Positions 1-64,000 of a stretch of 64,000 nt of DNA are shown here, piece by piece. The DNA lies in assembly GCA_973895155.1 (NCBI GenBank), contig OZ316897.1:3115416-3179415 (forward strand), in the 5' to 3' direction. The translations under genes and the position numbers were made by a program. Source of the stretch: Marsupella aquatica. Taxonomy: Eukaryota > Plantae > Marchantiophyta. Numbering within the stretch: the stretch's first letter is position 1; each line of letters starts with the position of its first letter. Below the pieces are notes generated by a model that saw nothing but the letters and a program-made list of their open reading frames with translations, was not told the DNA's origin and searched no databases.

Positions 1-499
1 TTGTTTGAGCGCTCGAGACCCCTCCCTCAATACACAAACACATCTGGCCTCATACATGGCTGTTTGATTCAAGGGAATTCAAAAGTAATCTTGTCCGTCC
101 ATGTGGGATTGATCCATGGATCCCCATCAATCCCAGTTTCCCAACCAAGTTGGGCCCAAAGATCCTGGCCCAAAATTTACTCAACTCCCCACTTAACTCC
201 TAAACATGCGGGTAAACATGTCTACCTTAACCCATTTGTTCCACCATAAGGGGACCAACGAAACCAAACTTACCTTAAGACGATAATAATTAAATATATG
301 ATTTACTATATGGACACGTGTGCAAATGAAGTGATGACATGTGTGTCAACCATATAGTGACGCGTGTACTTGGCATTTTGGGTACCCTTGCATAAGATTT
401 ATGTGACATGTATTTGATTCTTGCCTTATTACTAATATTGTGGTGAATGTATATAGAGGGATGTTGCCTACTTTAAAAACTGTTATAAAAATTAGTTTG

Positions 500-568
500 C
501 ATTACATTAAAAATACCCTTGCGTTGTTCGCACGTCCTCCCTGTATTAGTAACACTAAGGGCCCAGGG
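500..568 (-). repeat. Probable DNA-transposon terminus (CCCTGGGCCCT...), truncating the copia fragment; related to 43123-43204
   Basis: The reverse complement of 500-568 aligns with ccctgggccctcagtcttaactaatacgtggaggacgtgcgaacgctcaaagggtagttttt at 43123. Copia homology starts exactly after it. Confidence 0.55.
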
Positions 569-1618
569 ACAAGGATGGTGTATGATCCTTGTGTATATAT
601 AAAATCAGTCAAGAATGATGTATTTGGTTTCATCATTTTGGTGATCTATGTGGATGACATGCTGATTGTAGGCAGTCTGATGTATGTGATGACTTGTACT
701 AGGCCTGACTTGGCCCTAGCGATGGGCAAGGTTAGCAGATTCATGTCAAATCCAGGAAAGGTACACTGGGAAGCTGTGAAATGGAGTTTAAGGTATGTGA
801 AGGGAACACAGGACTATGGATTACTATTTGATAACAGATCAGATAGAACGTTAGTTGGCTATGTAGATTCTGACTATGGAGGCTGTCTGGATACAAGGAG
901 GTCTACAACTGGGTTTGTATACACTCTTGGAGGAGGATGTATCAGTTGGAAATCTACCTTGCAGAAGTGCATATCTCAGTCTACTACAGAAGTAGAGTAT
1001 GTTGCAGCAACAGAAGTAGCAAAGGAAGCAATTTGGTTGGACAAGTTGATCGTGGAGATTGGTTTAGAACATGGCAAAATGACTCTAAACTGTGATAGTC
1101 AAAGTGCTCTTCACTTGGCTGCTAACTAGGTGATGGATAGCAGAGTGAAGCACATTGATATCAGGTACCATTTTATCAGGCAAGCAGTGTCTGATAAAAC
1201 TTTTGAGCTAGTCAAGATTGATGGAAAGCTCAATCCTGCTGATGCTTTTACCAAAGTGATTCCTTTGGAGAGTTTCTCAAGACACCGTGCTACATTGCAG
1301 GTTTTGTAGTTGTAGTGCAAGTACAGTTATTTAGCAATGTGTGACTATTTGTATATGGATTACTCATTCCTGTTTGGCTACGACTTAGTTCTAGTTAACC
1401 CTTAGTTTTAACCCTTGTGGTTTTTAGGGGGAGACCTGGTTTGGTGATTGTCTAGAACTTCCCGCTGAGGATTCCATATGGTAGCATTTAGTCCAGTCCC
1501 CAAGACAAGAGTCAAGGGGGAGTTTGTTAGATATTGCTCTAGTCTTGTTACTCATGAGCTAACCACAGTTAGTCTAACTCGGGTTATGACTTAGCTAATG
1601 TTAGTGGTAGTGCTGTCA
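569..1618 (+). mobile_element. Truncated 3' fragment of the same Ty1/copia family (RT end with internal deletion, RNase H, PPT, partial LTR from 1525)
   Basis: YVDDML, GYVDSDYGG and KHIDIRYHFIR motifs. Near-identical to 11312-12650. PPT aagggggagtt is followed by tgttagatattg; LTR similarity is lost after about 1618. Confidence 0.9.
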
Positions 1619-1795
1619 GGTGCGGCCTCTTGGTTAGCTAGGAAACGGTACGTTGCCCACACCACTCAGCCATAAAAGGACTGATTGTGTACCAAGTTGC
1701 CTGACGCTACATGATTGCTGATTTTCAAATAGAGATGCCACTGTTTGTAATAAAAGTTGATCGGGCGTCGATGATGCTTTTGCTCCAAGTTCTCG

Positions 1796-3825
1796 TTACC
1801 TGCTTGTCATCTCCACGCTACGTTGCTCGGATAGATCTGTCTTGGGCGTTGCTGCGCCAGATTTTGCGTAGCCATTGTCACTGTCAATGGGATGCGCATC
1901 ATGGCGCGACCCCGGGCGAGACCCAGGGCGCGACGCCAATTCAGACTTTTCAGTCGCCCCATCTCCCCACAGAGCATAAGCTTCCTCTCCATGGACGGCA
2001 TCGTCTCCAACTTCTAGGGCGCCCTCCGACATTCGCAGGGGAACGACAAGCCGAACCACGAAGCAGATGAGGGTCGTACTTACAATGTTCCAGACTATCA
2101 CGAACGCCATTCCGGCGATCTGCCAGCCGAGCTGTTTGAGACCTTGAACATGACCGTGATGGTGATTGAAGCCGTAAAAGAGGCCACGTTGATGCTGAAT
2201 TCCACTGAACAAGTTGCACAATACGGGCTCGGCGAAGAGGCCGACACAAATGCCCCCTAGCGCTCCGGCCACAGCGTGCGTATGAAACACAGCCATCGTG
2301 TCGTCAACGTTCCGGAGAAAACCTAAGTCCCTGTGAAGCACGTTCATGGTGTACCATGGGATGATGCCTGACAGAAATCCCATGACTAGCGCTGCCCATC
2401 CTTCCACAAGTCCTGCAGACATCGATCAATCATGCAATCCTAAGTCAAAACGTCACTACAGGGATTCAATTCTTGAAATTGGTTGTAATTCCGATCAAAG
2501 TGAGTGAACAATTAATGACATTCACCCGCGCTCTGCTTCCAAACTTTAGTACAAACATGCACAAAATACATGATATATGTATACATACACATCATGAAAA
2601 CTGTCCAGAACAATTAAGTACCTGCTGCTGGGGTGATGCAAACAAGGCCGGTGATCATTCCTTGAACAGCTCCAATCACTGAAGGTTTCCCGAACACTAC
2701 AACGTCGAGGGCTAACCACGTCAACAAGCTACTCGCAGCGCAAATGTGCGTGTTTATGACGGCCATCGAGGCATCTATGTTGGCAGACAAAGGATCTCCT
2801 CCATTGAATCCAGTCCACCCCAGCCACAGCAAACCAGCCCCAGCGAGCATGAGCAATAAGTTGTTCGGTGGAAATTGCTCTCGATCTCTTTTCAACCTCG
2901 GCCCAACCTATACGTGTGCAACAATACCCTGAAATCCTTAGTCCGAATTCGTTTTTGAAGAATGGATTCCTTGCTACAAGCGTCAGATTACATGATTTTA
3001 CTAACGAAGTTATATAATTGACACTCTAACTAACACTTTAATTATGTATTAAAATCCTCTTGAAACATAATCGAAACGTTTCAGTTAAATGCGCTATATA
3101 CGCAGGCCAGGAGTTGTTGGCAGAGAGAAGTGTGGTACCCAGTAAGCCGCAACGAAGCCTGCTATGCCTGACGAAAGGTGGATGATGTATCCGCCAGAGT
3201 AATCGAGGACGCCATATTGAACCAAGAAGCCTCCACCCCAGACGCTAAAACAAACCGGCGTGTATGAGAAAACAACCCATAGAGGCGCGAAGAGAAACCA
3301 GGCCCAGATGTTCATTCTGCCCAGTACAGCTCCTGCTAGTATGATGATAGTTATGGCAGCAAACACGAACTCAAAGTACACCAAAGTCGCCATCGGGAAA
3401 AGCTCAGAGGCTGTAAAATTATTGTAGGGAACTCCCATGAGTTCTCCACTCGGAATATCTGCAGTCGGGATTCTCGCTTGCAGCAAAAGAAAATTATGGC
3501 TCAATGCGACATTTGCCTTTCCCCAGAATGGTAGCAATTTGTCGCCAAATGCCATTCTGTATCCACACAGGACCCAGACCACGAGCCCCGATGCAAAACC
3601 ATACAGAGCCATGAAAGCAGAATTGACTGCCCATTTCTTCTTCACGTAGCTCCCATATAAGATGACCAGCCCTGGCACACTTTGCATGCCCACAAGGGTT
3701 GCAGAAGTCAATTGCCACGCATTGTCGCCCTTGTTCAGCCAGCTTGGTAAAACTGTTGAATAGGCTGGAGCACTAGATACAGAATTCCCGTATGCAGAGA
3801 GCTCCAAACCGGAAGTCGTACCCAT
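1796..3825 (-). CDS. AMT2: Ammonium transporter, plant AMT2/MEP subfamily; 3 exons (3825-3139, 2907-2622, 2412-1796), about 529 aa, intact
   Basis: Motifs [53 protein letters not shown] and [10 protein letters not shown] (twin His). GT-AG introns at AAYW|VGPR and TPAA|GLV join the three ORFs in frame (1590 nt). Start ATG at 3825 is assumed. Confidence 0.95.
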
Positions 3826-5308
3826 GGCTTTGCTCTGTGCTACCTCCAACTGGCCGACCTCCCAGCTTAAAGATCTGTCAGCAGTACATCACGTTACGGC
3901 TTTGGTAAGGTAAGCCGTCACTTGGGGACTGACAACATTTTCTGGTCGATCATCTTAAGAAGTTGGTTTTCCTACTCGAAAGTTGAAACAGATCGGAGGA
4001 CCGTCCTCTCAATCAGTGCACTCTTCTCAATTAATAGCTAAATTCGCTGAAAGCGTCCAATATCAGTTCTCTCTGGTGAATCTGTGTTTTGGGCTCCACT
4101 CTCCTCAGTGTGGCCTGGCCAGAACAGCATGCCGCTGGAAAGTATCCCCAGTCTCGGTGGAAGGGCGTTTAAAAATTTGGAAATGATCCATTTATCCAAG
4201 CAAGTGTCCAAACAGAATCTCTCCAAGACTGTGCCGTCCGAGGATGTAAATCCCGAGGCAACGTCATTTTCATTCTACAAAGTCATAGAACTTGTGGACA
4301 GTCTTGAAACGGCTTGGTGACAGTCGACAACTCTCCAGCCTCCAGGGTCTCAAATGATTCGATGGTCCGGACTATCTGAAAACTTATTTATGCAGCTAGC
4401 TAGCTAGACAGGATCGCTGTGGCCATGCAAAGAAAAGATTCATTAAAGGAAATGACCCATTGATTGATAGTTAGTCGGCAAGTATGCCATCCCTGCACCG
4501 GTTCCTGCCGGCGAATTTTTCAACTCAGGCGGTCGCCACCACGTTTGAGGCGAGCCCCGTCTGATGTTAAGATTCCATGCGCGGCGGCTGAATCCCTGAC
4601 CAGCAAGGTCCATGAGATACTTTCAGATTCAGGCTTAGAAATTGTCTCTCACGCATCGTTCCTTGGCACACTTTAGGCGTTACAAGTACGTTTGACACGG
4701 ATTCATTCACTTAGTTTAATGCATAAAATATGTGGACCTTTCTTGGACCAAAGCTAGTGGTTTCTTCAGTGGACAGTCGATTGAACCGGTCTCATTATTT
4801 TACTGTAGGGAATAGTTACAGTAATGTGAATAAGACACGCAGGTTAAAGACATCCCAATTTAACATAGAAACCTAGGGAATTGTGATTCCTCAATTTACA
4901 TTGAAGTTCAGGTGAATGACTGTGCGCTGAACTCGCTGAAGTGAGAGGCTTTTTTACTTTCCTTTTGAGTCAGATTAGTATTTGATGGCATGTCCTTTCA
5001 ATGCATATTCAGATGTGAACTTTTCAGATAACTAGGAAATACCAGGAGGACTCTACATAAGACTGGAGAACCTCCCTAAGCCTGCTGTAATTTTTATGAA
5101 AAGGTTCTCAAGAAAGATAGTTAAATGCTAAAATGCTAGCTAGCTTGGTTGTAGACCATGTATTCACAAAAATTCAGTATAATCTGGTCTAGATAATATA
5201 TTAACTTTCACATAGAAAAAAATTCAGTTTACTTTTTATATATCTTTGGATTCGTCAGTGAAGAGGTACAAGAGTCAGTTTACTCCATACATGGGTCTAG
5301 CTTCATTC

Positions 5309-5587
5309 CCGGGGTCCTCATTTCTTTTCTCCCGACCCATCACGCATGAATAACTAAGTATAGGGTTTTTTTTTGTTTAGTGAAATACTTTAAAAAATTT
5401 GTTGAAGAACATTGGGATTATTTTAATCCAATTATAAGAATTATAAGAATCATAGGGTTTTTTAAATCAAATTAAGTTAGGGGCAAAACAATTCCTAAAA
5501 AAAACTTTATTGACTTAAATTTTACGTAATTTATTCCCCCAAAATTCCGCGCCTGATATGGGACACCCCTTGGATTGAGGTCCCAGT
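5309..5587. mobile_element. Degraded MITE, related to the 37678/49263 family
   Basis: Imperfect TIR ccggggtcctca / tgaggtcccagt; flanks cttcattc / cttcactc (8 bp, 1 mismatch); shared internal tagggt-T-rich repeats. Confidence 0.5.
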
Positions 5588-6494
5588 CTTCACTCTAGAT
5601 ATGACTTAGACTTTAACTTTCACCTTTACTTTGCACTTATATGATTGCACTTATATGATTGGAATAGTCTGCTAACGGAATTTTTGGTGAGCATATCTAG
5701 ACAACAATTGCAACGCGAAGGAGGATATGCATGGTTTGGATGCAGGGTATTTCCCAACATTCTCCCGGTAATTCATTGTTTGATAACAAAGAAGTAGGTA
5801 TTCCGGCCATCTTGGGGTAATGCACCCAAATTACCTGCTGAAGCCCACAGGTACCAGGGTATATCACACTCTGAGTATTTTGACCTCTCCCCTACGTGTC
5901 GCCGGGGAATTTAGCTACGTACAACCACCCACTTGTGAAGGGGTATTGTTGGGCTATTCTGACGGATGGCTCCAATTGCAAGCATGCAGGTGTAGGCTGT
6001 GGCGTCCGTGGAACACAGTGATGGACCAAACGAGAAGTATGACCACCAAACGAGAAGTGTGTTTTTGATTTCGCAAAAAATGGCGAAAAATCACTAAAAT
6101 TAAGATCAAAAACGCTATTTTGAGGATGAATCCAAAATTGCATCCAACTGTTAGATATTGCTCTAGTCTTGTGACTCATGAGCTAACCACAGTTAGTCTA
6201 ACTCTGGTTAGGACTTCGCTAATGTTAGCGGTAGTGCTGATGTGCATATAGCCAGGGCTGATGCTAGACCCTGGTGGAACTTAGGCTCATTGTTACGGAG
6301 CTGGTTGAGAGATAGGGAGAGCTTGTGTTGTGGATGCTTGGTATGGCCGGTCGGCCTAGAGTGCAGTAAAGCTCTTGTGTGTTCCAGTGGACGTAGCCTC
6401 ATGTAGAGGTGAACCACGTATCTCTCTGTGTCGACTCTTGTGCGTTGGATGGTTCATGGGCTTGCCGTTGCGAATGTCGTCTATGCTCAACAAG

Positions 6495-6506
6495 TGGTAT
6501 CAGAGC
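6495..6506 (+). promoter_or_regulatory. Primer-binding site (initiator tRNA-Met)
   Basis: TGGTATCAGAGC 2 nt after the 5' LTR. Confidence 0.9.
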
Positions 6507-8156
6507 ATGCCTGGGAGGTGACAAGGTTTTTTTGTGACGGGTTTTTCCAGCGTTCATTGTTGATGGTATATTTGGAGTTTCATCGCATGAAACTCGAATG
6601 TGTGTGGCTGTGCGGATAGGTTAGTGAGAGGGCATTCTAACGGTGGTTAGAACTCACTGATTGGTATCCGTGGTGCAGAGGAATTGAAGTTTGCGTTGTT
6701 CAGGTTTTAGTCGTGTTCGACGGCTTTTCGGGGGAGGGACCAGAGATCGCGTTTTTCAACGGTGTGAGCTGTGCGGTGCGGGAGGGATCGCACATTATAG
6801 CTCAAGTTGAAGGTTGAAGCGAGCTGGTCGTTTCGGTAGCTAGATTGTTGTTGAGTTGTTACCGAGTGCGACGTGACGAGTGAAGGAGGCATTCAGGTTT
6901 TTTCACAAGCTATGGAGTTTGTTCTCATCTGAACCGGGTTTCTCTTCGTGACGTCCGCCTCGGTGGAAGAAACGCGAAGTGCTACGGCTCAACGGTTTGA
7001 TCGCGGCGAGGCGGTCGTTTTGAGTCCGGGATTGGTACTTGACGCGGAGTGAAGGCGTCGCGGCATAAGTTTTTACAGTGCTGGAGTTGCAGACGGCACC
7101 GATGTGATTCGGCAACATATCCCGTCAGTAACTCATTGTTTTCTCACTGGAAACGGCGGCGAGGTGTGTAACCCGGGGTTTGTTTTTGCTTTGGGTGCCA
7201 AATTTGTTTTTTAGGTCTTATAGGGGTTTAACCCCTTGTGTGTGCTTATACACACATTTGTGTGTGTATTGTGTGTATAAACACACGTTTTTCCCCCTCC
7301 CGGCTCCCCTCTACTCCCTCCTGCATACGTACGCGCGCGGCCGTGCACCCCTGCGCAGCGCCGGCCGGCGCATTTTCTGCCGCCCGGCTACTTCCTGACG
7401 GCCCCCTGCCTCGCCCCCCCTGCAACCCTCGCGCCTCCCGTCGGCCTCCCCCGGCCCGGCCCTCCACGCTTGCCCGACGCCCCTCCCGCTGCTTTGGTAT
7501 CCTGACTGCCTGCCTCGCGAGTCACGGCAGCGACTCATTTTTCACCCCGGCCCGGCCCTGCAACTATATGCGGTTGCGTACACAGCCGCTTGTAATCCAT
7601 CCGTGTACCCGCGCCTGGCCCATCTCGCGTATTTTCATTTAGGGGCCTTTAAGCCCCCTTTAAGGCCAATTTCTGGTCTTTTTCTTGCCGGCTCTTCTAT
7701 TGGCTGTCCCGGGACCGGTGACCCTCTGTTTTAACCGTTTCGACAAGGGGAACGGCCCCCTGTGAGACCTGCTGTATTGTGCGGAATATTCCCAAAAAAC
7801 AGAGAGCTGTTTTTTGGCCGTCCGACAAAGATTCCATCCGCCGAACGGTAACTTTTTTGGTTCTTTTTGGGCGAGGACGTTGCCATTGGAGTTAGCAATG
7901 CGGCGCACCGATCACATCGCAATTCCGACGACGGGTTGTACTTGGGATTTCGGTTATTCTCCAAGGTGGTCAAAACGGGGGAGATTCCCAAGGTTTTACC
8001 CACCCCGACCGAAATTTGAATAACTTTCCCGTCAAATTTTGATTTTGATTTCGGCTTTCAGTATTGGACTCCTAGCTTCGTGGGCTACGCGGCGGTGTTG
8101 AGTTTTGAGTTTTATGAGAAGTTTTGAAAAAAGATGTTTTTTCATGATTGTTTCAT

Positions 8157-11100
8157 ATGAGTGACTCGGAGGATACTGGAAGAATTGGCGTCGGTGGAGC
8201 TTCAGGATCGCGACGGTCAGACGGAGAGTCTGAGGAGGAGCTGCTACTATTTGAGGAAGAACTAGTGACACCGGTACGATCACAGGTGCGGCATGCAGTA
8301 GAGGAAGCTGTGTTACTACCAGAGCTATCGGTGGTTGGAAAGAAGAGGGAGATGGCTAGATTTGGAGCCTAGGTAAAGTTTGAGGTGAAGAAGTACGATG
8401 GTCGTACTGATTACTTCCTCTGGGAGAAGCAAGTGAAGGGTGTTCTACGGGCCATGGGCTTAGCTCATCTACTTTCATCGCGAGAGTAGTATGATGGAGA
8501 GGAGGAGATTTATGTGAGACAATGGAGACAGGAGCAGGTGATTGCTGTCAATGCAATGATGCTATATCTCAAGCCACACATCATCAAGCAGCTCGATGAT
8601 TATGCGGATTGTGCGTCACTGTCCCTACTGCCTCTGCTAACGCAGCATCGAGCTCGCATGAGGTAGATTTACTCGATGACGATGACATATTGTGATGTCA
8701 AGGTTATGCTCTCAACGTAGTGTCAAATCCAGATAGTGATGATTGGATTCTAGATAGTGCATGTACTTTTCATATTTGCTCTAGAAGAGATTGTTTCAGT
8801 TCTTATACGGTTTCCAACGGGTCAGTGTTGATGGGAAGTGGAATCCCATGTCAAGTTGTTGGACTTGGATCTGTAAGATTTCAGATGTTTGATGGTGCTG
8901 TGAGAACATTGAGGAATGTGAGACATATTCCCAGCATGATGAAAAATCTCATTTCACTTGGAGTTTTAGAGGCAAATGGCCATCAATGGAGTTTTGCTAA
9001 TGGTGTCCTTCAGGTTTCAACTGGTACTAGAGTTGTCTTGAAGGGAAAGAGACATTGCAATCTATACGTTTTGGAGGGCAGTGTAGTCTGTGATCAAGCC
9101 AATGTAACCTTATCTCATGAGGAGACGGCCCGGCTGTGAGTGAAAAAGGTTAGGTTATTCTTCATTTGCAATCTTGTAAGTTGGAATTTTGTGAGCACTG
9201 TGTGCCCCGGGTATGCAACTCCCCTTTTTATAAGGCAAGTTTTTAATTCCTTATAATGGCCTTATATCCAATTGACCATCTTAGATTTCATTTTAGTCTA
9301 CTAAAGTCTTGTACCTCTGAACTCAAGGAATCCAAAAATGTAACTTAAAAAAAAAACCAAACATGTTTTGATGTACAAAAAGTTGATCAAAACCAAATTA
9401 TATGGGTTTTTTTTAATACAGGGGTCTACAACCAAACTATCCAGCTTTTTAGGATTTTATTAAAATTTTAAAAATCTTTTAATAAAAATTACAACATGTA
9501 TAGGAATATTTTTTAATTTCATATGGAAAATGAAGGAAACCAAACCTTTTATATGACTTGAAAATTTTTAAAAGTGGGAAACCCAGGTTTTTTCAAATTT
9601 TAATTATTTTGTATAGCCAACTTTTTAGTCCATATAAAAATGTATACCCCTATCTATTATATAAGAGTTGCGTACCCGGGCTGTGTGCTAGGGAAGCAGC
9701 ACAGGAAACCCTTCGGAGTTGGAACTCACACCAACAAGGAGGTACTTGAGTATGTACATAGTGATGTGTGGGGTCCAGCCCCTACTCCCTCACATTCTGG
9801 ACGGTTATACTATGTCACGTTCATAGACGATTACTCAAGGTATGTGTGGATATACTTTCCACACCATAAGTCTGATGTTTTTGTCACTTTTAAGGAGTGG
9901 AAAGCCCAATTTGAGAATCAGACTGGTAAAAAGGTGAGATATCTTCGATCGGATAACGGCGGTGAATACAGTTCCAGGGAATTTGGAACGTATTGTAAGG
10001 AGCAGGGGATTACCCGCCATCTCACAACAAGTTATACTCCTCAGCAGAATGGTGTTTCTGAGAGTCTCAACCGAACACTATTGGACCGCTCGAGGAGTAT
10101 GTTGAGTCAATCATGCTTACCACATGAGTTTTGGGCTGAAGCTGTCAACACTGCAGCTTATTTGGTAAATTTTTCTCCATCCAGTTCTATTGGATTCAAG
10201 ATGCCATTTGAAATGAGGTACAGGCGTCCAGCAGATTACTCACATCTGAGGATTTTTGGATGTGTTGCTTATGTGCTTACACCTTCCCAGCTTCGATCCA
10301 AGCTGGAGTCCAAGTCGAAGAAGTGTATTTTCCTTGCCTATCAGAAAGGTGTGAAGGGTTATAGGTTATGGGATCCAGTAACCTGTAAACTAATTGTCAG
10401 TAGAGATGTGTCCTTTAATGAATCCAGATCATCAAAGGAGGGGGAGAGTTCTCAAGACTCCCATACTGACAAGGGGAAATCTCCCATCCCGGACCGGGTT
10501 GAGGGGGAGATTAGTCATGATGCAATTCATGACAGGAGAGATGGAGAAGCTCCAGGCTTGGAGCTGGTTCCTGTGATGGAACAAGAGGAGAAAATTGTTA
10601 CTAGGGTACCTCAACTTCAACCAGCAGCAGCAACAGATCAGCCTGAGTCATCTACTAGTAAGAAGAACTTCTAGTCGTTCTACTAGAGCTCCTATCAGGT
10701 ATGGTCAATGGGCAGACTCATCTAAGCTAGATGATATTGACATTGCACCTGATGAAGATGATATGGCTTTGATCTTGGATGAAGGAGAGCCTTCTTCGTA
10801 TAGTGAGGCTTGTGCTTCAGAGCACAAGCATGAGTGGAATGCAGCAATGCAGAGGGAGTTGCAATCTTTGAGTGACAACAAGACATGGGAGCTGGTGGAG
10901 CTTCCAAGAGGTCAGCAAGTGGTGGATAGCAAGTGGATTTACAAGTTGAAGGATAGTCCTTCAGAGGGTGGAGACAAGATCTACAAGGCAAGGCTTGTTG
11001 CCAAGGGATTCACTCAGGAGAAAGGAGTGGATTACAATAAGGTCTTTTCATCGGTGGCTAAGTATTCCACAATTCGGATCTTGTGTCAGCTTGTTGTATT

Positions 11101-12350
11101 TTTTGGTCTGGTGATGGATCAGATGGATGTTGTTACTGCTTTTCTCTATGGCAACTTGGAAGAGATGATCTTCATGAGACAGCCACTAGGCTTTATGAAG
11201 AAGGGCCAAGAGAACTTAGTTTGCAGATTGCTCAAGTCCTTGTATGGATTGAAGTAGTCTCCAAGACAGTGGAACAAGCGGTTTGATGATTTCATGTTTG
11301 CTCAAGGTTTTACAAGGATGGTGTACGATCCTTGTGTGTATACAAAATCAGTCAAGAATGATGTATTTGGTTTCGTCATTCTGGTAATCTATGTGGATGA
11401 CATGCTGATTGTGGCTAAAGATCAATCTGAGGTTGACAGTCTCAAGGCGAAATTGAGTGTTGAATTCAGGATGAAGGATCTTGGTAAGGCCAAGAGGATC
11501 TTAGGGATGGAGATTTTTAGGAACTCTGAGACTGGACAGTTGTGCTTGAGTCAAGGCCAATATGCGAGGAAAGTACTTGCACGATTCAACATGGAGAACT
11601 GTAAGCCAGTGAGTATTCCTTTAGCTTCACATTTCAAGTTATCATCTGCTTTCTCTCCTACGGATGCTGTGGAGAAAGGTCTGATGGCTAAGATTCCTTA
11701 TGAGAAGGCAGTAGGCAGTCTGATTTATTTGATGACTTGTACTAGGCCTGACTTGGCCCTAGCGATGGGCAAGGTCAGCAGATTCATATCAAATCCAGGG
11801 AAGGTACATTGGGAAGCTGTGAAATGGATTCTCAGGTATGTGAAGGGAACACAGGACTATGGATTACTATTTGATAACAGATCAGATAGAACGTTAGTTG
11901 GCTATGTAGATTCTGACTATGGAGGCTGTTTGGATACAAGGAGGTCTACAACTGGGTTTGTATACACTCTTGGAGGAGGATGTATCAGTTGGAAATCTAC
12001 CTTGCAGAAGTGTATATCTCAATCTACTACGGAAGTAGAGTATGTTGCAGCAACAGAAGCAGCAAAGGAAGCAATTTGGTTGGATAAGTTGATCGCAGAG
12101 ATAGCATGGAAAAATGACTCTAAACTGTGATAGTCAAAGTGCTCTTCACTTGGCTGCTAACCAGGTGATGGATAGCAAGGTGAAGCACATTGATATCAGG
12201 TACCATTTTATCAGGCAAGCAATGTCTGATAAAACTTTTGAGCTAGTCAAGATTGATGGAAAGCTTAATCCCGCTGATGCTTTTACCAAAGTGATTCCTT
12301 TGGAGAGTTTCTCAAGACATCGTGCTACTTTGCAGGTTTTGCAGTTGTAG
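8157..12350 (+). pseudogene. copia gag-pol pseudogene
   Basis: Gag N-terminus KFEVKKYDGRTDYFLW; protease WILDSACTFHIC; integrase HSDVWGP / FIDDYSR / RSDNGGEY / TPQQNGVSE; RT YKARLVAKG / YVDDML; RNase H. Contains stops, frameshifts, a gag deletion and a MITE insertion. Confidence 0.95.
9206..9680. mobile_element. 475-bp MITE inserted in the copia integrase zinc finger
   Basis: TIR CCCGGGTA(T/C)GCAACTC; 8-bp TSD CTGTGTGC at 9198-9205 and 9681-9688; AT-rich interior. Confidence 0.93.
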
Positions 12351-13543
12351 TGCAAGTAGAGTTATTTAGCAATGTGTGACTATTTGTATATGGATTACTC
12401 ATTCCTGTTAGGCTACGACTTAGTTCTAGTTAACCCTTAGTTAACCCTTGTGGTTTTTAGGGGGAGACCTGGTTTGGTAATTGTCTAGAACTTCCCGTTG
12501 AGGAATCCATATGGTAGCATTTAGTCCAGTCCCCAAGACAAGAGTCAAGGGGGAGTTTGTTAGATATTGCTCTAGTCTTGTGACTCATGAGCTAACCACA
12601 GTTAGTCTAACTCTGGTTAGGACTTCACTAATGTTAGCGGTAGTGCTGGTGTGCATATAGCCAGGGCTGATGCTAGACCCTGGTGGAACTTAGGCTCATT
12701 GTTACGGAGCTAGTTGAGAGATAGGGAGAGCTTGTGTTGTGGATGCTTGGTATGGCCGGTCGGCCTAGAGTGCAGTAAAGCTCTTGTGTGTTCCCGTGGA
12801 CGTAGCCTCATGTAGAGGTGAACCACGTATCTCTCTGTGTCGACTCTTGTCCGTTGGATGGTTCATGGGCGCGCCGTTGCAAATGTCGTCTATGCTCAAC
12901 ACCAACATCGGATTTCAAATCGAGATACTGTCGACACAAAAACAAAGAATTGTCACAATCCAGAATTCCGATACACTTCATCTAAAAAAAGTGCAAATTC
13001 CAAAACCTAGAAAAACAATGCTTTTCACGTGATCCTTCTAAAAGCTAAATCTGAGCGTCAAACAAAATGAGTAAAACACAAGATTTCATTTTCGCCATCA
13101 AAATGGCAAACTGAAAATGGGATACGGCGTATCCCATTTCGGATTCAACCGTTGAATGTGGACGAAAACCGCACCAAATCATTCTCTTTACGCTTCCATT
13201 TAACCTTAGGTTAAAAATATTTGAATTTTAACTGCGGTAAAACCAAAAACTGCGAAAAACTGACCGCGGACTATAGTCGACCCACACAGTTAGTTCAGTT
13301 AACCCGACAACATGTCCAGAAATTTTTTAGCCCATAACGCATGATGAATACGAGATGGGATCCCATCTGGTATTCAACCTCTACATTTTGAAGTTTTTGC
13401 ATTGCATACCTTGATATTCCAGTTTGAAGACCAACTGGGATCCATGGCAACTTCCTAAAAAATCTACAATTTAAATTTCAGCATTATTTGAAAAGACAGA
13501 CTCTCACGTGAAAAAACCCTCGTATGGACCAATCAGGGAATGC

Positions 13544-13573
13544 CACGTGTCCCATGCCCCCAAAAACTATAAA
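13544..13573 (+). promoter_or_regulatory. Putative transposase promoter of element A (G-box + TATA)
   Basis: CACGTG about 18 bp before TATAAAAGG; the same arrangement occurs in element B at 49220-49255. Confidence 0.55.
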
Positions 13574-13726
13574 AGGAAGAGCTCGCATCTGTTTTTCATC
13601 TTCATTTCTCGCGATTACTTTGAGGTTCGTTCAGTATTTAGTAGTTTTTTTCATAGAATACTGTAATCTGAATTATCTCTGTTGGATAGGAATACGTACT
13701 CCTATACAACCCTTGTTTGATTCTCT

Positions 13727-16700
13727 ATGGCGTCTTCAAGTGATGAGTCAATTTACAGTTCAGATGCATCTTCGCCAGATGTTGTTTGAAAATTTATTCT
13801 ATCTCGTTTGATGAATGAATTACCAGCCTCACAGAGAGTAGTGCCAGAGATTTCATTTTCCTCAAAATCAGAGAAATCAGAGTCTGATTCAGAGTCTCGT
13901 AGGAGTGTTGTGGGTGCTCCGATTTCATACCATGTCTCTCCAAGTAAACCTCTTAAATGACGTCTACTTGTAAAGAAGCCTAATGTAGTTCCAACGACAG
14001 AGACGCCTGGTTCACCGCGAACCCCGACAGATCTTCAAAGACCCGGTTTTTAATGCCAAGAACAACGTTACCATGTAGGCCCGCCCAAAGATCTCCGTTG
14101 GTTTTTCTCTACTCAAATGTTGAGAAACGGTGAACGCGAATTGCCTATTTTGTCTCCTTCAGTACCAAATTCCTTGGATCAAATACGAAGTGGGATCCAT
14201 GGATCCCACTTAGTATTCCCTCGTGGTATTTTGCAGAATCCTGTGCCCGAGTCACCGGTCTTGCGGATTTCCAACCCGAGTTCCGATGGTGGAATGCAAA
14301 ATGGGATACACGGATCCCAATTCGTATTGCGCAACGGAAAATTACCAAGTCATGACGCAGAACAGCAAGTGGGAAATTTTTCACTTCGAAGTCCCGAAGG
14401 ACGAATACAAGTTGGGATCCTTGGATCCCAATCGGTATTCCCATCAATTGTTTCACCGAGTGGTACAACTAAGAACATGGGGCTTCGAAGCCCTTTGGCG
14501 AGGATGTAGTGTGAGGTTTTTGGATCTTCCATTGGACGGCAAGTGCAGAATGAAAGAGGGAAGAGATCTACTGTCCAGAAAATTCCTCGGAGATTATTGC
14601 GAAGTGAGCTGCCGGAGAGAGAGCCCAAAAATTCAAGGGTACATGCTAAATTGAAACTTGTCCAAAGATTATTCAATGGTCAAGATGAGCCCTCAAGTCA
14701 AGAAGAATCACCTAGGCTGGGATTACAGTCTCAGAGACAAGTGGGCGGTACTCCGACTGAAGATGTGAATATCATTACAAGATTTCAAACTAGAAATCTT
14801 CGAACACCTATTACATTTTCAGAAGACTCTGAAGAGAGATGAGAGGAGGTTGCAAATGACAGAGAGACTGTTGTAATCTCAAATGTTGTTGAAGAGATCC
14901 TGGGATGTGAGATTGTTCATGAAACAGTTACAGAAAATGTGGAGAGTGGAAACAACTCTATCAAAGATCTTTTTGTTTTGAATTCTAATTCACTAGAAAA
15001 TAGTGGGGGGGTAAGTTCTCCCGACACTATTTAGGATAGAGTAGAGGTGACAAGACCCAGCAAGAAAATCAGAGATCAGATGATTAGAAAAGATAGACTT
15101 ACCATTGCAAATCTAAAAAAACACAAAATTAAAGATATTTTTAAGTATCCCTGTTGTGACAAGTTTTGCTTGAGGTCTCTGGGTCTAGAGGAATGCTCAA
15201 AACAACGCAAGTATTATTTTGGTCTTAAACACTTGCAAAAAATATTTTGCTACGAGGTTGTATCATGAACAACTGTAGTACTTCTCGTCGATATAGTGTA
15301 AATGGACAACCTATATGTAGAGGAGGATTCAAGAAACTATATTCTTTAGGTAATAATAGATTGGCAACTATCCATGCAAACATGTTTACAAGGATTGAAC
15401 GAGATACCTTTTGTAAGGAAGACTCACCTTCATTTCTAAACTTGGTGGAATGGTTGAAAGATTTTTTCCAAAAAAATATGGACAGTCTTCCCCATAAAGA
15501 GATTCATCACTTGCCAGACAATTGGACAAAGCAAGAGATACATGGAATCTTTGAAGCTGAAACAATGTTGCGAGAAGAACAACAAGTTACATATTCTTAT
15601 TTTTTGCGTGTTTGGAAAAAAAAGTTTCCAAATGTACGAATTCCTAGAAGGAGTTGATTTTCTACTTGTGGTTCTTGTACTGAATTCAAGGCTCTTCGGG
15701 ACAAAGCAACAACTGAAGAGGATAAAAGTAAGTTCCACTAACTATAACCTTCAACTTTAATTTGATGACATGTACTTCAATATTTGTCAAAGTTTATCCT
15801 TAGTTATTGATTTTTAATTCATTGCTATTATATCATTTCAGGAAGGTACATCAATGCCCTTATGGAGCATCGAAAAGTACAATCATTGGAAAGGATGAAG
15901 TTAGCCAAGCATCGTAAAAAATGTTATGATGGGCCAAAAATGTTATGATGGGCCCAACAAGTATTTGGGTATTTGTATAGATGGTATGGATCAAAAGAAA
16001 ACAGAGCTACCACATTTTCTTTGTTGTCCGAAGAACATGGATGAAAAACATTTCATTCCAATACATGTTGTAGGTTGTCTCATCTTCAACAGGAACCTTG
16101 CAGCAAAAGTATTTTTGACATATCCCAATATCCATAATGATGCAAACTTGACCATACATGTTATTCAAAATGTATTGAATACATGGGAATGATGGGACAT
16201 TACCAAGAGTGTTATATCTTCAATTAGATAATACCACGTACTAGGGAAAACAAGAATAAATTCTTGATGGCTTATCTTCACATTTAGTAGATTTGAAATT
16301 TTTTGACAAGATTAAAGTGGGTTTCTTGTTGGTCAGTCATACACATGACCAGATAGATCAGATGTTTAGTAAATTTTTGTCTAGGTTAAACAAGCACAAA
16401 GCATTTCGCTTGGAGACTCTTGAGGATATTATTCGATGAGCATATTCACCTGAAGCTTTGATCATATTTGTGGATGAAGTAGCCGATTTTCAAAAATTTG
16501 TCAATGAAAACGACCAGCCAAATGAGAAGGGAGTCTCAAGTAGAGTCTTGAGAGATCTCAATCTCATAACTTTTCAAAGGCAAGTCAGATTCAAACAAGT
16601 CATGGAGGATGGAAACGAAGAGACAACATTTCACGGGAAACATCTTTCCACGACCCAGGATTGGGGAGATGCAGTGACGTTTGTCAATTACATTCCAACT

Positions 16701-17467
16701 TCAAGAATGTGGGTTGCTGCACAAATGTCACTAAAGTCAGCAAAAGGTGTTGAGAGGGATGATGTCCATGATTCTTCCAATACAGATGGTGCATTAACTA
16801 CTCTGGTGAAATATCAAAAAGCTATCCAGGAAGGTTTCAATTACTTTGACAATGAAGATAAACTTTGGTGGATGAGTTTTTTTTAGAAACAAAAAGATAT
16901 TATCAAAAACCACCTAGAGGAAGGTGAGTGGTTATTTGAGTGGGTTTGGCCGCAACAAAATCAAGGTGCACAACTACTTCCAAGGGTGAGAAATGAACTT
17001 TTTGAAGAAGGTGTTGATCCAACTTTGGTTGACAAAGTTGCTGGACCACAAAGAATTATGTACTCCGAACCTCAACGAAAGCAAGCTGAATTTGGAGATT
17101 TCAGAGATATGGAAGTTAACAATAAGTGGTCCATGATATGTGTAGCAGCACACAAGGATCCAGAAGGCAAGTTGTTTTGGATGGCAAAGGTGTCAAAGAT
17201 TTTGACAAGAACTGCAGACATTTATGAGAGAATCAAAATCACATGGTACACACTGAGGCAAGTGCTGAGTCTGCTATTGATGGGAAATATTTTCCAGAGA
17301 AAGATAATATATCTAATCGACTTCTCCAAGATGAACTAGTTCTATCATCAACAGCGGTGTATGCATACAACTTTGTGCTTTTAAGTACTAATCAAATAGC
17401 AGCAAAAACTAAAAAAATTATAGAGTCTGCTATATTAGAGCGAGGTTCCGCACACTTAGAGGATTGA
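13727..17467 (+). pseudogene. Sola-like DDD transposase (DUF7869-type core) of element A; intron 15728-15841
   Basis: CCDKFCL; CxxC (FSTCGSC); GICIDGMDQKKT; LQLDN..ENKN; SHTHDQIDQMFS. Many stops and frameshifts. Colinear with 49703-52974. Confidence 0.85.
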
Positions 17468-18012
17468 GATTGATGTCCTTAAACAGGTACATGCATCAAT
17501 TTTAGAATTTGATCTCAAATGAAATTTTCTAAGGTTACATGCTCTTTTATAGTTGTACCATTTTTTGGTAAATAAAGACTGTGCATCAAGGCATTGTGTA
17601 ATATGCCATTGAATTCTGATTTTGTCCATATTTTGAAGAACAAATAGATCATAATCTGAATTGTTTTGGTTGTTGAGGTACCTGAGAAAGAATCTTAAAG
17701 TTAATCCAAAGTGTTAAATAATTGAACTAAATAAGTGTTAAAATAACTTTTCAAATCCTTACCATTGGATTGTAAATCTCCACAACTCCCATTGGAACTT
17801 TTCCAAAAAATAATTCTCATTCCATTGTAAAATATCTGCAAATTATCATTCAAAGTTCTTAGTCCAAAGTGTTTATATTTATATACCACATAAATAATTT
17901 AAAATGGAAAAAATGTAATAGAATATATACATACTTGCTCAGTATTGATCCAATTACATGGGTTGAGTGTAGACCGGCGAGAGAGTCTAGATGATACATT
18001 TTGATTGAAGAT

Positions 18013-18324
18013 TCAATCCGATCCAAACATAATTATTACAACCAGACTCCAGTGCATGCTCATGTGAATTGGCATGAGAATGACCTCAATTTGGGAAAAT
18101 GGTGGCTTGTAATAATTCCGCATCTTTTGAATTGATTCCAACAAGGTCTCAGCTGGTTCTGTTTCAATCCTTGAAACAAGCCAAGGGTAAAAAAAAGAGG
18201 ACAATGTGTTTACTGAGGGAGCCAGATCTCCATGTTCCTCGGTTATTAATTGTGGGTAAAATTCCATTATTTCATCACCCAAATATTGACTGGGTTCAAG
18301 ATGGCTCAATATTTTATTGTCCAA
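18013..18324 (-). pseudogene. Ulp1/C48 SUMO-protease-like fragment
   Basis: YLGDEIMEFY...LSSFFYPWL...ILMPIHMSMHWSLVVI matches the C48 N-terminal half up to the catalytic His. Asp and Cys portions are not seen. Confidence 0.75.
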
Positions 18325-18502
18325 AAGAAACCCACTAGAAGGATTGTGTGAAAATCTATGCAGAACATGTTTTCAATCCTCTTTTGGTGCCTGCAAAGAC
18401 ATTACTTTGTGAAATAAGAACATAGTCCAATCATAATCTTCCTCAATATTGAACAAGTTTGGATCAATAGATACAACATGAGAGAACTAATCAAACTAAA
18501 GT

Positions 18503-21500
18503 CTACACCTCAAGGAATGAGCCAAGATCAAGTGCCGGAGCTTCATGTTCCATTTCATCATCTTCATCCTCATCATTGTCGTTCTCCTCCGCGGTTGTAA
18601 TGATGCAAGTTTGAGTGGTCAGGGTGCTCATAGTACCACCAATAGGTGGTTGAACCTCGAAGCTCATGGGTCCTATACCCTCCTCTGTTGCTTCATCATT
18701 CAAGTCCCACGATTCATCCAGCGTGACAAGTCGGGTCCGGATACAATCCACCTGGCTTGAACTGAGCTCCACGGCTGTCACCGGATGTTTCCCTAACAAG
18801 ACAGCGCATGAGGTCAAACCACTCCCCGCACATAAATCAGCAACCCAATCCCCTGCTTCAATAAAATGTTGAATGAACCAATCTGCTAGAGCTATCGGCT
18901 TCTGGTAAGGGTTCACTATTTCCTCCAATGGTGTTACACATTTCTTTGTAACACAAGGGACTTTTATGATGTTTACCCTTTTTCTCATCATGTTCAAAAT
19001 TGTACATGTCTCTGGTCCTAATACCACTCTTGTGATAATATCCGATTGACCAATTTTCAAAAGCCCAAGCCAATCGATTCCCGGAAGGATGAGCATGTAC
19101 ATTTGGCTTCGCCCAAATTCCAGCCTCTACACCTGCGTTACAAGTTTTTCCCAGAGCATTCATCACAGACCAAGTTTGCTGCAAAGAGTGAATCACAACA
19201 AACCTCCACATCTTTGAACTTGTCACCTTGGCAAAACACTTCACCATATCCATAATATCACTCTCTGAAAATGGGACCTCATCATTTTCAGAGCCAGGCG
19301 CATTGAATCCATAAGGAATGTCTGCAATTGCAAGTGTGTAATTCCTTTTCTCTACAAACTTATCCAGCGCCTTGACATCTCCACAATGCAATGTATATCT
19401 GATGAAATTTCCATCAACGTTTTTCCATTGATGGTCACTCGACTCTGCTTCAACCGTTTCAATCCCACGACAACGGTTGTAGTTTTCAATCGCTTCTTGG
19501 ACATAATTCTTAAACCCCAGGGGAATAACACTCGAAGTCAACTCCTCCGAAGGCTTCTCAACCGCATCGGCACCAATTGCATCCTTGTTCTTCTTCTTCA
19601 AAAAAGCTTTCAACTGCAAACGCAAACTTGTTAAAAGAATCCGGAGAAAAGACAATTGGGAGAACCATTTAGGCATTCAAACAATTAAATCTGGACAATA
19701 AATGCGACATGGGATACCCCGTATCCCACTTCGCATTCAACCAAGCAAAAACCCCATTGAAACATCACCAACATCAAATAAACACAGTTGAATCCGAGGT
19801 GGGATACCCCGTATCCCACTTCGCATTCAACCAAGCAAAAACCCTATTGAAACATCACCAACATCAAATAAACACAGTTGAATCCGAGATGGGATACCCC
19901 GTATCCCACTTTGCATTCAACCAAGCAAAAACCACATTGAAACATCACCAACATCAAATAACCACAAGTCAATCCGAGATGGGATACTGCGTATCCCACT
20001 TTGCATTCGACCAAGCAAAAACCACATAGAAACATCACCAACATCAAATAACCACAAGTCAATCCGAGATGGGATACCGCGTATCCCACTTTGCATTCGA
20101 TCAAGCAAAAACCACATTGAAACATCACCAACATCAAATAACCACAAGTGAATCCGAGATGGGATACCGTGTATCCCACTTCGCATTCGACCAAGCAAAA
20201 ACCACATTGAACATCACCAACATCAAATAACCACAAGTGAATCCGAGATGGGATACGCCGTATCCAACTACACATTCAAACAAGAATTCCAGGAAGGAAA
20301 TCACCCAAATTGTTAAAACCATATAAGATTAGTCGACCATTTGAGAAACAAATAGAAAAGTCCAATCAATGGAAGGGAGAACATACCACATCGGACAACT
20401 TCCCACTCCATCTTTTGAGCTCGGCAGATTCTGTTTCTTTGGGAAACATTTGTTTGCAAGTCGCCCAGTCTGGCTGCCCTGACAACTAACAAAAAGCTTG
20501 TTGATTTTCACAAGTTTCTTGTAACTCTTGGCTTCTTTTGCCATCTGCTCCAAAGAGATCATCCGGTCCTTCACTCGCAGAAGAAGGGACTCCAAAAATT
20601 GGTCGTGTTCAATTCCCTGGATTGCTCTCCAAGGTGTCAGGGTAAGGCCCCCTGCAAGCTTATTCAAAGCTTTTGGAATCGATTGCGCTTTTCCTTTTTT
20701 CTTGAGTTTCTTGATCGGTGACTTCTGCTTATTCTGCCCTTTGATCTCCAACTTGTTCCACATCTCAAAGATCTGGTCTTGGAGTTCCCAGACCTTACCC
20801 GACCTAAACGCAATTTGGAAGAGAGGTTCATGCTTCTTCAGGCTTGTGGCGCCCCCTGGAAAAAACCCGTCAAGGCAAACCTCCATCGCACACGCTTCTC
20901 TAGTCTCCTTGGTTTTTGCCATACCTCTGGCAAGGAAAATCTTATGCATTGTTCGGATTTGATCAATGTTGTTCATTTTTTTCCTGTACTCCTGATCAAT
21001 ATTATGTTGGATGCTAAGTTTCTGAATGTCCTCCCTTGTGAGACCAGCATACACCCAAGCTTGGAGTTCATTGAAGATCTCTCTCCCATAAGCCTGATAC
21101 AATTCTCTCTTAGCCCGAGCACCGTGATTACCTCCAATCACTCGATATCTCCAGCTCGTTGCCTTTTTTGGGTCCCAGTCTGTCACTGTCGGGCAGTCTT
21201 CGGGGATCACAAACAAGACAAATGCGGTGGTGAAATTTGTTGGATTCATTTTCATCAAAGTCTTGATGTTCTCCACATGCAACCGATCTACTATTCGAAC
21301 CAACGTTGAGTTCTCATCGTCAATATCATCAACAAGAAGCAGGTTAATTGTTTTTAGAATAACCGTTGTCTTCTGAACTCTCTTGGTCTCTATCAACCGA
21401 GACACTTCTTCGCGAACCACAAGTGTCTCTTCCCGCTGCAAATCTATGGTGATATCTGTTGAATCATTCTTCTTTTCTTTCACAGCACCCCTAGATGATA

Positions 21501-22146
21501 GAGAAGGCCCACCTAACGAAGTTGAAGGAATCTGAGATGGTGTCTGTGAAATTGGTGGGACCAAAGATGAGACAACACTTCCGGGTGCAGATGGTGCGCG
21601 CTTCTGGATGTCACATCGATCCAGTTTCTTCTTGCCAGCAGCTTCTCTTGACACCGTTGCTTTAGAACCTTCCCCGGAGAGTTGATCTGCAAGCTTCCTC
21701 TTTGCCGGTTCTTTAAAAGAAACTGTGGCAGATTTCTCCTTTGTGGAGGGTGTTCCAGACATCTCCCCTGACTTCAAAGCCGAATCGGTAGGCTTCGTCA
21801 CTTTCAACTTCAGAGGACGCTCTTTGATGCCAAAGTTGGCTCCAATGACGGACCTATATGCTACCTTGGTAAAATGCTCAACAACCCTCCAAAACTTCAA
21901 GACAAATTTCAAACACCAATAAGAAAAGTCCTCAATCTCCGGCACTTCCAAAATTAGCTTGCAGATCGGGTCATCAGGAAATGTGTTCATCGAGACCCGA
22001 TCGAGTTTCTCGTAGTTGAGGACAACTACAGTGAAGGCATTGTTCAGAAGAATGCAAAGGTAGTACATTGGAATCTTCTTCAGCTATTTGGTTTTTGCGT
22101 TGGTGATATCTGCCTCCCCAGTGTCCACGACTAATCCATAATGGCG
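18503..22146 (-). pseudogene. ParB-like + beta-class DNA amino-methyltransferase (N6A/N4C) fusion gene of element A; intron 19614-20386
   Basis: ParB-like segment VRIVDRLHVENIK...YRVIGGNHGARA; MTase motif IV AIADIPYG precedes NPYQKP...WVADLCAGSG (motif I). A phase-0 intron (GTATGT...GCAG) joins LSDV|LKAF. Frameshifts near 20485 and 18975; 5' end deleted. Confidence 0.85.
19709..20279. repeat. 90-bp tandem array (6+ units), each unit with a GGGATAC-N3-GTATCCC palindrome, inside the ParB-MTase intron
   Basis: Palindromes start at 19711, 19801, 19891, 19981, 20071, 20161 and 20250. Confidence 0.95.
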
Positions 22147-22233
22147 GTATCCCACTTCACATCCAACATCGACAATTGCCGAGAATCTGATGCAAAGAAC
22201 AAAAAATAGGGAGTTGAATGCGAAATGGGATAC

Positions 22234-22583
22234 GGGGTTAGCATTTCATTTACTTCCTCAAACTGGCTTCTTGCTAGTCTAAGAATACTCCAGACTCGTG
22301 TACAAATTACGAGCTGGTTCCATTTCTTGGAGGTGCATCCAAGCCACACCACTGTTTTTAATTGCATCAATCTTTCATCAGCTAGGGTCTTGGAAGAAGC
22401 AAATTCATCCTCTATACAACAAACTTTCAAAATGGGCCAAATGAACGTTTCAACCATCTCATCAAGAAGTCCATCCAAAAGCAATCTGGATTCCCTTTGG
22501 CCACTTTTCTGTTGAATTTGTTTCTTCTCTTTGTCGAATGACATCACTAACCTTGTAAAGACAGGGTTCTCAGTGACGGCCAT
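22234..22583 (-). pseudogene. F-box-like cargo ORF of element A (3' truncated)
   Basis: LLDGLLDEMVETFIWPIL...LGCTSKKWNQLV...VW; homologous to 57946-58494. Confidence 0.55.
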
Positions 22584-23113
22584 TCCAAAATAAGAGTGGA
22601 TACTTGGAGTAATAAATGAGATGGTGAGCTCTTTATCAGAAACCTACAAAACAGTGATGGAAAAACTGATTTTATTTCTTTGATCAAAAGAAAAATATAT
22701 TCATAAATTTTTTGACCCAAGAACGTTCCAATCAAACGAACCCAAGGATCTTCGTTCCAAATCCGACAACACAAATATGCCAATCGATGATATTTGTTTC
22801 GGGCATCACGACAATAATTACAAGAAGAATTAACAAAGTGCAGACAACCACTCAAACATATCCTCGACCGAATCGGAACTCCGTCTTCATTTTTTTCACA
22901 AAACTCTATTCGGAGTGGATTCAAACTATCATGTGGATCCACGCCTCCCGTCCATAGCGCTCCTAATCCAGGACGGAGAACTTTGAGTGCAACTAATCGC
23001 TTATACAATCGACGAGCATGTTTCTCACGGTTTTGATTCTGGACCGCCAATAGACTCACAAGAGAAAATATCGTTTTTCCACGAAAGCAAAAGTTTGAGT
23101 CGGTGTCAGTCAC
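22547..23113 (-). CDS. Cys-rich cargo ORF of unknown function (ORF-X)
   Basis: HARRLYKRLVALKVLRPGLGALWTGGVDP...CLSGC...CNYC; a frameshifted homolog sits at the same position in element B (about 58650-59050). Confidence 0.6.
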   Translation of the reverse strand: MTDTDSNFCFRGKTIFSLVSLLAVQNQNREKHARRLYKRLVALKVLRPGLGALWTGGVDPHDSLNPLRIEFCEKNEDGVPIRSRICLSGCLHFVNSSCNYCRDARNKYHRLAYLCCRIWNEDPWVRLIGTFLGQKIYEYIFLLIKEIKSVFPSLFCRFLIKSSPSHLLLQVSTLILEWPSLRTLSLQG

Positions 23114-24099
23114 TGAAAGGCAGCAAGAGCTTCAGTGCGTGTTTAGTTGAACTTCACCTGCGAAACAATCAGCAATCCATAAGGTTTTTCCCATGCCAAA
23201 AAACTCTAGGGAGATACCACTTTGGATACCCCGTATCCCACTTCGCATCCAACCTCCTTTTTCAACTAAACAAAAACAAAAACTGGACATTTGAAGGGTG
23301 AATCCCAAATGGGATATGCCGTATCCCATTTCGCATTCAACGTTGATGTTTTGACATTTGGAGGCGGGTATAGTAGTGGAGACAGGAAACAAGAAACAGT
23401 TTTCTTGTTACCAGGTAATTTCTCCTGGTAACAGGAAATTGTTATTGTAAAGGTGTACTATTTGGCAAAGTTTTTCAAAAATTCACGTAAGGAAAAACCA
23501 CATACTTAAGCTAAAAATATTCCTACTGGCATAAGACACGACGTCAGATATAAGGGAAAAGTGTGCTCATAGTTGCTCGGAGAGGTTCCAATCCATTGTC
23601 ACTTGCTCAGATTATAGATAAAAAAGGGTTGTCATTCAATTCACTGTTGTTTATATACAACAACATTTCTAAACAGTCCACTTTTAAATGCTTCATTTAG
23701 TTCATATACTTCATTAGTGTGGTTAAAAAAAGGCTAACCATAATACCCATGGAGGAATGGAGTATGCTCAGGCGGTATCCACCACAAAGCCAATTGTAGA
23801 CTGAATTATGTTATCGGAAACATAGGGGTCTGTCAGGCAGAGTGTGAAACTAGTGCCAGGCGCTAACAAAGGATTAAGTACGCAGAATAATGGGACGATA
23901 ATAAAAGCTTATGGAACCATCCAATGGCACTAACCAGAAAAAACAAAATTTCATAAATAAGTTATTGACCAGCGCCCGACGCTAACCAAAACCACATAAA
24001 AAACTAAAGTAATATCCGTTGACTAAAGACAAAACAACATAGTATCCGTTATGGAATACGACAGTTAAGGATAAATCGAGTCCCTCTATAAACCATTTG

Positions 24100-27000
24100 C
24101 GTTGTGCCTCTCCAACACAAGCCTGACTTCTCCAACTGTCAAAATCGGCTGGCTACACAGGGTAGACTCCTCTACATGAAACTTGAAGACATTTATGAAC
24201 ACCTAGTACAAATGTTTACAGGGCATATATGGCTTGCCGCGGGAATGACGACGGAAGAAATCCTCACAGGAACAAGTAGGGAAGATGCACATTTGGACAA
24301 AGTAAGTGTTTGGCGATTGAAGGTTCTCGTGAGTCCGTATTCTGAATTGTTTCCCAAAAGCAATTCCACTAATCACATCCCACTCTCCATCCAGAGTCAT
24401 AGTTTCTTTTCAAGCCGACTCCATTCGTTTACTGTGAGCCACAGTTAGATTAGAGCGAGGTCTGGAGTTCCTCCCATTCCTGCTACGAAGGCGCACGTTG
24501 GGCTCCGCAAAATTGATTTTCTCTGGAAATGTGTTACCATTGATTCTCAAGTCGAATGCAAATGGTGCAATTCAAGTTCGAGAGGTCGCAGCTGTTTGGA
24601 CCATAGAGACTCCCTACGCTTGAAGGTACTCTATCTAGCCAGGTGAGAGGTTTGTTCCTTTCACAACTGGCAGGATGTCCAGCACAGGAGGAAGGCGTTC
24701 AACACCACGACGTGGGTAGCTCTTGTAGCATGTGCTGTTTGGGCAGATTCATATCATTTCGGCAATGGGAGTTCCTCTGAAAATGCGATGTCCGCTAACA
24801 ACAATGCCGACAACACTGGCAGCAGAATGGAACCCTATTTTCTTGACACAATTTCGACACTCATCTCTGTCAGAATTTCCATACAAGGTCCCATTACACT
24901 GTGGCCCTGCCCCATATTTGGCCGTCCATCTCAAATGCCAGCTTCCTCTTGGAACGTCCATTTCCAATGGAGCTAATTCTGTCGGCAAACATTGAACCAC
25001 AGCGGGGGCACTGCGTGGTTCTTGAGATGATGTTGTTTCCCTCGTGGCTTCAGGGGTGTTTGCAAGGGAATCGCTTTCACTTGTTGAAGTGTCACTCCCG
25101 CAGAGGTCAGCATCTACTACATTGGCGGGAATGGAAGTGAACTCAGTCTTGTTGAGATTCTTCTGTTTGAATCCTCGAGTATTTGGGGTAGTGATGAGAA
25201 TGGTGTCATGCCGATGGGAGTCTTGTGGCGAGACAATCCCAGTTGCAAGTCCCTTCCTCTTAACCGATTTGGTGACAATATCTCCATTCAGAGGAGAATT
25301 CCTACCCAGATCAAAATCGGCAGAGTTGGAAAGAATCATGTTAGTGGCTTCTTTGAATAACTTGGATGAACCTGCTTGGTCTGCCGAACGGAATGCCAAT
25401 TCCCAGATAGTTGGCCCCTTCCCTCTATTGAGTCCTTTCCGATATGCACTGTAACCCGCAACTTGAGATATAGCCCGATTTTGATCAACTTTGCATGCTT
25501 CGAAGAGGCCCACCATTTTTTGGTTGCCCATGCTTTCATTGAAGCGTGCCTTGACTCAGAACCTGTACAGTTTGGAATGAGGGCACCTTCTTCTGCGCTT
25601 TTGCTCTGCAATGAAGTGGATCCAGACCAACTTTAGTCAATTTGTTTAAGCAGCGCCAGGCGCTAGCAATGTATATAATATACATTAATGTAATGTTGGT
25701 ATTATCAAGTGTTCATAAGTCATGAATGTGGCAAAATTCTCTGTACAGTTTAAAGCAGTGCCAGGCGCTAGCATCGTGTATGATGTAATAATATAATGTT
25801 GGCATCTGTACAGTTAAAAGCAGCGCCAGGCACTAGTAAAAAACATGGCAAAGTGAATATTGTACGCATTGATAAAACTTACCACGCGAATGAAATTCCC
25901 CCACTGACGCCATCAAACGACCCACCATGATATCCAACTCTGCAACATCATCTGTTTTCCTGGAACACAGTTGCCTACTTGCCACCATAACACAATCTCC
26001 CTAGAAACTCGGTACGCCGCAACGAATGATGGAGCATTTCGCAATTTCTCCCACAGTCTTAGATGTTCAGGTTGCCTACCCTCGAGTACTCCCTCTGTGG
26101 AATGTCGATGGAAAGACTGGTAAAAGTGGAATGCATCAGAGCGTTCACGTTCAGGGTCTGGGTGACCCCCAAAAAAGACATTGCGAACGGCAATCCATCC
26201 AGCCTGAGCATTGTCGGCCATAAAATCTTGAATGGTAACCTCATGTAACCCATTTTCCTTACAAACCTCTATCATAATTCTCCATGCCTTCTCAAAGGAC
26301 TCTGTGTCTTCAGCTTTTAGTTCGCATGTGAATATTGTACAAAGAGCTCGAAAGTTGTGATCGTAAACGTGTGCGCTAAAAGTAAACCAGTCGGTTGTCA
26401 CTCGCTTCATGACATCAAAACTCACCCAAGCCCCTTCCAGTCTTCCGCCAGGTTGCATCTACCGTAAGAGATCTACACCAGATCCATGACCCTTGACTGA
26501 CATTTTGAATATATGGGGACGATCTGCTAAACAACCCTGACCCGGAAGAAGATACATTTGGAGAAAAGAAATATTATTTGACCTTTGCATTCGAGCTAGG
26601 AAATCTAACTCACCACGACCAGCCTGGTCCATTCAAACGCTGCGACAAAGGGACGCAAATTTCTGAGGAGTAGATAGAACCATGAGAGACTTCCAAATTT
26701 CGGTTTCTTCAATATCTACGATGTCGTCAACGTTCTCGCAAAGAGCTTTCACAAGCAAACCAGTCGCCGAATTCAAAATCCCAGCCGGTTTCGAAAGAGG
26801 ATTGGCTTCGTGATTTCTTTTTATTAAGTCCTCGGCCATCTTTTCAGCACTCCTGGAGAAAACTTTTCTACTCGGATGGTTATGTTCACCTATATGGACC
26901 GCGAGCTGAGACATGTGACTACAGGTTTTTGTATCAAGTAGGACTTGTGGATACATATAGAACAAGCGAGCAGGGCAAGAGTCCACACAAAAAGGAATCT

Positions 27001-27838
27001 TTTCACAGTAGTGACATACTATACCACCCTCTTCAATGAACGAACCCACCACATGCTGGCCACTAAGCTTAGGGGTACCAACCCACACTTTCGAATTGCA
27101 TCTCTTCTTTCGCAAAAAATATTCACAGGACTTGTTCCTACACTCGACGAACCCAGTACAACTGACTTTACCAAACTCCCAGTGTTTTTTTGGTTGCATG
27201 TTTGCGGTCGTCGGAAAAATCCTGGTCCAAATGTAACAATCTTTGGCACAGTCCATGTCACGAAGTCTAGATCCTTTGGATTGCATTCCCACAATGGGAG
27301 GCAATTCAAATACAATATTTCCGTTGTACTTGTTTGGCAAACAAGGAACTTGATCGTGTCGAAAGTCCCCTGCCGAGATAAATCTTGACAATTCACTATG
27401 GCCGGTGGCCTTGAGTAAGGCGTCCATTGCACTCCGCCGGTAAACCTTCTGGACATCTCCGAAAGTGGCCACCGGTTCACTCTTAAGGCAACTAGAGCTT
27501 GGAGCTTTGTGCTTCTCAAGAGGATTGGGCGCAACTTCCTCATCTTCACTCTCAGATATTTCAACAACCTGGGGCGGAATGTCCTGAACAACCGATTGAA
27601 GAGGAGTAGGTCTGACATGAAGCGTGTAACGAAGTCCTACATTCATGTGCCAGAAACGTATTCCATCATCCACATCTAATGCCGCAGCTGGTTCAAGTCC
27701 TCCACTCGATGACTCCTCAGGAACAATCAACAGAATGTCATTGATTCTCAAATTGAATCTCTCGCACAGGTAGTTCTCGCTTACTTGCTTGTAAGTATCA
27801 GAAACCTGCACGGGAACTTGACGACTTCCCCGGTACAA
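24100..27838 (-). pseudogene. GCM-like domain + MULE DDE transposase + SWIM finger
   Basis: GCM-like Zn domain SCTGFVECRNKSC...CHYC...CPAR...HIGEHNHP; WVSFDVMKRV (D), FMADNAQAGW (D), DAFHFYQS, GSESRHASMK (E); SWIM CSCEDF...PCKHLY. Intron at about 25640-25882; several stops. Confidence 0.85.
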
Positions 27839-28899
27839 GCACGTGTAATAACAATTGAGCGCAACATTGTAGACAAAAGAAGTTTAGGCCAGAAGTAATT
27901 CATGCAATAGCCCAATCCCAACCGTATTTCTTGTGCTTATAACACCCCTTCAAGGACCACCGGCCGTTGAAAGAGACATTTCAATACGACATAGAACACG
28001 CACAACTTTGCGTCCGTTGAAATCATAAATGATACATTTGTCGTTTTTGCCCGTCAAGTGCGGGTTTCAGGAATATTTATTACATGAATACGACTAGATA
28101 GTAGTCTATACAAGTGCGTCCATTTCATTAGCGTCGGGCGCTACCTAAAAGCCATTGGAATAACAATGACATAATTTGAAAAGTCTTCTGACTAGCGCCT
28201 GGTGCTAGCATAATTACACACAAAATATTGATGCAAATACAATAAATTGTTACTAGCGCCAGGCGCTAGTATTGATACAATATACTTAATCTCATAATAT
28301 CAAGTAAAGTTTGGTTACTACAGGTGAAACATGTACATTTAGCAGTTTGTTGACAATATTTGTTACTTAAAAAGAACGTTAATGAAATTATTCAAATGGC
28401 TAGCGCCGGGCGCTAGCATTTGTTCACCAATAAGTTCTTCAATTTGGTAGTCCCTTATTCATTAGCGCCCGACGCTGGCATTGCATGTCTGTCTGCAAGG
28501 TGCTGAGACAATGGTAACATTTAACGGTAACTAATGTTCAGCGTGATGATCACGAAAACATTTTAGCGTAGTTCACATTAATACTTATCGCAATTTCTAA
28601 ATTGTCGCTTTCCGTCACTGATAAATTAAATTGAATCTTGTCGTTCGCAATGAGTAATGTCTCTCCAACTGATTACAAAGAGGGGAATAGCGCTCATTGA
28701 TCGGATATAATACGGATGCAACTGTTAATATGGTACGGAGAACTGGTAATTAGTCGTGAGGATTCCGTTTGTACACCTTTCATTGTAAAGATGATGGATG
28801 CAATCCCCTCCTCGTCGAGGGGGTATAGTGTGGTTGGGGATCAGGATCATGGGTATTGCGAGTCTTCTGAGTCTTCATTCTCTGGTTCAGTGTATACTC

Positions 28900-31800
28900 G
28901 TTGAGTAACGAGGTCCACCGCATCGCTTGTTCCAATCTCAAGTATTTCGTTTGCCAAACCAGCGAGAAAGAAGATGGAGAATCTTGACACATTTGCGATT
29001 CAAGATGTTTCGTTTTCCGAGACGGATCTTATTTCGAAACATGTCATGTCATTTGGGAAGGATTTCAAAGGGTTTGACAAAGAGCCTCCACGAATTCCAC
29101 TATGTCGATTGGTGCATATGGAGGTTGTCCGAACTCTACAGAAAGACAGTTCTTCCATCGACAAGCTAAAAGACTCTTTCCATAGCATGGGATACAATTC
29201 TTCGATTGGAATGAGGTTTTACGTTTAGCCTAGCGATGCTGAGGGAGCGCTTCTCACCTGTACTCAAGAAATTCGTGAGAGTTGGGATCCAATATGGATA
29301 TCTGAGAACGAGAAATTCGAGGAAGAATGTGCTACCAACCCAGATTTTCTAGTTTTGAAGGACAGAATGTTCTCAGTTTTTTACGGGAACCATAGGCTTT
29401 ACTCGTGGACTCTTGTCACTCAAGAGAGTCCCGAAAACCCAAAGTACCACCCGCGTGTGCTTTGTACTATTTTCAATGGCGATAAGGGTTCGCTGATAGA
29501 AATTGAAGCGGCTATGCACACCGTTAACCAGTAAGATACCCTTTTGTGCATAACTTCGTGAGTCATAATGAATTGTTCATTCTTTCTAGCATAACTTTCC
29601 GAGGCCATGTTTTGCGAGCGCCCGGCGCTGCTTATATGTTCTCGTTTTTGTTCTTTTATTTTAGGCTAGGACAAGCAGTTGTGGAACCCTCCTGGATCCT
29701 AGACGCCGATCAAATTAAGCGGATCTTGATGCACAACCTGGAGTACTATAGTAAGCTCATCGACCCTGCAAATTACAAGAAGTTTGAGCAGATCAGGGTG
29801 AAGACGCGAAAAGGATCTTGGTACACAAAGAAGATGCCTGAGGAGGCTCTTTTGTACATTCTATGTCAGGATAAGATTAAGTCGTATTCGAACCAGTTCA
29901 AGATTGACATGGAGTCTGCTGCGGCCCTCGGTACCCCTTGGTCGGTTAAGGAGGTTTCAAGAAGGCATGCCGTTATGATGAAGGAAGCAACCAAGGAATG
30001 GGCAGTTAAGACCTTGAAAATCACTCCTTTGTTGAGTCCAGAGTTTGAGGACTTTCTGTGTACGTGTGCAGAGATGTATGCTGTCACGGAGAGGAATAAG
30101 CAAGAGAAGAAGCCAGATACCGTGTTCTGTACCATGGACCGGGCCAGGCTTTTTACAGCTATTTCGGCTCTTGGCGCCAAGCTACGAAGTACTTTGCTTG
30201 TAGCACATTGCAATCCGGAGCTCCGGAGACAATTATTCCATCCGAATAGCGTCAGTGATGATCCAGTAAAACAGTGGTGTCACACTTGGATTACATGGAA
30301 TAATGTAGAGGGATTGCGGTGGGGATGTTGCAATGTGCTCTACGAGAGGTCCAACAAACCATTCCCGTGAATCGCTTACAAGATTGGGCATGTGAATCAT
30401 TCGAATCTCTCATTGAAATAGTTACGAATGATTTTAGGAAATACGGTGACTCTGTCAAGGGTAAGTTTTTTAATACAATGTGGCCCTCGAAGTATCCTGA
30501 CAAAGAGGATTACTCTTTGAAGAACCAGAAGCGAGAAAAACGGTATCTCTACCGTTTTTACATCCACATGGAGGCTACCAATCCTGATTACTTCTGGGCG
30601 TATCCCGCCGCCTTCCTCAAGTGGACTGTCATACCGGAGAGTAATTCTTTAGTTGAATTGTATTCTATGTATCCTGCCGAGGGAATTTTCCCAGCAAGAC
30701 CTTTGAGTGAATGGGAGAGAACCCATTGTCCATGGTACCTGGATACAGATAGATGGGACTCGCCCTTTGATCACAGAGAAAAGGATGCTTTCCATAAGCT
30801 ATCTAAGTCCTAGATCCCAGTCAACGTTGTTTCTGACATGAAGCAAGGGCTTCCGGATGATGTGGATCAATCCACAACAGAATTGCAAACAATATGCGAG
30901 ACAACAATTGTTCATGTTGACCGAAGCAGGAAGCCTCGCGCCAAAGCAAAAGCAGATACTACGGCCCCAAGTGAATCAACAAGATCTGGGAAAAAACGTA
31001 AGTATAATTTGTTTCCTTTGGTTAGCGCCCGACGCTGCTATGGCAGTCAATATCTGTCACATTGTTAGCGCCCGGCGCTGCTATGGGAGTCCAAATCTGT
31101 TACATTGTTAGCGCCAGGCGCTGTTATGAGAGTCAATGTTTTAGAAACTGAATTGGTATTTATTACTCGGAAAGGTGTATATTTAAGGCCAAGTCTTATG
31201 ATAGTTTGGCCAGCACTGGGCGTTAGCATTGTCGTTGTCTCTTTATTGACGGATATCACGTTGACATCCATTTGAACAGGGAGAAAGTCGGACGCCGTGG
31301 GGAGCAAAGATACAAAGATAGATGCCACCCCAGAGGCTTCAGAAGCCAATACCGGAGCACCATCCGATCCAATTACTCCCGCCGACAAAGGGAAGGCGAT
31401 CGCACCGGTGGATGCGACCAGTACAAGGAAGAAGAGAAAAAGGACCATTGAAGGTGGATCTTCTTCTCGAGAAAGTGCTGCTGCTGTAGGTCTTCAACGT
31501 AAAGTCGGGGACTTCAAGAGTAGACTTTCAAGGCATTGCCTTGTTGAATCTAGCATCTCAGAATTCTACGACTCAATGTTTAACAAAGGGGAGAAGCCTG
31601 ACTGGGTGAATGGTGTAGAGAAGTGGGGAAAGGATCTCATGAAGTCTGGCTTTCGAGAGAATGGCATTGTGCGTGGTGGAAAGGAGAGATTGTTTGGGGT
31701 CCACGCGGGTTTCATCTACCTTCCAAAGGGACTTAAACCATCTCTGCTAGACAAAAAAGTTCCTAAATGGAATGTCCTTGACCACACTTTGGCCACATCT

Positions 31801-32639
31801 TTCTTTCGTGGAATGGATCCATTTTTATCTGATGACGGAATGCTGGCCATTTTACATAATGGGGAATACGATCCGATGTCTCAGGTTATATCGGCTTGTC
31901 AAGATTCAAAGAAGTTTCATTGCATCTCGTCACACAATGTTGTCATGTCAGTTCCAATGTACGCGCCAAAGACTGATCGACAGTTAAATTTCTCATCGTG
32001 ACATCTGGCTTGCCGTTCAAAAATTGTCTACAAATGCATCCATTAACATACCTTGCTTGGGTTATATTACAGATCTTCACGCTGAGGCTGGACGTCTTCT
32101 CTTGAGTGTCTGAAAAAGGGAAGGTGCCAAAAGACTCGAGGTTTAGACCTCTGTCTGCCACAGAAGATCCCTCAATAACAAATTTAATTGGACTTCCCTC
32201 TCTCAAAGTCGATCCAACACCTGAGATGGAATTTGCTGGAAATGCCCGTTTGTCGGTTGGATTCATGCAATATGTGATTGAGCTCATCACTCGTCCTAGG
32301 GATATTTTCATGGATTGGACAGTGGGGTCGGGTAGCTCTTTTGTAGCTGGAGACTATTCTGGGAGGTTTGTAATTGGAGTGGAGAATAGGAAAGATTTCG
32401 TTGAGACTGGTTCCAAGGTGTTCTTAGATCTACTTTCTCCAAAGGAAGTCGAAACTTTGCCACCCCCAATTCAGCCACCCGAAAAGAAAAAGAGGGACAA
32501 GCTCCATTCTGTACTCAATTTTGACTCTGACAATGAGTCAAGTGGTGGTACAGCAGACAAAGATGAGGATGGCACACCTGAGGGGAAGGGTCAGGAACAA
32601 TCCGCTGGCCAGAGTGACAGCGATGACTCTTCCAAGTAA
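28900..32639 (+). pseudogene. ParB-like + degenerate methyltransferase-fold gene of element C (multi-exon; start uncertain)
   Basis: RIPLCRLVHMEVVRTL...DKLKDSF...FYGNHRLYSW (ParB GxxR patch at 29385-29396); C-terminal YVIELITRPRDIFMDWTVGSG...VIGVE (motif I). The motif IV position reads YLPKG. Introns at about 29531-29664, 30999-31279 and 31982-32071. Confidence 0.7.
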
Positions 32640-33819
32640 TGTTCTGAAACTTGTAAGCTTCTTTCTCCTTTCCAGTTCCTTCATGCCTTTGTGATATCCA
32701 TTCATACAATCGGTTGACAAACTTCTATTCTCACCCAGGTCCAAATGGAATACGAGAAGACGCTTCAAACTCAGAAGAAAGGTAGCTCGTTTTGAAATTG
32801 TCACTCCAGAGAAACCATTTATTTTACCCTCTTACGCTGAGAATGCTGCAAGAATGGAAGACAATCAGAGGACTCTTTGTTGGGAAAACAAAGGTCTCTG
32901 GCTACGAAGAGGAGTTGATAGAAAATTTGTCCGAAATCCTTATGTAGACGACGTTTGTAGGAGCAAGTATGTAGATGACGAGGCAGTCTCTACCGAGAGG
33001 TCATAGAGCTCCGAATTGGAATCGTCCGATTCTTAAAGAGTGTTTTCGGCTTACATTTATGTTATCTTAATCCATTTATTTATTATATTACATATGATTT
33101 GTTTACATTACATTGATAATAAAATGGATTAAATTCCTCATTTCCCTTACTAGCGCCGGGCGCTCCCCAAACGTCTATTTGTCTAATTGCGAATTTTGAA
33201 TCCTCCGTCCATTCCTTGGCCCTGCATATTTTGTCGCTACCGGAATAGTCGTCTCTTTCTCAACGGTCCTTTTTTCGTTGAACCTTTCTGTGATACATTT
33301 TTGCTGATCTCCAAACCTAAACTCTCCATTGGGTCACTCTTGCAAGTTATTTCAAACACAACCTCTCTCGAAGTCGAGTCATTTCAACAACACCGGTCTT
33401 GTCATTAGCCTCGATTGCGTTTAACAGTGCCCACCAGATGGAGAAGAAGGAGATCATGTCTTTGGAGGAGATGCTTGCCTTCTTTGCTCCTTCCAGAGTT
33501 CGACCGGACGAGAGTCACTTTAGCTCCTTCGAGTCCATTCATGGTGACACATCCAGCAAGACCTCGACCTTCCAGAATCGTTTTTCTCTTCCTTATGATG
33601 AGGCAATTAGTCCCGGGGAGAGGAACTTACCTTGGATTAACGACCGGGACACTCCGCTCGCAGTTGTTGATCGGTTTTTGTTTCATTCTCTCGTTCCTAC
33701 TGATGGTATTCAGCCTATTGAGCTACGAGTACAAGAGCGACTAGGACGTGTTGACTTCCTAGATACAAATATTCCGGACCCCGGGAATCAGAGTTCGGAG
33801 TTTCAGCGCCCCTCGTCTT

Positions 33820-34245
33820 CTTATGTGCGTCTCAGGGGTCTAGGTTTCAAGCAAAACCACAGACGTGCCAGGGCGGGCATCGACGATGACTGCCAATCGT
33901 AGAGCTAAAGTTATTCACGATGGAGATGGTTTCAGTGACACAAGCTACAGTGGCCATAGGCTTTCCATTTAAGCTAGCGCCAAGCGCTGCTTTTGTTTCT
34001 CTTGGACCGTGGGATTTCTTCTATGGGTGATTCTTATGAGCGTCTCAGGGGTCTAGGTTTCAAGCAAAACCACAGACGTGCCAGGGCGGGCATCGACGAC
34101 GACTGCCAATTGCAGAGCTAAAGTTATTCACGATGGAGATGGTTTCAGTGACACAAGCTACAGTGGCCATAGGCTTTCCATTTAAGCTAGCGCCAAGCGC
34201 TGCTTTTGTTTGTCTTGGACCGTGGGATTTCTTCTATGGGTGATT
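33820..34245 (+). repeat. About 212-bp tandem duplication in element C
   Basis: cgtctcaggggtctaggtttcaagc...tgggtgattct occurs twice; each copy carries tagcgccaagcgct. Confidence 0.9.
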
Positions 34246-35799
34246 CTAAGTTCATGTATTTCCGGCTCCATCTTTGGCCCATTTTGGATCAGCATCCCTG
34301 TTATGTGCAGCTCAGGTCAAGATAAAGCACATACGGGCCAGGGCGGGCTACATTTAAGATAGCTAGATTTAAGCTAGCGCCAAGCGCTACTTATGTTCAT
34401 GTTATGCCGTGGGTTGATTTGAAGATGATCTGCGGATGGTGTAATACCGGTTATATGTTTTGACCAATTTTGGAATTAAGGAATGCACTTTTGGATCTGC
34501 TCTCTTTTTCTTTCATGGTCATTCATTGATTCCTAGATTTGAGCTAGCGCCGAGCGCTACCTATGGTCATTGTGTTCCGTGTTTAGACGTTGATTTCTTG
34601 AGGTCCGACATTTAATGTAGCGCCCATCGCTGAAAATATTCAACGTCTGCCATTGCCTCTCTTTGTTGGAAATGCTTCAAATTGAGTTTCCTGTGTTCAC
34701 TTCTCGATTGATGTGACGGACAATCTCTTCCAGCATACTAGCGCTGGGCACTGCTAATATCCGCATGTTTTGGCAACGCCTTTTTCTAATGGTCGTTAAG
34801 TTTACTGTTCACTTCTCGATTGACGTTACGTAGAATCTCCATCTTTTTCGTTATTTTATGAATACCTAAATTTTTGCCCTTCCCTATCGGCATACTAGCG
34901 TTGTGCGCTGGCCATCACCGGTTTTCGGCAACACCTTTATTCTAATGGCCCCTACTTTCCTTGACAATTGGATGGTGGTATTGAAAACAACTGAAAATGG
35001 GGTTTATTGATGGTGTTTTTTTAACTTCTTGACCAAATAATGGAGCTCAATCCCATGTTCTTTTTTCCATTTCTCCTGGTAACAGTAACTGTTTGCTGTT
35101 ACTGTTTCCTGGTTCCTGTCGTTTGTAAATACCCCTTTGGAGGCTAAGATACTTCATATTGAGAGGTTGGATGCGATATGGGATACCCCGTATCCCACTT
35201 TGCATCCAACCTCCTTTTTCAACTAAACAGAAACAAAAACTGGACATTTGAAGGTTGAATCCCAAATGGGATACGTCGTATCCCATTTGGGATTCGTCCT
35301 CGCCATTTCCATGAAGATTCTCACCTTTTAGTCAAATCTAATTTTTGGGGAATACGAGTTTGTATAGACGGTGGGCATTCATCGAGTGGAAGAGGATACA
35401 AAGGGAGAAAAAATGAGCAGCAAATTTTCAAGCGGGGATCTTCTATTTATAGTTTTCTCCCTGACCGTGGTTAGTATTTGACTGTAGTTGCAGCGCAGTC
35501 GGTTAAATGTTACCGTTGAGAAGAATTGTTTGGGAATATTTTTAACGGGTAAACCAATATCGGCACTTTTATTGCGTTTGTTTTTTTTTTTTGGAATTCC
35601 GCGGTTGGATCCGAAATGGGATACGTCGTATCCCATCTTTGTATTTGCTTTGATTTTTCCCATTTTTCAAAACCAAAAAACTAGTTTTTAGGGGGAATAC
35701 TAATTCCGTATCCAAGATTTTTTTGCCTTAGAAACTTTTTTTTGCCGCGGGCAAAACGAGAAGTGTGGTCACACTTCTTGTTTGGTCTGTCACTGTGTT

Positions 35800-36250
35800 G
35801 TGGATGTATTGGAGGATGATGTGCATCACAACCATCCAATTTCCCCCCGCGAGGATGGTGAAAGTCCTACTTGCAAGGGGGTATTGCTAAGGTATTGCGA
35901 CGGATGCGCTCCAATTGAAGGCGTACAGGTATAGGCTGTGGCGTCCGTGGATGTATTGGACGATGATGTGCATCGCAACCATCCAATTTCCCCCCGCGAG
36001 GATGGTGAAAGTCCTACGTGTGAGGGTATTGCTTGTGTATTCAGACGGATGTGCTCCAATTGCAAGCATGGAGGTGTATGCTATGGCGTCCATGGATGTA
36101 TTGGAGGATGATGTGCATCATTGCAACCATCCAACTACCCCCCGTGAGGATGGTGAAAGTCCTACTTGTGATGGGCCCGACGGGTTGCTGGGGTATTTTG
36201 ACTTGGGAGGGGGTATTTTTGAGGTATTCTGATGGTATTTGCCAGATATA
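35800..36250 (+). repeat. About 146-bp tandem repeat that hosted the element A insertion (other part at about 5890-6011)
   Basis: tggatgtattgga.gatgatgtgcatc at 35801, 35948 and 36093; the unit continues seamlessly from 5920-6011. Confidence 0.85.
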
Positions 36251-37677
36251 TGTGCGCAGATTGGAGGCATCCAGGGGTCCACTGTGTGCCATCCGTGGAT
36301 CTTGTGTGCCGGTATTTTGCAGGTATTTCGGGGATGTAGTGTTATTGGAGGCGTACATGGGAGGTGGATCCGTGGAAAAATTCATGGATACTTGGGGTTA
36401 CTTCATTCAAATTGACAAACATACAGATTTGACAATGTTTGATTATTAAGGAGCGCGCGCACAAGTCACACATCTAGACATATATAAACCCCAAGCCCCT
36501 TCACCAGACAATGTTCTAGGTATCTGACTACCTCAGTCTTCAGCAACATTCTATACAGCATTCTCGGGGAAGATCCTTTGCTTGCCTTCCGCATTGAGAA
36601 CTGGTAGATCTCTAATGATTACTCTGTTCTGCTCTAGAGCCCACCTGGCCACCATGTCTAATAACTCAGACGCAGTCTTCTGAGCATGTTTGGTGAATGG
36701 TTTGGGGGAAGTCTTTGATCGCTTGTTTGTATCTGCAACAAACATGCACAGCTTGGCGTCCAGGCACTTCACATGTCTTCATCAATCCCATGGCTCTCAT
36801 GCAGACCACTAATTTGGTGTCTTTAGTGAGTGTGTCAAAGTCCTGCAAAAGTTTCAGAAAAATACTAGGGTGGATGTTTAAAAGCACAACAACGGCCCCT
36901 CACATCCAAAAACAACTTACACAGCATATGATGCTGAACAGGATTTTTATATATGTTTACGTAGTGCGTCTGAACTATATATGTACTTACTATGTTTGAG
37001 TCTTCAGCAACGTGTGATTTGCCACTTAACCTGCTCCTCCCGCTGCTCCTAGTTCCTTGCGCGCATGGAACTTCTGCCTTGTTTTCCTGAACATATATAT
37101 AAAATGGGCAGATCATGAAACCTTAAGACCATTATGTTCTACCTCCACCTCATTATACACAAATGAATCGTACTTTAAATGAATCTATTACTTTAAACAA
37201 AGAACATCTTGAACCGACGGAATGTGTAATCATACCATGTTCTTGCGAGTCAACAACCGTTGTCGTGCATCCTCCTGTACTTTTGTTGAAATTGCCCTAA
37301 ATGAAGGTACATTTTCTTTGCCTGGATTTGGAACCTTGCCTCACTGTGTTCTTGTTAGGGGTGAATTGAGGTTACCAATGCTTCCAAGGACTCCATCTTG
37401 TTCTTTGTCTTTCTCAATCTTTACCTACCATAGCGCAAATCATCAATCAAGTCTCAAAAGTAGCTCTAAGAAACTTTTCAAGCATTGCAGTTTACAGTAG
37501 TACGAGGGGAACTGATCACATTATATCCACCTACAGAATGAAATATTACACGTTTAGATTTGTACCTTGTACAAGAGAGGGTTGTTTTCGTCTACAGTAT
37601 TGCTGTCAACTTTTTGCCTCTTTACCTATGGAATAAGTACATACCGTAAACAGATTGAATTAGTATTGTCACTGTGC

Positions 37678-37974
37678 CTCGGGGGTTTCACTTCCACAAA
37701 AATGGCATATCACGTGTGACGAAGGATAGGGTCATTTTATTGGTTCTAAGGGAAGACTTAAGAATTTTTGTAGAAGAACAATAGGGTCTTTTAAATTCAA
37801 ATTTGAGACTTATAAGATCATTAGGGTCTTTTTAATCCAATTTTTAGAATATTCCAAGAATATTCCAACTTTATAGGGGTTAAAAAATAAATTTGTATTC
37901 TTACATTTTAGGGGGTCCGAGGCCTAAAAACGTCGCAGGCGATGGGGAGGTCCCCATATAGTGAGACCCCCGAG
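37678..37974. mobile_element. 297-bp MITE
   Basis: TIR CTCGGGGGT(T/C)TCACT; 8-bp TSD CACTGTGC; near-identical to 49263-49559. Confidence 0.93.
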
Positions 37975-40689
37975 CACTGTGCAATACATTTACCATATAT
38001 AATGTAAGAGTGCAGCATGACCGTACTTACTTACCTCTTGTTGTTTTGTTTTATCATTAAGGCGCAAATAAGCACTTTCATCATCCTCATCAGATTGAAT
38101 GTAAATCTGGGTGGACGGAGTGAAGCAATCAACATGCAAGCTGATAGTCGATGTCGGCAATTGTTTTCGACTATCCTCATCTCCATTGCTGTGTGCAACC
38201 TCCTCATCTGCTTGAATTTCTTGTGCCTGCTATGAAAACGAAGGCTATGCAAGAGTGGTGACAACGGCTCTACCTCTGCTCCTTGTCTTGCATCATCTTC
38301 AGGGTTTGTTGATGCAGACGGGGATCCTGAAGGTTTCTTCTCTTCTGAAAGCAGCTGTTGCTTGTCGGCAGGACAGAGGCCGGAGCCCACATCGTTGGAA
38401 GCCTTCCCTGAGCCAGCAGAACCCTAGGGAGAAAGTCCTGAATACCCAGGGCACAATTTACGAGCCAAATTGGCGCTCATGGCACAATATGCCCTCAGAA
38501 CAAAAATTAACATGCCCTGTAGGAAATTAAACATGAAAATATAATTAGAGTCCACAATGCAATATAAGAAATTGGGAAAGTTGCACGTAGGCCACAAATA
38601 CCCCACTCTTACCCCCTCATACCCCTATTATCCCACCCGCACCATTCGTACCCCACTCCTATTCTCATTCGTATCCCATTCGTACCCCAGATATATATAT
38701 GCCCCACTCATGCCTCAAACGGATTCCATAAATAGTTTTCAAATTACAATGTACTCAACATTCAAGATGTACTTCAGATATAGGTCGGTGCATACTTATT
38801 GCCTTTAAGTTCCCAAACTGTACCATCTGAAGACCCTTTGCGGGTGTTATCAATGGCACCCAGAAAGATGATAACTTTGACTTATCACCATCAGACATGG
38901 CCTAGCTCCATGAACTTGAGCTTCCACCACCTTACCTTCTTAATAAGGTGGATGCTCTATGGTATTCCACGACCAACCACTTCCCCACTATACTGCCCCC
39001 TATATTTGACCAATTTATCCGCATCTCTCACTTGCAATTCTGCCAAAGTGGGCTTGAAGGCATAAGCACAAGTCCATACTTAATGGCCAGAACCTCATCT
39101 TCATCTGCATGTACCTTCATTTTTTCAGTCATCATCACCTCTTTTTGCCCCGCTTTTTGCAACAGTACTTAGGGAACCTGCAATGGAAGTACGTGCAATT
39201 GGAGATCAGGATTGTACACACACTAATGCGATGAACTCTCAAACAGAACATAAATCAAGACTGATGAAACTACCTTCCATGTTCCTGGCAGTTGTTTTCC
39301 TCCATTCGTGCTTTCTGTTCTTCACCACTTCAAAGAGAAAGGCCTCTGGCCAAGGCATCTCATGTTTAGCCCCTATTTTGGGACACACAAATTTCAGAGG
39401 CACAAGTTCATGCATTCTACTCCTAATATACAATCTGCACTTCTCCTTTATTTTTGTGTTAGACTTGAAGTCTGCACTCAAGTATTCGTAGATCTCCTTG
39501 TTGGTGTCGTATGTGGAAAACCAGATCCTCACAGTTCTAAAGTTCGCCTTGTGGGCAATGTGGGTGTGCGCATGAATGGAACGTGTAGCAGATTTGTTTG
39601 TCACATTAAAAATATCTTAGGGTGAAGGATAGAAGGACTGCAGCCGCATTAATGCACAAACAATATATTAGTGTGCGCGCTTTATTTTTGTCGAAGGGAC
39701 CCTATTGGATATATGTAGTGCAACATACAAAATTCAAACAAGCAGATCGATATACATGGTATCACACAAAACAACCATACATCACGTATAGCAGGCACAC
39801 AACAAGGATCATTTGTCATACCCCTCTCTCTATTGCGCTGCGTTTGGAACCAGTTACTGGGGTCTCCGCTGTCCGGGTGACCGTGTTTTCTGGCAAGAGC
39901 ATGTTGGCTCTTTTGAAGTTAACCTTGCATGCTCATAAGTTCTACACTAAAATCAAAATGATAATTCTAGTAACAAGGGTAGTGGGTATTAAGAAAGGTT
40001 CAGGTGAAACTAAAATACTGTTAAACCTTCTTCACCATACTTGCGGACCAACACATCATGAAAATTAGTTTTCTTACGACATATGATCCTAATATCTCCA
40101 AGAGAAAATGAAACAGGAATATCATCCGGACTCCTATTCAGATCCATGACTTCAATAAAGGACAAAGATGATGCACTCCCACTCCTCTCGGTACGACATC
40201 ACTAGGTATATTATTGGCTCATTAGAAACTATAACAGCAGTTGCAAACTGAGCTCCAAAATGATAGGTTAGATGTTGCCTCATAGATGGTTTGTCTAAAA
40301 GATGGACTCTAATCAAAAACAGATTACGAAGGGGAAGATTAGGGATAACTCTCTCTCCTGGATTCATGATGGCTCTCCTATTCCTTTGCTATCCGGGCCA
40401 AATAACGCCCCACCCCTATATTCCCAAATAAACCTTATTCCCTAAGGTCCCATCTATAAGTCTACCACTCATTCCTTTGCTATCCGGGCCAAAGGACGCC
40501 CCACTACTATGTTCAAGGCACAAAAGAGCTTCACAACCTTGAATGATAAACACTGCGGAATGAGGGGAGAGTGCCCCTCACCACTTTATTTATAGTGCAC
40601 ACCAAGAGGGCATGGATCAAGCCCAAGCACTTGGATGAAGGCCAAGTGTTAAACATCTAATACCTAAGAGTGTGCTAGTACTGTTCATA

Positions 40690-40900
40690 GTTGGTGAAAC
40701 TACTTTTAATAGGTGGAACTACCATGCGTTGGTGGAACTACTATGCGTTGGTGGACCTACTATGCGTTGGTGGACCTACTATGCATTGGTAGAACTACTA
40801 TGCGCTGGTGGACCTATTGTGCGTTGGTAGAACTACTATGCGTTGGTGAATATTATTGTAGTTGGTGGAACTACTCATATGCATTGGTGGAACTACTATA
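40690..40900 (+). repeat. 19-bp minisatellite (ggtggaactactatgcgtt, about 10 copies)
   Basis: Units start at 40712, 40731, 40750 and onward. Confidence 0.9.
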
Positions 40901-43384
40901 GTCCGTTAATATAGCTAAAGAAGTTTAATAAAATTTAAATTTAATAATCTAACTACTAAATTATTTATATAATCTATAGCATATTAAAACAAACAATTTT
41001 TTATAACTTAAGAGAAAATCACGACACCGCTGGGGTCGACTTCTCTCCACCAGTGCCACAATCCACATGTGAGTCCACATGTGAGGTCTCAATCTTAAGT
41101 GTATCAGCTGATCTGCCACTGCCTTGGAACGTCATCGAAATGAGATCCTCTTTGACCGAGAGTGGTTGCAGGGCAGAGGTCCCCCTCTGAAGGGTATCTG
41201 AGTTTTTGCCCACGATGTCTAATCGCAACCACTCTGGATCACCTTCGACATTAATTGTTGTGTTTGGTTTGTCAGCTGGAACGAGCAACATCAGAAATTG
41301 CCTGTTCTTCATGTCCTTCCAGTCAGCCACCCACTTTCTCAAGGCTGCCATGTGCTTGAAGATATGTATCCCCAGAGTGGAAAAGAAGAAGGACCACTCA
41401 TCGTTGGTTCCCATAGCAAAGAAGCCATCCCCACTAATTGTGAAGTGTTCGATCTTGGCGGAGTACATTGTTGTGCCTATACATAATGCAATTTGCTCTG
41501 AACACAACTCAGAAGTAGTCAACTTGTCCAAGTTGGCCATTGCAATGTAACGTGAACAAAAATTGGGTACTCCCTATGACACTGCACCTCTTGTGCGCAC
41601 CTGATCCACGAGAAATTCCCTATGCCATGAGGGACCTGAGGGAGGGACCTAAGTACAATAAACATCGCGAGGCCGATGCGATAGGGAAAGAAGACTGGAC
41701 ACACACTCTTTTCCCTGCCTTGGAAATGGGTGGTTTGTTTCAAAAATATTTGAACAGCCCGCCGAGATTGGAGGTCCCCTTGAGAATGCAACACAGTTCA
41801 TTCGCCACTTCAATTTCTTTCTCAGATGTGAACAACCCGCCAAGATAGAAGTGCCCCTCCAGGATGCGACACAATGCACTTGCCGCCCCAAGATTGAAGT
41901 GGGCCTCGAGGATGCAACACAGCTAGAGTGCACTTGGCGCCTCAATTTCCCTCAATTTCTTTGTCAAATTTCAACAGCCCGCCCAAGTGTCCCCTTTGAA
42001 ATGGCGTTATATCCGCAGCCTCGGGCACCCACCTCATCTCTGTTTGTTTGAACCCATAGAATTTCCTCATGATTACCCGGATGATTACACGGCTGATTTA
42101 ATTTCCCCCACTCAATAAGTCCACGTACTTTGGATTTATGTGAAGGGCAGTCCACTATTCCGCAGGAGACAACCCCGTGCCACGCCTCCGGGCCAAAATC
42201 CAAAGCTAGAACTTCCGGAAGCTTAGTAATGGCTTGCCTGATTTTGAGGAAGGCATCCTATGTGGCAAAATACCATTTACGGATTTCGTGGAGATAATTA
42301 AGGCACGCGTCAATCGTCCCACCACTTTCAGATGGATTGTTTTTCTCCCACGGAAACAATCATTCCTTGTTTGGTTACAAAACGGTGACAAAGGCACTGC
42401 ATCTCCCATTTCCAATGTTCAATTCTCCACCTCCGCAAGAAGCACACAATAGATGATGGACTTTGGTACCAAAGTCCACGATGGGCCCTTACAACGACGG
42501 CTGAGGAGGACGGTGGACTGTTGTTCATTGAAAGTTTGCGCGATCGCTTGTTGACTACAGGAAGTTAATACATACCTATTTCTTTGGACAATTCTCAGAT
42601 GTATAGATCGAATGCATACTATTTCTTGTTAAATTATATAGTATGCATGTATGATTAATTGTTTCCAATATAAATCTGTTCACAGGTGTTGTACTCGACT
42701 GAATGGACAGATGTTTCCCCAACCTCGACCCCAACCCCTCCATGTATTCCTTTCCAAGCCCGGCCGGGCAACTTCCATCCCACCATACAATGCAAGCCAG
42801 GCGAGAACGTTGAAACTAATCATCATCTGAACCCAAGGCTGGCCAGCCATCCCCGTTTACCTCCGACCCTAAACGAAGCATGCTTTAGTGTGAGATCAAC
42901 GTCTGATTGGTGATGTGATCCAATTACAGCATCGCAGTAGGTAATCTCCATACTCTATTTACTTCATGCATCTTTCATGCATATTACAGTGATTGAAACG
43001 TTTACTGTCCACGGAGGTTTTCCAAGGCCATGCAGATTTCACCCCAGAACAATGGAGGACCTCAATATATGAATACAGTGGTGGAAAGCAGTGAATTCAT
43101 TGGCTGCTAGGGGTTACGTGCGGGATGCAATCTGGGTATGGCCCCTGGGCCCTCAGTCTTAACTAATACGTGGAGGACGTGCGAACGCTCAAAGGGTAGT
43201 TTTTATTCATTTTGAACTAATAATTATAATTATTACCGGTAATAAGGGAACTTTTAATGGTAAAATGGAAATAACAAGGGGTAAACACAAAAAGGGCCCG
43301 ATCGTAGGGGGTCCACTTCTTTTACATGGATATCCTGGTACCCTATCCTGCCGAAGTGGACCCCTATCCTATCGGATATACTGG

Positions 43385-44160
43385 TATCCTATCTTGCCGA
43401 ATGCACCATTATATAAGGAAATGGTACCATATCCTACCTAATGCACCATTATTTAAGGAAATGGTACCATATCCTGCCTAATGCATCATTCTATGAGAAA
43501 ATGGTACCATATCCTGCCTAATGCACCATTCTATGAGGAAATGGTACCATATCCTACCTAATGCACCATTATATCAGGATTTGGTATCATATGGTGCCTA
43601 ATGCATCATTCTATGTGGAAATGGTACCATTTCCTATCTAATGCACCATTCTATGAGGAAATGGTACCATATCCTGCCTAATGCACCATTCTATGAGGAA
43701 ATGGTACCATATCCTACCTAATGCACCATTATATAAGGATTGGTATCATGGTGGTACCATTTCCTCATAGAATGGTGCCTAATGCATCATTCTATGTGGA
43801 AATGGTACCATATGATGCCTAATGCATCATTCTATGAGGAAATGGTACCATATCCTGCCTAATGCATCACTCTATGAGGAAATGGTACCATATCCTGCCT
43901 AATGCACCATTCTATGTGGAAATGGTACCATTTCCTGTCTAATGCACCATTCTATGAGGAAATGGTACCATATGGTGCCTAATGCACCATTCTAGGAGGA
44001 AATGGTACCATATGGTGTCTAATGCATCATTCTATGAGGAAATGGTACCATATCCTGCCTAATGCACCATTCTAGGAGGAAATGGTACCATATGGTGCCT
44101 AATGCACCATTATATAAGGATTTGGTACCATAGGGTGCCTAATGCAACATTCTATGAGGA
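43385..44160 (+). repeat. 40-bp tandem array (about 19 copies) containing the palindrome ATGGTACCAT
   Basis: Unit aatgcaccattctatgaggaaatggtaccatatcctgcct; short local inversion near 43750-43780. Confidence 0.95.
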
Positions 44161-44754
44161 TTGGAAAACATAATAGGAAAAGCATTGAAAAACACAGAAT
44201 AGTGCCACAATTTGCCCCTATTTTAGAACAAAAATAGGGAACAAACAAAATATGTGGAGAACGGACTATGTTTTCCCAGACTAAAAATCATCAAAATCAA
44301 GTGAAGTTACATTCCCGGACCTTACAACCTTTATTATAGTTTGTAATGGTACCTTATTGTTTGAACTCTACCTGAATATGGGCCGGGTATCATTTTGCGT
44401 ACATCCTCTACCTTAATATCACCGCAGGGACAATTCGGTGTGAAGTTATCCTAATGTATGCAAGGCGTAATCGTTAAAAGTCAACTTGCCTACATATGAG
44501 GAAGGTAACATTACTGTTTGGGCTGGACTAGCGCGCTTATAATGTATTATGCAACAAACTGACATGCATGTTTTAAATATACTGACTTTAGTTGGTCAAA
44601 CACTTATTCAATGTCATCAAGTGCGCTCTTGGTGGACCGAAAAGAATGATGAAGGTGTTCGTGGAGAAAGGTGTTCGTGATGAATGTGTTCGTGCTTTGC
44701 TCTTCAGCAAGGTGAAGCCAGAGTCTGTCGCGTGCTCTTTTGTGTATTGCCAAT

Positions 44755-45627
44755 ATGCCGACGGAACCGAAGGAACAATGTTCGTGTCAATACAAATGTT
44801 CGCGTCTACAGAATGGGTTTGATTTCATCAGCCCAAGAACTCGACAACGACATGCACACCTTGACAAACTTGGCACGGTCATTCCCGCAAAGTTTATTGT
44901 GGATCGGGGCAACTTTGATGGCCATGGCAAACCGTTTCAAGAGTCAAATGGAGCACATGCAACCTTGGGTAATGCACAGACTCAATTGTGCCAACAGCAA
45001 GAATGGCGGAATAGACGCGCAATAGAGCTGTACAGGGCCCTTACGGGAGGAGATGGTCATGCACATATGGGAACAAACAACGTGCCAAATTACATGGATG
45101 TGGATGTGGATGCAATTAATGGTCCACTTCCCATACAGTATGGGATACACATTTTGCCGCGAATCAATTTGAATGTGGATGAAGCAATATATTGGCAGAC
45201 TTGGAGATTGCAGTCCATGCTTGATGAGGCCAAAATGCCTCAGGCTTTGCAAGACAACATTTTGAAAATGCTGTTTGGGAAGGTTCAGATGCCCGCATCA
45301 GAAAATGACACAAGTCCAGCCGACTTCGAAGGTGTAGGATTGGGTGCCCTCCTACGCATGGCTGGTGTGGCGTGGGGCGGAGGACTCCATGGAATAGATG
45401 CGTTGTCGTCATTCAAGGGTTTGTGTGGCACTTTTGAGCAATATGGGATGCCAAAGACCCAGCGGTGGAGGATGTGTATTGGAGAGAAGCCGAACTGGCA
45501 TAGTCCAATTGTATTACAACCGTCACGCAAAGATGACTACAATGTTCGAAGCGGAGTTAAGTGTATCTGTTCAAACACAAGGAGTAAGTGGCATCTAGCT
45601 AGGGATTGTGTGCATATATTGTTCTGA
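44755..45627 (+). pseudogene. Probable N-terminal fragment of a CACTA/EnSpm-like transposase
   Basis: CSCQYKC...ISPRTRQRH N-terminal pattern, a helical block and then RWRMC. It lies downstream of a CCC-type terminus (43123) and a subterminal array. No catalytic core is visible. Confidence 0.4.
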
Positions 45628-48600
45628 ATGTTGCCCAATGGATGGATGTGGCAAAGCTCGTAAGGAGATGCTTTGGTTTGAATACTTCTCCATTGGTCCC
45701 ATGTTGCGGAAACTATGCAGCAGTCGTTCTGTTTGTCATGAGTTTCAAAAAATGTGGAGGGACAAAGATAGGTGGTTTTGAAGGGATAACACACCTAGGT
45801 CGTTGTACAAGGAATGGTGGTACGGCTATTGCGCGGCAGAGCTATCCTATTTTTGGGACACCAGCACACAATTTGAGGTTCCTGTCTTGTGCAGAAGATG
45901 TTATGCATGCTATGAGACTACATCACTGAACTATATCTCAACGAGGAAGGGCTTAGATTGGTAGCTGAGGCGATTCTTGAAGTCCCAGCGAAGTTCTTTA
46001 AGCTGAAGGGCAGCCAGCGGCTTACTCAAGCAGAGTTTGACAAGATTCCGGGGTACCTAGACCAGCAGATCGCAGTCGAAAAGCGCCAAGAAGACATCAG
46101 CAGACAACAGGAAGCGGCGCGTAATCTTACGTTCCTCGGGGAAAGCTCCAACGCCTTCAATTGGGATATGGCTACCCCGATACCACCAGTGCCTCAACCG
46201 ATGACCACCGGCGTACCGCCGAACCGGTCCCAAGTCCATCTAGTGATCAACACAGAGTGTTCTTCGGGGTCCGAGCAAGTTAGTCCGCAACTTAAACAAC
46301 TTTCTCGTAAGCGGCCAAGGACGACGGCCCCTGAATCAACAACGCGAACCAACGCCGCGCCTGCACCTGCCCTGGCCAACCCCCCGGCCAACCAAAACCG
46401 ACGGCCCCCAGATAACCCGAAGTCCAACTTATTACAGGTAATCCGCGTCCCTGAAGTAGTTTGGATCGTGATCAAGAAACTCAAACACGCAAACTATCTC
46501 AAGGAGCATTAGTTGGAGCAGTTCGCTCACTTGCTATGGAGGCCGTGCGCCGCCGGGCCGAGTGGGAAGTTGCAGGGCTGGCAGGAGCTCATCGTAGGCA
46601 ACAAACAATTTACAAAGGGAAAACGTCGGGATCAAACAAACCTTTGTGAAAGTGCGGGTGAAAGTGCACACAAAGTGCATACTTTGCGCAAAATACTAGG
46701 TTTTCACTTTGAGCACAATCTGTAGGTTACGAATGAGAGCAATGTTGAGCATTTGAGCTATCTATGTGTAATAAACATTGCCATTCAATATTACAAGAAA
46801 ACAATGCTCTTTGCAAAAATGCAGTACATTTGAGAGCCCTACTTGTATGTCCTGGATCCCTACCAAATTGCTAAACAGAATATGATCTAAAAGCTGCTAA
46901 TATATCTAGCCTTGTCTATCCCAAATTCTGAGAACTCAAATGGGTAATTGAGCTTCCAGGGATCTTTGTAGGTGTCCCATGGGCAAAAACAAATGTTATC
47001 ATCCCCAAGAGTCTTCCACAGTAAGAGATACTTGTTCTGATTGAACAAAGTGCTCTTAATTCCTGCCATGTCTACACATCCTGCAAAGTTGAAATTTATA
47101 ACTTGTCAATCAATCGAGCAGAGGAAGCAATGGGCAACAGCTGAGGAGCAGGAAATTTTGAAACCCATGGAGGGTCGTTCATGAGTGCTATAAACTCTGC
47201 ATTGGACATATTGTGGGCTCCTTGGGAAAATTCCTGCAAAGATTGAGAATCTGGCACTACAGGTGCTGATCGCATCTTCTCATGCCAAGAAGAGAAATTA
47301 CCAACTCCTGCTATGTCTACGCTATCGTGAACTCCAACACTCTTGCAATCTCGTCCTGGAAAATCTGAAATTGAATAACAAGTGCTCCAAGATGAGGAGC
47401 TGCTGGACCATATATTATCGTCGTCTTCCATGGTAGGGGCGTGGAAGAATGCAACTACCTGAAATTTGTAATTTGAAGCCTCTCTCAAAGCTCCCTCCCA
47501 GCCCCCAAGTTTGAATTGCTTGCAGGAAGCATTAATTTTCAGCTGAACCACTACCAAGAATAATGGGAAATGGCAAGGGCAAGACGGCCACAACATTATC
47601 GCACCTCCTTTGGTGTGATAGTCTTCCGCCTGGCTGAGAGCCCCAGGCCTGTTTAAAAGTACCCAAACCATGGGCACATGCAGGTTCGGGTACCCCCGAC
47701 ACACAACTTGCTGCACTAAGTTTCTAAAGAAGCATCAGGCCGGGCAGGTTGAATGAACGGTTTAGATGAAAAATATCAAGTGCAAAAGAGAAGTGAAGTG
47801 CTGCGCCCGTCTTGTAAAGTGCCCCTTAGTATGTAGTGTCACATAATGTCCTTCTTATTTGGAACACTTCAAAACACAGATTGAAATATGTTCAAGGATG
47901 AACATGATTTTACATATATATATAAAGCTAACCATGTATATAACATTACTTGCTAGCCGCAAACTACATCTATTTGTGGTACCAATACCAGTTTTTAATA
48001 TGCAATTGTTCAACTTACTCTTGTAGACAGAGTGAAGAGTCTTAAGATGGAAGTAAGGATTGGAGAAAAATCAAGCATTGGGAACCCAACATCCAGAATG
48101 CTTATTCACTCCTGGACCCCTCAAGGCCAGGATCCATACCTGGACTCGCGTTCCAACGCTAAAGATAAGTGGCAGCGTTTCCCACCCTTGATTTAACGTC
48201 TCTGGAAAGTCATGCCACTTTTGGTAAACATTCTCTAGGGTTTTTGTCTTCCATTGGCCCACTTTTCCACATAGCCAACCCTTACTAGCCAAAATGTAAG
48301 GATTGTCTTTAAATCTATCAAGATCTGACAATCCAAAATTAACATAAGAACACGATTTCGGACCGAACGAGAACTATTTCCTCTAAACAAGAAGTGTATT
48401 TTCATTTTCCGCCGAATCTCGCGAAATCGGCAGTTTTTTTCATCAAAAACACGTTTTTGGGGAAATAATGTAATTCGTATCGGAGTTCGGATTGAAACAG
48501 CAAATTTAATAATGATCAAAACCAATGAAATTCATGCTAACAAACATTCATATTATCAAGGAACAATTAGATCCGAAAAACTTTCTCCTCAACCTCATAT

Positions 48601-49262
48601 TCACGCTCTCCGAAGATATATGAAAGGTCTTATCTATAAATCCATATTCACGTTTCGAGCCAAGTGCGATAACTGTATCGGACTCCGGATTTGAGCCACG
48701 AAAGCTCCGACCCAATCTCAGTTTTCTCAGTTTTTGGATATTTACCAAAAATATTTTACATCATAGTCGATAAGAAGTACTGCACGGTTCGTCAAACTTA
48801 CCTTGCAGTTACCTCCGCAATTGACCAGTTACCTCCGCAAGTGACCATAGTCAACATGCCATTCTTTCAACAGCAATGCGCAGTCCGATAAAATTATCGT
48901 GAAAACTACGGGCGACAAAAATACTAGTCGACAATACTAAGATCCTTCGGTTCATCGGTTAAATTTCAAAATTCCTATCTATATGAAGAAAACTCTTCGC
49001 AATACCAACATCAGATAAATTTATCCCTTCAATTTCAAAATTGCAACTTCCATATGAAGGAACCACTTTTGCAATACCAACATCAGATAAATTTATCGCT
49101 TCAATTTCAAAACTATATAATTTTGCCACGATGCACGTGTGAGAATGAAATTGGAAATCCAAGAAATATACCCTTTTCTGCTATTTTGTCGTTTAGGGTG
49201 ACAACCAATCAAAAGTGGACACGTGGGCCAACCCCTCAACAGACACTATAAAAGGGCCACCG

Positions 49263-49559
49263 CTCGGGGGTTTCACTTCCACAAAAATGGCATATCACGT
49301 GCGACGAAGGATAGGGTCATTTTATTGGTTCTAAGGGAAGACTTAAGAATTTTTGTAGAAGAACAATAGGGTCTTTTAAATTCAATTTTGAGACTTATAA
49401 GAACATTAGGGTCTTTTTAATCCATTTTTTAGAATATTCCAAGAATATTCCAACTTTATAGGGGTTAAAAAATAATTTTTTTTTCTTACATTTTAGGGGG
49501 TTCGAGGCCTAAAAACGTCGCAGGCGATAGGGAGGTCCCCATATAGTGAGACCCCTGAG
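49263..49559. mobile_element. 297-bp MITE inserted just after the TATA box of element B's transposase
   Basis: Same family as 37678-37974; 8-bp TSD GGCCACCG. Confidence 0.93.
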
Positions 49560-49702
49560 GGCCACCGCCGATAAGTTTTTGGCGTCATTATCGAGAGTAG
49601 AGTTTTGGGAGTTGTGTTCTTGGATCAACATTCTGTCCGTTGAGCCTTTCGTTTTCCCTGATTGCGGGAGGAATGCAAAGCCCCATAGTATCTCGGATAG
49701 CC

Positions 49703-52700
49703 ATGTCTCAATCAGACACAGATTCACCTTCCAGTTCAGTTGAATCCCCTCCTAATCTTGTCACTCGCTGTTTGCCAAGTCGCATACTTAAAGCTCTACC
49801 TCTCTCACAGCAAATAGTGCCCGAAATCTCTGACTCAAATTCTGATGCAAGTTCTGGTCCTGAGCCCAGTACTTACTATGTGTCGCCTAGTAAACCTGAG
49901 AAGCGTCGTCTCTTGAGCGTTCCATCGCCAAGAAATGAGAAACTTTCAATCCCAGGTTTAGGTCCGAGATGTCGCTTCAGGCCATCCATCTCGGGTTATG
50001 GAGAGGGTATCCGGCGACCGATACGCGTATTGCAGTTGGCATTCAAGTCGCCACATTCAACACAAGTTCAACGACAGATCTTTCAGTCTCCGGGTGAGGA
50101 TCGGGACACAGAAATACAAAGACCGATACGGCGATCGGTCTTTGCATTGCCTGGACTGGATGTGCGAGCAAGCGAGGAATCGGACTGCGAAGTCCAGACT
50201 CGGCCCTTTCTCGAATGGTCCATGGGAATCATGGTGAACAAGTGCTCAATTTTCCAGCAGCTCGCGGAGTCGTTGGGACTGCACGTGCGAATCCAAAATC
50301 TCCAAGTTCTCAAGGGCGGACTGTCATTGGTTCCAGGCTCCAAGTATCGAGGAGAGGTCTTAGTGGCGTTCGGGTTATGTATAGAGAGCCACGGAGTCCA
50401 ATTGTGTTTTCAGATGAGTCGAGTGCATCGGAGGACGAAGATGAGGAAGGAGATAGAGAATCCGATATAATAGCACAAGTTGTGTCTTAATGTTTAGAAG
50501 GAGCTGTCGAAGAGAATAGTTATAGTCGTCTATTCAGTGCCCCTCTAAATGCGTCAAGGAGATCTATAGAGGATGGTAGCTCAGCAGAGAGTGATGCATC
50601 TATTCGCGAGGCACCTGAAGGACCCAAAAATGCCAATGTTATGAACGGATTTCAGGCTGTAGAGAAGTCAAATGAGCCTAGTAAAAAAGATAGGGACCGA
50701 ATTACTAGGAAAGACAATGTGATAAATGACAAATTGAATAGAAACAAAATGAGAGAAATTCATAAGTATTCGTGTTGTGATAATTACTGTCTGAGGAATT
50801 TGGGTCTGCTAGCCGTGACGAAACAACGCACTTATTACTATGGGCTATCCTACCCAGAGAAGAACGTCCTTCTAAGAGGATGTGTGAAGGGTGGGCATGC
50901 TGGTGCAAGTGGTTACTCAGTTAGCGGTAGATCCTTTTGTCGGAGTGGTTTTAAGAAATTATTTTTACTAGGAAATAATCATCTCCAAAAAATCTCGCAG
51001 AACATATTTTCTTGGATACAGATCGGTACAGTTTGTCGAGAAAAATCACCCGCACATCTTGGTCTCGTCCAATGGCTGGATGATTTTTTTTCCACAAATG
51101 TCGAGAGTCTCCCCAACAAGGATATCTTTCATTTACCTGACAATTGGACAAAAACAGAAGTTTTTGATGCCTTCCAGTCCAAAACTCTAATGCGCCAAGA
51201 ACAAGGCATGACATATTCGTGGTTTGTTCGCATTTGGAACAAGGAGTTTCCTCGCGTGCGTATCCCCAAAAGGAGCCGTTTCTCCACCTACGCCCCGTGT
51301 ACTGAATTCAAAGCACTCCGTGACAAGGCAACACTCGAAGCAGAAAAAAGTAAGTTTCTAAACCTGTGTGTTACTCCCGATAATTTTATCGGGTTGAGTA
51401 TTCATGTGCTTCTTCTTTGGCCATGTGAGTGAATATATCGTTTGAACAGTTTGAATACTGAACCTGATAAATTTATCGCTGTCATAGTTTTTCATTACGG
51501 TCTTGTGTTTGAATACTGAACCCGATAAATTTATCGTTGTCAGGGTTTATCATTACGGTCTCGTGTTTGAATACTAAACCCGATAAATTTATCGCTGTCA
51601 GGGTTCAACATTGCGGTTATCATGTTTTGTCCTAAACATTTTTATTATTGTAGGAAAATTCTCAAATTGCTAAACGAGCATCGGAAGGCACAAGCAGTCG
51701 AGAGGGAGAAGTTAGCAAAGCACCGGAGCAAATGTTACAAGAGTTCGGAGAAATATTTGGGCATCTGTATTGATGGAATGGATCAAAAGAAGACAGAGTT
51801 ACCTCATTTCATTCGGTGTCCGAAGAATATGGATGAAAAGTATTTCATCCCCATACACGTAGTGGGTTGTTTGATCTTCAACAAACAATTAAGTTCAAAT
51901 GTTTTTTTAAACTATCCAAATATTCACAATGATAGCAACCTGACCATCCACGTTATCCAGCATATTCTGAATACCTGGGAAGGTCTGCTCCCTCCAGTGC
52001 TTTACCTCCAGCTTGATAACACAGCTCGGGAAAACAAGAATAAATATCTTATGGCATATTTGAATATGTTGGTGGAGATAGGTGTTTTCCAGAAAATAAA
52101 GGTTGGTTTCCTATTGGTGGGGCACACCCATGATCAAATTGATCAAATGTTTAGCAAGTTTTCTTCAAAATTGAACAAGCGGAAAGCTTTCCGGTTGGAC
52201 ACTCTTTCAGCAATCATAGAGGAATCCTACAATCCTACGGCAAAGATATTTTTCGTCGACGAGGTTGCTGATTTCAAGAAATTTGTGTCAGACAAGGATC
52301 AAGCAAATGACAAGGATATGGATGGTCAGGTTCTACGTACTCTCCACGGCATAAGTGCTCAAAAACAATTTTGGATTACTAGAGTACTCGAAGATGGAAG
52401 TGCTCGGTCCGTATTCCATGCCAAACATCTTTCAACGACAACCGATTGGGGGGAGATGGTGGATTTTGTTTGGTACATTCCATCATCTGGAATGTGGGTC
52501 GCACCACAAATGGCATTGAAGTCGGCCAAGGGAGCGATAGGAGACAATGAAGAGCAAGAGAATGATGCTGAGGAACAAGATGAGCGGGCGGCTCAAAGTT
52601 ATTTGTCAACTCTTCAAAAATATTGAAGAGCAATTGAAGATGGATTCAATTACTTTGACGACGAAGATCGTCTATGGTGGGGTCGTTTTTTTGACAAACA

Positions 52701-52974
52701 AAAAGAAGTGATTCAGCACCACCTGAAACCTGCACAATGGAGTTTTGATTGGAGTTGGCCCAAGGTAAACGTACAGAGAGAACTTCCGAGTAATCCTACG
52801 GAAGCAGCAATGGAACCTAGCTTGGTTGATAAAGTAGCAGGTGTGAGGATAGTCATGTATTCTGGAAGTCGAAGAAAAGTCACGGAAATTGGAGACTTCA
52901 AGGATCTAGAGGTGAATACTAAATTTGCAATGACAGTCCGATATATGCAAAGTCCGATAAATTTATCGCATTAA
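49703..52974 (+). pseudogene. Sola-like DDD transposase of element B; intron 51350-51653; C-terminus lost after about 52932
   Basis: GICIDGMDQKKT, LYLQLDNTARENKNKY and FLLVGHTHDQIDQMFS; intron at the same position as in A. Confidence 0.88.
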
Positions 52975-53072
52975 TAAAGGTGACAAAGGTTCTTCCTCAT
53001 GGAATACAGAATCCGATAAATTTATCGACAACTCCATTTGGTGATTGACATGATCCTAACGAGCACACGCAA

Positions 53073-56000
53073 CTAATCTAATAACATGTCGTTGAGATCA
53101 TCCTCATTTGGTGTTCTGGGAGGCTCTTCCTCAGTTTCTTCTTGTTCCTCTTCGGTCTCCTTCACGACCTCAATTACATAAGTCGATGTCCCGAGAACAC
53201 CCAATTGGCCTGCAATTGGTGGTTGAATCTCATGACCTTCAACGCCGTGCCCTTCAATCTGGGATTCTTCATATAAATTCCAATTTGACTCTAGAATCAT
53301 GATCCGGGATTTCACAAAATCAATCTGCGCAGAACTCTTATCAACAGCACAACCCTAGCGAGAATTGAGGAGCGTAGCAGCTAATGTCGATCCGGTTCCA
53401 CAACAAAGATCAATAACCCAATCCTCTTTCTCAGAGAAATGGGAAACAAACCAAGCCTCCAAACCAACAGGCTTCTAATACGGGTTCACAACAAATCCCA
53501 ACGGATCAACGGACTTCTTGGTTACACATGGAACCTTGATGATATTGACGCGAGACTCATCCGGTTAGAAATTGTACATGTCCATGTTCCGAATGCCTTC
53601 CTCGCTATAGAACCTTATCGACCAGTTCTCAAAACCCCACGCCAATCAAGCTCCAGCGGGACGCTCATGAATGTTAGTCTTCTCCCAGATTCCAGCCTCG
53701 ACCCCACAGTTGCATACACTCTCCAGTGCAGACATCACCATATGCGTTTGTTGTAGTGAATGGATCACAACAAACCTCCACTGCTTAGCGGTCATCATCT
53801 TTGAGAAACTTGTCAACATGTCTAAAATTTCCTTTTCTGTGAAGGCTACTTCATCAAACTCCAAACTAGGAGCATTAAAACCATACGGAATATCCGCAAC
53901 CGCAAGGGTGTAAGCCCTTGGCTGAACAAAAGAATCCAAAATTTGAACATCACCAACATGGAGATAGTAGGGAAAAGAATCCCCGTCTGCATTTTTCCAT
54001 GTTTGTTCAAACGCTTCTGCTATGCCCTCGCCTAAGGACCTCAGCCGATTGTACTTATCGATTGCAGCAAGCACAAAATTCTTAAACACATAAGGGATTT
54101 CAGCTGAGGGAACAATAACCTCCCCCGCAGAATTATAAGTGACAGCCGGAACCACTTTGCTTTTCCTTTTTGAATTAATCTTCAGCTGTAAAAATGTCAG
54201 ACACATCTACAGTTAGAATAGCGTGAGATGAATGCTAAAGCCGATAAAAATCTCGCGATGGAGCACGCTAGCCGATAGATGGAATCGCTTAGAAACCAAC
54301 AAAGGAATGCTAAAGCCGATAAAAATCTCACGATGGAGCACGCTAGCTGATAGATGCAATCGCTTAGAAACCAACAAAGGAATGCTAAAGCCGATAAAAA
54401 TCTCGCAATGGAGCACGCTAGCTAATAGATGCAATCGCTTAGAAACCAACAAAGGAATGCTAAAGCCGATAAAAATCTCATGATAGAGCATGCTATGAGA
54501 GGATGCTTACCGCGTCACTCAATTTCTCCGCCCATATGCCAAGGACCGAGACATCTGTTTCGTTGGGAAACATTTCTCTGCATGTTGCCCAATCTGGCTG
54601 ACCAGATATCTGCAAAAATAGTTTCTTCACCTTGGCAAGCTTTTTCAACTTCTCACCTTCCTTGTGCATTTGATCCAAACTGATCACCTTCCCGATAACC
54701 CTATTCAAGAGACGCTTGACATGCTCCTTATTTGACAGTCCTTGGAGACCTCAAAATGAATTTAAGTTGAGGTCCCCAGCAAGTTTATTCATTTTAATCT
54801 CCCTTACCGTCAAAGGTTTTACCTTTCCCTTTGCGTTCGTCGTTGCCACAATTTTTTTGGGTTGTCCTAAGACAATACCTTTCTCCCACATCTGGAAAAT
54901 CTGCTCCTGAAGATCCCAAATTTCACCTGTTCGAAAAGCAATTTGGAAAGCCGGATCATGTTTGGCCATGGAGTCACGAACTCCTGGCGTGTACTCCATC
55001 ATGCATTCTTGACAACATGCTTCGCGGACATCTTTAGTCGAGCCCACACCCATTTCAAGGAAAATATTGTGACAAGCGCGAACTTGGTCAATTTTAGTCA
55101 TGTTCTTCCGATACTCCTGGTCATAGTTATGCTGGAAGCCTAACTTTCGGACCTCGGATCTCGTAAGCCCAGCATAAACCCAAGCTTCCAGCTCACCATA
55201 TATTTGCAATCCGTACATTTTAAACAACTCGGACTTTGCCCGAGCACCATGATTCCCTCCAATAATTCTATACTTCCATACCCTTGACTTCAGGATGTCC
55301 CAATCTATGGTTGTGGGACAATCCTTTGGATCCACACACAGCACGAATGGGGCACTGAAGTTGGTGGGGTTTTTCATGAGAAGTATCTTGATATTTTCCA
55401 CATGCAATCTATCCACTGGTCTAATCAAAGTTGACAAATCCCCCTCCTCATCAAATATGAGATTGTCAACATGCAGAAGCACAGTTGTCCTTTGCACCCT
55501 TCGTTGCATCAGAAGACTGAGCTCTGCCTTGATCACGTCCGTCTCATACATTGAAAGAGCCGTCTCCTCCTCCTGATCAGCCTACAAAAGCGTTGCAAAT
55601 TCAATTAAGGAAAGAAACTGCGAGATTTTATCGGAGTTCGCATTTGTTCAACATAACTCCACAATCCGCAATTCAGGAAATAAACAGCGAGATTTTTATC
55701 GGATTTCATATTTGTTAAATAGTACAACGACGTAGTACTTACCAATGGCGCCGCAGGAACCGCGACTGGAACTGATGGAATTGACGGAGCTCTATCTACT
55801 TCTGCAGCCACCATCTTAGTCCAGCCAATCCTCTTCCTCTTTGTGCTAAGTCCAGAACCAGATGGCCCGGATCCCTCAGATCCTTTACTTTCGCTTGGTT
55901 TAACGGATGGTCCTCGATGGTTGCCCCGGCCTCTCCCACCGTCAGAGGTTCCCGCGGCATCTCCCCTGCCGCTACCTCTCCCTTTCCCTCTTCCACTTCC

Positions 56001-56682
56001 CAAAACCCGACCAGAAGTTGTAGGTTCGTCCACGTCAATATGTGTAGAGGATTGCAATGGTTCTTTCCGCCCCGACATTTTATCGGCATTAGAACCACCG
56101 CTGCCACTTGAACCTGGTTTCTTGAAAACAATTTTGCGGACAGGTTTGAACTCTTCACCCACAAGTCTCTTGTACTCTGCGTTCACCCTTGGAAGCATGA
56201 TGACATCACAATCTTGCACATACTGGCCGATCCAAGCCGAACCCATAACATTCATCTCTCTTGCTGCCCGAACTTTGGCAACAAGGGGATCTTCTGGATA
56301 ACTATCCATCGATTTCTTATCAAAGTTATCGAGAGTAACAATGAGAGATGTGAAACCCTTGCGCCCACACATTGTCAAGAAACTAAGGCCCTCTGTCAAC
56401 ACTTTTCCCTCCCCGTGGCCAACCATGAACTCGACGACGGCAACAGCAATGACAGGGCCATACGAAACATTAACCTTCGCCGATTTTTGCAATTGGACCC
56501 AAAGGATTGGGGTAGCACAATCTTCGAAACCCGTGGACTGTAATCTGGCATCACGGAAGTACCATGACTTCTTGATACACTTTACCTCTTCACAAATGTC
56601 TTCACTCGTCCAAATTGCATTGGTGAGGCTTGTCATGAGACTTTCTGCCTCAGCAGATCCACTCTTTCCACTAGCAGCCATG
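53073..56682 (-). pseudogene. ParB-like + beta-class amino-methyltransferase fusion gene of element B; introns about 55582-55740 and 54186-54510
   Basis: IRPVDRLHVENIK...YRIIGGNHGARA; AVADIPYG; NPY*KP...WVIDLCCGTG (about 53390-53480, read manually); phase-0 intron LSDA|LKIN; acidic tail. Confidence 0.87.
54230..54490. repeat. 75-bp tandem array (3+ units) with CGATAAAAATCTCG sites in the ParB-MTase intron of B
   Basis: ccgataaaaatctc at 54241, 54316, 54391 and 54466. Confidence 0.95.
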
Positions 56683-56917
56683 GCAAAGTCTGCAAATAAA
56701 CAAATTCCAATGCAAAGAGCGATAAAATTATTGCCGCCAATCTCACAACACATGTGGACACGACATCTCATCACACAAGGACAAAGAGACCCGCAATGCA
56801 AATGACCGATAAAATTATCGCAAAAGTGAGCCTTCTTTAAATTGACGGCAGAGTGTACAGGTCGAAGAATCAGCTACAGAACCCTAAATCCAAAACCTTA
56901 ACCCCTAAACCTAAACC

Positions 56918-57570
56918 CTAATCATAGTTGAACCTCACCAGAGCGAAGCGTTCGATCCGCTTCTTGGGCCATTGGGGAATATGAGTGACGCGATGATCAT
57001 AAGCCCACAGCCAATGGAAATCAACTTCACCAGTCTCAGGATTCACTACTGCTACTGAATACCGGCGTGACGGAATGTCACAACAAGCATTTGTGCAGCA
57101 TGGACAGATCTCACCATTGGCAAGGACGTTCGTCCACAGGCAACTTACATAGATCAAGTTAAAGAGCGCACAGACCGGCTGGGGGGGAGTTGACGAATCT
57201 TGTATGAATATAGTTTCCCACCAGTGTCAATAAAAAACTCGGTGGCAAGAGGATTGTCCAGCTCGTCAATCACATCCTGAATCTCATCGAATGCTCTACG
57301 TCTGTTGTCGGCATAGAATTCTGGCTCATAAGCAGGATTGCCCTTCACAACATGACAGCAGTGGAGTATAAAATGTCTTACTGCACCGGTTTTCAGAAAG
57401 AGTAGGATAACTCTTCTAGAAAATCTAACATATCTATCCCACCGAATATAAATTTCTCCCCCTACCTGATCTACGTAGAAGTGAAATGCGTTATGGTAAA
57501 ACGGTTTTACTACCAGCCTGCATATCTTTAAAATTAGTGACTCATCCAGCCTCCTTAGCTGGTCCAGCAT
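56918..57570 (-). CDS. Two small overlapping cargo ORFs of unknown function (57154-57570, 138 aa; 56918-57157, Cys-rich)
   Basis: Open, protein-like ORFs co-oriented with the cargo cluster; no recognised family. Confidence 0.4.
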
Positions 57571-57945
57571 GGCTCCATTCCCCCATTCTGGAGGATCCGG
57601 GTAGGGTACAAAAATGCGTCACTCGAGCATGGCCTGATCACCGAATAGAAATCAGGAATAAATTTTGGAGAACATACTAATTACAATTCTACAAGTTTCA
57701 TCCAACTTTACAGTACCTTGTATAATGGGCTGTGAAGCCAATGCACTTGTCAGCTAATCATCCGAAGAGGCGCAAACAAATACACTCTGGACCACACAAC
57801 CCGAAGTCAGGGGAGGCAGAGTCAATTACATTCAAAGTATTTCTTTACAAGCTCTTCTCGAGCAAACCTTAGAGCACCCAAAATCGACTAGAGGAATGAG
57901 GAGTGCGATAAATTTATCGGATGTTCGCAGCAATGCCTCATCCAC

Positions 57946-58494
57946 TCAGACTCGTCCATGCCATGCAAGAATTGTCCGCTTCCCGCTTTCTCCAAGATTT
58001 ATCCAAACTCTACGAAACTGATCTAACTGCTCATACGAAAAACACCCAAGCATATCTATGGGAGGGAGGAAATGAGTTTCCTCTCGGAAGACCCTAGCAA
58101 TATGTATGTTTGAGAGAAGGTCGGCATTAGGAATGCTTGCGAGCATTTTGTTTATGTCATTGATCTCACGAACTGCATATTTCAATAGCACCCAAAATCG
58201 TGTACCAACAACAAGATGGTTCCATTTCTTTGAGGTGGCTCCAAGACAAATGATTGTTCTCATTCGAGTCAGTCGTTCTTCTGGTAGAAGTTTTAGGTCA
58301 AGGCCAAGGTGTTCATCTTGTGTGCAAGACAAGGCTAGGAGGGGCCAAATGTGAGATTCAACGAGTTGATCGGGAAGTCCATTCAACAAACTTCCGCATT
58401 CCACATCGGGCATTTTTCCTCGAATATATTTCCTACGCTCGTGGGCTAAAACGGATCCCATCTTTGCAACGATTAGATTCTCTGATGCAGCCAT
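57946..58494 (-). CDS. F-box-like cargo protein of element B (182 aa, open)
   Basis: LLNGLPDQLVESHIWPLL...LGATSKKWNHLV...FW resembles an F-box with an insertion; conserved with element A. Confidence 0.6.
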   Translation of the reverse strand: MAASENLIVAKMGSVLAHERRKYIRGKMPDVECGSLLNGLPDQLVESHIWPLLALSCTQDEHLGLDLKLLPEERLTRMRTIICLGATSKKWNHLVVGTRFWVLLKYAVREINDINKMLASIPNADLLSNIHIARVFREETHFLPPIDMLGCFSYEQLDQFRRVWINLGESGKRTILAWHGRV

Positions 58495-58649
58495 GAAGTA
58501 GAGCTACCAAAACCACCAATAAAAATACCTTCAATCACCAGGTGTAACCAAACACATCCACAGTACCAACCCTGCATGACAGTTTAACGATTAGGACTCG
58601 TGACGTATTATATTCGCTGCGCAAGGGTAGGACTTGTTTATTTAAATAT

Positions 58650-59050
58650 GTCCTTACAAGACGCGCCTCAATGAAAAGGTCGAAACACTCATCGTGAAAG
58701 GTTCACCCAAGGGTCTTCGTTCCAAATCTTACAACAGAAGTGAGCCTGTTTGTGGTACTTGTTGTCAAGACGACGACAACAATAGTTACAAGAAAACTCC
58801 AAAGAATGTAAACACGCCGTTAACATCAACCTCGAACAAATTGGAACTCCTGCATCATTCATTCCGCAGAATTCAATGCGGAGAGATTCTGCCTATCTCC
58901 AGGATCAGTACCACCCATCCACAATGCTCCTATACCGATGGGGAGAACTTTGAGTCGCACGAGTCTCTTGTACAACCGGTGTGCACGTTTGACATGATTT
59001 TCAATGAAGACAGCCATTTGTCACAATACCTGTTGTCCACGGAGTGCAAT
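58650..59050 (-). pseudogene. ORF-X homolog in element B
   Basis: Manual translation gives HVKRAHRLYKRLVRLKVLPIGIGALWMGGTDP, versus HARRLYKRLVALKVLRPGLGALWTGGVDP in A. Confidence 0.65.
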
Positions 59051-60115
59051 CAACCTTCCGTTGTGCCTCCTAAACCCGGCAACATTGCGACATCAAAGAT
59101 GAAGATGAGTCTCCAAACAAAACAAAGGAAAATGATTCTCACAGGAGGATGCGATAAGTTTATCGCACTCCGCATTCGAATTGAAAATATGACTTCCTCA
59201 AACACCTAAGCCCTGAATTCAATCTTTCACAAAAATGACAACTCCGATAAATTTATCGGATTCTCCATTACTCCTCTTTCCATGAAAGGAATGAAGACTC
59301 CGATAAATTTATCGGAATGAAGGCAACACCTCTCTAAACACTGGATCAAATGATTGCAACAGAGGAATGCAGAATGCGATAAATTTATCGCAGTCCGCTC
59401 GGATCTGGACATTTTACACTAAATGACTAGTTAGTCTTACATGGAGAACTTGAACAGGAATGGCTGTTCCGATAAATTTATCGGGTTTTTGGTAGAAAGA
59501 GTCGAATCGCTTGGGAGGAATGTAAGACTCGATGGGAGTTTGGTATTCGCTCTCAGTCAGGAGATATTTGCTCTGGCGAAAGCAAACGTTTTATGGGCAG
59601 CCTGCTCCTCTTTATATAGGAGACGCTCTAAACCATGGTTAATTTCCCCTTAACCATGGTTAAGTTTCCCCTTTACCTGGGTTAGTGCGTGGTCATTCCT
59701 GGATTACGCGGTTCGGACCAAGTTACTCGCAGTTCAGACTTTTTCACTGACGGAATGTAAAACCCGATGCACGTATCGCTCCCTGCATTCCCGCGGCGAT
59801 GCAATGGAGGAAAGTGGCGTTTCAGAGAGTTTTTGCCAGTTTTATCGGTCATTGCATTGCCTTAGAAAAAAATGGGATCGGGCTAAACGAGAACTCCGAC
59901 ACACTTCTCGGTCGGTCCGAAATCGTGTTTAAGTAAATTAGATAATTAGATGACAAACATCCCTACGGCAGCATTTCTCGTTCACACACACACAAAAGGG
60001 GAGTCGTCACAGGCAAAAAACAGAAAACCATAGAATCTATAATTGGTACTGTGTGTGTGAATCACTCCATACCATACCATGATAAATCTCATTGTTTTAT
60101 TTAAATTAGTGAGTG

Positions 60116-60700
60116 CTCGGGGGGGGGCTCGGGGGGTCACTTCCATGGAAGTGGCATATCATGTGCGACGAAGTATAGGGCCATTTAAATGGTTTTGGCG
60201 GAAAACTTATTAAGTCTTCTATGGAAATATAGGGTTGTTTAATTGCAAAATGCATACATGTCATCACATGATTGGTGCCGTACAACTTTCTAGAAAGTGA
60301 CTTAGGGGGGCCATAAATGACCCAAACCGTTGCACGTGATGTATGACCCTTCATAAAGTGACCCCCCCGAGGGGGGGGGGTCACTATATGGAGGGCCATA
60401 CATCGCGTGCTACGTTTTAGGGTTTGACCCCCCTAACTTTTAAGTGAATTTTGTTTTTTTGCAAAACCCTTTCTTTCTTTAAATTTTGTTATTTTCTACT
60501 AAAAAACCCCCTAAAAACATTAAAGAAACTAAGTATTTTTTATAATTAAATAGGCCTATGTGTTTTTTAAAGTCAACTAGTCAATAAAACATGCCCTATG
60601 TGTTCTTCCACCAAACTTTGAAAGTCTTCTGTCACACCCATTTAAATGGGCCTATACTTCGTCGCACATGATGTGTCATTTCCGTGGAAGTGACCCCCCC
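60116..60700. mobile_element. MITE-in-MITE: inner copy 60128-60371 inserted in the G-run of the TIR of an oppositely oriented relative
   Basis: Inner ctcggggggtcactt...aagtgacccccccgag is flanked by G-runs; outer flanks are agtgagtg / agtgaatg. Confidence 0.75.
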
Positions 60701-61348
60701 AGTGAATGCACCCCTTATATTAGCGCATGATTCTGAGGGTGTGATTAATGTCAGGGCATTTGCATTAGGTCGCGCTACTCTAGTCTGGATATAGCATGCT
60801 CATCCTGGAACATGCTTGAGTTTTTGTCTTGTAGTGATTTGAAAGTAAATAAAATATGAAAACATAACTAGAAGGATTGGTGCACAGTGACCAATGAAAA
60901 GTACAATCAAGGATGCTACTATGTGTGCACTTAATTCAATGTCCTCATGAATGACACTCATTTCAATAAAAACCATAAACTTAGGAAAGAACGACATGAG
61001 GTGAACTTAAGACACAATCAGAATCATTTCTCTCATTCATGAGAATGTTCAAGTGGTGGAGTCGTTCATCTCATCTCTAATAAATCACAAACATTAAAAT
61101 TTATAACAAAATAAGTTCAAAATACTTTAGAATACTAATAATTAAAGGGGCCCATAAATTAATTAAAAATGTATATGATACACAGGCTGCCCCTTGATAA
61201 GGCACATTGAAATAAAAAGATATGATATCAAAACTCTGACTAAGACAAACTCTGAAAGGTGGATTCTCCATATTAGCAGTTTTTCACTTGCATTAGGTCG
61301 CGCTACTCTAGTCTGGATTACCGGAAGTCAGGCCACTACATTATTTTG

Positions 61349-62853
61349 GAGAGATATACTTAGTGGACCTCCAAATGCAACTTTTTCTCTTAATGGACCA
61401 AAGTTGCACACGCCCTCCCAATGGACCTCCGGGCCCACCAGAGGTGCCATTTCGTGTGAGATGTTCTTCTAACACATTGTGCAGTTCTTAAAGCGTGAGA
61501 TTGTCACTGTAAAATGCAGCATGTTCTACTGTTCTTCAGTGTCCGACCGCATCGCCGAACGCGGTCGACTACTATTGCAGTTTCGAGTGAATCAATGTAT
61601 CCCACAATGTATCCATTGACCACAATGCATACAAACATGAACCGTCACTTTGGCAGGGGGGAGGGCATTTTGTAAAGTTGGAGGGACAAATTTTTTTTCT
61701 AAGTGTAAAATTTGAATACAACCTTTAAAGTGTATACATGACAAATCATATCTGTGTTGTAATACAAAAGGTTTTGATTATTTTGGGCAGGCTTCGGTGG
61801 GGGACGCCTTCGTACGTAAAGTCGGAGGGACAAAAAAGAATTCTAATTGTGAAATCCAAATGCAACGTGCAAAGTGTATACATGAAAAATCATATATGTG
61901 TGTTGTAATACAATAGGTTTTGTCCATTTGGGCAGGCTTCGGAGGGGGGCGTCTTCGTAAAGTCAGAGGGACAAAGTTTTTTTCTAAGTGTGAAATCTAA
62001 ATACAGCGTGCAAAGTGTATACGTGACAATTTATCATATTTCTATGTTGAAATACAATAGGTTTTGTCCATTTGAGCAGGCTTCTGCGGGGGGCGTCTTC
62101 GTAAAGTCGGAGGGACAATTTTTTTTCCTAAGTGTGAAAATCCGAATACAACGTGCAAAGTGTATACATGACAAAATCATATTTTTGTGTTGTAGTACTA
62201 TAAGTTTTGTCCATTAATTTTGGGAAGGCTTTGACAGGGGGGTGTCTTCGTCGTAAAGTCAGGGGGGAATGTGCATACAACATGCACATTGTATGCAAGA
62301 CACAAATATATTGTTCTATGTTGAACAGGTTTTGGTTCTGTTCATTATAGCAAGCCTTGCTGCCTGTATGTAAGGCAGGGGAGTCTTGACTTTGTTGAAG
62401 TGCGATCTTTGAATACAATGTCCACTATGTATCCAAAGTAGACGCAACCTAGAATCGTGACGTACGTGTCATTGCATGCGTAGAGTGAATACATTGACCA
62501 TGTTGTATTGTTCTAGATTGCGGCTATTGTAGTTTGAATACAATAGCCATATTGTATTCACAAAAACTAGGAAGCCATGATGTTGCAGCGCTTGATTGCG
62601 GCCAGGGCTACAACGCTTGTGGACTGCGACGTTATCGATGGCCTACTACACATGACCAACCACGATGTCCACAGGGTACGTAGTGGACCTGAACTGTGTG
62701 GTAAGGTGTTTCAGAAGAACATGCTTGTACGGAGTGGACCCAGGGGTCCATTGGGAGAGAATCTAAACGTTGGGGTCCACTGGGAGGGCGTGTACAACTT
62801 TTGGTCCATTAAGAGAAAAAGTTGCATTTGGAGGTCCACTAAGTATATATCTC
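61349..62853. mobile_element. Non-autonomous Mutator-like element (1.5 kb) with an internal array of about 143-bp repeats (61660-62270)
   Basis: About 80-bp TIRs gaga.atatacttagtggacctccaaatgcaactttttctcttaatggacc; 10-bp TSD CATTATTTTG. Confidence 0.9.
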
Positions 62854-63976
62854 CATTATTTTGTTGCGGGTAGAAATCGTTTTGCAACATAATAACATGC
62901 GATTATGGGGCGAAAGATATACGCTCTGTTGTCGGGTACTGTCCTTGCAGTCACTGCTTTCAGAGCTGTCCCTGAGATGCCAACAGTTTATTTATTCCTA
63001 TTATATCACAACTTGAGCGCAGCTAAGGAATTGAGGTAGTACGCACCTGTCAAAACAAGTGACCTTCTTGTCTCATTGACCTGTGCTCGCTCTACCAACA
63101 AGTGACATAGTCAAGATGGCAAGGATTCGGTCACTCTGCTGTACTTATTTTAATATATATAAGAGCTACGCTTACTGGTGACCACCGTAGTGCAAGGCAG
63201 AATGGACACACTCCCATGTTGATAAATGTCCCACTTAGAGGCCTTTTCCCCTAGCATCAAGAACTATAATACACAGTTGTGCCACTTTTTAGAGTGGTCG
63301 TCATTCAAATTTGCAGGGCACAAAAATTAAAAAATCTGGTCAAAGGTAAGCAATAAAGCCAAAGTGTGAATTGAGTTTAGTGTGTCACAAAAAGTTGCAC
63401 AAATGCCCAAGACAAATAAGAATAATCACACTAGGCACAAAAAAAGAGTGAAAAACTTTAACACAATGCACAAGGATCAATGCACAAGGATCAAGGAGTA
63501 TACATCCATGCAAGTAAATATTGTACATATTCACATGCAAATTTGTATTGTATATATTCATTGTACATATTTCAATATTGTGTGCATCATAATTTTGTAT
63601 AATACTGGTAAGACTCCATAAAAGTAATTTAATTGCTAATAACATTTTAGTCACTATATCAATAAAAAAACTATTCTCCCAATATTTGTGGTGATTTTTA
63701 CATTCATTTGCAGTGTCATTTTTAATGCCAAAAAAACAAAAATAATAAGGCCCAAAGACATAGTGAAGCGCATGGCATGGGTGTTGATGGCAAGGTCTCA
63801 GGCGAGGGGCACAATCGCAATGTAGGGTAGCCCCTCGATCTCACATGGGTGGGGAAGGGGGCCGGTGAACGAGTGGAGTGATGGTGAATGTGAAAAAGAG
63901 AAGACCAAAAATAGGAAAAGGGGAAAAGGGGGAGGTTAAGATTTGAAAGGAACAATCTTTTTTCTTAACAATATCT

Positions 63977-64000
63977 TTTGTGCAACGCACGGGTATTTTC
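63977..64000 (+). mobile_element. Possible Helitron 3' hairpin at the window edge
   Basis: gtgcaacgcacgggtattttc resembles the common plant Helitron subterminal hairpin; the CTRR end would lie just beyond the window. Confidence 0.4.

Follow-up and report, generated by a model that had tools for sequence, protein, structure and literature searches.

The 64,000-nucleotide window analysed here, one continuous stretch of liverwort DNA, contains three decayed cut-and-paste transposons: two related Sola-like elements (A and B) and a Mutator-like element (C) nested in A. The accessory gene of each is of bacterial or phage type, and the non-coding DNA of each is seeded with short palindromes of its own. 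We give even odds (a probability of about 0.5) to the reading that the accessory proteins bind the private palindromes of their own element and act on it in cis, and that sites and proteins co-evolve.

Element A (6012-35799) measures 11,265 bp without its two nested insertions. Its termini are AACACAGTGA..GGACCAAACGAGAAGT, flanked by the target site duplication (TSD) GTGG at 6008-6011 and 35800-35803. Element B (48349-59929; 11,581 bp) has the termini AACACGATTTCGGACCGA..CGAGAA and lies between copies of TAAG at 48345-48348 and 59930-59933. A and B are collinear, with about 67% nucleotide identity across their coding parts, and both show the inverted termini (25-30 bp) and 4-bp TSDs of the Sola superfamily. 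The Sola label of both elements is given by these two features, their transposase being known only as Pfam DUF7869, a domain of which no mention was found in the literature. Element C (23366-35135) has GGGTAT.. termini and is bounded by the 9-bp TSD TTTGGAGGC at 23357-23365 and 35136-35144, a length within the 9-11 bp range of Mutator-like elements (MULEs). It was inserted into the right subterminal palindrome cluster of A. Also nested in A is a Copia LTR retrotransposon on the plus strand (6149-12901; LTRs at 6149-6492 and 12558-12901, 98% identical; TSD CCAAC), which contains no palindromes. The termini and TSDs thus located agree with the original observation of three TSD-bounded, nested elements of two transposon types. 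A 297-bp MITE is inserted twice in the window; these two insertions account for an 11,585-bp spacing (37678 to 49263) considered as a tandem copy of B, which was rejected.

The transposase of A is a remnant on the plus strand (14117-16886), of which 15449-16747 matches the DUF7869 gene of B. In B the transposase ORFs occupy 49640-52626 on the same strand, with DUF7869 at 51622-52626 (E 5e-50). The probable transposase ORFs of C (24206-27883, minus strand) have mostly MULE clusters as their language-model neighbours (23 out of 30, score 0.93), and visual inspection of 24206-24409 showed a CxC..CxH motif. Pfam detected neither a MULE nor a SWIM domain in C, and the homologues retrieved with the transposase ORF were all unnamed fragments lacking known domains.

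The accessory genes of A and B share one order: a GGNHG-containing ParB-like ORF, an intron with a tandem array, then methylase exons. The ParB-like exon of A (20329-22068, minus strand) is a 579-aa ORF with GGNHGARA at about 21132 and a homologous part at 21333-20440. The corresponding ORF of B, the one that was folded, comprises the ParB-like domain and a helical continuation (54496-55551, minus strand), with an in-frame stop at 54751-54753. The A and B accessory proteins are 54% identical. All exons and ORF pieces of A, B and C were searched singly, stop-separated pieces apart, and never as a joined protein. The AF2 model of the B ORF has a pLDDT of 83, and all top matches in Foldseek were ParB, Noc, KorB, PadC or Srx. 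In VIA structure comparison of this model, the N-domain aligns with Myxococcus xanthus ParB bound to CDP (7bnk) with a Z score of 11.8 and an rmsd of 2.0 Å over 95 residues, with the CTP-γ-S-bound Q52A mutant of the same protein (7bnr) at Z 11.7, and with structures of the ParB-CTPase family at Z 9.5-11.8. The predicted fold of the A/B N-domain is therefore that of the ParB/Srx N-domain. Its recognition required a fold search, since sequence searches of Pfam and PDB missed ParB: Pfam found no ParB domain in the ORFs of the window or in 45 homologues (a weak DUF6551 match was obtained for one homologue), PDB phmmer and profile searches with the ParB-like domain gave nothing relevant, and no phage similarity of this part was detectable. 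An ORF at 37993-38229 considered as a further ParB relative was rejected (E 0.37 against the ParB HMM, not significant). The A/B family carries the box G-G-N-H-x-A-x-A with an invariant H101, and the CTP-binding GERRxRA motif of ParB is not kept; the equivalence of the two boxes is taken from the strand-helix junction in the AF2 model. With GGNH(G)ARA in the place of GERRxRA, the CTP-dependent clamp that had been proposed to load at the palindromes and spread becomes speculative. Residues 150-231 of the B protein are helical, with no fold match above Z 3.4 and no clear HTH. Foldseek aligned the B protein with Noc and ParB over 200-235 columns, but the rmsd was high.

The methylase exons of A (18503-19676, minus strand) encode ADIPYGF at motif IV and NPYQKP..DLCAGSG at motifs X/I, and are interrupted by a 1-nt frameshift at 18978/18979. 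The methylase part of B (53232-54206, minus strand) reads ADIPYGF and NPY(stop)KP..DLCCGTG and has two in-frame stops. Downstream of the methylase, A has a Ulp1/C48 protease exon (18013-18324, minus strand) that is absent from B. The exons of the window match the Pfam profile N6_N4_Mtase (PF01555) at E 1.4e-4 and 1.9e-4, with 22.4 and 21.9 bits against a cut-off of 26.7; the full-length homologues found in Chara, in Riccia and on a JGI contig pass this cut-off (up to 39.9 bits, best E 7.6e-18). Among solved structures, CcrM and an adenine methylase of the DpnA type come closest to the methylase, and similar methylases occur in 301 phage records at 24-29% identity. Motif IV precedes X and I, and an AdoMet motif of the FxGxG kind is present, as in the beta class. 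Judged from these profile matches and motifs, the domain downstream of the ParB-like part in A and B is a beta-class amino-(N6A/N4C) DNA methyltransferase, and the methyltransferase noted there at first is supported. The catalytic motif takes the form D-[IFLAV]-P-Y-G in 8 of the 12 aligned homologue segments, the D and Y being kept and the first P of [DNS]-P-P-[YFW] replaced. The N6-adenine methylases Erm and KsgA have the motif N-[IL]-P-Y. Intact copies of the A/B family are probably active methylases, because D-x-P-Y-G and the AdoMet motifs are kept. The exons of A and B are collinear with single homologous proteins. The locus was found in none of the RNA runs. The contigs that match it are short stretches of a DNA repeat present in many copies; their joints fall within the tandem array and are thus silent on splicing. 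The accessory genes of A, B and C are each disrupted in their window copies, which are pseudogenes.

The accessory gene of C, on the plus strand, is more divergent. A candidate ParB-like exon (28974-29531), with YGNHR and an in-frame stop at 29226-29228, is followed by a conserved middle region (29546-30813; 46% identity to the homologue P0139) and a methylase-like part (31297-32639) with YLPK at motif IV and DWTVGSGSS at motif I (Pfam N6_N4_Mtase, E 1.9e-4). Methylases of the C type have YLPK or SLPN at motif IV, without the catalytic D..Y, and their motif I is marginal. The AF2 model of the C-type candidate domain (pLDDT 47) was too poor for a fold search. Alignment of the C type with the A/B family by hhalign gave P 0.0037 and a probability of 9%, aligned at the GNH motif. 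When an HMM of the C type was run against the 143 A/B-family proteins, 10 scored E<0.03, in nine cases at this motif. Detection of the C exon by the A/B-family HMM was rejected (E 9), and homologue searches with the C exon and with P0139 yielded nothing beyond unnamed, domain-less fragments. From its motifs, the C accessory gene is taken to be a remote form in which the methylase has degenerated, and its likeness to ParB is at most suggestive. A ParB-like domain upstream of the methyltransferase had been noted in each element; this holds for A and B, by fold for the ParB part (Z 11.8) and by Pfam profile for the methylase, and the link is weak for C.

The palindromes are 13-17 bp long, number 13-22 per element and lie in non-coding DNA: subterminal regions, inter-gene spacers and introns, including the ParB-methylase intron. 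GGGATAC-N3-GTATCCC occurs 13 times in A at up to one mismatch and again 13 times when two are allowed; the corresponding counts are 15 and 18 for CGATAAATTTATCG in B, and 19 and 22 for AGCGCC-N-GGCGCT in C. Shuffled sequence is expected to hold 0-0.01 copies of each motif. At up to one mismatch every copy falls within the DNA of its own element, and with two allowed, one of the 22 C palindromes sits in DNA of element A. The earlier estimate was roughly 15-25 copies of a different palindrome per element; the counts found are 13, 15 and 19 at up to one mismatch, far in excess of chance, and the palindromes are indeed private. The palindrome type changes exactly at the A/C junctions, so the switch noted at the nesting boundaries is confirmed. 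In an unbiased scan of the window, the only exact palindromes recurring at least four times were these three families. The A copies (13119-35634) are at 13119, 19711-20266 (7 copies), 23223, 23311, 35180, 35268 and 35618. Those of B (48886-59483) are at 48886, 49085, 51378-51594 (4), 52955, 53014, 56807, 57906 and 59152-59483 (5), and those of C (23852-34558) at 23852, 23971, 25652-25834 (3), 28130-28476 (5), 29617, 31024-31122 (3), 33152 and 33976-34558 (4). Between the ParB and methylase exons, A has a tandem array of 6.5 90-bp units with 7 palindromes (19701-20284), and B one of 3.5 75-bp units with degenerate half-sites (54230-54495), of different sequence. Position is thus kept and sequence turned over, as also at the five sites that both elements have within about 800 bp of the right end. 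Outside the elements, a 40-bp satellite that contains an imperfect palindrome lies at 43262-44262.

The same design, with other palindromes, recurs on a metagenome contig and at a locus of Riccia sorocarpa. The DUF7869 gene adjoins the ParB-methylase gene in Riccia and likewise on a metagenome contig. At the Riccia locus (L005), the ParB-methylase intron contains another palindrome as an array of 4 copies, and a second DUF7869 element of Riccia carries a third palindrome. A contig of the C type (L003) contains 8 copies of GCTAACGG-N2-CCGTTAGC in and around its accessory gene. At L006, the locus of a full-length homologue, no recurring palindrome was found. Eukaryotic ParB-methylase genes have introns and low-complexity N-terminal stretches that are basic or Ser-Pro-rich, and D-x-P-Y-G is kept in them from Chara to liverworts; one homologue, P0013 (789 aa), is intronless. 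In Chara and Riccia these genes are annotated as host "DNA methylase N-4/N-6 domain-containing" or "hypothetical" genes, a point that bears on annotation.

The accessory protein would bind the palindromes of its own family as a dimer and may act on the element in cis, by methylation and/or by regulation or protection from silencing; co-evolution of site and protein would lead each family to recognise only itself. The palindromes could instead be transposase sites, subterminal and internal and enhancer-like, that define the mobilised family; the ParB-methylase would then act independently of them, perhaps as an anti-silencing factor that modifies DNA in general. Subterminal repeated motifs are classic binding sites of transposases or TnpA-type proteins, and such motifs are known in Ac/Ds, En/Spm and Mutator. 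A, B and C all have site clusters near both ends, at distances of up to about 350-800 bp; the palindromes of C and Riccia are also found within transposase-gene introns, and L006 has the gene without a recurrent palindrome. However, internal copies outnumber terminal ones, with more than half of the sites kilobases from the ends. Arrays occupy the ParB-methylase intron in A, in the Riccia element and, as degenerate half-sites, in B, and the 8 sites of L003 surround the accessory gene alone. Moreover, A and B have similar terminal inverted repeats and wholly unrelated palindromes, and recognition of ends and of palindromes therefore evolves separately. We consider this explanation unlikely, if still a serious competitor.

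An architectural or autoregulatory role is less probable again. The ParB-like protein would bind the palindromes as a cofactor that bridges or condenses the ends, like TnpA of En/Spm, or as an autoregulator like KorB on RK2, and the methylase would be secondary or dead. ParB-family proteins do bridge DNA, and KorB controls RK2 promoters from palindromic operators (PMC11790492). Five C sites (28130-28476) occupy the spacer from which the transposase and accessory genes diverge, five sites stand upstream of the accessory gene in both A and B, and the catalytic D..Y is missing from the C-type methylase. End synapsis is nevertheless unsupported, and conservation of D-x-P-Y-G and the AdoMet motifs in the A/B family over the distance from Chara to liverworts argues for a retained enzymatic role. 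It is very improbable that the palindromes bind no protein at all and either spread as hairpin-forming satellites, through slippage or unequal exchange, or give rise to small RNA, their co-occurrence with the gene being a chance of descent. Many copies do lie in tandem arrays with periods of 43-90 bp, and the 40-bp satellite shows that imperfect palindromes also occur outside the elements. Yet single copies are scattered over 10 kb as well, their cores constant and their flanks variable. A, B, C, L003 and two elements of Riccia all show the pattern, with different sequences, and other repeat classes of the window lack it. A fuller form of the preferred reading, self-recognition at private palindromes, is itself doubtful: in land-plant transposons, a ParB-derived, NTP-dependent module would load on the private palindromes and write 6mA or 4mC on its own element, as an epigenetic self-mark belonging to the transposon, with pairs of protein and site that co-evolve rapidly. 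Two or more superfamilies would have captured the module, and in the MULE lineage it would have become a non-catalytic reader.

If the preferred reading is true, transposons would own a sequence-specific epigenetic self-recognition of bacterial origin, which would parallel VANC anti-silencing and might supply 6mA or 4mC to plant genomes. The streptophyte and liverwort copies provide natural matched sets, with related A and B proteins, unrelated palindromes and a distant C type. Liverworts are genetically tractable.

The combination had been presented as a candidate new system, but ParB-methyltransferase and ParB-like accessory genes of algal transposons, with the same hypothesis of self-binding and self-modification, were published in 2025 (PMC12477816; bioRxiv 10.1101/2025.02.11.637652); no report from land plants was found in the literature. 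Dinatale et al. (Genome Biol 2025) describe a ParB-like and N4C/N6A methyltransferase gene in Ectocarpus Sola1-1_Ec32 (PMC12477816). As in A and B, a ParB-like domain precedes a PF01555-type methylase in one protein of a Sola-type element, encoded on the strand opposite the transposase. The proteins were compared by description; the host is a brown alga rather than a land plant, and palindromes are absent from that paper. Petroll et al. (2025) report that ParB-like accessory genes, which lie next to arrays of inverted repeats, move between unrelated transposon superfamilies (Plavaka, Zisupton, Mutator and Fanzor elements); in red-algal Plavaka, PAG2 combines a PF01555 methylase with SET, and PAG3 a ParB-like domain with a 2OG oxygenase (bioRxiv 10.1101/2025.02.11.637652). 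The best HHpred match of PAG3, 7BNR, ranks second here, in effect level with 7BNK (Z 11.7 and 11.8), and in both cases tandem inverted-repeat arrays adjoin the gene. Unlike the Plavaka genes, in which ParB is fused to the oxygenase and the methylase is separate, A and B unite ParB and methylase in one gene, and their palindromes are dispersed element-wide as well as arrayed.

The VANC proteins of Arabidopsis VANDAL MULEs are transposon-encoded anti-silencing factors (Hosaka et al. 2017, PMC5735166). They too are accessory proteins, with short family-specific motifs, often in tandem, that lie in non-coding DNA and differ between related families. By description, the likeness is one of layout alone: VANC is neither ParB nor methylase, its motifs are non-palindromic and it causes loss of methylation. 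With ParB-parS, Noc-NBS and KorB-OB of RK2, A and B share the N-domain fold and palindromic sites dispersed over a replicon or mobile element (PMC11790492). They differ in having GGNHGARA for GERRxRA, no recognisable HTH or C-terminal dimerisation domain, no ParA partner, a fused methylase and spliceosomal introns. Fusions of ParB-like domains with N6_N4 DNA methylases in phages and plasmids, and the methylases of ParB-Tls loci, are on earlier record (Iyer et al. 2016, PMC4738411). These fusions join the same two domain families, and the A/B methylase is 24-29% identical to phage enzymes, whereas the genes described here are eukaryotic, contain introns and are carried on DDE transposons.

The boundaries of three DNA transposons, A, B and C, and of a Copia element were set from the termini and duplications in the window sequence. 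Element A (6012-35799; termini AACACAGTGA..GGACCAAACGAGAAGT) is flanked by the 4-bp duplication GTGG, and element B (48349-59929; termini AACACGATTTCGGACCGA.CGAGAA) by TAAG. They have an identical gene order and ~67% nucleotide identity in coding parts, and on this comparison are relatives. Both carry on the plus strand a transposase with the Pfam domain DUF7869 (E 5e-50). Element C (23366-35135; GGGTAT.. termini) and the Copia element (6149-12901; duplication CCAAC; LTRs 98% alike) are nested in A. The 9-bp duplication TTTGGAGGC flanking C, a DDE-like ORF for which 23 of 30 language-model neighbours were MULE clusters, and a CxC..CxH motif identified by visual inspection point to a Mutator element; Pfam returned nothing for the C transposase.

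Several smaller repeats accompany these elements. A partial second Copia copy of the same family lies at the window start (569-1615, compared with 11312-12648), with 94-97% identity to the internal and 3' part of the A-nested element. Two copies of a 297-bp MITE, 97% alike, lie in B (49263-49559) and between A and B (37678-37974), with termini CTCGGGGGT.TCAC / GTGAGACCCC.GAG and 8-bp duplications GGCCACCG and CACTGTGC. A tandem repeat of 2.5 x 145 bp (35801-36171) starts at the right end of A, just past the target-site duplication. The DNA to the right of B (60128-60702, 61333-62869, 61672-62215) contains a 3.8 x 144-bp tandem repeat together with two pairs of inverted repeats, one of 88 nt (84%) and one of 70 nt (90%), which may represent further small non-autonomous elements.

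The observation behind the original prediction, a private palindrome dispersed in each element, was confirmed. Allowing at most one mismatch, the A palindrome GGGATAC-N3-GTATCCC occurs 13 times, the B palindrome CGATAAATTTATCG 15 times and the C palindrome AGCGCC-N-GGCGCT 19 times, where dinucleotide shuffles give an expectation of 0-0.01 copies. All of these copies lie within the DNA of their own element, in which half-site density is 10-30 times higher than elsewhere. When the window was scanned without bias for exact palindromes (6-nt arms, at least four copies), the A, B and C families were the only ones recovered; neither Copia nor the flanks nor the 12.5 kb separating A from B gave a recurrent palindrome. 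The claimed switch of motif at the nesting boundaries is exact: A sites at 23223 and 23311 give way to C, beyond which the next A site is at 35180. A 40-bp satellite, which occupies about 1 kb split into two blocks (43262-44262), contains the imperfect palindrome ATGGTGC-N5-GCACCAT in each unit; this motif is restricted to its array and does not occur dispersed, and no ParB-like gene lies nearby.

The accessory gene of A and B, on the minus strand, consists of an ORF with GGNHGARA, an array-bearing intron and methylase exons with ADIPYGF followed by NPYQKP..DLCAGSG. The exons of A, B and C were each searched singly, and the A/B pieces were assigned to one gene because full-length homologues (Chara braunii GBG86584, Riccia sorocarpa KAL3696720 and an intronless 789-aa protein on a JGI contig) are collinear over all of them. 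The gene model of GBG86584 (1825 aa) contains two tandem units, with ParB at ~97-290 and 1063-1377 and methylase at ~365-543 and 1460-1710, reflecting either a duplication or two elements fused by annotation. As read from the sequence, all three copies in the window are broken: A by a one-base frameshift at 18978/18979, the base being absent from most other genomic copies, B by an in-frame stop at 54751-54753 plus two in the methylase, and C, on the plus strand with YGNHR, by a stop at 29226-29228 that separates two ORF pieces of its ParB-like part. These two pieces align to single DGNHR-bearing ORFs in two related contigs. A Ulp1/C48 protease exon (18013-18324, minus strand; Pfam E 1.4e-8) directly follows the methylase exons of A; since B has no counterpart, this exon may be either an addition that some accessory genes have and others lack, or the product of an independent capture. 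None of the listed runs containing the locus is recorded as RNA, and contigs matching it resemble a high-copy repeat family.

Pfam and PDB sequence searches did not detect ParB. A HMMER scan of 1.84 billion representatives found 137 relatives, 23 of which formed the input alignment for an AlphaFold model of the 266-aa ORF of B (pLDDT 83). Its top Foldseek matches were all ParB, Noc, KorB, PadC or sulfiredoxin, and a second aligner superimposed it on Myxococcus ParB with CDP (7bnk; Z 11.8, rmsd 2.0 Å over 95 residues) and on the CTP-gamma-S-bound Q52A mutant (7bnr; Z 11.7), the match spanning residues 22-150. The modelled structure thus confirms a ParB/Srx N-domain fold for the A/B protein. In place of the arginine-rich CTP box GERRxRA the family has GGNH-x-A-x-A, its His invariant, as in sulfiredoxin-like members, and the helical part (residues 150-231) had no convincing structural match (Z ≤3.4). 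A sliding clamp gated by CTP and equipped with a ParB-type HTH is therefore speculative. For C, to which the ParB domain had also been ascribed, the link to the A/B family is weak but consistent: hhalign aligned the two at the GNH motif (P 0.0037), and of 143 A/B-family proteins the C-type HMM matched 10 at E<0.03, in nine cases at that motif. The AF2 model of the C-type part failed (pLDDT 47).

The predicted methyltransferase held for A and B, and C carries a degenerate version. The window exons matched PF01555 slightly under the curated cut-off (E 1.4e-4) and homologues exceeded it (best E 7.6e-18). The motif order is beta-class, the closest solved structures are the DpnA-type adenine methylase (5hek) and CcrM, and a similar methylase occurs in 301 phage records. 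Of 12 aligned homologue segments, which range from Chara to liverworts, eight have motif IV as D-[IFLAV]-P-Y-G; this form retains the D and Y, with the first proline substituted. The Erm and KsgA adenine methylases have N-[IL]-P-Y, and on this precedent, with D and Y kept, the A/B family is probably catalytic. Motif I of C also matched PF01555 (E 1.9e-4 in the window, 5e-5 in a related contig). Where motif IV would stand, the C type has YLPK or SLPN, and its methylase is therefore probably inactive.

Relatives extend the pattern. At a Riccia sorocarpa locus, a DUF7869 gene adjoins the ParB-methylase gene and TGTATGC-N2-GCATACA occurs 11 times, four copies forming an array in the ParB/methylase intron; beside this element, a second DUF7869 gene (18074-22076 of the locus, on CM100795.1) belongs to an element with nine copies of TCCATGA-N3-TCATGGA. 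In a C-type contig, GCTAACGG-N2-CCGTTAGC occurs eight times, within the gene and close to it. A JGI contig pairs DUF7869 with the ParB-methylase gene and contains no recurrent palindrome. Private palindromes at fixed positions and of changing sequence are therefore a recurrent trait, not a universal one.

That each protein reads the palindromes of its own element is plausible, and we favour the accessory protein as reader with a probability of about 0.5, because A and B have similar termini and unrelated palindromes, the majority of sites are distant from the ends, the accessory genes of distant relatives contain an array, and dyad symmetry suits a dimeric ParB-like or methylase reader. In both A and B, some five sites lie upstream of the accessory gene, no more than 800 bp from the right end, and the left end has one or two close to it. 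Five C sites occupy the spacer separating its divergent genes, and arrays are placed in introns (6.5 x 90 bp with seven palindromes in A, 3.5 x 75 bp with degenerate half-sites in B). Of the alternative readings, that the palindromes are transposase binding sites seems unlikely, and an architectural or autoregulatory role, like that of TnpA or KorB, is more doubtful still. We consider it very improbable that the palindromes are non-protein satellites.

The accessory protein reading has published counterparts, and the suggestion of a new system did not survive comparison with the literature on algal transposons. Dinatale et al. 2025 (PMC12477816) described a 1104-aa ParB-like and N4C/N6A methylase protein in Ectocarpus Sola1-1_Ec32, encoded opposite the transposase. 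Petroll et al. 2025 (bioRxiv 10.1101/2025.02.11.637652) reported accessory genes with ParB-like and PF01555 domains and adjacent inverted-repeat arrays, moving among Plavaka, Zisupton, Mutator and Fanzor elements; the best HHpred match of the ParB-like protein was 7BNR. ParB-HTH-methylase fusions were listed in chlorophytes by Iyer et al. 2016 (PMC4738411). Our literature search found no liverwort or land-plant report. VANC (PMC5735166) and KorB (PMC11790492) offer a functional analogy only. The elements of the window are streptophyte representatives of this recently described kind, and the concept is not new.
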